From: Planctomycetia bacterium
Lineage (GTDB): Bacteria > Planctomycetota > Planctomycetia > Gemmatales > Gemmataceae
Direction of reading: 5' to 3'
NCBI GenBank assembly: GCA_031441625.1
Contig: JANNQE010000485.1
Coordinates: forward strand, 1 to 39,592
Length of the DNA stretch: 39,592 nt
Part shown: piece after piece, positions 1 to 39,592 of the stretch
How the letters are laid out: every line of letters begins with the position of its first letter
Numbering within the stretch: position 1 is the stretch's first letter
Translations under genes and position numbers: made by a program
Notes under the pieces: model-generated
The model's input: only the letters and a program-made list of their open reading frames with translations
Told to the model about the DNA's origin: nothing
The model's database searches: none

Positions 1-29
1 TCGCTCGCTTCACCCCTGGCTAACGTCTG

Positions 30-70
30 TCGCCGCTCCGCGGCTGGGTCGAATCCCGCTCGCGGAGCGA
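30..70. repeat. Imperfect palindrome (core CGCTCCGCG 34-42 pairs with CGCGGAGCG 61-69) just downstream of the DUF1501 stop; related to the element at 37371-37414
   Basis: Read directly: ...GCCGCTCCGCGGC-TGGGTCGAATCCC-GCTCGCGGAGCGA.... It has the same GCTCGCGGAGCGA right arm and a similar loop as the 37371-37414 hairpin. It lies 3' of a minus-strand gene. Confidence 0.5.
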
Positions 71-80
71 ACAGGCCACT

Positions 81-1457
81 TCACCCCACCAACTCCTTGA
101 TCGGTTCGCCGTCGGTGAGCATGGGCATGGGGCGGCCGGAGCCGTCGAGGAAGCTGGTGTTCTTCCAGTCCAGTTTCAGGTGCCCGAACACCGTCGCCCA
201 CAGGTCGTTCGGTGTCAACGGGCGGTCCTTCGGCTGTTCCGCCTTGCTCGTCGTGCTGCCCACCACCACGCCCGTGTTCGTGCCGCCGCCGCTCGTCAGG
301 ATGCTCATCGCCTGCGGCCAGTGGTCGCGGCCCGGTCGCCCGTTCAGGTTCTCCACCTTCGGCGAGCGGCCGAACTCGCCCGTCACCACCAGCATCACCC
401 GCTTGTCGAGGCCGCGGTCGTACAGGTCGTTGATGAGTGCCGTCAGCGCCTGATCCAGGAAGCCGAGCTTGTGCTGCGTGTCCTTGAAGATGTGCCCGTT
501 CACCGCGTGGCTGTCCCAGTTGTAGAGGCCGTCCTTGATCATCTCCTGCCCGAACGGGGTGGCGTTCTCCAGCACCAGCGTCACCCACCGCACGCCGGCC
601 TCCACCAGCTTGCGGGCCATCAGGCACCGCTGGCCGTAGCGGTGGTTGCCGTAGCGGTCTCGCTCACGCGGCGTCAGTTTGGTCAGGTCGAAGGCGTCTT
701 TCGCGGCCGTGCTGGTCATCAGGTCGAACGCCCGCCCGCGGGCCGTGTCGAGGGCGTCGGCCACGCCGGACTCGTCGTGAGGCATCGGCTGGTCGAAGCG
801 GGCGAGGAGGCTGCGGCGGTCGGCCAACTTGTGCTCGGTGCCGGGCAGCGTGCTCAGGTTCTTCACGCCGAACTTCGGGTCCGACGGGTCGCCCACCAGC
901 ATGAACGGGTGCGTGCCTTGCCCGAGGTACGAGCTGCCGAAGCTGAACGTGTCGATGCCCTGCCGCCCGCCGTCCACCTCGCACACGTAGCTGGGCAGCT
1001 TCTTCCCCTCGCCCATCAGCTTGGCCGCCATGCTGCCGACCATCGGGTGGTCGTTCACGAACCCGACCGGCTGGAGCGGGTCGCGGCCGGTGAGGAACTT
1101 CTTGTGCCCGCCGCCGTGGTCGGCGAACGTGTGCGACACCGAGCGGATGAGGCTGAACTTGTCGGCGATCTTGGCCAGGCTCGGCAGGTGTTCGCAGATG
1201 TCGAGGCCGGGCACGTTGGTGCGGATCGGGCGGAAGTCGCCGCGGAACTCGGCCGGGGCGTCCGGCTTCATGTCGAAGGTGTCTTGGTGCGGCGGGCCGC
1301 CGGGCAGCCAGACGAAGATGACGGCCGGGTCGTTGGAGGCGGCTTCGGGTTCACCGGCCCGCAGGGTGAACGGCGACACGCCGGCGGCGGCCCCGGCGAG
1401 GGCGACGGAGCCGAACCGCAACACGTCCCGGCGCGACGGACCAGAGCAGGCGGGCAT
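81..1457 (-). CDS. DUF1501 domain protein (sulfatase/alkaline-phosphatase-like fold) with twin-arginine signal
   Basis: 458 aa ORF. N-terminus is SRRDVLRFGSVALAGAAAG (Tat-like). VIFVWLPGGPPHQDTFDMKPDAP and the C-terminal GEFGRSPKV...GRDHWP motifs are typical of planctomycete DUF1501. It is a paralog of the 34001-35269 product. Confidence 0.85.
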   Translation of the reverse strand: MPACSGPSRRDVLRFGSVALAGAAAGVSPFTLRAGEPEAASNDPAVIFVWLPGGPPHQDTFDMKPDAPAEFRGDFRPIRTNVPGLDICEHLPSLAKIADKFSLIRSVSHTFADHGGGHKKFLTGRDPLQPVGFVNDHPMVGSMAAKLMGEGKKLPSYVCEVDGGRQGIDTFSFGSSYLGQGTHPFMLVGDPSDPKFGVKNLSTLPGTEHKLADRRSLLARFDQPMPHDESGVADALDTARGRAFDLMTSTAAKDAFDLTKLTPRERDRYGNHRYGQRCLMARKLVEAGVRWVTLVLENATPFGQEMIKDGLYNWDSHAVNGHIFKDTQHKLGFLDQALTALINDLYDRGLDKRVMLVVTGEFGRSPKVENLNGRPGRDHWPQAMSILTSGGGTNTGVVVGSTTSKAEQPKDRPLTPNDLWATVFGHLKLDWKNTSFLDGSGRPMPMLTDGEPIKELVG

Positions 1458-1617
1458 GGCGGACTTCCCGAACGTGCGAGTGGGGTGGGACTGAAAGGAT
1501 AGCCGATGTCGGCGGTGGGGTCAAAGCGAAGGGGCCGTGTTGAATGTGGAACCGGGAACGCAATGCCCGGGTGCCAACAGCTCACCCGGTCACTGCGTTC
1601 CCGGTTCCATCAGCACG

Positions 1618-2040
1618 TCACCCGCCGACCGGCTGCGGCTTCTTCTTCCGCTTCTTCGTCGTCCCGCCGTCGGCCGGCACGTCGGCCTCTTCGCTCAGGT
1701 GCTGCACCGTCGGGTCGGCCATGCCCTCCGGCCAGATGTGGAACCCGCCGGTCGCGTCGTCCAGCTTCCAGGTGCCCCAGATGCCCTTGCCCTCGTTGTA
1801 CCCGGCGTAGTGGACGGCATGTTTCTTCACGTACTGCTTGGTGAAGGCGCACTTGCCGCTGTCGGTCGAGTAGGTGCCGTCGACGTCGAACGTGCCGACC
1901 CGGTCGCGGCCCTCGCCGGTCATGCGACCGGTGGCGAACGTCAGCCGCAGCTCCATCTGGTGACGACCGGGCACGCGGGGGTCGAGGAAGAAGCCGGTCC
2001 ACGGGCCGGACGGGAACAGGGCGGGTGAGGAGTCGGACAT
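1618..2040 (-). CDS. Hypothetical protein, 140 aa, with a poly-basic C-terminal tail
   Basis: Balanced, non-Arg/Pro-rich composition (GTFDVDGTYSTDSGKCAFTKQYVKKHAVHYAGYNEGKGIWGTWKL). The tail is TTKKRKKKPQPVGG. No family recognised. Confidence 0.55.
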   Translation of the reverse strand: MSDSSPALFPSGPWTGFFLDPRVPGRHQMELRLTFATGRMTGEGRDRVGTFDVDGTYSTDSGKCAFTKQYVKKHAVHYAGYNEGKGIWGTWKLDDATGGFHIWPEGMADPTVQHLSEEADVPADGGTTKKRKKKPQPVGG

Positions 2041-2157
2041 CGGGGCGGAGCCGGGGGGGTGGGAAATCGGCGCATTGTACGCACGGGGGCGAACGGGAAA
2101 ATTGGCCGTCGCAGGCGTATCAAAGGTATACCGTTCGCACTACCCGGCGGAGTCTCC

Positions 2158-2931
2158 ATGTCAACGCTGCAACTGTTCACCTGGGGCTACTGGGGTTGGG
2201 GGACAGCCGCCGAACGCCTGATCGAATCGGTCGATGCGGTAGAATCCGCCCGCGGGTACGCGCCACCCGTGTTCGTAGACATCCGCTTGAAGCGGGCGGG
2301 TCGCGCCCCCGCGTTCGTCGGTGATCGCTTCGCTAAATTGTTGGGGGCTGACCGCTATCGGTGGTTCGAGGGGTTGGGGAACAGCGCGATAGCGGAAGGT
2401 GGCACGATGAGGATTGATCGACCGCAAGACGCGCGGCTGTTGCTCAACTTGGCGGAATCGGTGAGCAACTCCCGCCGGCGGGTAATCTTCTTCTGTGCCT
2501 GCCACCTGCCGAAACGTTACCCGAATGAATGCCACCGCTGCGAGGTCGCGCGATTAACGCTGGCTGAAGCGAAGGGGCGAAAAGTGCGAGCCGAGACGGT
2601 GGAATGGCCCGGGGGCGAACCGGAGCGACGGGAGATCGAACTCTCAGGGGAGGCGTTCACGAAAGTGCGTCGGGGGGCGAAGTCGATCCCGCTCGGTGAC
2701 TCGCCAGACTTATCGGTGTGGGCCGCGCTGCCGTGGTACTCGGTCGTCACCGTGCGGGAGAAACGCGGCACTAGGGCGGTGGTAGTGCGCTCCGGCCCGG
2801 CAGTGTACCTCCGTGGCGGCTGGTATTTGCCGGTGTTTGGAGCGGCCGTCGAAGCGGACCAGGCAGACAGCCTGCTCCGCAAGTCGTCGTCGTGGTTCAC
2901 AGAACACGGGTTTGCCGTTCGGAGCAAGTAG
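2158..2931 (+). CDS. DUF488-family protein with an extra C-terminal domain of about 110 aa
   Basis: I re-called the start at ATG 2158 (MSTLQLF...); the track ORF starts at 2059. VFVDIRLKR...P and VIFFCACHLPKRYPNECHRCEVARL match the DUF488 pattern (DVR..P.SR ... llC.E..p..CHR). The C-terminal half is unassigned. Confidence 0.6.
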   Translation: MSTLQLFTWGYWGWGTAAERLIESVDAVESARGYAPPVFVDIRLKRAGRAPAFVGDRFAKLLGADRYRWFEGLGNSAIAEGGTMRIDRPQDARLLLNLAESVSNSRRRVIFFCACHLPKRYPNECHRCEVARLTLAEAKGRKVRAETVEWPGGEPERREIELSGEAFTKVRRGAKSIPLGDSPDLSVWAALPWYSVVTVREKRGTRAVVVRSGPAVYLRGGWYLPVFGAAVEADQADSLLRKSSSWFTEHGFAVRSK

Positions 2932-2971
2932 GGTGGGACCAGCGGGCGGGACGCCCGCGCTCCCGGTAAAT

Positions 2972-5900
2972 TCACTCTTTCCGCAACGCCGGGATCAGTG
3001 GCACTTTCGCCGCGCGGACGGTGGTGAGCAGGGCGACCAGCACGCCGACCACCAGCACGGCAGCGAGCATGACGCCCAGCCGCACCGAGCCGAGTTGCCC
3101 ACCGAGCGCCAGGTTCGGGATCACCGAAAGCAGTGCCGCGGTCAGCCCAACGCCGACGCCCACCAGCAGCAGCAGGATGTTCTCGATCAGCACGATGCGT
3201 TGCAAATCAGCCGTCTGGTAGCCGACCGCCCGGAGCAACGCCAACTCGCCGGCCCGTTCCCAGATGGCCCGCAGCATGACCGCCGCCAGCCCCAACACGC
3301 CGAGCAGCAGGCCCAGCCCGCCGAGCAACTGGAAGGTGCTCAGGTACGCCCCGATGACCGCCTGATAGCTCTGCACCCGCTCGGCGGTCGGCGTGACGGT
3401 CAGGCCGTTCGCCCGCAGGCCGGTTTCGAGCAACTGCCCGACCCGCTCGCGCTTGTCGGCCGGGGCGTCGATGAGGAACAGGCGGTAGCCTTCTTCGAGC
3501 GGGTACAGCGTGCGGAAGCTGGCGTCGCTCACGATCAACTCGGACTGGAACACCGAGTCTTGCAACAGCCCGACGACTCGCAGCTTCACGTCTTTGCCGG
3601 TGCCGTCCGGGATGGTGATTGTGCCGCCTAGAAACGTCTTCAGTTGCCAGAGGGCCGTGTTGATTTCGAGGACGACGGGGATGGTTTCGTCTGGCAACTT
3701 CTCGTTCAGCAGCAGCCACGGGTTGGCCTTCTGTTCGTCGGTCTTGGCCTCGCTCATGGCGAACGCGAACCGGCGGTCGGCGAGCAACTCGTCCGGGGCA
3801 CCGATCACCCGCGGGCGGCTGGCGGCCTGCAAATTCAGGCAACTGGCGTCGTCGCCCCCCTTCAGCCGGAACGGGAGGACGGTCATCGATTTCAAGTCCG
3901 CTTCGGCGTTCGCGGCGAGCGTCTTGCGATCCGGGCCGAACGGCCTGGCGATTTCCTCGTCCTGGTACACCTTGGCCAACTCGTTCATCACGTCCGCTTG
4001 CCCGCGGGGGCCGTCGAGCCGGTGGAAGACGGGGATGTCGGCCTCGGCCAGCAGGGGGAAGCCGCCGCTGCCGCCGGTCTTCTCGGCGAACGCGGCGTCG
4101 GGCGATTTGCGGAAGCTCTCCACACTCACCAGCAGGAACGTCGCCAGAGCGAGCAGCACGACGGTAAGCAGGCTGCGACTCGCCGCACGTGTGGTGTTCC
4201 GTACGCCGAGGGCGGAGAGGCCGTCCATCACAGCTTCCCGGGGGCGGAACAGCCACCAGCGGAAGACGAACGCCCCGGCCGCCATGAGGAACAACCCGCC
4301 GCCGAAGAAGGTGCCGGCTCGCTGGTCGGCCGACCCGCCGAGCGGGCCGGCGGCGAGCAACCCGACGCCCGCCACCGCACACCCGGCGGCGATCCAGAGC
4401 GAGCGTTTCGCGTTCACCGCCTTCACTGACACCGCGGTGTCAGTGGTAGCTCCACGCAAGAGCCCCGGCGGGGGCAGTTTCACCAGCTTCCGCACGCCGA
4501 GCCAGATGGCGAACACGGCCACCACGACCGTACACACGGCGCCGATCACCAGCAGGCCGGCGTTCACGTGCAGCGACAGCAGCCCGCCGACGTTGTTGTC
4601 CGGCCACAGCCACGCCAGGAATTTCAGCATCCCGGCGGCGTACAGCACGGCCAGCCCCGCACCCAATGTCGCCCCGACGGTGGACACGAGCAGCCCTTCC
4701 ACCAGCAGCAGCAACCGCACCTGCTTGGGCGTGTACCCGGAGGCGAGCAGCAACCCGACCTCCTTCGCCCGGCGGTCCACGGCCAGCCGGAAGAGCATCG
4801 CCACCAGCAGCAGCGCGGCCAGGATGAGCAACCCGCTGAATGCCATCAGCATGGCGGCGAAGTCGGTGCCGCCGCTGCTGGTGGCGAGGGCTTGCTCGCG
4901 GATCGGGACGAACACCAGACCGGCGGCGGCGGGGTCGAGCGTGTCCTTCAGAGCGGCCCGCAGCTCGGCGGCGGTTTGCTCCTTCGACTTGCCCGCGGGC
5001 GGGGCGATCCGCACCGAAGTGGCTTCGCCGAAGCGACTCTCGAACAGCGGGGCGTCTCGCTTCGCCCGCTTGATGAACGCCTTCGGGGTGGCCTGGTGCG
5101 TCTCCCAGAAGGTGTCGTCGGCGGGAGTTACGCGGGCGTAGTTCACTTCAAACGGCGCCTGCCACTGGCGGATCTTCGGTTTGTCGGTCACGCCCGGAAA
5201 CGGCGGGGTCAGGTTCGGGTCGGCGGCCGCACCGTTGAAGGGCACATACCCGGCGAACTTGAACGTCCGCCACTCCTCCTGAATGCTCGCCTCCATCTCC
5301 GGCTTGAAGAACGCGACTGTGACGGGGTCGCCCTTGTTCAACCTCGGCAGCGGCGATTCGGGCCAGTCGAGCAACGCAATTTCGTCGTCCTTCAGGTCGG
5401 CCACGCCCGGCGGCAGGAACGGCCCGAGCGGGGCGGGTGCGGACGGATCGACGACGCTGACGATGGCGTAGCCCATCATCGGCGCTTTCGTCTCCTTGTC
5501 GGTGTTGGCGATCTTCTCCGTGCCCTTGTAGACGGCGTTGGCGAGGTACGAGAGCGTGCGTTCGGAGCGTGCCCCGATGCGCTTCGCCGCCTCTTCCACG
5601 GCCGTGAGCGTGGCCGCATCGAGGATGGAGTTCTCGCTCTCCACCAGCACGTACCCCTGCGTGGCGAACGTCTTCTCGCGTAACTCCGAATCGAACTTGT
5701 CACCGGGCAGGATGCGCAGCCCGCGGTCCGCCGGCGTGAGCCTGGCGTGCAACTTCTCGTTCAGCGTCTTCACATCGGGCGACGTGCTGACAGCCGCGTT
5801 CACCTTGCCGGGCAGGTCGAGTTGCGTTTGCAGCAGTTCGAGAGGGACGAACACGTTCAGCGGCGGGGCCGGGCTGGGGGCGAGGCTGAACTCGTTCATG

Positions 5901-6442
5901 CCGTGGTCGGGCGGGAGGACGGCAGCCACCTTGAGCTTGAGCGTCTTGGTCACGTCGGACACGTCGCGCTTGCCGACGAGCGACGCCCGCGGCACGCGGG
6001 AGCCTTTCTCCAACCCGAGCCACACGAACCCACCGGCCTGCACGCCAAGCTTCTCCGCCACGCGGTGCGACAGCACCACGCCAGTGGGCAAGTTGAACGC
6101 CGTGCGGTCGGCGTCGGCGAGGCCCATCACCGACACCCTCCCGAGGGTCGCTTCGTGGTCTTCGGTCTCGTTGCGGGCCGAACCGGAGAGCAGCAGCAGC
6201 GGCGTCGTGTCGGGCAACCCACGCACGGCGTCTTCACGAATCAGCCGCTCGCCCACCCACGCCGATTGCACGCCGTTCAACTGCTTCTCCGCCCGCGCCC
6301 GCAAGCTGCCCCGCAACGACTCGCCGACGAGCAGCGCGCCGGTGAGCACCGCCGCCCCGACCATCACGCCGAGCAGCACGGGCAACTGGTGCGCCCAGTA
6401 GAACGCGAGCGAGCGGAGCGGGAGTGTGCGGAAGGAGAGCAT
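2972..6442 (-). CDS. Large ABC transporter permease, FtsX/MacB-like, with two FtsX modules (YbbP-like)
   Basis: 1156 aa. N-terminal TM followed by a large extracytoplasmic domain. There are two FtsX-type 4-TM blocks: around DRRAKEVGLLLASGYTPKQV, and the C-terminal ERAGELALLRAVGYQTADL. Confidence 0.85.
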   Translation of the reverse strand: MLSFRTLPLRSLAFYWAHQLPVLLGVMVGAAVLTGALLVGESLRGSLRARAEKQLNGVQSAWVGERLIREDAVRGLPDTTPLLLLSGSARNETEDHEATLGRVSVMGLADADRTAFNLPTGVVLSHRVAEKLGVQAGGFVWLGLEKGSRVPRASLVGKRDVSDVTKTLKLKVAAVLPPDHGMNEFSLAPSPAPPLNVFVPLELLQTQLDLPGKVNAAVSTSPDVKTLNEKLHARLTPADRGLRILPGDKFDSELREKTFATQGYVLVESENSILDAATLTAVEEAAKRIGARSERTLSYLANAVYKGTEKIANTDKETKAPMMGYAIVSVVDPSAPAPLGPFLPPGVADLKDDEIALLDWPESPLPRLNKGDPVTVAFFKPEMEASIQEEWRTFKFAGYVPFNGAAADPNLTPPFPGVTDKPKIRQWQAPFEVNYARVTPADDTFWETHQATPKAFIKRAKRDAPLFESRFGEATSVRIAPPAGKSKEQTAAELRAALKDTLDPAAAGLVFVPIREQALATSSGGTDFAAMLMAFSGLLILAALLLVAMLFRLAVDRRAKEVGLLLASGYTPKQVRLLLLVEGLLVSTVGATLGAGLAVLYAAGMLKFLAWLWPDNNVGGLLSLHVNAGLLVIGAVCTVVVAVFAIWLGVRKLVKLPPPGLLRGATTDTAVSVKAVNAKRSLWIAAGCAVAGVGLLAAGPLGGSADQRAGTFFGGGLFLMAAGAFVFRWWLFRPREAVMDGLSALGVRNTTRAASRSLLTVVLLALATFLLVSVESFRKSPDAAFAEKTGGSGGFPLLAEADIPVFHRLDGPRGQADVMNELAKVYQDEEIARPFGPDRKTLAANAEADLKSMTVLPFRLKGGDDASCLNLQAASRPRVIGAPDELLADRRFAFAMSEAKTDEQKANPWLLLNEKLPDETIPVVLEINTALWQLKTFLGGTITIPDGTGKDVKLRVVGLLQDSVFQSELIVSDASFRTLYPLEEGYRLFLIDAPADKRERVGQLLETGLRANGLTVTPTAERVQSYQAVIGAYLSTFQLLGGLGLLLGVLGLAAVMLRAIWERAGELALLRAVGYQTADLQRIVLIENILLLLVGVGVGLTAALLSVIPNLALGGQLGSVRLGVMLAAVLVVGVLVALLTTVRAAKVPLIPALRKE

Positions 6443-6469
6443 GGGAAACCAATGTGGACGGGGACGGGT

Positions 6470-6823
6470 CTAGCCTCGGACGATCAACCCCAATCGACCG
6501 ACTTCCAGTAACGTGCAGGTGGCGGACTCGCGGAGAATGTCCGGCATCAGCCCGAGTAACAGCGCTTCCAGGTCGCGGTTGCGGATGTTCCCTGTCGAGA
6601 TCAACAGCAGCTTCACCGGACGGCCGTGCAACAGGTGGGAGTTGACGAAGTCGTCGTCCTTGCTGACTACCCAGCGGCCATCGGCGTCGGCCAGCGCGAT
6701 CACGTCATCATCCGGGGTGCGGTTGGCCAGCGGCAGATCGAGCGTGTGAACGGCGTCGCACCCTGCGGCGACGAACCAACCGGCCGCGCGAGCCGGCAGT
6801 TGGGCGTCGATGATGACCTTCAC
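6470..6823 (-). CDS. DUF5615 / Mut7-C PIN-like protein, putative toxin of a type II TA pair
   Basis: MKVIIDAQLP...AAGCDAVHTLDL...SKDDDF matches the DUF5615 (COG4634-like) pattern. There is a 4-nt overlap with the upstream DUF433 gene. Confidence 0.7.
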   Translation of the reverse strand: MKVIIDAQLPARAAGWFVAAGCDAVHTLDLPLANRTPDDDVIALADADGRWVVSKDDDFVNSHLLHGRPVKLLLISTGNIRNRDLEALLLGLMPDILRESATCTLLEVGRLGLIVRG

Positions 6824-7053
6824 GGCGTCACCGGGACGAGACGTTTCGACCGGCTGAGGGCGGCGGAGAAGGCGAACACGGCGCGCAGGTCGTCCGCTTC
6901 CAAATCCGGGTAGTCGTCCAGGATGTCCGATTCACTCATCCCGGCGCTGAGCAGGTCGAGCAGCATCTCGACGGGATATCTCAGCCCGCGCACACACGGC
7001 TTGCCGTGGCAGATGGCCGGATCGGTGGTGATGCGGGCGAGCAGCGGGTTCAT
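6820..7053 (-). CDS. DUF433 protein, putative antitoxin
   Basis: Start re-called at ATG 7053 (MNPLLARITTDPAICHGKPCVRGLRYPVEMLLDLLSAGMSESDILDDYPDL), which is the classic DUF433/COG2442 motif. A GGAG lies upstream. The track ORF extension to 7191 is Arg/Pro-rich and overlaps aguB. Confidence 0.75.
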   Translation of the reverse strand: MNPLLARITTDPAICHGKPCVRGLRYPVEMLLDLLSAGMSESDILDDYPDLEADDLRAVFAFSAALSRSKRLVPVTP

Positions 7054-7088
7054 GCGGCCTCTCCAGGTTGCCACCATTCTATCGGCGT

Positions 7089-7970
7089 TCAATCCGCCAC
7101 CCGCTTCGTAATGCCGCCGTAGGCGTCGATCCGGCGGTCGCGGAAGAACGGCCAGTTGCGGCGGATCTCCTCCGCCCACTTGCGACTGCACTCGATGACG
7201 ATGATCTCCTCCTTCGCCACGCCGCCCACCTTCAACAGCCGGCCGAACGGGTCGCTCACGAACGACTGCCCCCAGAACTCCAACCCCTCGCCGGTCAGTT
7301 TCTCATGCCCCACGCGGTTCACCGCCCCGACGTACACGCCGTTGGCGATGGCGTGCCCCCGCATGCTGGTCTCCCACGCGGAGTGCTGCGCCTCACCGTA
7401 CTCGGCCTTCTCCTTCGGGTGCCAGCCGATGGCCGTCGGGTAGAAGATCACCTCCGCCCCTTGCAGTGCCGTGAGTCGCGCCGCTTCGGGATACCACTGG
7501 TCCCAGCACACCAGCGTGCCCACCTTGGCATACTTGGTGTCGAACACCTTCCACCCGGTGTCGCCGGGGGTGAAGTAGTACTTCTCCAGGAACATCGGGT
7601 CGTCGGGGATGTGCATCTTGCGGTAGATGCCGAGGAAGCTGCCGTCGGCGTCGTGGACGGTGGCGGTGTTGTGGTACACGCCGGGCATCCGCTTCTCGAA
7701 CAGCGAGCCGACGACCACCACGTTGTTCGCCTTCGCCGCCTTACCGAGTCGATCCGTACTCGGGCCGGGGATCGGCTCGGCCAAGTCGAACAGCTTGTAG
7801 TCTTCCGTCTGGCAGAAGTACGGGCCGGTGAACAACTCCGGCAGGCAGACGATCTGCGCGCCCATCTTGGCGGCGTCGGCAATCGCCGCTTCCGCTTTCG
7901 CCAGATTGGTGTCGCGGTCGGCGTCGCAGCCCATCTGCACCAGGGCGATGCGGAAGGTGTCGGGGGTCAT
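7089..7970 (-). CDS. aguB: N-carbamoylputrescine amidase (carbon-nitrogen hydrolase family)
   Basis: Start re-called at ATG 7970 (MTPDTFRIALVQM). CN-hydrolase triad context is present: CLPELF (Glu), YRKMHIP (Lys), LVCWDQWYPEAAR (Cys). Length of 293 aa and the motifs fit AguB. Confidence 0.8.
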   Translation of the reverse strand: MTPDTFRIALVQMGCDADRDTNLAKAEAAIADAAKMGAQIVCLPELFTGPYFCQTEDYKLFDLAEPIPGPSTDRLGKAAKANNVVVVGSLFEKRMPGVYHNTATVHDADGSFLGIYRKMHIPDDPMFLEKYYFTPGDTGWKVFDTKYAKVGTLVCWDQWYPEAARLTALQGAEVIFYPTAIGWHPKEKAEYGEAQHSAWETSMRGHAIANGVYVGAVNRVGHEKLTGEGLEFWGQSFVSDPFGRLLKVGGVAKEEIIVIECSRKWAEEIRRNWPFFRDRRIDAYGGITKRVAD

Positions 7971-8043
7971 TCGCCTTTGTCCTTGGTCGTTCGCGGTCGA
8001 GATGTTATACCAGTCCACGACACCCACCTTGCGGAGTCGATCC

Positions 8044-8526
8044 ATGTCGCCAGTTACCGGCGGAACGTGCATTCCTCCCCGAGCATTGATCGTCCTCCCA
8101 ACTCGGGCAGCGGTCTTCGATCTCGCCACGGAAACCTGGGACGTGAGTGGGCCGTGGGGGCCGTATCGGTTTCTGCCGACCGGGGCCAACTTCCCGTTCC
8201 GCGAACTCGATGTTTGGGTGTATACTCAATTGACGGGAGGACTTGGACCGGTTCGGCTGGCCGTCGAGTTCCGCCAGCGGATCGACCGAGGTACGAACCA
8301 GTTCGAGTGGCGGTCGATCAGTCAAAGTGTGCCGACGGTCATCGATTTCGCCCCGAGTACCGCACGGTTGGCGGTGTACGATACCGCCTTCCAGTTCAAG
8401 AAGTTGCCGTTCCGCGAGGAAGGAGTCTACGAGTTCCGAGTCTTTGCGGAATCGGCGACCGGGTTTCAGGCGGTCAACGGGCCCACGGCCGAAGTGACCA
8501 TGCTTCACCCGCAAGGGAGGGTGTGA
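8044..8526 (+). CDS. Hypothetical protein, about 160 aa, predicted beta-rich
   Basis: Normal composition (VWVYTQLTGGLGPVRLAVEFRQ..., FKKLPFREEGVYEFRVFAES). The start is uncertain: ATG 8002, ATG 8044, or an internal GTG. The stop lies 2 nt before the next ATG. Confidence 0.5.
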   Translation: MSPVTGGTCIPPRALIVLPTRAAVFDLATETWDVSGPWGPYRFLPTGANFPFRELDVWVYTQLTGGLGPVRLAVEFRQRIDRGTNQFEWRSISQSVPTVIDFAPSTARLAVYDTAFQFKKLPFREEGVYEFRVFAESATGFQAVNGPTAEVTMLHPQGRV

Positions 8527-8528
8527 CG

Positions 8529-9017
8529 ATGGCGAACCACGAGTGGAGCGAAGGGCGATCCATAGGCGGGCTGAAAGGCGTCGCCGGGAGCGTGACGGAC
8601 TGCTCGGACTGGGAATCGGACATCCCCGAAGCGATGTGGAGCGAAGGGCGATCCGTCAGCGGGGCGAAAGGGGTGCCGGGGAGTGTCACGGATTGCGCCG
8701 GGTGGGAGGTGAAATCCCCAGTGTGGCTCGTAGTGAAGCTACGCTATCCGACCGGCATGTCGGCCGAGGTGGTGGCCGAACACGCCCACCGGATCGTCGA
8801 AGCACTGAAAGCGATTGACCCCGGCTTGGGGTTACAGTACGACCGCGAGCGGACGATCATGGTGGATGGGCAAGTAGCGGTGGCGGTGAGTCCGACCGTG
8901 TTTCCGGTTGAATTGGAGGAGCGGTTGGCTCGGCTGATCGCACCGGGTCGGCAGATCGATGCCACCGTGCCCGTGGTCGGCATCTCGCTCGAGTGGGAAC
9001 ACCCGCTGGCGGTGTGA
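8529..9017 (+). CDS. Hypothetical protein, 162 aa, with two N-terminal 31-aa tandem repeats
   Basis: This is the terminal part of track ORF 7068-9017. The ATG at 8529 is in frame. The repeats are WSEGRSIGGLKGVAGSVTDCSDWES and WSEGRSVSGAKGVPGSVTDCAGWEV. The C-terminal half has ordinary globular composition. Confidence 0.55.
   Translation: MANHEWSEGRSIGGLKGVAGSVTDCSDWESDIPEAMWSEGRSVSGAKGVPGSVTDCAGWEVKSPVWLVVKLRYPTGMSAEVVAEHAHRIVEALKAIDPGLGLQYDRERTIMVDGQVAVAVSPTVFPVELEERLARLIAPGRQIDATVPVVGISLEWEHPLAV
8543..8712 (+). repeat. In-frame tandem duplication, period 93 nt (2 copies)
   Basis: GTGGAGCGAAGGGCGATCC occurs at 8543 and again at 8636. Similarity continues to TGGGA(A/G) at offset 67 of each copy. 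Confidence 0.8.
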
Positions 9018-9104
9018 CTCCTATCCGAATCAGTGGTGATCGGTTCGCCGCCATGAAACCCCACACACGCCTAAAGGATCGTCGCATCAGTACAGGACTC
9101 GCGC

Positions 9105-9659
9105 ATGATGCTCACCGCCTGCCCGAAATGCCTACGCCGGCTGAAAGTGGCACCTGGCCGGCCGGACAGGGTACTTACTTGCCCGGCGTGCCGGACCAAG
9201 TTCCAACTGCATTTGTCGGAATGTGTCTTGCCACTCGTGCCCGTCGATCCGGTGGCCGCCTCGCTGTCCCAACCTATCCCGTACCACTCGGAAGCACTGC
9301 CGCCGTCTAGCCAGGCGTGTGTGATGCCCGGTTTGCCGAGCGTGTTCGCCGCAGCGCCCCCGTATCAACCCGTCACGATGACGGCTCTAGTTCCTCCTCC
9401 GTCAACCTCACCCGAACCCGCACAACTCACGAAGAGCGAAGCCGAAGTGATCCTCTCCTCGAACTTGGTCGAACACGCGAGGTTGAAGTTTCGCGTCCTC
9501 GTCGAACCTGGAACGACTAAGGAGACCGTCCAGCACCACCTGTTGGAGATTTACCGCGCGCTGAATGACTATCTCGTCGAGCGGTTCGGCACCTACCTGC
9601 CCGCGAATGACTTTCGCCGTCTCGTGGCCGATGAGGCTTTGAGGTCGGCGAAGGCATGA
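9105..9659 (+). CDS. MJ0042-type zinc-ribbon protein with Pro-rich linker and C-terminal alpha/beta module
   Basis: CPKCLRRLKV...LTCPACRTKFQL is a CxxC...CxxC ribbon. It is followed by a P/S-rich linker and then KFRVLVEPGTTKETVQHHLLEIYRALNDYL. Confidence 0.6.
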   Translation: MMLTACPKCLRRLKVAPGRPDRVLTCPACRTKFQLHLSECVLPLVPVDPVAASLSQPIPYHSEALPPSSQACVMPGLPSVFAAAPPYQPVTMTALVPPPSTSPEPAQLTKSEAEVILSSNLVEHARLKFRVLVEPGTTKETVQHHLLEIYRALNDYLVERFGTYLPANDFRRLVADEALRSAKA

Positions 9660-9874
9660 GCAGCCCACCTCCGCCCACTCCCAACGACTTCGACGCAGAC
9701 TTCGATGCCAAGATGGCCCGCCTCGAAGCCGAGGCCGCGAAAAGGGCGGCCGCACGCTCTGAGGCGTCCGAGGAGCGTACTGCCGCGGCGAAAGCCAAAT
9801 TAGATCAAGTGCTCCTCGATTCATCAGATGCGGGCTTCGATGTGCAGATGACGATCAACGGTCCCGAGTCCTGA
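9656..9874 (+). CDS. Small hypothetical protein, 72 aa (Ala/Glu-rich, helical)
   Basis: ATGA start/stop overlap with the previous gene at 9656-9659. The composition is low-complexity, so coding status is only moderately supported. Confidence 0.4.
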   Translation: MSSPPPPTPNDFDADFDAKMARLEAEAAKRAAARSEASEERTAAAKAKLDQVLLDSSDAGFDVQMTINGPES

Positions 9875-10047
9875 AGGTTGCGGCTTCCCCCCCGCCGGCC
9901 TACTCTGGAACGCATCTCTCCTGTGCGTCCCACGAGTTCGGTCATGTCCGCTGCTTCTCCAAACATCACCAGTGTGCTGAAAGAGTCCCGCCTGTTCCCG
10001 GTGCCTGGGACGAAAACACCACTCCAAGACCCGGCCGGCCGCCCGCA

Positions 10048-11616
10048 CTACGGAAGCGGATCGCCCGCCGACGGGCACACGCGGTACACGTCGTCGGCCA
10101 CGGCGCGGGCGAAGGCTTCCACCTCCCCACGGCCGAACGCATCGGGCGAGCGGCTGCCGATGAGCACGACGAGCCGACCCGCCGGCTCCGACGGCGGGTC
10201 GGACCACCGAGCGGCGGCCCGGCTCAACAGGTGATCCAGTCGCAACCCGGCTTGTGCCTCGGATTCGTCGGCCGGCCCCCACACCCGTCGGCCGGTCTGC
10301 GTCCAGTAGAGTACGTACAGGTCGCCGCCCGCTCCGCTCAATGCCCGCGACGTGACCGGCAATTCCCCCCCGCCGCGCGGCGTCATGTTCACCACACCCC
10401 GACTGGTCTCGCGGTAGCCGACGTTCGGCAAGCAGATGTCCGGGTGGTGGTAGCCGCGGACGGCGTGGGCGGAGGTCCAGTAGATGACCCACACCGTCGC
10501 CGAGCGGCCGAGCGGGTTGCGGTACTCGCGGTGGATGATGGCGTCGGGTTGAAGTAACTCGGTCACGTGCGGCGGCACCGGCGGGCGGGCGACTTCGGCC
10601 CACTCGCCCAGTGTCGGCGACAGGTCGTCGAGCGGCGGCGTGGGGACCGGCGGCGGCACGAGCGTGCGTCCGTGCCACACCACCAGTGCAGATGCGACGA
10701 GGGAGATGGTCAACACGATGGCGACGAACCACGGCGATGCGGGCAGTGGGCCAGTGGCAACAAGTGGTTCGATCGGTTGCGGCTTCGGTGCCACGCACTT
10801 CGCCAGCAGCCACACCACGCCCAGCCCGACCAGCACCGTGCCGAAGCCGAGGGCGTCGTGCCACCCGCCGCGGATGAACTCCGCACCCGCCGCCTCCTGA
10901 ATCACCCCGCTGAGCGTCACCCGCAGCACGTTCACCCCCACCACCACCGGCACCGCCGCGGCGACGAGCAGCACGCCCCGCACCACGCCGAACCGCTTCC
11001 AGAAGGCGACGAACGCCGCGACCGCCGTGAGCGCCGTCAGCGCCTTCACCCCGCTGCACGTCTCCTCGATTCCGAGTTCGCCGCCGGGCAGGACGAGCAG
11101 GAACCCGCCGGGCGGTCGGGTGAGCGGATACCCGCAGGCCGTCAGCACCCACGCGGAGGCGTCCGTCGTCACCGCCTGCAAGCGCTGTTGGATGACGTGC
11201 AGGACCGATTCCGGCGGGGGGAGTGCGAAGGCGACGAAAGCGAGCGGGAAGAGCACCTTCACCACCGCCCGCGGGCCGAACGCGGCGAGCAGCCAGCCGA
11301 CGGCCGCGAGCGTGAGGGCCAGCCACAGCACCCAGAACGGCACACTGCGGGCGTTGAACAGGACGAAGTACCCGGCCCAGCCGACGGGGTACAGCACGGC
11401 ACCGAGGGACGTGAACAGCCCGCCGACGAACGGCCGAGGGGTGGTGGTGGTTACTTCACGCCAGCGCGCGACCGCCGCCAGAATTACACCCGCGAGCACG
11501 AGATAACGGTCCACCGCCGACAGGTCGGCCCGCCAATGGCCGACCACCGCCGCGACCAGGCCGGCGTACCCCGCCGCGAGCACGGCGGGCGGAACGAACT
11601 GGCGGAGGCGGGTCAC
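10048..11616 (-). CDS. Exosortase fused to a C-terminal EpsI-family domain
   Basis: I split this from track ORF 10048-12528 at the in-frame GTG 11616, which forms a GTGA overlap with the upstream stop. It is polytopic. Exosortase catalytic motifs are present: ETCSGVKAL (Cys), NVLRVTLSG (Arg), GGWHDALGFG (His). The C-terminal soluble part has the EpsI-like GYHHPDICLPNVGY motif. Confidence 0.8.
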   Translation of the reverse strand: MTRLRQFVPPAVLAAGYAGLVAAVVGHWRADLSAVDRYLVLAGVILAAVARWREVTTTTPRPFVGGLFTSLGAVLYPVGWAGYFVLFNARSVPFWVLWLALTLAAVGWLLAAFGPRAVVKVLFPLAFVAFALPPPESVLHVIQQRLQAVTTDASAWVLTACGYPLTRPPGGFLLVLPGGELGIEETCSGVKALTALTAVAAFVAFWKRFGVVRGVLLVAAAVPVVVGVNVLRVTLSGVIQEAAGAEFIRGGWHDALGFGTVLVGLGVVWLLAKCVAPKPQPIEPLVATGPLPASPWFVAIVLTISLVASALVVWHGRTLVPPPVPTPPLDDLSPTLGEWAEVARPPVPPHVTELLQPDAIIHREYRNPLGRSATVWVIYWTSAHAVRGYHHPDICLPNVGYRETSRGVVNMTPRGGGELPVTSRALSGAGGDLYVLYWTQTGRRVWGPADESEAQAGLRLDHLLSRAAARWSDPPSEPAGRLVVLIGSRSPDAFGRGEVEAFARAVADDVYRVCPSAGDPLP

Positions 11617-12974
11617 GGCTTCTTCGGCTCGTCCTTCTTGGCGGGCAACTTCTTCGCCACGTCGTCCAGCAGTGCCTTCGCGTCGGCACGGTAAATGAAC
11701 ATGCCGTGCCTCACGCCGAGTGCGCCCGTCAGCAACTTGTGCGCGTCCTCGTGCTTCTGCTTGTCGGCCAGCAGTTTGGCGACGAAGTACGCACCGTCCG
11801 AACTCACCTGCCCGCCGCTGAGCACCGTCGCCAGTGCCCGCTCCGCGTCGTCCGCACGCCCCAGTTTGTACAGGCACCAGCCGAGAACGGCGTACCCAGC
11901 CGCCCCCTTCGGGTTCTGCTTCACCAGCGTGTCGGCCAGCTCCGCCCCCCGCTTCCGCTTCTTCTCGTCGCCCGTCTCGCACAGGCACAGGCAGAGGAAT
12001 GAGAGCGAGTTCAGGTCGCCGGGGGCGTCCTTGGACACGCCTTCGAGCAGCGGCTCGGCGGCGGTCGCGTCCTTCTTGTGTAGCAGCCAGATGGCCCGCG
12101 CCACGGTCGTCTCCTTGCCGCTCGGGTCGAGTTTGCCGGCCGCCTCGATGTACGGCCCGGCCGCGTCCGTCTTGCCCGCGTTCAGCAGCCACAGCCCGTA
12201 CTCCCGCGGCGGCTTGGCGCTCTTCGGGTGGGCGGTCACCGCCTTCTGAAGCCACCCCTCCACCTTCTCGAAGTGGGCGGCCTGCTTGGCGGCGTCGGGT
12301 TCGGCGACGGCCCGCAGTTGCCACTGGTTGGCCAGTTGCAGTTCCGGCGGATCGACACTCGGGTCGTCGGCGAACGCCTGCGTGTACTCCTTCTCCGCCT
12401 CGGCCGGCTTGTCCAGGCGGAACACGGTCGTCGCCAGCCGGCTCCGCATCACGCCGTTCTTCGGGTCGGCGTTCAGCACCTCCAGCGCGTACTCCTTGGC
12501 GGCCGGGTAGTCGCCGCGGGCGAAGCACGTTTCGATCAGCCCGCTCCGCGCTTCACGGGCGAACCGCTTCTTCTGGTCGGCGTCCCAGCGGGCGTCGGCG
12601 GACAGTTCGAGAGCCGCCTTCAGGTTCAGCACCGCATCCGTCAGCCGCCCCTCGCCGAACGCGAAGTTGGCGTTCAGCAGGTAGCCTTCCGGGTGCTTCG
12701 GGTCTTCGACGATGGCCTGCTCGACGAGTGCCCGTGCCCCCTGCCCGTTGCCCGCCTGAAAGAGCCACTGCGCCACCTGCACCTTCGGCGGCGACAAATT
12801 CGGGTTCGTCTTGCCGGCCTTCGCCAGCTTGTCGAGCGCGTCGGGCACCTTGTTCGCCTTGAACAGCTCGAACGCCTGTTCCAGTTCGGTCGGCGTGGCC
12901 GGCTTCGGCGGCGGCGGCGTTTGTGCGAACAGCGGGGCCGCGAGCAGCAGGCACACCAGTGCGGAACGGGTCAC
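11613..12974 (-). CDS. Secreted TPR-repeat protein (PrsT-like context)
   Basis: Start re-called at GTG 12974 (VTRSALVCLLLAAPLFAQ signal peptide), forming a GTGA overlap with the upstream stop. Helical TPR-like repeats run throughout. The tail is Lys-rich. Confidence 0.75.
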   Translation of the reverse strand: MTRSALVCLLLAAPLFAQTPPPPKPATPTELEQAFELFKANKVPDALDKLAKAGKTNPNLSPPKVQVAQWLFQAGNGQGARALVEQAIVEDPKHPEGYLLNANFAFGEGRLTDAVLNLKAALELSADARWDADQKKRFAREARSGLIETCFARGDYPAAKEYALEVLNADPKNGVMRSRLATTVFRLDKPAEAEKEYTQAFADDPSVDPPELQLANQWQLRAVAEPDAAKQAAHFEKVEGWLQKAVTAHPKSAKPPREYGLWLLNAGKTDAAGPYIEAAGKLDPSGKETTVARAIWLLHKKDATAAEPLLEGVSKDAPGDLNSLSFLCLCLCETGDEKKRKRGAELADTLVKQNPKGAAGYAVLGWCLYKLGRADDAERALATVLSGGQVSSDGAYFVAKLLADKQKHEDAHKLLTGALGVRHGMFIYRADAKALLDDVAKKLPAKKDEPKKP

Positions 12975-15079
12975 GGGGTCTCTCGCAGGGTGGCGGGGAG
13001 GGCGTTCAGGTCGTCGTCGTCTTGCGGGGTGCGGGGCAGGCGGCGGGCGGCGGCGACGAGCGGCCGGCCGCGGGCGGTGTCGGTGCGGGTGTGATACGCG
13101 AGCGCCAGGTGAACGCACACGGCGGCGGACGGCGGGCCGAGCGTGCGGGCCGCTTCGAGCGTGGCGATCGCCGCGTCGGTCTGCCCGTTCGCCAACTGCA
13201 CCAGACCGACGACGGCCAACTGCTCGCCGGTCAGGAGTCCGCCGCGGTCGCGCGTGTCGAGCAGCGGGGCCACGTCCTTCATTGCCCGCACCGGGTCGTT
13301 CAATCCCTTCAGCCGCAGGCGACCGAGCATCGCGGCGGTGTCGGCGTCGTCGGGCGCGATGGCGCGAACCCGCTCCAGGGCGAAGGCCGCCTCGCGGGTG
13401 CGCACCGGCTCCCAGCGGGGGCTGCCGTACTCGGCCCAACGAGACAGCAGCACCGCACGAGCGGCGAGTGCGTCCGCGTCGGTCGGCCACCGCAGCAGCG
13501 TGCGGTCGAGCAACTTCAGCGCGTGCGGGGCCAACTCCGCATCGAACGCGGTGTCGGTCAGACCGCGAACCGCCGCCGCCGCGACCGCCGCGTTCTCCCG
13601 CTTCTCCACCCGTTCGAGCCAGTCGGGGAGCAACACACCCAGCCCGGCGTCACGCACCGCACGGGTGTAAATGCGGACGAGCAGCGGCTCGGCCAGGACC
13701 GCCGGCTCGCCCAGGTCGCGGAGCCGCTGCACCGCCCCGTGCGTGTCGCCGGCCTGAAGTTTCAGCCGTACGTCCAGCCGGATGACGCGCGGGTCGGTGG
13801 GGGCAACGGCCGCCGCGTGGCGGAGGGCGATGGCGGCCACGTCCCGCCGCGGGGCGTCAAGGGCGGTCTCGGCGACGAGCAACAGCAGTTGAAGGTTCGT
13901 CGGGTCGGCGGCGGCGGCGGCGGCGAGTGTGCGGAGCGCGTCGTCGGTGCGGTCGGTCGCGCGGAGGAGCAGGGAGTAGAGCGCGAGCAGGCCGGCGTCG
14001 TTTCCGCACGCCTTCAGCCCGGCCCGCACTTCGTCCACGGCCGCCGGCAAGCGGTTCGCCCGCACTTCCGCTTGCGCCAGCCCGTGGTACGCCGCGGCGG
14101 TGGTCGGCGACAGGTCCTTCACCCGCCGCCACACGCGGGCGGTGCGGGCATCGTGCTCCTTCGCCAGCCCGTCCCTCTGCTCGGCGGTCATCTGCTTCGC
14201 CCGGTGCAGTCGGTCGATGGCGGCCGTCAGCCGGTTGCACGACGTGCCGAGCCGAGTGAGCACCGCCGCATCGTCCGACTGCGCCGCGGCGTCGGCCAGT
14301 CGCACCACGGCGGCAATGGCGCTCCCCAGGCGGGCGGGCGGCGGGTCGTCGAACCCGAGCAGGTAGCAGTCGATCAACTCCACCTTCACCGCCGGCGGGT
14401 CGTCGTCCACGCTCGGCGAGTTCAGCACATCGACGACGACATCGTTCACGAACCGGCGGAGCGGGGTGGTGTCGCGTCCGGTGCGGCGGAACAGGTCGTG
14501 CGCGAGCAGTAGGCCGGCGGGCGTGGGTCCACCGGCGGCCGGGTCGGGCAGGCGGTCGAGTTCCGCACGAGCGGTGGTCGGGTCGCCGGCGGCGGTTGCC
14601 GCAAGGGCCACCAGACACCTTGAAATCCAGTCGTCCGGCTCGTGAACCAGCCGCTTGCGGGCTTCGCGGGCGGCCTCGGCCCAACGCCCGCGGCGGGCGT
14701 GCAGGGTGGTCGTCAGCAGGCACAGCCGCGGGTCGTCGGGCGGGGCTTCACCGCTGGAAATGGCTTCGCGGTAGCGGTCGCACAGCGGGTCGGCGGTGAG
14801 CGTGGAAATGGTGTCGAGCGCCGACCACATCTCGGTCTCGTCACCCGCTCGCGCCGCCTTGTCGAACCGCGCCCACTGTTCCACCGCCGCCTGCGCCCGC
14901 TGCCGCTGATCCAGTTTGTTCACCACGACCACCGCACCGATTCCACCGGCGACGACCCCCAGCAGTAGCCCCACACCGACCGCCCACCGCACCCACGGGC
15001 GGGCGGCGCGGACGCGGTCCCACAGGCGGGCGAACCAGCCGGGGCGTGCGGGCGAAGTGGTCGGCGGGGGTACAGCCAT
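12971..15079 (-). CDS. Membrane-anchored TPR-like helical-repeat protein
   Basis: 702 aa. It has a single N-terminal TM (WAVGVGLLLGVVAGGIGAVVVV) followed by Ala/Leu/Arg-rich helical repeats. Confidence 0.7.
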   Translation of the reverse strand: MAVPPPTTSPARPGWFARLWDRVRAARPWVRWAVGVGLLLGVVAGGIGAVVVVNKLDQRQRAQAAVEQWARFDKAARAGDETEMWSALDTISTLTADPLCDRYREAISSGEAPPDDPRLCLLTTTLHARRGRWAEAAREARKRLVHEPDDWISRCLVALAATAAGDPTTARAELDRLPDPAAGGPTPAGLLLAHDLFRRTGRDTTPLRRFVNDVVVDVLNSPSVDDDPPAVKVELIDCYLLGFDDPPPARLGSAIAAVVRLADAAAQSDDAAVLTRLGTSCNRLTAAIDRLHRAKQMTAEQRDGLAKEHDARTARVWRRVKDLSPTTAAAYHGLAQAEVRANRLPAAVDEVRAGLKACGNDAGLLALYSLLLRATDRTDDALRTLAAAAAADPTNLQLLLLVAETALDAPRRDVAAIALRHAAAVAPTDPRVIRLDVRLKLQAGDTHGAVQRLRDLGEPAVLAEPLLVRIYTRAVRDAGLGVLLPDWLERVEKRENAAVAAAAVRGLTDTAFDAELAPHALKLLDRTLLRWPTDADALAARAVLLSRWAEYGSPRWEPVRTREAAFALERVRAIAPDDADTAAMLGRLRLKGLNDPVRAMKDVAPLLDTRDRGGLLTGEQLAVVGLVQLANGQTDAAIATLEAARTLGPPSAAVCVHLALAYHTRTDTARGRPLVAAARRLPRTPQDDDDLNALPATLRETP

Positions 15080-15095
15080 GCGGCACCGAGCGAGG

Positions 15096-16322
15096 TCAGG
15101 TCATGGTAGGGCGGTCTGCGGTGCGGCGGAACACCTCGACAAGTTCACGGGTGAAGCGACCTTCATCGAACGCACGCAATGCCGTTTCCCGGGCGGCGAG
15201 TCCGAGCCGGGTTCGCAGCGCCGTGTCCGTCACCAGTCGGTGAATCGCGGCCGCGAGCGCATCGACATTGCCAGGCGGGTGGCCGATGGCATCCACCCCG
15301 TCGGTGAACAGCTCCACCGCCCCGCCCGCCGCCGACACCACCATCGCACGCCCGCAACTCATGGCTTCCGCGATCGTCAGGCCGAATGGCTCCGGGCGGG
15401 TGCTGGCGTGAACCACCACGTCGAGCATCCGGTAGACGTCCACCGGGTCGGGTTGAAACGGCACGAACTCCACGCGGCCGATCAGCCCGAGTCGGTCGGC
15501 CATTCGCTCCAACTCAACCTGCGTCCACTGCGAGCCGGCGGTGGTGTAGATCGGCCCGCCGACGATGTAGCCCCGCACCCGCAATTCGAGTGGCAACCGG
15601 GCGAGCGCGTTCAGGAAGACGGCGTGCCCCTTCCAGTTCGCGTACGTGGCGACGAGGCCGACGCGGATCACACTTTCCGGTGGCACAGGCATTCCTGCCT
15701 GTGGGAGAGGATCACAGGCAGGAATGCCTGTGCCACCGGCGGGTGCGAAGTGTGCCGTGTCCACGCCGTTCCGCACCACAGAAATCGGCACGCCGGGGAG
15801 CAGCGTCTCCGTGTCTCGACGCACGGCGTCGGAGATCGCCACGGCCCCGGCCACGCCACGCTTCGCCATCTCCAGCAGCCGGGCCATGAGCGGCCGCTCG
15901 GAATAGAAGTCGTGAACGTGCCACGAAATGGGCACCCCGGCCGGCACCGTCACGCGCGCCAACAGGTGCGTTTTCAGGCCGTTGGAATGCACCAACTGAG
16001 GTCGCAGGCGGCGGAGGAGTGTGCGAAATCGGCGGAGGTAGTTCGCGGCGGGAAGAGCGGAAGTGAACGCCGTGCGTGCGAGTGCGAACCCCTTCGCGGC
16101 CCGCCCGCCGTCGCGGAACTGCGTGTCGCCCACTGCCGCCAACGCCGGCGGTAGCGGCAGCACGTCCACCGTCGCGCCGGCGTGTTCGAGTGCCGCACGC
16201 AACGGCCCGTCGGCGAGCAGCACCACCGCGGGGTGATGTTCGCGGACGGCACGCACGGCGGCGAGCAGCACCCGCTCGGCCCCGCCGACCTGCCCGGCCG
16301 GGTTCAGGAAGACGACCCGCAC
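15096..16322 (-). CDS. Glycosyltransferase family 4 (GT-B)
   Basis: Start re-called at GTG 16322 (VRVVFLNPAGQVGGAER), with GGGGAG upstream. The EX7E region is STRPEPFGLTIAEAMSCGRAMVVS. It contains the palindromic insert at 15677-15739. Confidence 0.8.
   Translation of the reverse strand: MRVVFLNPAGQVGGAERVLLAAVRAVREHHPAVVLLADGPLRAALEHAGATVDVLPLPPALAAVGDTQFRDGGRAAKGFALARTAFTSALPAANYLRRFRTLLRRLRPQLVHSNGLKTHLLARVTVPAGVPISWHVHDFYSERPLMARLLEMAKRGVAGAVAISDAVRRDTETLLPGVPISVVRNGVDTAHFAPAGGTGIPACDPLPQAGMPVPPESVIRVGLVATYANWKGHAVFLNALARLPLELRVRGYIVGGPIYTTAGSQWTQVELERMADRLGLIGRVEFVPFQPDPVDVYRMLDVVVHASTRPEPFGLTIAEAMSCGRAMVVSAAGGAVELFTDGVDAIGHPPGNVDALAAAIHRLVTDTALRTRLGLAARETALRAFDEGRFTRELVEVFRRTADRPTMT
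15677..15739. repeat. Perfect 27-bp inverted repeat with a 9-nt loop (63 nt) embedded in-frame in the GT4 gene
   Basis: CCGGTGGCACAGGCATTCCTGCCTGTG (15677-15703), loop GGAGAGGAT, then CACAGGCAGGAATGCCTGTGCCACCGG (15713-15739). Each arm is also internally self-complementary (CACAGGCA-GGAA-TGCCTGTG). Confidence 0.95.
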
Positions 16323-17449
16323 GGCAACTCCCCATTCAGGATGCGACGGTACGCCGCGGCAATAGTGCCGGCGTGATTCGCCCAACTGTACCGGCTCGCC
16401 CAGGCGATGCGAGGCGTGAGGTCGACGAGCGGGTGGTTCAACAACTCCTGGACGGCTTCGGACCACGCCGGCACGTCGCCCACCGCGCGATACGTCACCA
16501 CCTCGCCGCCCACTTCGCAGAGCGCCGGCAGGTCGCTGGCGACCACCGCCGCCCCGCACGCGAGTGCCTCGATCACCGGCAGGCCGAACCCCTCGGCTTC
16601 GCTCGGCACCAGCACCACGGGCGCCCGCCGATACACCTCGGCGAGTTCGGTTCGGCTGACGCCGGACTTATGTAGGACGGCGTTGTTCAGCCCGAGACGG
16701 TTCAACTGCTCGCGGTGCCCGGCCGTCCACTCGCCGCCCACCTTCACCAGCGTCAGTTCCGGCACCGTCCGCCTCACCTCAGCCACCACGTCGAGCAGCA
16801 CGTCGATCCGCTTCCGCGGGATGCAACTGCCGACGTGCATCACCCACGGCCGGCCGGCGAGGTCGTCGAGCCACGGAACAGGAACTTCGGGATTCGCACG
16901 CGGGGTGAACTCGGCGGCCACGCCATACGGTGCGGACACCAGCTTCGCCGGATCGACGAGACCGTACCGCTTCAACTCGTCGCCCACTGCGGTCGTGCTG
17001 TGAAACACCACCGCCGCTTTCTGTAGGCCTGCAAGTGTGCGACGGGCGAGTCGGCGGAACCACCTCGGCCGCGGGTCACGGGGCGGGTCGAGCAGACAAC
17101 GGAAGGCATCGAGGTCGTGGCAGTACACGCCGGTACGTGCGGCCGGCAGCGCGTGCACGAGTTGGGCGTAGGAGTGATCGACGACGTGAAACAGTTCGAA
17201 CCGATTCGCTTCACTCCGAGCGTACTTCGGAAACGTGACGAACCGATTCAGCAGCCGGTCGGCGTTGAACGCGGCGTTCCGCTTCCCCAGCGTCGGCAAC
17301 CGGGTGAAGACGCGACGAAACGGCGGACAGACGCGCTCGGCGGACACATCGCCGGGCAGATGTGCCGTCAGCATGTCCGCGCACAGGTCCATGCTCGGCC
17401 ACCCTTCGGCCGGGAAGTCGGGCAGCACGGCGAGGCGGGCGGGAATCAC
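16304..17449 (-). CDS. Glycosyltransferase family 4 (GT-B)
   Basis: Start re-called at GTG 17449 (VIPARLAVLPDF), forming a GTGA overlap with the SET gene stop. The signature is PSEAEGFGLPVIEALACGAAVVASD. Confidence 0.8.
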   Translation of the reverse strand: MIPARLAVLPDFPAEGWPSMDLCADMLTAHLPGDVSAERVCPPFRRVFTRLPTLGKRNAAFNADRLLNRFVTFPKYARSEANRFELFHVVDHSYAQLVHALPAARTGVYCHDLDAFRCLLDPPRDPRPRWFRRLARRTLAGLQKAAVVFHSTTAVGDELKRYGLVDPAKLVSAPYGVAAEFTPRANPEVPVPWLDDLAGRPWVMHVGSCIPRKRIDVLLDVVAEVRRTVPELTLVKVGGEWTAGHREQLNRLGLNNAVLHKSGVSRTELAEVYRRAPVVLVPSEAEGFGLPVIEALACGAAVVASDLPALCEVGGEVVTYRAVGDVPAWSEAVQELLNHPLVDLTPRIAWASRYSWANHAGTIAAAYRRILNGELPCGSSS

Positions 17450-17844
17450 TGCGTCTCCAGCGTGCCGTAGTCGATGGTCAGTTCCTCGCCGGCGGTCACG
17501 GCGCGGGTCGTCTCGTAGTAGTCGCCGCCGTCGAGTTGCCGCAGGTTCGGCGCGTCGGCGTGGTTCAGGTACGTCACCACGTCCACCACGCGGAAGCCGT
17601 GCGGCGGCAGGTAGTACACGCCGGCGTCCCACAGGCAGTAGGTTTCCACCAGCTTGCGGGCGTGCGGCGGCAACGCGGTCACGTCGGCTTCGGGCACCGG
17701 CACCCACGGCCGCGGCGGGGCGAACAGGTCTCGCGTGCCGGCCGGGATGTCCGTCAGGGCGAACACGCCGATGCCGTGCACGGGCGACGGGGCAAGCCCG
17801 ACGCGGGTGGTGGTGAGGTCGGCGAGGAGGGTGTCGGCGGTCAT
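17446..17844 (-). CDS. Minimal SET-domain protein (putative protein-lysine methyltransferase), 132 aa
   Basis: Start re-called at ATG 17844 (MTADTLL). SET motifs are present: HGIGVFALTDIPAGT, YLNHADAPN (NHSxxPN-like) and GEELTIDYG (ELxxDY). Confidence 0.8.
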   Translation of the reverse strand: MTADTLLADLTTTRVGLAPSPVHGIGVFALTDIPAGTRDLFAPPRPWVPVPEADVTALPPHARKLVETYCLWDAGVYYLPPHGFRVVDVVTYLNHADAPNLRQLDGGDYYETTRAVTAGEELTIDYGTLETQ

Positions 17845-17885
17845 GTCGCAAGGTGTACGATCCACCCGCCGATCAGTCCACCGGG

Positions 17886-18968
17886 TCACGACCGGGTCAG
17901 CACGCGGGCGAGGACATCGCCCACCCGCGGGGCGAGTGAGTCGTATTCGAAATGCCGCCGTGCCATCGCGACACACTCCGGGCGGTGAGAGAAATCGGTG
18001 CCCCGTTGCACCAGTTCCACCACCCGTTCGGCCAGCCTCGTCGGGTACTCGGGGTCGGTTTCCCCCCGAAATTCGACCAGCATCGGCGGGGGCAGGATGC
18101 GGGCCGCTTCGCCCACACGGCTGGCGAGCACGAACCGCCCGGCGGCCAGGTAGAGCGGTAGTTTGCCGGTCGTCCGCACGTTCCCGATCACGTCGTTCGA
18201 TTGCGTGGAGAGGGCGATGTCGATCTCACGCAGACGGGCCGGCAGGTCGGAGTACGACACACGCCCGGCAAACTCGATGAGGTCAGAAACGCCCGCCTCG
18301 GCCGCTCGCCGTTTGAGGATGTCGATCCCACTCCCGTCGCCGATCATCACCCCGCGGACCGGAAACCGCCCCTTCAACGCGCCGAGCAGTTCGACCAGTT
18401 CCAGGCCGTAGCAACTTTGCCGGCTCGATACCCACACCGAGCTGCCGACCACGCCAATGGTCAGCGGACGAGTGGTTTTCAAGGGTGGAGTCGCGGGTGC
18501 GAACCGATCCACGGAGACCCCGTCCGGGATGAAGGTGGCGTTTACACCGCGACGGCGGAGCAGTTCACGGTGCAGGCTGCCGCGGACGACCACCGCCGAC
18601 GCCGCACGGAGGGCGTACGCTTCCACCGCGCGGGTGGCGGTCATTCCCACCACCCCGCGGCCGAGCACCCGGCCGAGTTCGACCACCGCGTCGCCGGTGT
18701 CCAACACGAACGGCGTCCCCAGGGCGTGCTTCACCACCCCGGCCGCGACCACGCCCGCCGCGGCGAGGTCGAGGACGTAACACACGGCGGGGCGGAGGGC
18801 GGACAACTCCCACACCATCCCGCCGAGTGCCCGCGCTCCCCGGTCTGGGCGGAACACGAACCGGCAATCGAACCGGCCGGCCAGCCGGGACGCGAACGCG
18901 GCGGCCCGCTCGCCCATCGCTGAGGCCGGGCCGCCGTTCACCACGAACGCCACCCGCGGGCGGGTCAT
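17886..18968 (-). CDS. Glycosyltransferase (GT-B fold, GT1/GT4-like)
   Basis: Start re-called at ATG 18968 (MTRPRVAFVVNGG), forming an ATGA overlap with the upstream stop. It has a two-Rossmann-like layout. The signature is weaker than in its neighbours. Confidence 0.6.
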   Translation of the reverse strand: MTRPRVAFVVNGGPASAMGERAAAFASRLAGRFDCRFVFRPDRGARALGGMVWELSALRPAVCYVLDLAAAGVVAAGVVKHALGTPFVLDTGDAVVELGRVLGRGVVGMTATRAVEAYALRAASAVVVRGSLHRELLRRRGVNATFIPDGVSVDRFAPATPPLKTTRPLTIGVVGSSVWVSSRQSCYGLELVELLGALKGRFPVRGVMIGDGSGIDILKRRAAEAGVSDLIEFAGRVSYSDLPARLREIDIALSTQSNDVIGNVRTTGKLPLYLAAGRFVLASRVGEAARILPPPMLVEFRGETDPEYPTRLAERVVELVQRGTDFSHRPECVAMARRHFEYDSLAPRVGDVLARVLTRS

Positions 18969-20098
18969 CGCCGGCCCTCGGCGGCCAGTTGGCGGTACAC
19001 GGCCATCGTCTCTTCCGCCGTGCGGTCCCAGGTGAACGGTTCCACCCGCCGGCGGGCGGCGCAGCCCACGGCCTCCCGCACGCTCGGGCTGTCGCGCAGA
19101 GTGGCGAGGTGGGCTGCGAGGGACTGTACGTCCCACGGCTCATCGGTCACGAAGCCGTCCACGCCGGGGGTGATGAGTTCGGCCGCCCCCGCCGCCCGGC
19201 TGGTGACGACGGGCAACCCGCTCGCCATCGCCTCCGTCACGACCAGCCCGAACGAGTCGTACACGGTGGGGAACAGCAGCACGTCGACGGCGGCGAAGAA
19301 GCGTTCGATCTGCTTCGTGTGCGGATGGAACTGCACCCGATCCGCCACGCCCGTTTCGTCCGCCACCCGCCGCACGTCGGTCGCGTCCGACCCGCTGACG
19401 ACGAGCAGCCGAACGCCGGGGGTCGCCGCCACCGCCCGCACCGCCGCCGCCGCACCCTTCTTCAGGTCGCCCACGTACAACGCGACGAACTCGCCGGTCG
19501 GAGTGCCGAGTTCGGATCGCACCGCCGCACGGTATCGGTCACGGTTGTCCGGGTGGAAGCGGTCCACGTCGGTCCCGTGGTACACCACCTCCACGCCCGC
19601 CGTGCGGCCATAGTGCTCGGCCAGGTTCGCCCGGATGAGGTGCGAGACGGCGATCACCCGCCGGGTCTGCGGCTGGCAAAGGGCCTGCTTTTCCAGGCGC
19701 GAGACCAGCGGGCGCGTGAGTCGCTGCTTCCACCCCGGCGGCATCCCGTGGCGGGTGAGTGCGGCGTCCCACGCCGGCTGACAGAAGTGCGCCGTCGCCA
19801 GGTTGTGCCGCAGCCCGCACAGCCCCTGGGCGTGAACGATGTCGAACCGCCCGCGGACGGCCAGCGTACCCGGCACGACGAACGACATGATGGACGCCAG
19901 CGCGTTCGGCCGCCACGCCGGGACGTGGTGGAACGTGATGCCGGCCGTGTCCGGGTCGTCCACCGTGTTCGTGAACACGTGAACGTCGTGTTCGGCCCGG
20001 TAGCGACGAGCCAGTTCGACGACGTACCGGCTGTGCCCGCCGTGGCGGTGGTAGTCGTGGACGACGAACGCGACCTTCAGCCGACCGGAGGGGGTCAT
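18965..20098 (-). CDS. Glycosyltransferase family 4
   Basis: Start re-called at ATG 20098 (MTPSGRLKVAFVVHDYHRHGGHSRY), an ATGA overlap. The signature is PTVYDSFGLVVTEAMASGLPVVTS. Confidence 0.8.
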   Translation of the reverse strand: MTPSGRLKVAFVVHDYHRHGGHSRYVVELARRYRAEHDVHVFTNTVDDPDTAGITFHHVPAWRPNALASIMSFVVPGTLAVRGRFDIVHAQGLCGLRHNLATAHFCQPAWDAALTRHGMPPGWKQRLTRPLVSRLEKQALCQPQTRRVIAVSHLIRANLAEHYGRTAGVEVVYHGTDVDRFHPDNRDRYRAAVRSELGTPTGEFVALYVGDLKKGAAAAVRAVAATPGVRLLVVSGSDATDVRRVADETGVADRVQFHPHTKQIERFFAAVDVLLFPTVYDSFGLVVTEAMASGLPVVTSRAAGAAELITPGVDGFVTDEPWDVQSLAAHLATLRDSPSVREAVGCAARRRVEPFTWDRTAEETMAVYRQLAAEGRR

Positions 20099-21216
20099 CC
20101 GCCGCCCTCCGCCCGTAGGGTCGCAACGAGCCGCTCCAGGGCGAACCGTTCGGCGTACCACCGCCGGCCGGCCTCGCCGAGTGCGGTTCGCTCGGCGGGT
20201 GAGAGTGCCAGCGCCCTTTCCACCGCGGCGATCAGGGCGGGTGCGGACGGTGTCGGGGCGAGTGTCACCCCGTTGTCAGCGGTCGCCCACTCGCCTTCGC
20301 TCAGCGCGCCCAGGTTGGTCACGAGTGGCACGCCGAGAGCGAGGGCTGACGTGGCCGAGGTGCGGCGCCCGCTCACCCCGTCGGGGTACGGCTGCACCAT
20401 CAGGTCGCACGCGGCGAGGTGGGCGGCGGTGTCGGCGGCGGGCCGTTCGCCAGTCGCCACCACACGCCCGCTCAACTCCGGATGCGCCGCGTCGAAGCGG
20501 TCGCGGAACTCGGCGCTCCCCCGCCCGATCAGCACCGCCACGCGGTCGGCCGACGCATTCAGCACGCCCACGAGGGTCGGTTCGAGCAGGTCCACAACAA
20601 TCCTGCTGTACGTCCCGAAGTGCCCGACGCGAACGCCGGCCATGAGGACGGCGGGCACCGCATCGGTGGGCAGGTTCGACGGCACCGGCAGCCACTCCGG
20701 GTTGACGCACCGCGGGGCGAGGCGGCGGAGCATCTCGCCCCAGGCGTCGGTGGTGACGAACAGGCGGCGGGCGGAGTTCGCCACCCACCGGGCCATCAAG
20801 CGGGTCACGGCGGCGATCAGGTTGTGCCGGAGCGGGCGGCGGACGAACGGGAACGCCACCTCGTGGAACACGACCCACACCGGGGCGATCCGCCGCAACC
20901 GCCGCACCCACCACGCGAACGGCAGGTTCATGGCTTTCATCCCGAACGCATGGGGCACGTACTGAATCAGCACGCGATCCGGCCGCTCTCGCGCCAGCAC
21001 CTTTTCCACCTCCGCCCGCCCCCGCCGCCCGAAGTGGTCCGGCAGGCGAACCACTGACACCCCGTTGTCACTGACACTCGGGGAGCCGCACGGCGGGGCG
21101 AACACGGTCACGCGGTCGCCGGCGGCGGCCAGCCCACGACACACCTGTCGGGTGTAGTCGGCCACCCCGCCGAACTGCGGCGGGTACTCGCCGGTCAGGA
21201 TCGCCCAGTGGGTCAT
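20095..21216 (-). CDS. Glycosyltransferase (GT-B, GT1/GT4-like)
   Basis: Start re-called at ATG 21216 (MTHWAILTGEYPPQFGGVADYTRQV), an ATGA overlap. The N-terminal GG-loop is typical of GT4-like enzymes. Confidence 0.65.
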   Translation of the reverse strand: MTHWAILTGEYPPQFGGVADYTRQVCRGLAAAGDRVTVFAPPCGSPSVSDNGVSVVRLPDHFGRRGRAEVEKVLARERPDRVLIQYVPHAFGMKAMNLPFAWWVRRLRRIAPVWVVFHEVAFPFVRRPLRHNLIAAVTRLMARWVANSARRLFVTTDAWGEMLRRLAPRCVNPEWLPVPSNLPTDAVPAVLMAGVRVGHFGTYSRIVVDLLEPTLVGVLNASADRVAVLIGRGSAEFRDRFDAAHPELSGRVVATGERPAADTAAHLAACDLMVQPYPDGVSGRRTSATSALALGVPLVTNLGALSEGEWATADNGVTLAPTPSAPALIAAVERALALSPAERTALGEAGRRWYAERFALERLVATLRAEGGG

Positions 21217-22400
21217 ATCCCTACCACCGACTTCAGGAGCGGCACCAACCGATCCACATGCCCCTCGGCGGTGAACCGCCGAGACGCCTCCCACGCGCCC
21301 ACCCGCAGCCGCTGGTGGTGGTCGGCGTCGGCCAGCGCCCGCACGAGCGCGGCGGCCAACTGGTCCGCGGTCGGCCGATCACCGGGGCCCATCTCTCCCG
21401 ACACTCCGGCGGTCAGCCAGTCGGGGATACCGCCGGTGGCGAACGCGACCGCCGGTAGCCCGACACATCCGGCTTCGATGCCCACCAGCCCGAACGGTTC
21501 CGGCCACACGCTCGGCACGGCCAACACGTCCGCGGTTCGCATCTCCGCCATCACGTCGTCGGTCCCCAGCCAGCCGAGGAACTCGCACGGCACGCCGAGG
21601 CGGTTCACTTCCGCCTCAAAGGAACTCCGGTCCGGTCCGTCGCCGGCAACGACCAGTTTCAACGGTCGCCCGAGCCGGGCTGTCGCCGCGGGCATCGCCG
21701 ACACCAATTCCCGCCAGCCCTTGAGTGGTGTCAACCGCCCGACGAACAGCACCCGGTCGGTGCGGGAACGGACGGCCGGCGGGGTCGGGTCGGGTTCCGC
21801 GTGCGGGGGGAAGAGGGGAACCACCTTCACCCGCTCCGCCGGAGCCCCGTTGCGGACGACTTCGGCGGCCATGTGGCGGCTGGCCACGAGGACGGCACGA
21901 TACCGCCCGAGGGTCCGCTGCCGGGAGCGACTGTTCAGGTAGAGTCGCCCGGCCGTCAGCGGGTTCCACCCGCCGCACCTCTTCGGGTAGTACACCGCCA
22001 GACACGCCGGGCCGAGAGGCCGGGCACACGCCTGCCACCCGGCGGCGGCGTGGCATTTGGTCCCGCTCACGCACATCCCGCCGTAGTTGTGGGCGTACCG
22101 CACGGCAGGATACCGGCGGGCGAGGGCGTCGTCGGCCGCGGGGTCGGGCAGGTCGTGGGTGAACACCGCGTCCGGACGGAAACGGTCGGCCGCGGCGACC
22201 GCACTCTCGGGATCAGACACGGGAAACAGCGGCACGTCGGGGCAGTGGTCGAGAATGGTTGTTTGCCCGCTGCCCGCCGGGTGTGCGACTGCAACCGCTA
22301 GTTCGACTCCCCGCTCCCGCAACAGCGGCAGCACCGCCCGCAGGTACGTTTCCACCCCGCCGACAACGTCCGCGTGAGTGGTGGCGACGAGCACCTTCAT
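21213..22400 (-). CDS. Glycosyltransferase family 4
   Basis: Start re-called at ATG 22400 (MKVLVATTHADVVGGVETY), an ATGA overlap. The signature is PSVWPEPFGLVGIEAGCVGLPAVA. Confidence 0.8.
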   Translation of the reverse strand: MKVLVATTHADVVGGVETYLRAVLPLLRERGVELAVAVAHPAGSGQTTILDHCPDVPLFPVSDPESAVAAADRFRPDAVFTHDLPDPAADDALARRYPAVRYAHNYGGMCVSGTKCHAAAGWQACARPLGPACLAVYYPKRCGGWNPLTAGRLYLNSRSRQRTLGRYRAVLVASRHMAAEVVRNGAPAERVKVVPLFPPHAEPDPTPPAVRSRTDRVLFVGRLTPLKGWRELVSAMPAATARLGRPLKLVVAGDGPDRSSFEAEVNRLGVPCEFLGWLGTDDVMAEMRTADVLAVPSVWPEPFGLVGIEAGCVGLPAVAFATGGIPDWLTAGVSGEMGPGDRPTADQLAAALVRALADADHHQRLRVGAWEASRRFTAEGHVDRLVPLLKSVVGI

Positions 22401-23488
22401 ATGTCGGCACCCATGTACGCCGCCAAACACCGCCGCACCACTGCCGGCCAGGTGAACCGCTCCAGCACCCGCACCCGGCCGGCGTCACCCATTCGCCGGG
22501 CATCTTCCTGGTGATCGCGGAGCCATTCCAGCTTCGCCCGCAGTGCCGCCGGGTCGTTCGGTGGGACGACGAACCCGGTCACCCCGTCGGCCACTACTTC
22601 GGGCAGGCTGGCCACGTCCGTCACGACCGCCGCCGCCCCGCAGGCCATCCCTTCGAGTGGCGTTTGCCCCAGAAGTTCCGGCACCCTGGACTCGTTCCCG
22701 TAACAGTCGCGGTAAACGCTCGGGAGCGCCACGCACATCGCCCGGCGATAGGCACGCACCACCTCGGCATCGTCGCAATCCTGTCGGAACACCACCCGCT
22801 TGTCGGTGGCCAGTTTCCGCAACTTGGCGTGGTACGGTTCGGAATATGGACGACCAATGACTTCCAGTTTCAATCCAGGCGGAAGGGCTTCGACTAGCAC
22901 ATCAATCCCTTTGTGCGGCAACAGCCGACCGACGAACACGACGAGCGGCTCGCGTGGCACGTCCGGGTCCGGCGAGAACTTGTCGGTGTCCACCCCGCCG
23001 AGAATCACCCGATGCCGCGGGTCGGCGGTCCCGCCGGCGAGCGCCCGGCTGTACTCGCTGATGTGTAGGTGGCCGTGAAACCAGTCGGCGGTCTTCAACC
23101 GTGCCCCGAGGCACCACCCGCCGCCGCCGAGGTCGGAGGCGAACACTCGCCGCCCGCTCAGCCGGCCGAGCAGGGCGGCCAACTCCGACGCCAGGACGTT
23201 CGTCTGGTGGGCGTGGACCACTTCGGCCGACGCCACCGCACGGACGAGGCCGGGGTGCAGCGGGTTCGATGGCTGCCCGCGAACGGCCCACGCCGGCCCG
23301 AGCACCCGCACCCGCAGCCCGTCGGCGGTGGTGAACCGCTCCGCCCGGTCGCCGAACGACACCAGCGTGGTGGGCACGACACGGGCCATGTGCCGGGCCA
23401 ACTCGAACGCATACCGCTCGCCCCCGCCGTACACCCCACCGCGGCCGAACAGGGCGGGGGTCAAGTGGGTGACACGAGGGCGGTTCAC
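22397..23488 (-). CDS. Glycosyltransferase family 4
   Basis: Start re-called at GTG 23488 (VNRPRVTHLTPALFGRGGVYGGGERY), a GTGA overlap. Supporting motifs are VFVGRLLPHKGID and LLGQTPLEGMACGAAAVVTD. Confidence 0.8.
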   Translation of the reverse strand: MNRPRVTHLTPALFGRGGVYGGGERYAFELARHMARVVPTTLVSFGDRAERFTTADGLRVRVLGPAWAVRGQPSNPLHPGLVRAVASAEVVHAHQTNVLASELAALLGRLSGRRVFASDLGGGGWCLGARLKTADWFHGHLHISEYSRALAGGTADPRHRVILGGVDTDKFSPDPDVPREPLVVFVGRLLPHKGIDVLVEALPPGLKLEVIGRPYSEPYHAKLRKLATDKRVVFRQDCDDAEVVRAYRRAMCVALPSVYRDCYGNESRVPELLGQTPLEGMACGAAAVVTDVASLPEVVADGVTGFVVPPNDPAALRAKLEWLRDHQEDARRMGDAGRVRVLERFTWPAVVRRCLAAYMGADI

Positions 23489-24243
23489 GAACGCCCCCAC
23501 ACACGACGAAGGCGATTCGTGGCGCGAGCGATTAACCCGGTCACCCCGCCGATGGCGTTCTCGGCCCTCAACCGCCAGCGGGGGTACGGGTGGTAGCGGT
23601 TCACGAATCTCTCCAGTTCGGCGGCCGTGTTCTCCAGTCCGTGAACCGTGACCTCGGAGAACCGGAACTCGTTTTCCCAAAACAGCCACGTCACCTTCCG
23701 TTCGTCCGTCAACCGGCGAAAGTAAGACGGCGGCAGGTTGAACCGCGGGTGCGCGTGAATCATGTGGAACTTGGGAATGAACCGGACGGCCGCGGCGATC
23801 TCGTCTGTGTCGATGAGCCAACGATGGTGCGACAGTCCGGCGGTTCGGTTCGACTCCCACCCGCGGCACGTTTCGGCCACCCGTGACGGCACCTCGATGT
23901 ATCCCCTCTTGGCGACCCGAATCATCTCCGTGCACACCCACAGCGGGTCGCGGATGTCTTCGAGCACGTGCGAGCAGATGACGAAATCGATCTCCTTGTC
24001 GCGGAACGGGAGCGGGTCGGCGCAGATGTCGAGTCGGTGCCATGTGTCAGCAGTGAAGTGCTCCACGTCCCCGCCCTGGCTCCCGGGCAGGCCGACCGTC
24101 TTGTAATACCCGCGGGTTTGGTACGGTTCGGCGTCCACCACATGATCCGCCCGGTTGAACGGACACGCCCACCCGCCGATGTCGAGCACCACGTCGGACG
24201 GGCCGACCCGTCGCAGGATTTCGGCTTCATTCGGCGGAAACAT
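23485..24243 (-). CDS. Class I SAM-dependent methyltransferase
   Basis: Start at ATG 24243 (MFPPNEAEIL), with GTG 24249 as an alternative. Motif I is VVLDIGGWACP. A Methyltransf_11-like IDFVICSHVLEDI motif is present. It overlaps the wzt 3' end by 17 nt. Confidence 0.75.
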   Translation of the reverse strand: MFPPNEAEILRRVGPSDVVLDIGGWACPFNRADHVVDAEPYQTRGYYKTVGLPGSQGGDVEHFTADTWHRLDICADPLPFRDKEIDFVICSHVLEDIRDPLWVCTEMIRVAKRGYIEVPSRVAETCRGWESNRTAGLSHHRWLIDTDEIAAAVRFIPKFHMIHAHPRFNLPPSYFRRLTDERKVTWLFWENEFRFSEVTVHGLENTAAELERFVNRYHPYPRWRLRAENAIGGVTGLIARATNRLRRVWGRS

Positions 24244-25507
24244 ACTCACCCCCCCCGTCGAGAGCCCGCACCGCCCAGTCGAACTGGCCGAGGACGGCAC
24301 CGCGCGACATGGCGGCCTCCGGAGCCGGGTGGGGGTACGGCATCACCGGCAGCACCTGGAATTGGCACGCCCGCTCGAACCGATCGACCACCCCCACGTG
24401 CCCGTCCACCATGAACAGGTCGATCGAGTAGTCGCCCGGCTTCAGCCACGGGGCGTGGATGGTCAACTCCCCCTCGGCTTCGCCGTGCGGCAGGTCGAGC
24501 GGGGGGCCGACGAACCGCGAATCGCACTGGCACAGCAGGCCGCCGGCGGCATCGTTCAGGTGCGCGGAGAGGCTCACCCGCGGCGGGTGCGGGGCCACCG
24601 CGCGGACTCGGAAGGTGACCACCTTCGGCTCGTCCGGGCGGTACTGCGTGCGGTCCGGCGCGGCGTGGGTGAACCGCACCTCTCCGCTGCCCGGTCGCCG
24701 GCCGAAGTCATCCGCCTCGCCGGTCGCCGACTCCAGCGACCGATAGTAGTGGGCGACGCCCCCCACCGCCCCTCCCTGGTACTCGATCCGCCCACGAGCA
24801 AACACGCACACCGACGAGCAGAGGGCGGTGATGGACTGCATGTTGTGGCTGACCACCAGCACCGTCCGTCCTCCCTTTGCGACCTCGCCCATCTTGCCGA
24901 GGCACTTCTTCTGGAACTCGGCGTCGCCGACGGCCAGCACCTCGTCCACCACCAGGATTTCCGGCTCCAAGTGCGCCGCCACCGCGAACGCCAGGCGCAC
25001 GTACATGCCACTGCTATATCGCTTGACCGGCGTGTCCAGGAACTTCTCCACCTCCGCGAACGCCACGATTTCATCGAACTTTCGCACGATCTCGGATCGC
25101 CCCATGCCCAGGATCGAGCCGTTCAGGTAGATGTTCTCCCGCCCGGTCAACTCCGGGTGGAAGCCGGTGCCCACCTCCAGCAGGCTGGCCACTCGCCCGT
25201 TCAGCGTCACCCGGCCGGTCGTCGGTTCCGTGATCCGGCTGAGGATCTTCAGCAGCGTGCTCTTGCCCGCCCCGTTCCGCCCGATGATGCCCACCACCTC
25301 GCCCGCGTTCACCTCGAAGGTCACGTCCTTCAGTGCCCAGAACTCCTCGCGGGTCGGGGGCGAGTTCTTCCGCCGGAACAGCCCGAACCCGCTCTTCACC
25401 CCGTCGGCCAGCACGTCCCGGAGCGCGCGATACCGCGGCCCGCCGGCGGAGTGCCGCAGCAGGTACTTCTTGCCCAGTCCTTCGACACGAATGATCGGTT
25501 CGGGCAT
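24227..25507 (-). CDS. wzt: Polysaccharide/O-antigen ABC exporter ATP-binding protein with a C-terminal extension (Wzt-type)
   Basis: Walker A is GIIGRNGAGKSTLLK. The signature YSSGMYVRLAFA is typical of Wzt/TagH. Walker B is ILVVDEVLAVGD. About 180 extra C-terminal residues are consistent with a Wzt_C glycan-binding domain. Confidence 0.9.
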   Translation of the reverse strand: MPEPIIRVEGLGKKYLLRHSAGGPRYRALRDVLADGVKSGFGLFRRKNSPPTREEFWALKDVTFEVNAGEVVGIIGRNGAGKSTLLKILSRITEPTTGRVTLNGRVASLLEVGTGFHPELTGRENIYLNGSILGMGRSEIVRKFDEIVAFAEVEKFLDTPVKRYSSGMYVRLAFAVAAHLEPEILVVDEVLAVGDAEFQKKCLGKMGEVAKGGRTVLVVSHNMQSITALCSSVCVFARGRIEYQGGAVGGVAHYYRSLESATGEADDFGRRPGSGEVRFTHAAPDRTQYRPDEPKVVTFRVRAVAPHPPRVSLSAHLNDAAGGLLCQCDSRFVGPPLDLPHGEAEGELTIHAPWLKPGDYSIDLFMVDGHVGVVDRFERACQFQVLPVMPYPHPAPEAAMSRGAVLGQFDWAVRALDGGGEYVSAE

Positions 25508-25510
25508 GGG

Positions 25511-26338
25511 TCAGATGACGTCCGCAAAGGTCCGCTCAGTCCGGCGGAAGTACCACACCCCGACGAGGAGGGCGGTGAGAGTCACGGCTAGGGAGAGGAG
25601 CCAGCCGCCGCCGGCGAACGGGTCGCCGACGCCGAGCAGGCTCCACCGCAGGCCGTCGATGACGAACACCATCGGGTTCAAATGGTATAGCATCTGAAAT
25701 TCGTTCGGCACCTGGGAAGTGGCGTACCCGATGGGCGACACGTACACCCCGAACTGGACGACGAACGGCAGCACGTACCGCACGTCACGGAACTTGACGT
25801 TCAGGGCGCACAGGCCGAACCCGAACCCGAGGGCGGTGGCGACGGCGAGCAGGAGGAAGAGCGGGGCGCACACGACCTGCCACGGCGGCACCAGCCCGGC
25901 GTACACCATCAGGCCGGCCAGGAACGGGGAGAGCACGAGCAGGTCCATCAGTGGCACGCCCAGCCCGCTGAGCGGCACCAGCAGGCGGGGGAAGTACACC
26001 TTCGACACCAGATTGGCGTTCGCCACCAGGCTGTTCGACGACTCCGATAGCACGGCGGCGAACAACTGCCAGCCCATCATGCCGGCGAGCACGAACAGGG
26101 GGTACCAGACACCGCCGTCGGCTTCCAGTTTGGCCACCCGGCTGAACACTATTGTGAGGATGACCACGGTGACGAGCGGGCGGGCGACCGCCCAGCCCGC
26201 GCCGATGACCGTCTGCTTGTAGTGCACGGCCACGTCGCGGCGGGCGAGCTGGAGCAGCAGTTCGCGGAACGTCCACAGGTCGCGCCAGTACTGGCGGTCA
26301 GCGCGTCCGGCTTCGAGGATCAACGGGTGGGGGGTCAC
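25511..26338 (-). CDS. wzm: ABC-2 type polysaccharide exporter permease
   Basis: 275 aa with 6 predicted TM segments. The N-terminal YKQTVIGAGWAVARPL motif is typical of Wzm/TagG. It lies directly upstream of wzt (3-nt gap). Confidence 0.85.
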   Translation of the reverse strand: MTPHPLILEAGRADRQYWRDLWTFRELLLQLARRDVAVHYKQTVIGAGWAVARPLVTVVILTIVFSRVAKLEADGGVWYPLFVLAGMMGWQLFAAVLSESSNSLVANANLVSKVYFPRLLVPLSGLGVPLMDLLVLSPFLAGLMVYAGLVPPWQVVCAPLFLLLAVATALGFGFGLCALNVKFRDVRYVLPFVVQFGVYVSPIGYATSQVPNEFQMLYHLNPMVFVIDGLRWSLLGVGDPFAGGGWLLSLAVTLTALLVGVWYFRRTERTFADVI

Positions 26339-27654
26339 GGGCGTTCACTCGGGCGGGGGGCGAGGACGAGAGGCGGGGGGCCGACCGCGGGCGTCGCCAG
26401 CACGCCCATCATGACGAGCAGCAGCACCGAAGACGGCACCGACGACAGGAGGCCGGTGCCGATGAACGCCGTCCCCCAACTGCTGACCACGACCGCGTAC
26501 ATGAGCAGGCGGCCGAGCTGCCACGGCACGCCGAACGCGGCCGACGGCACCCGCACCACCAGCCAGCCGACAAAGGTCAGCCACAGGCCCAGCCCCACCC
26601 ACCCCTGATCGACCGTGATGCGGCTCAGCTCGTTCTCCAGACCCACCTGGGTGGGCGCTCGGTCGGACAGGAAGTACGGGATGCTGGTGCCCACCGACGA
26701 CCCCATGCCGGCCCCGAGCGGGTAGTCCACCAGCAGGTCCAGGAAGGTCTCGTTCACGCTCCCGCCCACCCGCCGGGCGACCGCCTCGGTGTCGTCCAGG
26801 GTGGCCGCCCGTTGCAGCCGCTCGGACGTGCTCGCCAGCCCCACCCCCGCCGCCACCAGGACGGCCACCGCCAGCCCCACCCACAGAGAGAAGCGGCTGC
26901 ACACCCACGCCACCACGAGTGCCACGGCGAGGATGATGAGCGGGCTACGGGCGGCACACAGCAGCAGGCCGGCGACCGCCGCCGCCACCCCGACCGCCGC
27001 CGGCAGGCGGTCGAACACCCCCGCCCCGCGTCCGAACAGGCGGTCGAGCAGGAACGGCAGCGTGGCCAGCATGGTGCCGCCGTAGCTGTGCGCGTTCAGG
27101 AAGGTGCTCGGGATGCGGAAGGCGGTGTACCCGGCCACGTCGCCCGACCGGTACATGATCTCCGTCACCGCGTTCTTGGGAAACACCGCCTCGATGCCGT
27201 TCTGGAACTCGTACACGGCCACCGCCAGGGCCACCAGATTCATCCCCCCGAGCGTGCGGGCGAGGGCGGTCAGGTCGGCGTCCGTCATCCGGCTGGCGAC
27301 GAGCACGACGGGCAGGAACCAGACGGTGCCCCGCAGGGCGACCAGTTGCACCAGGTAGTCGTTCACCGGGATGACGGCGAGCACGGCCGGCCACGCGGTC
27401 AAGAGGAGGACGAACACGCCGACGGCGGACCGCACGAGCGGGCCGAGCCGCCGCCCGTGGAAGGCGAACAGGCCGGCGTACAGGCCGAGCAGGGCGGCGT
27501 CGAACATGAACGTGCTGAACACGCCCAGGAAGTTGGCCCGCACGACGCCGTTGAAGTAACCGACGGCCACCACCGCCGCCAGCCCCCACCCGAGCGAGCG
27601 GGCGGAGGCGAGCAGGGCGAGGGCGAACGCGGCCAACGGAAAGAGTAGGTCCAT
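26335..27654 (-). CDS. O-antigen ligase / polymerase-like polytopic membrane protein (Wzy_C-like)
   Basis: 439 aa with about 10-12 hydrophobic segments and one larger loop. The call rests on position in the glycan operon and an ATGA overlap with wzm. I cannot distinguish ligase from polymerase. Confidence 0.55.
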   Translation of the reverse strand: MDLLFPLAAFALALLASARSLGWGLAAVVAVGYFNGVVRANFLGVFSTFMFDAALLGLYAGLFAFHGRRLGPLVRSAVGVFVLLLTAWPAVLAVIPVNDYLVQLVALRGTVWFLPVVLVASRMTDADLTALARTLGGMNLVALAVAVYEFQNGIEAVFPKNAVTEIMYRSGDVAGYTAFRIPSTFLNAHSYGGTMLATLPFLLDRLFGRGAGVFDRLPAAVGVAAAVAGLLLCAARSPLIILAVALVVAWVCSRFSLWVGLAVAVLVAAGVGLASTSERLQRAATLDDTEAVARRVGGSVNETFLDLLVDYPLGAGMGSSVGTSIPYFLSDRAPTQVGLENELSRITVDQGWVGLGLWLTFVGWLVVRVPSAAFGVPWQLGRLLMYAVVVSSWGTAFIGTGLLSSVPSSVLLLVMMGVLATPAVGPPPLVLAPRPSERP

Positions 27655-27657
27655 GGT

Positions 27658-28509
27658 TCAGCCGCGAGCGGCGTACAGGCGGGTGAGCGGTGGGGCGAGC
27701 AGGTGTTCGTCCGTCACCGGCTGCCCGCTCACACCGAACAGCTCGAAACCCCACCCGCGGAGGAGCGAGAGGCACGCACGCGGGTCGCCGCCGGCCGAGC
27801 GGATCATGGCGGCGTGCAGTTCGAGGAACAGGTGCGGCGGGTTCGCCCCGCGGAGCGTCGCCTCGCCACCTCGCAACACGCCCAACTCGAATCCCTCCAC
27901 ATCGACCTTCACGTGTGTCGGCGGACCGCTCTCGGCCGTCAACTGGTCGATCGTCACCGTGTCGACCCGCACCTGCTCGGACGGCGGGTGGTCGGCGTCC
28001 GGGCGGACGAAGTAGCCGGCGGATCCGATCCCGGCCGACACCATCCCCTGACTGCCCGCCGCTTCCCCGGCCGCCGCCCGGATCACCCGCAACCGTTCGC
28101 CTAGCCCGTTCACCCGCCCCTGGTACCCCACCACCCTCGCGGCGAGCGGCGACGGGTCCACCGCGACGGCACGGGCGGTCGGCCCGCCGTAGTGGAGCAC
28201 GGCGAGGCTGAACAGCCCGAAGTGTGCCCCCAGGTCGAACAGCACCATGCCGGGCGAGCAGCGAGAGACGAATTGATCAAACTCGGCCACCTGCTCGGGG
28301 TCGGACTGCTGCGCGTGGTACGCCGAGCGGTACGCACCGGGGTGGCTGCGGATGACCCAGCCGGGACGGAGGGAGAGGGTGGCTGTCCACCCGCAGCACG
28401 CCCGCAGGTCGGCGGTCGCCCAACGAACCGCTTCCAGGGGGTGTCTCACCCACCCGCGAACGGTTCGGGGCAGGAGGGCACGCACCAGCCTTTTGCCCAG
28501 TCCCATCAT
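27658..28509 (-). CDS. FkbM-family methyltransferase
   Basis: Start re-called at ATG 28509 (MMGLGKRL), an ATGA overlap. FDLGAHFGLFSL and HVKVDVEGFELGVLRG match the FkbM motifs. Confidence 0.8.
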   Translation of the reverse strand: MMGLGKRLVRALLPRTVRGWVRHPLEAVRWATADLRACCGWTATLSLRPGWVIRSHPGAYRSAYHAQQSDPEQVAEFDQFVSRCSPGMVLFDLGAHFGLFSLAVLHYGGPTARAVAVDPSPLAARVVGYQGRVNGLGERLRVIRAAAGEAAGSQGMVSAGIGSAGYFVRPDADHPPSEQVRVDTVTIDQLTAESGPPTHVKVDVEGFELGVLRGGEATLRGANPPHLFLELHAAMIRSAGGDPRACLSLLRGWGFELFGVSGQPVTDEHLLAPPLTRLYAARG

Positions 28510-29615
28510 AGTCTCCGCGCGAGTAAATCCCCGCACCAGCGGATCGTGACCTCCGGGTCGCACAACTCACGGGCGCGTGCCGGGCCGCGGTCGCCCAACT
28601 GCCGCCGCCGGGCCGGGTCATTCAACAGACCCCGTAGCGCGTCGGCGACCGCGACCGTGTCCCCCGGCGGGGTGAGCACCCCGCACGTGCTGTCCACGAT
28701 TTCGAGCGCCCCGCCGATGGCCGACGTGACCACCGGCAGCCCGGCCGCGAGCGCTTCGACGAACGCCAGCCCGAACGACTCCGGCCCGGTGTTCGGCTGA
28801 CACAGCACGTCGGCCGACACCAGCAGCCGCGGCACGTCCGACCGCTGACCGGCGAATCGCACGCGGTTCGCAAGCTCCAACCATTCGATCGTCGCCTTCA
28901 ACCGCCCCGCCTTGGCCACGTCCGCCGGACTCGTCGTCCCGCCGACCACCCACGCCACCCACCCGGCGACATCCCGCAAGCGGCCGAGTGCGTCGAGCAA
29001 CTCCGCGTGCCCCTTCAGCCACTCCAGCCGGCAGGCCATCAGGATGACGACGGCATCCGCGGGCGTGTCGAACTCCGCCCGCACTGCCGCCCGGGTGCCC
29101 TCACGGTCTGTCGGCAGATCCACCTGCACCGGCAGGTACGCCACGTCCGTGCGCACGCCGGGGAACAGCGTCGGCACCGACGCAGCGGTGAACCGGCTAT
29201 TGGCGATCACCCGTTCCGGGCGGGTGCGGGCGGCCCAGCGGTCGAGCAAATTCGGGCGGGCGAACGGGCCATGAGCGAAGAACACCAGCCGCACGCCGGC
29301 CGACTTCACCACCGGGCTGAAAATCAGGTGATTCCACCCGCTGTGAACCACCACCACGTCGGGCCGGCGGTCGGCCAGCACCTTCGTCAGTGCCCGACGT
29401 GCCCGTAGCACTGTCCACGGCCGGCTGACCCGCACCGCCCCCAGATCGTGAACCGGCACACCGACGGCGGTCAGTTCGTCCCACACCCGCCCGCGGAAGC
29501 ATAGCCCGAATTCGGTTTCCATGTCGGGCGTGATGTGCCGCAGTCTCGCCAGGGTGACGAAGAACGTCTCCACCCCGCCGAACAGGTTGCCCGCGCCCAG
29601 GTGCAGTACCTTCAC
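28506..29615 (-). CDS. Glycosyltransferase family 4
   Basis: The N-terminus is MKVLHLGAGNLFGGVETF. The signature is QPNTGPESFGLAFVEALAAGLPVVTS. It has an ATGA overlap with the upstream gene. Confidence 0.85.
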   Translation of the reverse strand: MKVLHLGAGNLFGGVETFFVTLARLRHITPDMETEFGLCFRGRVWDELTAVGVPVHDLGAVRVSRPWTVLRARRALTKVLADRRPDVVVVHSGWNHLIFSPVVKSAGVRLVFFAHGPFARPNLLDRWAARTRPERVIANSRFTAASVPTLFPGVRTDVAYLPVQVDLPTDREGTRAAVRAEFDTPADAVVILMACRLEWLKGHAELLDALGRLRDVAGWVAWVVGGTTSPADVAKAGRLKATIEWLELANRVRFAGQRSDVPRLLVSADVLCQPNTGPESFGLAFVEALAAGLPVVTSAIGGALEIVDSTCGVLTPPGDTVAVADALRGLLNDPARRRQLGDRGPARARELCDPEVTIRWCGDLLARRL

Positions 29616-30844
29616 CGCGTCACCTCGGGGCCAATCACCGAGCGGTACACGTCCAGGCTCCGCTCGCCCATTGTCAGCCAGTCGAACTCGCCGGCACGCG
29701 CCACCGCGGCGGCGGACAGGCGATCACGCAAGCCCGGCTCCTCGACCAACCGGCGAGCGGCGGCGGCGAACGCGGCGGGGTCGTTCACCGGTACCGTTAG
29801 CCCTTCCTGTTCATTGCGGCACACCCAACTCACCCCGCTCGCGGGGATGGCGGTGTTCAGCACCGGGCACCCGCACGCCATCGCTTCCACCTGCACCAGC
29901 CCGAACCCCTCGCTGCGGGCGTTGCTCGGGAACCACAGGGCGGTCGCGGCCATGTAAGCCCCGGTCAGTTCGTCGTCGGTCGCCCGGCCGAGCCACCGCA
30001 CGCGGTCGCCCAGCTTCAACTCTTCGGCCCTTCGTTTCCATGCCGCTTCCATCGGACCGGTGCCGACGACCAGCAGCGTGCCCGGAGTGCGAGTCAGAGC
30101 GTCGAGTGCGGTGTCGAGTCCCTTGTAGTAGATGAGCCGGCCGACGGACAACCAGAGGGGGGGCGTGAATTCGGCGTGAAGGCGGGCGGCGAACGCCACT
30201 GCCGTCGCCGACGGGGTGCGAAACGGTGCAAGGTCGAGGCCGAGCGGCAGCGGCGTCACCCGGCTGCGGAAGGGGGCGAGTGTGGGCGAGCCGTCGATGT
30301 ACGGCGGGCTCGTGGGCAGGAGGCGGGTGGCCCGGCGGTACAGGGCTTGTTCGAGCGGGCGGACGAAATGCCGAAGCACCCGCTGGCGGACGATGTCCGA
30401 GTGGTGCGTAATTACGAGCGGGCGGATGCGGCGGTCGGCGAGGACGGCCAGCATCATGGTCACGTTCGGCGCGTGCAGGTGCCACACGTGCGGGCGGAAC
30501 TCGCGGCGGACGTGCGTGAGGAGTTGTGGCAACCCTGGGCACACGTCGAGCTTCGCCACGTTCGCCAGCCGGCCGACGCGGTGAATCAGGATCTCGCCAT
30601 CGCGATCGGTCGCGTCCTGGGTGCGGGCGAGGCGTTCGAACGTGACATCTTTGCCAGACGCGTCGGCGTGGTTCACCACCACCACCCGCACGTCGGCCCC
30701 GAGCCGCACTTGGGCGCGGGCGAGCGTCTGCGTGTGCGTCTCGATCCCGCCGGCGGCGGGTGGGTAATACTTCCCCAGGTGAACTATGCGAACCACCACT
30801 CCCCCCGGGCACAAACGAGCTGTCAGTGGGGGCAATCCGTGCAT
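29612..30844 (-). CDS. Glycosyltransferase family 4 (first gene of the array)
   Basis: The N-terminus is IVHLGKYYPPAAGGIETH. The signature is PSNARSEGFGLVQVEAMACGCPVLNT. The start is uncertain: ATG 30844, or GTG 30799/30796. The track start at 30907 is unlikely. Confidence 0.75.
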   Translation of the reverse strand: MHGLPPLTARLCPGGVVVRIVHLGKYYPPAAGGIETHTQTLARAQVRLGADVRVVVVNHADASGKDVTFERLARTQDATDRDGEILIHRVGRLANVAKLDVCPGLPQLLTHVRREFRPHVWHLHAPNVTMMLAVLADRRIRPLVITHHSDIVRQRVLRHFVRPLEQALYRRATRLLPTSPPYIDGSPTLAPFRSRVTPLPLGLDLAPFRTPSATAVAFAARLHAEFTPPLWLSVGRLIYYKGLDTALDALTRTPGTLLVVGTGPMEAAWKRRAEELKLGDRVRWLGRATDDELTGAYMAATALWFPSNARSEGFGLVQVEAMACGCPVLNTAIPASGVSWVCRNEQEGLTVPVNDPAAFAAAARRLVEEPGLRDRLSAAAVARAGEFDWLTMGERSLDVYRSVIGPEVTR

Positions 30845-30972
30845 GAGAAAGGTATTAGTCTGACGCCCGGCGACAATGCCGTGGCCGAGCCAAGGTGCTA
30901 TCTTCACTGGACTGCGGTCCGCCCCACCATCTGCCAGGTCGCATTGGCGTGTGGTATAGAATCTGAGGTGCC
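30845..30972. promoter_or_regulatory. Divergent intergenic region between the glycan array and the acyltransferase gene
   Basis: This is the only sizeable non-coding gap upstream of the 18-gene array. It is more AT-rich than its surroundings. It contains TATAGAAT at 30955-30962 and GAGGTG just before the GTG at 30973. No promoter consensus could be verified. Confidence 0.3.
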
Positions 30973-32064
30973 GTGTTGAGCGTCGAACTTTCGGCCGGCG
31001 GGCGGGTGGAAGCGGTCAATGTTCTCCGTGCCATCGTCTGCTTCGGTATCCTGACCAAGCACTTCACCACTCACGCCCCCTTTGCCGCCCACTGGGGCGA
31101 ATGGGTCAGGCAGTGGGTTCACTGGGTTCCAGGTACCGAGTGCTTCCTGGTGGTGTCAGGGTACTTCCTGGCGCACATGTTCCGCCCCGGCGAAAGTCAG
31201 TACCTTTCCGTACCGCAGTTCGCCCGCCGCCGCGGCCTTCGTCTGCTCGTCCCTTACTGGGTGGCTCTCAGTGTTGCCTATGTGGGGTTGATCGTGTGGC
31301 GGCTGGTGGTGCCTGGGAAGACGGTCGTGGACGTGTATGAGCCGCCCGCAGTGCTGGCCAATGTGCTCGGCGTGCCGGACGTGTTCAACGCTCCAACGCC
31401 CATCCTCTTCTTTTGGACCGTGTCAACACTGGTGCAGATGTACGCCATGTGGGCGGTCGCCTTCTGGGTGGTGCGGCGGTATTTTCTCGCCCGCGGGGTG
31501 GAGGATTTTCACCGTCGCACCGAACGGGTGATGATCGTGCTCACCTGGATTGCCCTCGTCGTGTCGGGTGGGCTCACCTGGACCGGTTTGATGCCGGACT
31601 GGAATTGGCAGTTGCCGCGGTGGTGCGCGTACCCGACCGCGGGGGCCATCACGTACTGGACGATGAGGGGACGCTCCGCCCGCACCGCGTATCTGGGGAT
31701 GGGCGTCTTGTTTGCTGTCGGGGCGCTCGTGTCCGGCTCTCCCCGGCCGCTGTTCGGCGGACTCACTTGCCTTCTGCTTCTGGCCAGCGGGAGCGGGTGG
31801 CTGCCCGCGCCCCGAGGCCTCCTCACATCGGTCCTCTCGGCGATCGGCTCGTGGTCGTACAGTGTGTACCTCGTGCACGGGCTTGTCGGGGTGCGGGTGT
31901 GGGCGGTGCTCGCTCTCCTCGGGTTGAGCCCAGACACCCCCGTAAAGGCAGCGGTGCTCGTGTTGATAGCAATGCTCGCGAGTTTGGTGGCCGGATGGGT
32001 ACTGTTCGTACTGGTGGAACGGCCGATGAGCCATCGTGCCCTGTCTGTTGGTTATCGGCGGTAA
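30973..32064 (+). CDS. Acyltransferase family 3 (OafA/YrhL-like O-acyltransferase)
   Basis: 363 aa, polytopic. The N-terminal VNVLRAIVCFGILTKH and the later FLVVSGYF motifs are typical of acyltransferase_3. Confidence 0.8.
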   Translation: MLSVELSAGGRVEAVNVLRAIVCFGILTKHFTTHAPFAAHWGEWVRQWVHWVPGTECFLVVSGYFLAHMFRPGESQYLSVPQFARRRGLRLLVPYWVALSVAYVGLIVWRLVVPGKTVVDVYEPPAVLANVLGVPDVFNAPTPILFFWTVSTLVQMYAMWAVAFWVVRRYFLARGVEDFHRRTERVMIVLTWIALVVSGGLTWTGLMPDWNWQLPRWCAYPTAGAITYWTMRGRSARTAYLGMGVLFAVGALVSGSPRPLFGGLTCLLLLASGSGWLPAPRGLLTSVLSAIGSWSYSVYLVHGLVGVRVWAVLALLGLSPDTPVKAAVLVLIAMLASLVAGWVLFVLVERPMSHRALSVGYRR

Positions 32065-32220
32065 GCGCTCTGGCTTTTTCTGTCAGGCTCGCGGCGGCGA
32101 GGGCCTGTCATCCGACGGCCTACCGCAACTTTGCCCTACCGAGTCGCGCCCACTTCCGTCGAGTCGTCGGGCGTGGTACAGTCTGACTCCCGCCGGTTCT
32201 CGCTTCGCCGAGTGTTCGCC

Positions 32221-33774
32221 ATGCCCCGCCGGATTGCCCTTCTTTTCCTGCTGCTCCTCCCCGCCATCGGTATGTCCACCGACCCGCTGCACAGCCGTCT
32301 TGATACCGTCATCGACGCCGCGGCGAAGGCGAACGGCATCCCGCTCAGCGACCCGGCCGACGACGGCGAGTTCCTCCGCCGCGCGTGGCTCGACTTCGCC
32401 GGCCGCATCCCGACGGCCGCCGAAGCACGGGCGTTCTTCGCCGACACGTCCGCCGACAAGCGGACGAAGTTGATCGACACGCTGCTGGCCAAACCGGAGT
32501 ACGCCACGCACCTCGCCCACCGCTTCCACCTGATGCTGATGGAGCGCCTCGGCGATCATCCGGATTGGACGAAGTACCTGGAAGTGAGCTTCGCCGCCAA
32601 CGCCCCGTGGGACCGCATGAGCCGAGACATGCTGAAGGGCGAAGCCGGCCACGGGGCGACGTTCTGGATGGCCAAGCGGTTGGAGAACTACGGCCAGCAG
32701 CCGGTCGATTACTCGGCTCTCACCCGCGACGTGGGCCGGCTGTTCCTGGGCAAGAACCTGCAGTGTTGCGAGTGCCACGACCACCTGACGGTGAAGGAGT
32801 ATAAGCAGGCCCACTTCCAGGGGCTGCACGCCTTCTTCCGCAACACGTCGCTCGTGGACGCCAAGGCGCTCAAGGTGGGCGAGAAGCCGACGACGGCGAA
32901 GGCGTCGTTCGCGTCGGTGTTCACGATGGCGGAAATGATGACGGGCCCGGCCCTGCCCGGCGGGGCGATGGTGGACATTCCGACGTTCGAGAAGGGGCAG
33001 GAGTTCGCCACCCCGCCCGACCGCAAGACGAACAGCCCCGGCGTGCCCAAGTTCAGCACGCTCGCCGCCGTCGCGGACCAACTGCCGACCGCCGCGAACA
33101 ATGACTTCGCCCGCAACATCGCCAACCGCGTCTGGTTCCTGCTCCTCGGCCGCGGGCTGGTCCACCCGCTCGAATTTCACCACACCGACAACCCGCCCTC
33201 GCACCCCGACGCACTGGCGTTGCTCGCCGACGAACTGGTGCGGGCGAAGTTCGACCTCAAGTATCTGCTGCGTGAAATCGCGATCACTCGGGCGTACCAG
33301 CGGTCGAGCCGATTGCCGAAAGGCGTGGAGAAGCCGTCCGACGCGAAGCACTTCGCCATCGCCATCGAAAAGCGGTTGAGCGCGGAAACGGTGTTCGCCG
33401 CCGTGACGACCGCGACCGGCACCCCACCGACCGACGCACTCAAGGCGAAGTTCCTGAAGGCCTACGCCAACCAGCCGCGCGAACCCGAAGACGAGGTACT
33501 GCCCTCGCTCCGCGGGGCGCTGTTCCTCCGCAACGACGAGGCGCTGCTGGCGCTGCTCAAGCCGACGCCGGGGAATTTGGTGAGTCGCCTCGCGGAGCTG
33601 CCGGCCGACAAGATCGCCGACGAGTTGTACCTGTCGATCCTCACGCGACTGCCGACCGCGGATGAGTCCGCGACTGTGACGAAGCTATTGGCCAAGCACG
33701 CCGACAAGCCCGCCGCCGTCGGCAAGCTGGCCTGGGCACTGCTCGCGTCGTCCGAGTTCGGAGTGAACCACTGA
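32221..33774 (+). CDS. DUF1549/DUF1553 (PSCyt2/PSD1) protein with signal peptide
   Basis: Start re-called at ATG 32221 (MPRRIALLFLLLLPAIG). FLRRAWLDFAGRIPTAAEARAF matches DUF1549. LQCCECHDHLTVKEYKQAHFQGLHAFF matches the DUF1553-like CxxCHDH motif. Confidence 0.85.
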   Translation: MPRRIALLFLLLLPAIGMSTDPLHSRLDTVIDAAAKANGIPLSDPADDGEFLRRAWLDFAGRIPTAAEARAFFADTSADKRTKLIDTLLAKPEYATHLAHRFHLMLMERLGDHPDWTKYLEVSFAANAPWDRMSRDMLKGEAGHGATFWMAKRLENYGQQPVDYSALTRDVGRLFLGKNLQCCECHDHLTVKEYKQAHFQGLHAFFRNTSLVDAKALKVGEKPTTAKASFASVFTMAEMMTGPALPGGAMVDIPTFEKGQEFATPPDRKTNSPGVPKFSTLAAVADQLPTAANNDFARNIANRVWFLLLGRGLVHPLEFHHTDNPPSHPDALALLADELVRAKFDLKYLLREIAITRAYQRSSRLPKGVEKPSDAKHFAIAIEKRLSAETVFAAVTTATGTPPTDALKAKFLKAYANQPREPEDEVLPSLRGALFLRNDEALLALLKPTPGNLVSRLAELPADKIADELYLSILTRLPTADESATVTKLLAKHADKPAAVGKLAWALLASSEFGVNH

Positions 33775-33776
33775 AC

Positions 33777-33811
33777 TGTTCGCCCGACGCGCGAGCGAGG
33801 GACCAGCCAGC
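33777..33811 (+). repeat. REP-like 35-nt element, copy A (TGTTCGCCCGACGCGCGAGCGAGGGACCAGCCAGC)
   Basis: 33/35 identical to the reverse complement of copy C. The first 30 nt match copy B with 3 mismatches. Confidence 0.85.
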
Positions 33812-33849
33812 GACGCGAAGTGAGATGGCGCTTCGCACTCCGTCCGACC

Positions 33850-33884
33850 TGTTAGCCCGACGCGCGAGCAAGGGGCCAGTGGCT
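33850..33884 (+). repeat. REP-like element, copy B (TGTTAGCCCGACGCGCGAGCAAGGGGCCAG...)
   Basis: Direct repeat of copy A. Its first 30 nt pair with copy C (33952-33981) with one mismatch, leaving a 72-nt loop. Confidence 0.85.
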
Positions 33885-33946
33885 AAGCGGACAGGCAGTT
33901 CGCGTGACAGGTGGTTGGCCGTGTGTCGCTCACCGAGTACCCGATG

Positions 33947-33981
33947 GCTGGCTGGCCCCTCGCTCGCGCGTCGGGCTAACA
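33947..33981 (-). repeat. REP-like element, copy C (inverted orientation)
   Basis: The reverse complement is TGTTAGCCCGACGCGCGAGCGAGGGGCCAGCCAGC. Confidence 0.85.
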
Positions 33982-34000
33982 AGAACGACCGGAGTTGCCC

Positions 34001-35269
34001 ATGCCCCACCCGCGTTGCACGCCCGCGGATCACCGCCTCAGCCGCCGCCACTTCCTCGGCACCGCCGCGGCCGGTGTCGGCGCGTTCGCGCTGCCGTCGG
34101 TGGCAGAAGAGTTGAAGAAGCAGCGGAAGCAGGTGCTGATGATCTGGCTCGACGGCGGCATGAGTCAGCTCGAAAGCTGGGACCCGAAGCCGAACACGCC
34201 GTTCGGCGGGCCGTTCCGGGCCATCCCCACGAGCGTGCCCGGCACGCACATTTCCGAACTGTTCCCGCAAACGTCGAAGCAGATGCACCGGCTGGCAATT
34301 TGCCGCAGTGTGTCCACGCAAGACAACTCGCACTCGGCCGGCGTCGATCGCATTCAGCGGGGCGACCCGAAGAACCGCGGGGTGACGTATCCGTACCTCG
34401 GGTCGGCGGTGGCGAAGCTGATTGGCCCCGGCGAGAGCGGGCTGCCGCCGTACCTGTGGATCAAGCCGGGCAACGGCGGGTTCATCGACAAGCACGCCGG
34501 CTTCCTCGGTCCGAAGTACGGGGCACTGGCGCTCGGCGACGGCAAGCCGCCCGAGAACCTGTTGCGGCCGAAGGACTTGACCGAAGCCGACGACGCGGAG
34601 CGGAACGAACTGCGGAGGCTGGCCGACGCCCGCTACTCCGCCGGCCGCGGGTCGGGCAGCGCCGAAGCGAGCAGCCACGCCTTCGACCTGGCCGAGCAAT
34701 TGCAAAAGAAGATGCACTTGTTCGACCCGGCCAAGCTGCCCACGAAGGACGCCACCCGCTACGGCACGCACGACCTCGGCCGCCACCTGCTGCTCGCCCG
34801 CCGCCTGCTCGAAGAGGGCGTGACCTTCGTGAAGGTGACGAGCTACGGGTGGGACACGCACGGCGACCACTTCAACGGGGCCGCCAGCCTGCACCCGAAG
34901 CTCGACACCCCGCTCGCCGCCATCCTCGACGACCTCGCCGACCGGAGCATGTTGAACGACGTGCTCGTCATCGTGGCCGCCGAGTTCGGCCGCACCCCGC
35001 GGATCAACGGGCATCTGGGCCGCGACCACTGGCCGGAGGCGTGGAGCGTGGCCATGGCCGGCCGCGGCATCAGGGGCGGGGCGGTGGTCGGCAAGACGAA
35101 CGACAAGGGCACGGACGTGGCCACCGACCCGCACGACATCGGCAGCCTGTTCCACACCTGGTTCACCGCGTTGGGGCTGAACTCGAAGAAGGCGAAGCAC
35201 TGGAACGCCGACCAGCCGCTCCCCGCCGCCCACGAAGACATGAAGCCGATCAAGGATTTGTTGGCGTGA
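34001..35269 (+). CDS. DUF1501 domain protein with twin-arginine signal
   Basis: ATG 34001 is preceded by GGAG (33991-33994); the track uses TTG 33995. SRRHFLGTAAAGVGAFA is a Tat signal. Family motifs are MIWLDGGMSQLESWDPKPN and AEFGRTPRINGHLGRDHWP. Confidence 0.9.
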   Translation: MPHPRCTPADHRLSRRHFLGTAAAGVGAFALPSVAEELKKQRKQVLMIWLDGGMSQLESWDPKPNTPFGGPFRAIPTSVPGTHISELFPQTSKQMHRLAICRSVSTQDNSHSAGVDRIQRGDPKNRGVTYPYLGSAVAKLIGPGESGLPPYLWIKPGNGGFIDKHAGFLGPKYGALALGDGKPPENLLRPKDLTEADDAERNELRRLADARYSAGRGSGSAEASSHAFDLAEQLQKKMHLFDPAKLPTKDATRYGTHDLGRHLLLARRLLEEGVTFVKVTSYGWDTHGDHFNGAASLHPKLDTPLAAILDDLADRSMLNDVLVIVAAEFGRTPRINGHLGRDHWPEAWSVAMAGRGIRGGAVVGKTNDKGTDVATDPHDIGSLFHTWFTALGLNSKKAKHWNADQPLPAAHEDMKPIKDLLA

Positions 35270-35273
35270 GTGT

Positions 35274-35326
35274 GTAGGTCCGGCTGTGCCGGACATCCTG
35301 CTGGTGTCCGGCACAGCCGGACCTAC
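35274..35326. repeat. Perfect 22-bp inverted repeat with a 9-nt loop between the DUF1501 and WD40 genes
   Basis: GTAGGTCCGGCTGTGCCGGACA (35274-35295), loop TCCTGCTGG, then TGTCCGGCACAGCCGGACCTAC (35305-35326). It starts 5 nt after the TGA stop and ends 10 nt before ATG 35337. There is no T-tract. Confidence 0.9.
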
Positions 35327-35336
35327 GAGGCGTACC

Positions 35337-36359
35337 ATGCCCCCCGTTGAAATCAAGAAGCCGCTCGCCCCGGACACGCAGCTCTCGCGCGTGCGGTTCA
35401 GCCCGTGCGGGAAGGTGCTGGCCGCCGCCGCCCACGACGGCACCGTCCGCCGGTTCGACGCGACGAAGCCGGACATGCCGGAGTTGCCCAAGCTCACCGG
35501 GCACGACGGCTGGGTGACGGCTCTCGGCTTCCACCCGGCCGGCCGGCTGTTCACCGGCGACTCGTGGGGGAAACTCATCGCGTGGGACGGCACCGTTGAC
35601 ACGCCGAAGAAGGCGTGGGAAGTGTCGCCCGCACACGACGGCTGGCTCCGGAAGCTCGCCGTGTCGCCGGACGGCAAGTCGCTCGCCACCGTCGGCCGCG
35701 ACGGGCTGCTGAAGCTGTGGAACCCCGAAACCGGCAAGCCGACCGCCACCATCAAGGGCGAAGACGATCTGCTCGCGGTGGCGTTTCACCCGACCGGGGC
35801 CGTCGTCACCGGCGACCTGCACGGGCGGGTGAAGGGGTGGGACACCGCCGGCAAACTCGTTCGCACCATCGAGGTGAAGGAGTTCTACCTGCTCGACCGC
35901 ATTCAAGAGGTGGGCGGGGTGCGGTGCTTCGCGTTCGATGAGAAAGGGGAAACACTCCTCGTCGGCGGAGCGCAACCGAAGACCGGCGGGTTCGTGCAGG
36001 CCATCCCGCACCTGTTCGCCTACGAGTGGAAGACCGGCACGCGGCTGCACACCTGGAAAGGCGCGGGCGACAACGAGGGGTACGTCCACGACGTGGCGTG
36101 GCACTCCGCCGGGCACGCGGTGGCCGTGACGAGCGGGCAACCGGGTCAGGGCAAGGTGTTCTTCTGGAAGCCGGGCGACGCGAAGCCGTCGTTCGAGGCG
36201 AGCAAGCCGAACTGCCACAGTGTGGCGCTTTCGCCCGACGGCACACGAATGGCCGTGAGCGCCACGAACGCGAACAGCAGCGGCAACGGGCGGGTGAAGG
36301 GGAAGGACGGCGACTACCCGGCGAACACGTCGCCGATTCACCTGTGGACACTGGGGTAA
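35337..36359 (+). CDS. WD40-repeat beta-propeller protein
   Basis: Start re-called at ATG 35337 (MPPVEIKK); the track start at 35286 lies inside the hairpin. Repeated units are GHDGWVTALGFHP...WD, LAVSPDGKSLATVGRDGLLKLWN and similar. Confidence 0.8.
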   Translation: MPPVEIKKPLAPDTQLSRVRFSPCGKVLAAAAHDGTVRRFDATKPDMPELPKLTGHDGWVTALGFHPAGRLFTGDSWGKLIAWDGTVDTPKKAWEVSPAHDGWLRKLAVSPDGKSLATVGRDGLLKLWNPETGKPTATIKGEDDLLAVAFHPTGAVVTGDLHGRVKGWDTAGKLVRTIEVKEFYLLDRIQEVGGVRCFAFDEKGETLLVGGAQPKTGGFVQAIPHLFAYEWKTGTRLHTWKGAGDNEGYVHDVAWHSAGHAVAVTSGQPGQGKVFFWKPGDAKPSFEASKPNCHSVALSPDGTRMAVSATNANSSGNGRVKGKDGDYPANTSPIHLWTLG

Positions 36360-36362
36360 CCC

Positions 36363-37364
36363 GTGCGTGCCGTCATTTCACTCCTGCTCCTCGTCGGCCT
36401 CACGTCCGCCGCCGATCTGCCGCCACTGCCCGACAAGGAAGGCTTCGCCGGGTCGTTCGCGGGCGTCAGCCACGGGGCGTTGGTCGTGGGCGGCGGGGCC
36501 AACTTCCCCGACAAGAAGACGTGGGACGGCGGGAAGAAGGTCTGGACCGACCGCGTGTTCGTGCTGGACAAGCCGGACGGCAAGTGGGCCGACGCCGGCA
36601 AGCTACCGAAGTTACTCGGCTACGGGGTGAGCGTGTCGCACGGCAACGCGGTGGTGTGCGTCGGCGGGGGCAACGCGGACGGACACTTCGCCGACGCCTT
36701 CACGCTGGAATGGCAGGCCGGCAAGCTGCACGTCTCCGACCTTCCCCCACTGCCGAAAGCGCTGGCGAACACCTGCGGGGCGCTCGTCGGTGACATGCTG
36801 TACGTCGCGGGCGGGATCGAGAAGTCCGATGCGTCGGCCACGTCGAAGGCGGTGTACCGGCTCGACCTGTCCGCCAAGACGCCGAAGTGGGAAACGGTCG
36901 AAGGCTTCCCCGGCGGCGGGCGAATGCTCGCTGCGACGGCCGGGTTCGACGGTGCGTTCTGGCTGGTCGGCGGGGTGGACCTCATCACGCAGGACGGCAA
37001 GCCGGATCGCAAGTACCTGACCGACGCCTACCGCTACGACACCACCAACGGCTGGAAGCGGGTCGCCGACCTGCCGCACGCGGTCGCCGCGGCACCGTCC
37101 CCGATGCCCACCGACGCCGGCGGGTTCTTCGTCGTCGGGGGCGACGACGGTATGCAGTGGTCCACCGCCCACGACAAGCACGCCGGGTTCAACTCGGGAA
37201 TCCTGAAGTACACCGCGAAGGCCGACAAGTGGGAGACGGCGGGCGAGTGGAAGACGCCCCGCGTGACCGCTGTGTGCGTGCGGTGGGCCGACGCGTGGGT
37301 GATCCCCAGCGGCGAGGTGAAGCCGGGCGTGCGGTCGCCGGCGGTGTCGGCCTTACTCAAGTAG
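36363..37364 (+). CDS. Kelch-repeat mutarotase-family protein, cyclically permuted relative to NanM/YjhT; secreted
   Basis: GTG 36363 with signal peptide MRAVISLLLLVGLTSA. GFAGSFAGVSHGALVVGGGANFP, VYRLDLSAKTPKWETVEGFPGGGR and PSGEVKPGVRSPAV resemble NanM blades, but in rotated order. Confidence 0.75.
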   Translation: MRAVISLLLLVGLTSAADLPPLPDKEGFAGSFAGVSHGALVVGGGANFPDKKTWDGGKKVWTDRVFVLDKPDGKWADAGKLPKLLGYGVSVSHGNAVVCVGGGNADGHFADAFTLEWQAGKLHVSDLPPLPKALANTCGALVGDMLYVAGGIEKSDASATSKAVYRLDLSAKTPKWETVEGFPGGGRMLAATAGFDGAFWLVGGVDLITQDGKPDRKYLTDAYRYDTTNGWKRVADLPHAVAAAPSPMPTDAGGFFVVGGDDGMQWSTAHDKHAGFNSGILKYTAKADKWETAGEWKTPRVTAVCVRWADAWVIPSGEVKPGVRSPAVSALLK

Positions 37365-37370
37365 TGGTCC

Positions 37371-37414
37371 GCTCGCTCCGCGAGCCGTCGTCGGAACCCG
37401 CTCGCGGAGCGAGC
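37371..37414. repeat. 15-bp perfect inverted repeat (GCTCGCTCCGCGAGC / GCTCGCGGAGCGAGC) with a 14-nt loop, flanked by GTAGTG...CACTAC
   Basis: Read directly. It begins 7 nt after the TAG stop at 37362-37364. The outer GTAGTG (37361-37366) pairs with CACTAC (37420-37425). It is related to the element at 30-70. Confidence 0.85.
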
Positions 37415-37460
37415 AGAGCACTACAACAGCCGCTCTCCCCTCCCGCGGAGCCGCCGGCCG

Positions 37461-38693
37461 ATGTCGCCCCCGCCCGCGCGCTCCGCCTGGCTCGTCGTCG
37501 CCCTGCTCGTGCCGGTCGCGCTGCTGAACTACCTCGACCGGCAGATGATGGCGACGATGAAAGACTCGGTGATGGCCGACATCCCGACCATCGAACACGA
37601 CGTGAACTGGGGGTTCATGCTCGGCCAGTTCAAGTGGGTGTACGCCTTCCTCAGCCCGGTCGGCGGGCTGATCGCCGACCGCCTGAGCCGGCGGTTCACC
37701 ATCACCGCCAGCCTGTTCGTGTGGTCGGCCGTCACGCTCTGGACCAGCCAAGTGACCACCTTCCACGAACTGCTGTGGGCGCGGTCGCTCATGGGCGTCA
37801 GCGAGGCGTTCTACATTCCGGCGGCGCTCGCCCTCATCACGGACTACCACACCGGCGGCACCCGCTCGCGGGCCGTCGGCCTGCACCAGATGGGCATCTA
37901 CCTGGGCGTCATGGCCGGCGCGTTCGGCGGGTTCGTGGCCGACGCCCCGCCGCCGTTCGGCTGGCGGTTCGCGTTCACCGCCTGCGGGCTGGCCGGCATG
38001 GTGTACGCCGTGCCGGTGCTGTTCCTGCTGAAAGACCTGCCGCGAACGGCCACGCTCACCCGCGGCGTCGTCACCCTGTTCCGCGACCTGCTCGACCTGT
38101 TCACCAACGTGTCGTTCATCCTGCTGGTGCTGTACTTCACGCTGCCCGCCATCGCCGGGTGGGTGGTGCGGGACTGGATGCCGGCCGTGTTGAAAAAAGA
38201 GTTCGCGCTCACGCAGGGGTGGGCGGGCGTCGCGGCGACGGTGTCGTGGCAACTGCCGGCCGTGTTCGGCGTGATGGCCGGCGGGTGGCTGGCCGACGGG
38301 TGGGTGCGGCGGACACCCCGCGGGCGGGTGTACGTCAGCGCCATCGGCACGGGGCTGATGGTGCCGGCCATCGCCGGCGTGGGCATCGCCCCGAACGTGT
38401 GGGTGGCGGTGGCGTTCCTCGCGCTGTTCGGCATCGGCTGGGGGTTCTTCGACGGGAACAACATGCCCATCCTCTCGCAGTTGGTCAAACCGAACCTGCG
38501 GGCGACCGGGTACGGGCTGATGAACCTGGTGAGCATCAGCGTCGGCGGGCTGGCCGACGTGGGGTTCGGCGCGCTCTCGCAGAACCAGGTGCCGATCTGG
38601 GTCACGTTCACGTCGCTCGCCGGCGTCGCGGTCGTGTCGGTGGGGCTGGTGCTGCTCATCCGACCGAAGGGGCCGACGACGACGACCGGTTGA
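37461..38693 (+). CDS. MFS transporter (anion:cation symporter-like)
   Basis: 410 aa with about 12 TM segments. LNYLDRQMMATMKDSV and GGLIADRLSRRF are typical MFS (ACS-type) motifs. Confidence 0.85.
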   Translation: MSPPPARSAWLVVALLVPVALLNYLDRQMMATMKDSVMADIPTIEHDVNWGFMLGQFKWVYAFLSPVGGLIADRLSRRFTITASLFVWSAVTLWTSQVTTFHELLWARSLMGVSEAFYIPAALALITDYHTGGTRSRAVGLHQMGIYLGVMAGAFGGFVADAPPPFGWRFAFTACGLAGMVYAVPVLFLLKDLPRTATLTRGVVTLFRDLLDLFTNVSFILLVLYFTLPAIAGWVVRDWMPAVLKKEFALTQGWAGVAATVSWQLPAVFGVMAGGWLADGWVRRTPRGRVYVSAIGTGLMVPAIAGVGIAPNVWVAVAFLALFGIGWGFFDGNNMPILSQLVKPNLRATGYGLMNLVSISVGGLADVGFGALSQNQVPIWVTFTSLAGVAVVSVGLVLLIRPKGPTTTTG

Positions 38694-38977
38694 TTCCCGC
38701 GGGCGGCGAGGGCGAGGCGGCGGAGGGTGTTCATGGTGAGTGTCCGTTCTTGGGGAGGCGGGTCTGGGTTGGCCCGTCTGATGTCGAGACACGCGGAGGT
38801 GGGCGACTTGCGCAGACTCCCGTCGTCACCGCGAGCTTGCGAGCGTCGGAGGCGCGCGAACACGCGGCGACGACACGGCACGCGACTCCCACCCCGCCGC
38901 GCATCCGCCGCGGATCGTGGTTCCCGTGCGGCGGGCGGTCGGGTATGCTGGACCCAAGCCCACTGCGAGGATCGCCG

Positions 38978-39565
38978 ATGAGGACCGCCGCCCCGTCGTT
39001 CGTTCTGCTGGTTTGCACCGCCGTCGCCGTCGCCGCCCCGGTGCCGAAGAAGCTCAAAGCGCCCGACTACTACCCCGCCACCGTCGGCACCAAGTGGGTG
39101 TACGGGCACGACGACGGCACCAACGAGCACACCCGCGAGGTGACGGCCAGCGCGACCAAAGACGGCGTGACCGAGTTCACCGTCACCTGGAAGGAGGGCG
39201 ACACCTCGCAACTATGGGAGTTCAAGAAGGACTCCACCGGGGTGTTCCGCACCAAGCAAGACAGCTTCGCGTTCGACCCGCCGCACAAGCTGTTCGAGGC
39301 GAAGATGTCGGCCGGCGACGAGTGGACGAGCGAGTACACCTTCGGCGGCGCGCGGAACACGTACAAGTACACCCGCACGGTGGGCAAACCGGAGGCGGTG
39401 AAAACACCCGCCGGCGAGTACACGGCCCAGCCCATCGTCAGCCGCAACCTCCGCTCCGACGGCGACGAGACGACCCTGTGGTACGCCGACGGCATCGGGC
39501 TGGTGAAGTTGCAACACAAGGGGGGCACGCCGGTCGTGCTCCGCGAGTTCACCGCCGGCAAGTGA
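38978..39565 (+). CDS. Secreted hypothetical protein, 195 aa
   Basis: This is the terminal part of track ORF 36887-39565. ATG 38978 is preceded by GAGGA. The signal peptide is MRTAAPSFVLLVCTAVAVAAPVP. The rest has ordinary Lys/Thr/Glu-rich beta-type composition. Confidence 0.65.
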   Translation: MRTAAPSFVLLVCTAVAVAAPVPKKLKAPDYYPATVGTKWVYGHDDGTNEHTREVTASATKDGVTEFTVTWKEGDTSQLWEFKKDSTGVFRTKQDSFAFDPPHKLFEAKMSAGDEWTSEYTFGGARNTYKYTRTVGKPEAVKTPAGEYTAQPIVSRNLRSDGDETTLWYADGIGLVKLQHKGGTPVVLREFTAGK

Positions 39566-39592
39566 TCGGGTAGGTGCCGCCTGCCGGGCGGC

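Follow-up and report, generated by a model that had tools for sequence, protein, structure and literature searches.

A Wzm/Wzt-type glycan cluster joined to a TPR-TPR-exosortase module in a Gemmataceae planctomycete

Closest described systems

The E. coli O8/O9a type of cluster combines the GT4 mannosyltransferases WbdA-C and the methyltransferase terminator WbdD with Wzm and a Wzt that has a C-terminal binding domain. The gene row described here, from a freshwater-sediment planctomycete of the family Gemmataceae, resembles it in its many GT4 transferases, its methyltransferases, Wzm and a Wzt with an extra Wzt_C-like C-terminal domain, in that the initiating transferase lies outside the cluster, and in the need for an O-antigen-ligase-type protein after export. 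In contrast to the O8/O9a type, the row keeps its ligase-like gene within the cluster, adds an acyltransferase as well as methyltransferases of the FkbM and SET types, lacks sugar-nucleotide genes and carries an appended exosortase module.

Exosortases among polysaccharide genes, the EpsH-EpsI fusion and TPR partners have been known since Haft 2006 (PMC1569441), and the XrtA/PEP-CTERM exopolysaccharide loci include the zooglan and Sphingomonadales clusters (bioRxiv 10.64898/2025.12.21.693542). As in XrtA/PEP-CTERM loci, the exosortase of the row lies among glycosyltransferase and polysaccharide genes, is fused to EpsI and has a TPR partner; the PEP-CTERM substrates are mostly encoded elsewhere and the organism comes from sediment or soil. 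Unlike XrtA loci, which have Wzx/Wzy, a chain-length regulator, an outer-membrane export protein and one lipoprotein, the row would export via a Wzm/Wzt ABC transporter, has two TPR proteins and lacks the PrsK/PrsR two-component pair. Its scores are 83.9 vs 208 for XrtA and 64 bits vs a cutoff of 312 for PrsT (from the first TPR protein, g16, thus sub-threshold), and its stp glycosyltransferase scores are far below cutoff.

In type IX secretion, the PorU sortase attaches cargo to anionic LPS (PMC7468200). The parallel with the row is conceptual and an analogy only: proteins lose a C-terminal sorting signal by cleavage and become attached to a surface glycolipid that an O-antigen-type pathway produces. 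The two systems share no homology. To our knowledge, no attachment chemistry has been described for exosortases. The pairing of an exosortase module with an ABC (Wzm/Wzt) glycan cluster was not found in the literature searched; we regard the row as a variation on the known exosortase-polysaccharide locus link, not as a new kind of system.

Gene content and packing of the row

The window, the whole stretch of 39,592 nucleotides that was analysed, contains the following features.

30844 to 10048, minus strand: 18-gene row, from ORF listing and start-codon analysis
30973..32064, plus strand: membrane acyltransferase, divergent from g1, module A (Acyl_transf_3, Pfam PF01757, 65.8 bits)
29612..30844, minus strand: g1, GT4 glycosyltransferase, 410 aa (Glycos_transf_1, 103.8 bits, and Glyco_trans_4_4)
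28506..29615, minus strand: g2, GT4 glycosyltransferase, 369 aa (profile matches; 80% orthologue in locus L148)
27658..28509, minus strand: g3, FkbM-family methyltransferase, 283 aa (PF05050, 47.9 bits; TIGR01444, 71.2 vs cutoff 37.7)
26335..27654, minus strand: g4, polytopic membrane protein, Wzy_C-related, of O-antigen ligase/polymerase type (family-level Wzy_C matches)
25511..26338, minus strand: g5, Wzm-like ABC-2 permease, 275 aa (PF01061, ABC2_membrane, 59.3 bits)
24227..25507, minus strand: g6, Wzt-like ABC ATPase, 426 aa, with a carbohydrate-binding-type extension at the C-terminus (ABC_tran, 81.4 bits)
23485..24243, minus strand: g7, class I SAM methyltransferase, 252 aa (Methyltransf_11, 27.4 bits vs cutoff 21.2)
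22397..23488, minus strand: g8, GT4 glycosyltransferase (profile matches; 82-84% orthologues in L084 and L148)
21213..22400, minus strand: g9, GT4 glycosyltransferase (profile matches)
20095..21216, minus strand: g10, GT4 glycosyltransferase (Glyco_trans_4_4, 57.1 bits)
18965..20098, minus strand: g11, GT4 glycosyltransferase (profile matches; 75% orthologues in L144 and L087)
17886..18968, minus strand: g12, divergent GT-B-like protein (Glyco_trans_1_4, sub-threshold at 26.4 bits vs cutoff 27)
17446..17844, minus strand: g13, SET-domain methyltransferase, 132 aa from ATG 17844 (PF00856, 35.1 bits vs cutoff 22.4)
16304..17449, minus strand: g14, GT4 glycosyltransferase (profile matches)
15096..16322, minus strand: g15, GT4 glycosyltransferase, final gene of module A (profile matches)
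12971..15079, minus strand: g16, TPR protein that opens module B, 702 aa (TPR Pfam matches)
11613..12974, minus strand: g17, secreted TPR protein with signal peptide, 453 aa (TPR_19, 76.5 bits)
10048..11616, minus strand: g18, exosortase-EpsI fusion, 522 aa (PF09721, Exosortase_EpsH, 123.4 bits; PF11984, 78.1 bits)

The extent of the row and its 18 minus-strand genes were as the earlier note had described. That note counted twelve 4-nt overlaps; eleven ATGA/GTGA overlaps stood (29612, 28506, 26335, 23485, 22397, 21213, 20095, 18965, 17446, 12971 and 11613), and the twelfth, at 17886, exists only if g13 starts at GTG 17889, which gives 147 aa. Since homologues align with this longer form from residue 15/16 onwards and the L144 homologue is called at 132 aa, ATG 17844 is the favoured start, and a 41-nt gap, the largest in the row, therefore precedes g13. 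The claimed maximum gap thus holds with this start, as do the two longer overlaps, of 17 nt at g6/g7 and 19 nt at g14/g15; the other gaps are 3, 3 and 16 nt. Of the 17 junctions in the row 13-14 overlap, compared to none of the 7 same-strand junctions in the flanks (Fisher p = 0.001-0.0003). The genes called in relatives are packed in the same way, and no terminator-like signal above chance was found inside the row. From the overlaps the earlier note proposed a single transcript with translational coupling; modules A and B may be co-transcribed.

By its domains, module A (g1-g15 and the divergent acyltransferase) is a Wzm/Wzt ABC-type glycan cluster, in agreement with the export module proposed earlier. 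In NCBIfam the top matches of g5 were galactan Wzm and KpsM, below cutoff, and those of g6 were TagH and galactan Wzt. The Wzt_C match of g6 (residues 291-387, 25.9 bits) is under the Pfam cutoff of 30.4, and an 88%-identical homologue carries PF14524. The protein called WaaL/Wzy-like, g4, itself had no direct match in Pfam or NCBIfam; its family, a compact one of Planctomycetota, comprises 586 representative clusters at E<=1e-3, and Wzy_C was matched by 27 of 33 diverse representatives (best E 1.1e-10). An AF2 model of g4 (pLDDT 80, pTM 0.86) found RodA/SEDS as the best folds in the PDB, at a modest TM of 0.33-0.47. The missing direct match of g4, its modest fold matches and the sub-cutoff Wzt_C of g6 were counted as weak points against the explanation proposed below.

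Eight of the nine GT-B glycosyltransferases noted earlier are clear GT4 enzymes; the ninth, g12, is only sub-threshold (TIGR04063 E 3e-12, also below cutoff) and has orthologues in L117, L107 and L100. The FkbM, class I SAM and SET methyltransferases were all confirmed by their profiles. The g13 protein contains the NH..PN and ELTIDY motifs, and its orthologues (78-79%) occur in L144, L087 and L007 only. The acyltransferase, which probably O-acylates the glycan, also lies divergent to the g1 orthologue in L084-L086 (79% for g1 in L084). Orthologues of g14 occur both in stand-alone GT arrays and beside exosortase trios.

Module B (g16-g18) is a trio conserved across Gemmataceae, recognisable in relatives down to ~31% identity, and its two TPR proteins and exosortase-EpsI fusion were as predicted. 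A single N-terminal membrane helix (residues 34-52) is present in g16, and g17 begins with MTRSALVCLLLAAPLFAQ. In g18, C187, R232 and H253 are invariant across 19 homologues. NCBIfam assigned g18 to TIGR04178 (51.4 vs cutoff 23) and TIGR02914 (50.6 vs cutoff 42.8), with every named Xrt subtype far below cutoff, leaving the subtype unclassified. The best-scoring of these were XrtW (NF038142, 114 vs cutoff 425) and XrtD (TIGR04152, 113 vs cutoff 400), which like g18 are long exosortases with a fused EpsI-like C-terminal domain. Unlike in XrtW/XrtD, the substrates neighbouring trios in relatives have canonical VPEP motifs, not VPLPA.

As the earlier note had stated, the ORFs of the window yielded no phosphoglycosyltransferase, no nucleotide-sugar gene and no PEP-CTERM tail. 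The stretch therefore does not by itself supply a complete pathway, which also counts against the explanation proposed below. PEP-CTERM proteins, rich in Thr/Ser/Gly/Asn, lie beside homologous trios in five loci (L036, L037, L031, L025 and L022); that of L036 is directly upstream of the trio (TIGR02595, 21.2 bits vs 16).

Combinations of the two modules in relatives

The two halves of the row are co-located in relatives. The g15|g16 junction is kept in six close relatives (exosortase identity 63-85%), and the order g14-g15|TPR-TPR-Xrt was found in the window, L144/L145, L005, L007, L001/L002 and L006. In one of these, a 70% relative, most of module A lies ~213 kb from the exosortase; because the junction persists in L001 despite this distance, the fusion is older than the split of module A. 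In a 46% relative (L003/L008) the trio is divergent from another Wzm-Wzt cluster, and in two 45-47% relatives (L142, L143) from GT4/methyltransferase/Polysacc_synt clusters of the Wzx-flippase type; the ABC route is therefore interchangeable. The trio adjoins g1/g2-like GT4 genes in L031 and L034.

Module A-type clusters are widespread in Planctomycetota, and in most relatives g15 is the last gene, with unrelated genes following it in at least 10 metagenome loci. L149, which has no exosortase, is collinear over Wzm-Wzt-g7-g8-g9-g10-g11-g12-g14-g15, and L117, L107 and L100 have a similar layout. The A-B link is thus facultative, since module A mostly stands alone. Conversely, the trio has no neighbouring glycan genes in L010, L012, L013, L027, L037 and L040, and no Wzm was found near more distant exosortase relatives in Verrucomicrobiota. 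The solitary occurrence of each module was also counted against the proposed explanation. With both Wzm/Wzt and flippase-type partners, the exosortase module follows surface-glycan loci regardless of export route, and the ABC pairing is one option among several. The earlier idea of a hybrid organisation was not supported in the sense of one indivisible system: the 213-kb split, the flippase-type partners and the usual ending of module A at g15 show two separable modules.

Proposed function and alternative readings

On balance we favour the reading that the row is a composite operon of two normally separate modules, for an ABC-route surface glycan and for PEP-CTERM protein sorting. An initiating transferase encoded elsewhere would prime a polyprenyl carrier, and eight or nine GT4-type transferases would extend the chain in the cytoplasm. 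The FkbM and class I methyltransferases and the acyltransferase may decorate or cap the chain, which Wzm/Wzt would export, the capped end probably being read by the Wzt C-terminal domain. On the periplasmic side, g4 would transfer the chain to a final acceptor. The module B exosortase, with its intact Cys-Arg-His set, would act on secreted proteins whose genes lie elsewhere in the genome, cutting off their C-terminal PEP-CTERM anchor. Modules A and B would have been joined end to end, with a 16-nt gap, in the Fimbriiglobus-like clade; glycan production and PEP-CTERM processing are therefore probably co-expressed and build one surface layer, in which glycan and sorted proteins may be physically linked.

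Neighbours without a common function would be the main competing view, and we consider it a possible but clearly less probable one. Here g1-g15 would form an O-antigen-type LPS cluster in which g4, like WaaL, ligates the glycan to lipid A-core, and g16-g18 would be a general PEP-CTERM exosortase module. Rearrangement in a variable surface-polysaccharide region would have placed the two together, and any read-through transcription would be incidental. The ~213 kb separation, the clusters ending at g15, the roughly six trios without glycan genes and the Verrucomicrobiota relatives are consistent with this. Chance proximity accounts less well for a trio beside glycan clusters of two export types, in at least three arrangements that are independent of each other, for the junction retained in L001 through the split and for a gap of just 16 nt with no terminator-like site; it is also established that exosortases are generally associated with polysaccharide loci (PMC1569441). 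The row was also not created by contig assembly, although the contig comes from a metagenome of freshwater sediment and contigs of related MAGs end within the GT4 array. Both the g15|g16 junction and the g12-g14 region are covered at even depth by Logan contigs from two runs of two samples, single contigs (9976-15738 and 13781-15722) cross the junction with no differences, and five other independent assemblies contain it. The row is not a chimera, and an artefactual junction, to which we give almost no credence, is effectively refuted.

Protein O-glycosylation is an unlikely third reading, in which g4 would act like PglL/PilO, moving the ABC-exported, carrier-linked glycan en bloc onto Ser/Thr-rich PEP-CTERM proteins that the exosortase releases. 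The Wzy_C family, to which that of g4 belongs, also includes PglL/PilO, and the composition of the PEP-CTERM proteins beside homologous trios fits this role. NCBIfam has an exosortase-associated O-glycosylation-ligase family, which was counted in its favour; g4 did not match it in the NCBIfam search. Against this reading, g4 accompanies Wzm/Wzt in genomes and loci with no exosortase nearby, and the g4 family has a much wider distribution than the trio.

Row anatomy and the glycan module

The minus strand carries 18 consecutive genes, g1 to g18, running from 30844 down to 10048 in a window of ~70% GC, as established by the ORF listing and inspection of start codons. This bears out the packed row described in the earlier note. 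Eleven junctions are certain 4-nt ATGA or GTGA overlaps (29612, 28506, 26335, 23485, 22397, 21213, 20095, 18965, 17446, 12971 and 11613). The earlier note had counted twelve; the twelfth, between g12 and g13, depends on a GTG start at 17889, whereas an ATG start at 17844 leaves a 41-nt gap. The gap is preferred, since alignments of g13 homologues begin at residue 15 or 16 of the long form and the g13 orthologue in the related locus L144 was called at 132 aa. With this start, 41 nt is the largest gap in the row, as had been proposed. The 17- and 19-nt overlaps also claimed were located at g6/g7 and g14/g15, and the other gaps measure 3, 3 and 16 nt. Overlaps were found at 13-14 of 17 same-strand junctions in the row versus 0 of 7 in the flanks (p ~0.001-0.0003), and the gene calls of relatives are equally tightly packed. 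For the exosortase and g4, database gene calls match our models, at 522 and 439 aa respectively. Between 9500 and 29400, no sigma-70 promoter was found and six terminator-like sites were seen versus 8.6 expected, both scans being uninformative for a planctomycete of 70% GC. The window had no RNA family in Rfam, and a tandem repeat search returned nothing relevant.

Gene content was assigned by Pfam and NCBIfam scans against curated cutoffs, which confirmed the content listed previously. Eight genes (g1, g2, g8, g9, g10, g11, g14 and g15) encode GT4 enzymes above cutoff (Glycos_transf_1 with a Glyco_transf_4-type N-domain), and g12 encodes a divergent GT-B-like protein slightly under it (26.4 vs 27). 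The methyltransferases are g3 (FkbM), g7 (Methyltransf_11) and g13 (SET). An ABC-2 permease, g5 (PF01061, 59.3 bits), adjoins an ABC ATPase, g6 (PF00005, 81.4 bits), inside the glycosyltransferase cluster, upholding the assignment of a Wzm/Wzt export module. The NCBIfam models closest to them are those of galactan Wzm/Wzt, KpsM and TagH, each scoring below its equivalog cutoff. Residues 291-387 of g6 match Wzt_C (PF14524) weakly (25.9 bits vs a cutoff of 30.4, E 1.1e-5), and precomputed PF14524 matches, marked weak, exist in an 88% homologue of g6 (P0314) and several others. An Acyl_transf_3 gene (30973-32064) is divergent from g1 and was assigned to the glycan module because the same pairing occurs in L084-L086. 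As the earlier note had stated, no window ORF encodes a phosphoglycosyltransferase or a sugar-nucleotide enzyme, and C-terminal scans found no PEP-CTERM tail in any of them. In E. coli O8/O9a-type clusters for capped-chain, ABC-dependent O-polysaccharides, the initiating transferase is also encoded outside the cluster, so its absence here is not unusual; the glycan side of the row would work in the same way.

The SET gene g13 (17446-17844) was seen in the close clade only (the window, L144, L087 and L007). In L100 and L107 g12 abuts g14, leaving no space for it, and it was undetected in L149. In L001, g14 is preceded by a 137-aa gene that was considered as a diverged SET protein and showed no similarity. 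A protein-lysine methyltransferase fold is unusual within a glycan/sorting operon.

The membrane protein g4 had no direct match in Pfam or NCBIfam, and none to Wzy_C (PF04932) even at E<=1. Searched as a profile against 1.84 billion representatives, it fell into a compact family of 586 clusters, in which Wzy_C was matched by 5 of 24 close and 27 of 33 diverse members (best E 1.1e-10). Its membership in Wzy_C thus rests on family-level transitivity. The AlphaFold model (pLDDT 80, pTM 0.86) has RodA/SEDS proteins as its closest PDB folds (TM 0.33-0.47; 8tj3_B, E 6.5e-3; 6pl5_A, TM 0.38/0.47), with no WaaL entry among the 50 best PDB matches. SEDS proteins and O-antigen ligases are considered remotely related. 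Together, the family matches and the RodA/SEDS-like model suggest that g4 is related to Wzy_C, with ligase, polymerase and protein-glycosylase roles indistinguishable on these data. Neither the g4 nor the exosortase alignment gave a meaningful match when used as a profile against PDB sequences. Looking g4 up exactly in the contig index gave no match, and the protein collection does contain it. Current models miss the compact g4 family of Planctomycetota, with its Wzy_C-related proteins.

The exosortase, its TPR partners and PEP-CTERM proteins

The last gene, g18, scored above cutoff for exosortase (PF09721, 123.4 bits vs 25.7; TIGR04178, 51.4 vs 23) and, in residues 301-461, for EpsI (TIGR02914, 50.6 bits vs 42.8; PF11984, 78.1 vs 26.1). 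Across 19 homologues (30-85% identity), C187, R232 and H253 do not vary, and we take them, by analogy with the family, to be the catalytic Cys, Arg and His. Among the named subtypes (XrtA-XrtY and the cyanoexosortases), g18 exceeded no NCBIfam cutoff (score/cutoff: XrtW 114/425, XrtD 113/400, XrtA 84/208, XrtV 83/313), and it reached 90 bits against the 8TM_EpsH subfamily (cutoff 105.6). Of the two TPR proteins encoded ahead of it, g16 carries a single membrane helix at its N-terminus and g17 has a signal peptide; neither is PrsT by its model (64 and 61 bits vs 312). The trio of TPR (~700 aa), TPR (~450 aa) and exosortase/EpsI is kept to ~31% identity within Gemmataceae, whereas remoter exosortases, mostly from Verrucomicrobiota, are without the TPR pair and without Wzm. 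This defines, for annotation, an unclassified exosortase/EpsI subtype with two conserved TPR partners.

EpsH-EpsI fusions and a TPR partner, PrsT, were already known, and exosortase genes 'nearly always' sit among polysaccharide genes (Haft et al. 2006, PMC1569441). The XrtA/PEP-CTERM type-1 EPS system comprises PrsT, PrsK/PrsR and Wzx/Wzy with chain-length and export proteins, which the row lacks: the XrtA, PrsT and stp glycosyltransferase models scored far under cutoff, and no PrsK/PrsR kinase/regulator, Wzx flippase, Wzy, PCP or OPX of that system was found in the window.

In five related loci, C-terminal scans found canonical VPEP-helix-Arg tails on proteins encoded beside the trio.

PEP-CTERM proteins beside the trio in related loci
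L036, 3204-5780: co-directional, immediately upstream of the trio
L031, 3206-5839: between the TPR genes and g1/g2-like glycosyltransferases
L025, 8288-9469: beside the trio
L037, 15964-17529: beside the trio
L022, 14297-19567: beside the trio

TIGR02595 was passed by two of the five. The proteins have a signal peptide and a high content of Thr, Ser, Gly and Asn; BLAST showed them to be unrelated to each other, and two contain autotransporter-type beta-strand repeats. The presence of canonical tails beside the trio in five loci supports PEP-CTERM proteins as putative substrates of this exosortase clade.

Two modules and their junction

Homologues stem from MAGs of Gemmataceae, Fimbriiglobus and Gemmata included. 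To survey the glycan cluster, JGI metagenomes were searched with g14 orthologues and all 18 proteins were mapped onto the loci. In relatives g8-g15 are collinear, and L149 reads Wzm-Wzt-g7-g8-g9-g10-g11-g12-g14-g15. At least 10 loci have g15 as the last gene of the cluster, with unrelated genes beyond it (acyltransferase, UbiA/HAD, pseudouridine synthase, NPCBM, epimerase, M23 peptidase, kinase, symporter). In the close clade (exosortase 63-85% identity), g15 lies immediately before the trio, mostly with g14 ahead of it: L144/L145 (g11-GT-SET-g14-g15-TPR-TPR-Xrt), L005, L007 (g14 undetected), L001/L002 and L006. In L001, kinase genes replace the row upstream of g14, and the acyltransferase|g1-g2-FkbM-MT-g4-Wzm-Wzt-GT part lies ~213 kb off on the same 2.47-Mb contig. 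Although the Wzm/Wzt cluster is the native setting of g14-g15 (L149, L117), the pair kept to the trio in L001, so the g15|g16 fusion would predate the L001 split. Two contigs of one MAG (GCA_031414395.1) hold one half of the row each, L148 with g2-g9 (68-89% identity) and L005 with g15-TPR-TPR-Xrt (81-89%). Both are cut within the paralogous GT4 array, where assemblies thus tend to fragment, and the halves are consistent with the fused form without proving it.

Further out, the partner of the trio varies. In L003/L008 (~46% identity) the trio is divergent from a Wzm-Wzt-methyltransferase-epimerase-GT-FkbM-GT cluster, in L142 and L143 from GT4/methyltransferase clusters that encode a Wzx-type (Polysacc_synt) flippase, and in L031 and L034 it adjoins g1/g2-like GT4 genes; in about six loci the 4.5-6.5 kb ahead of the TPR pair contain no glycan gene. 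The trio therefore often, not always, adjoins a glycan cluster, and the export type is variable. Exosortase-linked clusters on record (methanolan, zooglan, Sphingomonadales) are Wzx/Wzy-dependent, and the literature searched held no co-mention of exosortase and Wzm, so that the pairing with an ABC (Wzm/Wzt) exporter appears undescribed so far; three papers do name exosortase, ABC transporter and O-antigen together. The earlier note had proposed a hybrid organisation. That the modules adjoin stood, the junction recurring in close relatives; a distinct machine did not, as the gene orders point to the ABC pairing being one interchangeable option.

An accessory gene recurs near the trio: in eight related loci the exosortase is followed directly by a specialised NusG paralogue (~185 aa, PF02357/KOW), a possible RfaH-like antiterminator of such long operons.

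NusG paralogues near the trio
L003, 11701-12255: downstream of the exosortase
L142, 11737-12300: downstream of the exosortase
L143, 11704-12258: downstream of the exosortase
L009, L023, L024, L029 and L033: downstream of the exosortase
L027, 4866-5612: upstream of the TPR pair

L089/L090 have a NusG homologue 5.5 kb downstream of g15, and no such specialised paralogue was found in the window. A DDE_3 transposase (L027, 3714-4847) immediately upstream of a NusG-TPR-TPR-exosortase unit hints that the exosortase module moved by rearrangement.

We consider it probable that the row is a composite operon in which a glycan module, g1-g15 with the acyltransferase, and a PEP-CTERM processing module, g16-g18, have had their expression joined in this clade. 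The first would build a methylated, acylated glycan with its GT4 enzymes and export it, g4 would pass the exported glycan to an acceptor, the second would process PEP-CTERM proteins, and the two would be expressed jointly. Transcription as one unit, the acceptor of the glycan and any covalent bond between glycan and protein are all inferred. That the halves were joined by misassembly is next to impossible: the runs listed with the row sequence are all DNA runs, from a metagenome of freshwater sediment, and include no RNA run; Logan contigs from two runs and two samples cover 9976-15738 and 13781-15722, across g15|g16, and the pieces neighbouring them there are of equal depth, so the row is not chimeric. 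Many short contig-layout 'joints' had only 20-22 nt on one side and were treated as k-mer noise from other GC-rich contigs. Both runs carry strain-level variation in g14 relative to the window (T>A at 17065, A>G at 17099).

Mere juxtaposition of the modules, with no functional coupling, is rather unlikely; glycan clusters that stop at g15 and trios free of glycan genes are compatible with it, and the junction kept throughout the close clade, even where L001 lost the rest of the row beside it, speaks against it. O-glycosylation of PEP-CTERM proteins by g4 is improbable. We consider it equally improbable that the exported methyl-capped glycan, or a glycolipid made by g4, is the acceptor to which the exosortase transfers PEP-CTERM proteins. 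If this glycan-acceptor reading were true, the operon would be a full 'sortase plus anchor polymer' system of a Gram-negative-type envelope, the long unknown attachment chemistry of exosortases would be revealed, and the SET-domain enzyme would represent an additional protein-modifying step.

The role of exosortases after PEP-CTERM cleavage, and the reason for their presence in polysaccharide loci, have been at issue since 2006. The clade provides a compact natural experiment, with the same trio beside an ABC-type cluster, beside a Wzx-type cluster or alone, and these ABC-linked, Wzx-linked and stand-alone genomes suggest that the trio has 'a surface glycan' for its partner, not a specific export machine. 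g4, Wzt and the TPR pair are testable candidates, and the family has cultured members (Fimbriiglobus, Gemmata).

Flanking genes

The genes downstream of the exosortase are convergent and unrelated, and past the acyltransferase gene lie typical planctomycete genes (PSCyt2/PSD1, DUF1501, WD40, Kelch, MFS). The planctomycete signature genes on the flanks fit a Gemmataceae origin.

Features flanking the row
81-1457, minus strand: DUF1501 signature gene
2972-6442, minus strand: 1156-aa protein with two FtsX permease domains (MacB/LolE-like double permease)
6470-7191, minus strand: adjacent DUF433 (123 aa) and DUF5615/PIN-like (117 aa) genes, 4-nt overlap
8543-8614 and 8636-8707: direct repeat of 72 nt, 78% identity, 93-nt spacing, no Rfam match
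32131-33774, plus strand: PSCyt2/PSD1 signature gene
33995-35269, plus strand: DUF1501 signature gene

No ATPase adjacent to the FtsX double permease was seen in the window. The DUF433 and DUF5615/PIN-like genes are probably a toxin-antitoxin pair. The 72-nt repeat lies in a gene-poor stretch (~8200-9100) between a nitrilase-like gene and a zinc-ribbon ORF.

What the first reader, a model, noticed from the sequence alone, without database searches (positions are those of the whole stretch)
17446..17844. Minimal SET-domain methyltransferase translationally coupled inside a glycosyltransferase operon
The 132-aa product carries the three SET hallmarks: GIGVFA...G, LNHADAPN and GEELTIDYG. It is about the size of the minimal viral and archaeal SET proteins.

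Its stop overlaps the GTG start of the downstream GT4 gene (GTGA at 17446-17449). It sits between two glycosyltransferases.

SET domains are protein-lysine methyltransferases, known from chromatin, Rubisco LSMT, ribosomal proteins, and some secreted effectors of intracellular bacteria. I know of no described role for one in polysaccharide or O-antigen assembly.

It could methylate a pathway enzyme, a glycan-carrying protein or an exosortase substrate. It could also have been recruited to a non-protein acceptor.
Basis: partly seen in the sequence, partly recalled or inferred. Interest (0 to 1): 0.7.

Follow-up and report, generated by a model that had tools for sequence, protein, structure and literature searches.

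The report
Small SET methyltransferase lodged among glycosyltransferases
A real but ordinary 132-residue bacterial SET-domain methyltransferase gene was inserted, in one narrow group of Fimbriiglobus-like planctomycetes, between two glycosyltransferase genes of a polysaccharide/exosortase locus, and comparisons give no sign that it belongs to the sugar pathway.

Summary
Window 17446-17844 (-) encodes a 132-aa protein with a full-length Pfam SET match above threshold. The GxG, NH..PN and EL..DY motifs are intact. The AlphaFold model matches only SET methyltransferases. GC3 is 0.95 and dN/dS is 0.15-0.43. Its TGA overlaps the GTG of the downstream GT4 (GTGA), and a GT lies 41 nt upstream.

The protein belongs to a large family of stand-alone 130-150-aa prokaryotic SET proteins found in Gemmatales, Chitinophagaceae and Gemmatimonadaceae.

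- Six close lineages (77-89% identity) keep it in the same slot: GT-SET-GT4-GT4-TPR-TPR-exosortase.
- Equally close orthologues (76-87%) and all more distant ones sit in unrelated contexts.
- Of 60 metagenomic loci with enough sequence upstream of a homologue of the coupled GT4, only one has SET.
- In L124 the same GT array is intact, and the two flanking GTs overlap directly with no SET between them.
- No residue separates glycan-context from other orthologues.
- The locus already has two class I methyltransferases beside Wzm/Wzt.

Best reading: a cytoplasmic protein-lysine methyltransferase with a target outside the locus, captured into the operon in one lineage. This is a new member of a known kind, of low to moderate interest.

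The parts
17446..17844 (-). SET-domain methyltransferase CDS, 132 aa, ATG start, TGA stop
   Evidence: Searches give the ORF and Pfam SET at 35.5 bits. Searches give the fold. One search gives GC3 0.95 and dN/dS 0.15-0.43.
17758..17775 (-). Motif I, G24-I-G26-V-F-A (the GxG AdoMet-binding turn)
   Evidence: It aligns to MLL1 GRGLF. G24 and G26 are invariant in 20 homologues.
17545..17568 (-). L93-N94-H95-A-D-A-P99-N100, the NHxxxPN AdoMet-binding and pseudoknot motif
   Evidence: It aligns to MLL1 FINHSCEPN. L93, N94, H95, P99 and N100 are invariant.
17464..17490 (-). G119-E-E-L-T-I-D-Y126-G, the ELxxDY motif with the catalytic tyrosine
   Evidence: It aligns to MLL1 GEELTYDY. G119, E121, L122 and Y126 are invariant.
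17446..17449 (-). GTGA: the SET stop (TGA) overlaps the GTG start of the downstream GT4
   Evidence: L009 has the same GTGA, L001 has a TTGA overlap as called, L091 has a 4-nt overlap, and L011 has an ATG 6 nt downstream.
17845..17885 (-). 41-nt spacer between the stop of the upstream GT and the SET start codon
   Evidence: No consensus promoter or terminator lies in it. In L090/L091 the upstream GT overlaps SET by 4 nt.
16304..17449 (-). Downstream GT4 glycosyltransferase, coupled to SET
   Evidence: Glycos_transf_1 82.7 bits. Homologues occur in 80 metagenomic loci, almost all without SET.
17886..18971 (-). Upstream putative glycosyltransferase (divergent GT-B/GT4-like)
   Evidence: Glyco_trans_1_4 26.4 bits, just below the cutoff, and stp3 E 3e-12. 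Its homologue abuts the GT4 directly in L124, L111 and L128.
15096..31015 (-). The surrounding co-directional glycan locus. It holds about nine GT4-type genes, Methyltransf_11 (23485-24300), Wzt (24227-25510), Wzm (25511-26344), a 440-aa protein with no hit (26335-27657) and an FkbM methyltransferase (27658-28566).
10048..15079 (-). Downstream end of the locus. Two TPR proteins (about 11613-12974 and 12971-15079) are followed by an exosortase with a C-terminal EpsI domain (within ORF 10048-12528).
   Evidence: The order is the same in L001.

Best explanation
The gene encodes a cytoplasmic, AdoMet-dependent protein-lysine methyltransferase of the widespread prokaryotic family of stand-alone minimal SET proteins. 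AdoMet would be held by the GxG turn (G24-G26) and N94-H95. The substrate amine would enter a channel closed by Y126 of the ELxxDY motif. There are no pre-SET or post-SET zinc modules; the protein ends 6 residues after Y126.

Its target is most likely a cellular protein encoded outside this locus, and the target is unidentified. By analogy with Go1-SET/MC1-alpha and cpnSET/Hc1, a small basic DNA-binding protein or another housekeeping protein is the best guess.

In one shallow Fimbriiglobus-like lineage the gene was inserted between two already coupled glycosyltransferase genes of an ABC-transporter (Wzm/Wzt) and exosortase polysaccharide locus. Since then it has been co-transcribed and translationally coupled with them. 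Operon membership sets its expression, not its chemistry.

Shown here: the SET identity, intact motifs, purifying selection, tight coupling, clade-limited synteny, and the same GT array without SET elsewhere. Inferred: enzymatic activity, a protein-lysine substrate, and a substrate outside the locus.
For: All catalytic motif residues are invariant in 20 homologues spanning 47-89% identity.

Family breadth:
- 186 close homologues, all 131-151 aa.
- A profile search finds 758 50%-identity cluster representatives at E<=1e-10, mostly 130-150 aa single-domain proteins.
- Hosts are Gemmatales, Chitinophagaceae and other Bacteroidota, and Gemmatimonadaceae.

Context is heterogeneous. The 77 co-directional neighbours within 200 nt, taken from 85 loci, hit 52 different Pfam families. 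The most frequent family is in 9.

Orthologues of 59-87% identity lie in unrelated contexts: L010, L005, P0016, L092, L094, L003, L006, L008 and L012-L014.

Only 1 of 60 loci with a homologue of the coupled GT4 and at least 420 nt upstream contains SET. L124 keeps the order GT4_20095 - GT4_18965 - GT_17886 - GT4_16304 - GT4_15096, with the two flanking genes overlapping by 8 nt (ATGTCTGA) and no SET.

No alignment column separates glycan-context from non-glycan-context orthologues. In bootstraps the six glycan-context sequences are not recovered as a separate clade (2/100).

The locus already has FkbM and Methyltransf_11 class I methyltransferases next to Wzm/Wzt. That is the usual chain-modifying set in ABC-transporter-dependent pathways (established knowledge of WbdD-type termination).

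SET GC3 is 0.95, against 0.81-0.84 for the flanking GTs, which hints at a different history.
Against: - The slot is kept in six distinct metagenomic lineages (77-89% identity), with 4-nt overlaps on one or both sides. Selection may therefore favour co-expression with the GTs.
- In another phylum, nine Bacteroidota species place the orthologue last in a DegT - UGDH - epimerase - RmlD-like array. Two more have a GT2 upstream, two a GH63-like gene and two LpxR. A recurrent link to envelope glycans cannot be excluded.
- No substrate is identified, and no experiment exists for any member of this family.
- MAG and contig data cannot show whether genomes with a SET elsewhere also carry a second copy in the glycan locus.
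Confidence: 0.62

Rival explanations
1. In the Fimbriiglobus-like lineage the SET enzyme has a job tied to the locus. It would methylate lysines of a pathway component (a GT4, a TPR scaffold protein, the exosortase/EpsI) or of PEP-CTERM cargo before export. The effect would be to tune polysaccharide or exosortase output.
For: The slot is the same in six lineages, with start/stop overlaps. Selection is purifying. No terminator-like site separates it from its neighbours. The locus encodes two large TPR proteins and an exosortase, which are plausible protein partners.
Against: The same GT array works without SET in relatives (L124, L111, L128), and 59 of 60 GT4-homologue loci lack it. Orthologues with an essentially identical SET-I region live in unrelated contexts, and no diagnostic residues exist. 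The protein has no signal peptide, so any cargo would have to be modified before export (sequence).
Confidence: 0.2
2. The enzyme has been recruited to a non-protein amine. It would N-methylate an amino sugar, either on a nucleotide-sugar or on the growing glycan. The primary amine would take the place of the lysine epsilon-amine.
For: Nine Bacteroidota loci put the orthologue at the end of an operon that begins with a DegT-family sugar aminotransferase, followed by a nucleotide-sugar dehydrogenase, an epimerase and an RmlD-like reductase. The window copy sits among GTs. According to the review PMC3980110, Aravind et al. 2011 proposed that the SET fold arose from the carbohydrate-binding SAF superfamily.
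Against: To my knowledge no SET enzyme is known to methylate a non-protein substrate. No sugar aminotransferase was found among the annotated genes of the window. Most family members have no glycan neighbours. Class I methyltransferases for glycan methylation are already in the locus.
Confidence: 0.05
3. The protein is a catalytically inactive SET fold that serves as a binding or scaffolding subunit. Alternatively, it is a neutral passenger with no current function.
For: There is no post-SET module, and the C-terminus ends only 6 residues after the catalytic Tyr, so the lysine channel may be incomplete in a monomer (sequence). Foldseek TM-scores are only 0.4-0.5.
Against: All AdoMet-binding and catalytic residues are invariant from 47 to 89% identity across three phyla. 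dN/dS is 0.15-0.43. vSET has a comparably minimal architecture and is active as a dimer (established knowledge; 3kma is among the top fold hits).
Confidence: 0.06

Closest known systems
vSET (PBCV-1 A612L; PDB 3kma), the minimal viral SET histone H3K27 methyltransferase
   Same: It is a single SET domain of about 120-130 aa, with no pre-SET or post-SET zinc modules and the same three motifs. It is among the top Foldseek hits (E 2.5e-7, TM 0.52 on the target length).
   Different: Sequence identity is about 24%. The host is a virus of a eukaryote with histones as substrate, whereas this is a free-living planctomycete. The dimerisation that completes the vSET active site was not tested here. This family has its own conserved insert, LVETYCLxD...LPPxGF.
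Go1-SET of Methanosarcina mazei and cpnSET of Chlamydophila pneumoniae (prokaryotic SET enzymes that methylate the cell's own DNA-binding proteins MC1-alpha and Hc1)
   Same: These are stand-alone prokaryotic SET proteins acting on endogenous small basic proteins (PMC3980110). They are the best functional analogy for a non-effector bacterial SET.
   Different: No sequence comparison was made here. The substrates of the present family are unknown. The chlamydial proteins may also be secreted effectors.
MLL1/KMT2A SET domain (PDB 2w5y, 7w67 and others)
   Same: It is the best sequence and fold match in the PDB (profile E 3e-5, Foldseek E 5e-8). The GxG, NHSxxPN and GEELTYDY motifs align residue for residue.
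   Different: MLL1 has a post-SET zinc module, needs WDR5/RbBP5/ASH2L, and acts on H3K4. The Cys of NHSC is Asp/Ala/Thr here, and there is no post-SET.
Secreted bacterial SET effectors (Chlamydia NUE, Legionella RomA/LegAS4, Bacillus anthracis BaSET)
   Same: They share the SET catalytic domain in a bacterium (PMC3980110, PMC10117894).
   Different: Those come from pathogens and carry extra targeting regions (ankyrin repeats, NLS, secretion signals). This one is SET-only, its relatives are assigned to MAGs such as Fimbriiglobus sp. and Chitinophagaceae bacterium, and it has no extra domain.

Membership tests
SET-domain methyltransferases (Pfam PF00856) | Match to the family profile above the curated threshold over the whole domain | tested here: met
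   35.5 bits against a gathering score of 22.4, covering model positions 1-105 of 105.
SET-domain methyltransferases (Pfam PF00856) | GxG AdoMet-binding turn | tested here: met
   G24-I-G26 is invariant in 20 homologues and aligns to the GRG of MLL1.
SET-domain methyltransferases (Pfam PF00856) | NHxxxPN motif | tested here: met
   N94, H95, P99 and N100 are invariant and align to NHSCEPN of MLL1.
SET-domain methyltransferases (Pfam PF00856) | ELxxDY motif with the catalytic tyrosine | tested here: met
   E121, L122 and Y126 are invariant and align to EELTYDY of MLL1.
SET-domain methyltransferases (Pfam PF00856) | SET beta-fold with the C-terminal pseudoknot | tested here: inconclusive
   The AF2 model has pLDDT 84.9. 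All 50 listed Foldseek PDB hits are SET-domain proteins with probability 1.0, but TM-scores are only 0.4-0.5. The knot itself was not inspected.
SET-domain methyltransferases (Pfam PF00856) | AdoMet-dependent methyl transfer to a protein lysine | not testable with these tools
   This needs the recombinant enzyme and substrates.
Minimal stand-alone SET proteins (vSET / Go1-SET type) | A single SET domain of about 150 aa or less, without Cys-rich pre-SET or post-SET modules | tested here: met
   It is 132 aa, with only the SET hit in Pfam. It has one Cys (C70) and ends 6 residues after Y126.
Minimal stand-alone SET proteins (vSET / Go1-SET type) | Homodimer that completes the active site (vSET) | not tested
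   No multimer prediction tool was available.
Integral component of the Wzm/Wzt-exosortase polysaccharide pathway | Co-occurrence with the pathway genes in related loci | tested here: not met
   Only 1 of 60 loci with a homologue of the coupled GT4 has SET. L124, L111 and L128 have the flanking GT homologues abutting each other.
Integral component of the Wzm/Wzt-exosortase polysaccharide pathway | The gene family is mainly found in glycan loci | tested here: not met
   Operon-type neighbours fall in 52 Pfam families, and about a quarter are envelope-glycan related, drawn from about five lineages. The Gemmatales orthologues L003, L005, L006, L008, L010, L012, L014, L092, L094 and P0016 show no glycan genes next to SET.
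Integral component of the Wzm/Wzt-exosortase polysaccharide pathway | Conserved slot in the closest relatives | tested here: met
   The window, L009, L089, L011, L001/L002 and L090/L091 all have GT-SET-GT4. L010, L005 and P0016, at similar identity, do not.
Secreted SET effectors of intracellular bacteria | Extra host-targeting or secretion regions and a host-associated lifestyle | tested here: not met
   It has no domain beyond SET. The window carries DUF1501 and PSCyt2/PSD1 genes, which I take from prior knowledge to be typical of planctomycetes, and the closest named relatives are Fimbriiglobus sp. MAGs. Secretion signals as such were not tested.
Anti-phage defence systems (PADLOC) | Match to a known defence protein model | tested here: not met
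   SET and the four flanking GTs gave no PADLOC hit. The Pfam GT4-conflict hits are weaker than the generic GT4 hits.

The most novel reading that the evidence does not exclude
This family of minimal SET proteins may have been recruited repeatedly into envelope-glycan operons in unrelated phyla. Examples are the GT4/exosortase array in Fimbriiglobus and the DegT - UGDH - epimerase - RmlD-like array in nine Bacteroidota species. Under this reading its real substrate is connected to glycan synthesis. The substrate could be the primary amine of an amino sugar, or a lysine on a conserved glycan-assembly protein. Either would be the first SET enzyme with a role in polysaccharide biosynthesis.
Probability: 0.1. 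Interest if true: 0.75.

Novelty: new member of a known kind. Interest (0 to 1): 0.25.

Why it matters
Stand-alone SET proteins are common in free-living bacteria, and none of this family has a known substrate, so any conserved genomic linkage would be a useful lead. Here the linkage to a glycosyltransferase operon is shallow. It marks a gene capture in one Fimbriiglobus-like lineage rather than a new step of polysaccharide assembly.

The result mainly warns against reading function from one operon. It leaves one modest lead: the family also ends a nucleotide-amino-sugar operon in some Bacteroidota. Those organisms, or a culturable Fimbriiglobus relative, would be the place to look for the endogenous substrate of bacterial SET enzymes.

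Tried and rejected
- A single-sequence phmmer search against the PDB gave only marginal MLL1 hits (E 0.027). The profile search and the fold search were needed.
- NCBIfam has no specific model for the SET protein.
- PADLOC gave no hit, so a defence-system reading was rejected.
- Rfam and tRNA scans of the window found nothing.
- The sigma-70 promoter and terminator scan found nothing useful inside the operon: 0 promoters and 2 weak terminator-like sites inside genes, fewer than in shuffles. Planctomycete promoters may not fit the consensus.
- An NJ tree with bootstrap could not resolve whether the glycan-context copies form a clade. The six alone were recovered in 2/100 replicates, and the shallow clade that includes non-glycan copies in 51/100. 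The direction of the moves inside that clade is therefore unresolved.
- A search for a neighbour conserved across the whole family failed. The largest neighbour cluster covers 17 of 88 loci, and it is a convergent LytTR response regulator.
- Literature searches found no report of a SET gene in an EPS, O-antigen or exosortase locus. Aravind et al. 2011 is not held.
- Enrichment of glycan genes next to SET was not tested statistically, because no proper genomic background was available.
Full report
**1. The observation**

On the minus strand an ORF runs from ATG at 17844 to TGA at 17446 and encodes 132 aa. A longer GTG-initiated version (176 aa, from 17976) would overlap the upstream gene. It is not supported by homologues, whose N-termini all begin at the MT.. 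position.

- The product matches Pfam SET (PF00856) over the whole model at 35.5 bits, against a gathering score of 22.4.
They align residue for residue with MLL1 in a profile search of the PDB, as sPIHGrGLF, FINHSCEPN and GEELTYDY (E 3e-5).
- An AlphaFold2 model built on 20 homologues has mean pLDDT 84.9.
- Foldseek against the PDB returns 332 matches at E<=1e-3. All 50 listed are SET-domain proteins, led by MLL1, the minimal viral vSET (3kma) and S. pombe Set7. TM-scores are modest, at 0.4-0.5.
- The ORF has GC3 0.95 in a 69% GC window. Pairwise dN/dS against six orthologues is 0.15-0.43.

It is a real, selected gene.

The TGA stop overlaps a GTG (GTGA, 17449-17446). This GTG opens the reading frame of a GT4 glycosyltransferase (Glycos_transf_1, 82.7 bits). 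That the GTG is the start is supported by the conserved N-terminus RLAVLPDFPAEGWPSMDL in orthologues, and by the equivalent starts in L009 (the same GTGA), L011 (ATG 6 nt after the stop) and L124 (ATG). Forty-one nucleotides upstream of SET, a divergent GT-like gene ends (17886-18971).

**2. The surroundings**

The window carries DUF1501 and PSCyt2/PSD1 genes, which I take from prior knowledge to be typical of planctomycetes. The closest named relatives are Fimbriiglobus sp. MAGs.

From 31015 down to about 10048 the minus strand carries one long co-directional locus:

- about nine GT4-type genes;
- an FkbM-type methyltransferase and a Methyltransf_11 methyltransferase;
- the Wzm/Wzt ABC exporter (Wzt has a weak Wzt_C hit);
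- two large TPR proteins;
- an exosortase with a C-terminal EpsI domain.

No defence-system model matches SET or its neighbours. No RNA family or tRNA was found.

**3. The family**

The word-indexed search found 186 homologues. All 120 listed are 131-151 aa and carry only PF00856 (one also carries PF21549). They run from 89% identity down to about 48%.

A profile search of 1.84 billion cluster representatives found 3819 proteins at E<=1e-3 and 758 at E<=1e-10. Most are 130-150-aa single-domain proteins.

In species-representative genomes, the 80 loci kept are from Fimbriiglobus/Gemmatales MAGs, many Chitinophagaceae and other Bacteroidota, and Gemmatimonadaceae.

Thirty-two positions are invariant across 20 sequences of 47-89% identity. 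They include every AdoMet-binding and catalytic residue, plus a family-specific block, LVETYCLxD...LPPxGF.

The NCBI name for one Fimbriiglobus homologue is already "SET domain-containing protein-lysine N-methyltransferase". Reviews list SET genes in hundreds of free-living bacteria, including Gemmata, with no known endogenous role (PMC3980110, PMC10117894).

**4. Is the position conserved? Starting from SET**

Glycan-locus copies:

| Locus | Identity to window SET | Arrangement |
|---|---|---|
| L009 | 89% | Same slot |
| L089 | 85% | GT - SET, next gene overlaps by 4 nt |
| L011 | 79% | Same slot |
| L001/L002 | 77% | GT-SET-GT4-GT4-TPR-TPR-exosortase |
| L090/L091 | 77% | 4-nt overlaps on both sides in L091 |

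Copies elsewhere:

| Locus | Identity | Neighbourhood |
|---|---|---|
| L010 | 87% | Amidohydrolase downstream |
| L005 | 81% | Fatty-acid desaturase, hypothetical proteins |
| P0016 | 81% | PAP2-like gene |
| L092 | 76% | Small hypothetical proteins |
| L094 | 77% | Small hypothetical proteins |
| L003 | 68% | Topoisomerase IV |
| L006 | 69% | DUF1501, with a second SET 2 kb away |
| L008 | 66% | Prophage edge |
| L012-L014 | 58-66% | L013 acyltransferase-3 (divergent), L014 aldehyde dehydrogenase, L012 no Pfam hit |

A bootstrapped NJ tree cannot separate the two groups. The six glycan-context sequences alone were recovered in 2/100 replicates. The shallow clade containing them plus four non-glycan sequences was recovered in 51/100. 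No alignment column distinguishes glycan-context from non-glycan-context orthologues.

Across 85 non-redundant loci, the 77 co-directional neighbours within 200 nt fall into 52 Pfam families. The most frequent are RmlD-like (9), a class II aminoacyl-tRNA synthetase (6), GT4 (4) and META (4).

**5. Is the position conserved? Starting from the glycan locus**

A metagenome scan with the coupled GT4 returned 80 loci at 41-68% identity.

- Sixty have at least 420 nt upstream of the match. Only one contains a SET gene, and it is the same contig as L090.
- In nineteen, another GT ends within 200 nt of the GT4 start, leaving no room for SET. In L111, L124 and L128 that gene is the homologue of the window's upstream GT.
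- L124 keeps the order GT4_20095 - GT4_18965 - GT_17886 - GT4_16304 - GT4_15096. The stop of the GT_17886 homologue overlaps the ATG of the GT4 (ATGTCTGA).

The same array therefore exists and is tightly coupled without SET. The most economical reading is an insertion of SET between two already coupled GT genes in one sublineage. The higher GC3 of SET (0.95) compared with its flanking GTs (0.81-0.84) is consistent with a different history, but it is not proof.

**6. Mechanism**

The fold and motifs, which are shown, point to an AdoMet-dependent methyltransferase, which is inferred. To my knowledge every characterised SET enzyme methylates protein lysines.

The protein has no signal peptide and no extra domain, so it should act in the cytoplasm. 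Three findings argue that its substrate is not specific to this locus:

- orthologues with an unchanged substrate-facing region sit in dozens of unrelated contexts;
- the GT array functions without it in relatives;
- the locus already has two class I methyltransferases adjacent to Wzm/Wzt.

I therefore take it to be a protein-lysine methyltransferase with a target outside the locus. By analogy with Go1-SET/MC1-alpha and cpnSET/Hc1 (PMC3980110), that target would be a small basic or housekeeping protein. In this lineage its expression has become tied to the polysaccharide operon. Confidence is about 0.6.

**7. Rivals**

- A locus-specific protein target (a GT, a TPR protein, the exosortase, or PEP-CTERM cargo) is supported by the conserved slot and overlaps in six lineages. 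It is contradicted by sections 4 and 5. Confidence is about 0.2.
- A non-protein amine acceptor such as an amino sugar is suggested only by the nine Bacteroidota loci in which SET ends a DegT - UGDH - epimerase - RmlD-like operon, and by the proposed SAF ancestry of the fold. Confidence is about 0.05.
- An inactive or scaffolding SET is unlikely, given the invariant catalytic residues and purifying selection. Confidence is about 0.06.

**8. Comparison and novelty**

It works like, and passes the sequence tests for, a minimal stand-alone SET methyltransferase of the vSET/Go1-SET type. It is not a secreted effector type, and it fails the tests for an integral glycan-pathway component.

I found no published description of a SET gene in an EPS or exosortase locus, so the placement is a small new observation. 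The gene itself is a new member of a known kind. Interest is 0.25.

The most novel reading still allowed is recurrent recruitment of this family to envelope-glycan operons because its substrate belongs to glycan synthesis. I put this at about 0.1 probability. If true, it would merit about 0.75.

Noticed in passing
L015, L018, L024, L025, L036, L042, L047, L048, L085 (for example L024 3457-8393): In nine low-GC Bacteroidota MAGs the SET orthologue is the last gene of a conserved co-directional array. The order is DegT-family aminotransferase, UDP-Glc/GDP-Man dehydrogenase, epimerase/dehydratase, RmlD-like reductase, SET. SET starts 45-75 nt after the RmlD-like gene. This is a second, independent adjacency to sugar genes.
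   Followed up: partly
L006 6044-10595: A Gemmatales contig carries two SET genes 2 kb apart. One is the 131-aa orthologue at 8001-8396 and the other a distant 142-aa paralogue at 10167-10595. A prokaryotic YEATS-domain (PF20305) protein lies two genes upstream, at 6044-6466.
   Followed up: no
L124 4386-6627: The window's GT array is present in the same order but without SET. The stop of the upstream-GT homologue overlaps the ATG of the GT4 homologue (ATGTCTGA).
   Followed up: yes
L011 1879-3297: The gene after SET begins with the N-terminus of the window's 16304-17449 GT4 type (MPPTLAVLPDFPAEGWPS). From about 2221 onward it matches the window's 15096-16343 GT4 type. This may be a deletion or fusion between two adjacent GT4 paralogues.
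   Followed up: partly
window 10048-12528 (-): An exosortase with a C-terminal EpsI domain lies at the downstream end of the locus, after two TPR proteins. Its matches are XrtW/XrtD-like and far below the equivalog cutoffs. It is probably an unclassified exosortase subtype.
   Followed up: partly
window 23485-28566 (-): The locus is of the ABC-transporter-dependent type. It has Wzm, Wzt (with a weak Wzt_C carbohydrate-binding hit), an FkbM methyltransferase, a Methyltransf_11 methyltransferase and a 440-aa protein with no Pfam or NCBIfam hit (26335-27657). These are candidates for chain-terminal modification and its recognition.
   Followed up: no
window 17446-17844 compared with 15096-18971: SET has GC3 0.95. 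The GT genes on either side have 0.81-0.84, and other genes in the window reach 0.90-0.95 (Wzm, Wzt, 26335-27657, DUF1501).
   Followed up: partly
window 8526-10048: This stretch has no ORF with coding-like third-position GC. ORFs 9105-9659 (+) and 9824-11326 (-) have no NCBIfam hit, and there is no Rfam or tRNA match.
   Followed up: no
L008 6842-8402: A SET orthologue (66% identity) lies 266 nt from a phage-type integrase, at the edge of a prophage with terminase, portal and protease genes.
   Followed up: no
window 6470-6931 (-): A DUF5615 protein sits next to the FtsX-like permease gene. From prior knowledge DUF5615 proteins are often paired with DUF433 in toxin-antitoxin-like modules.
   Followed up: no
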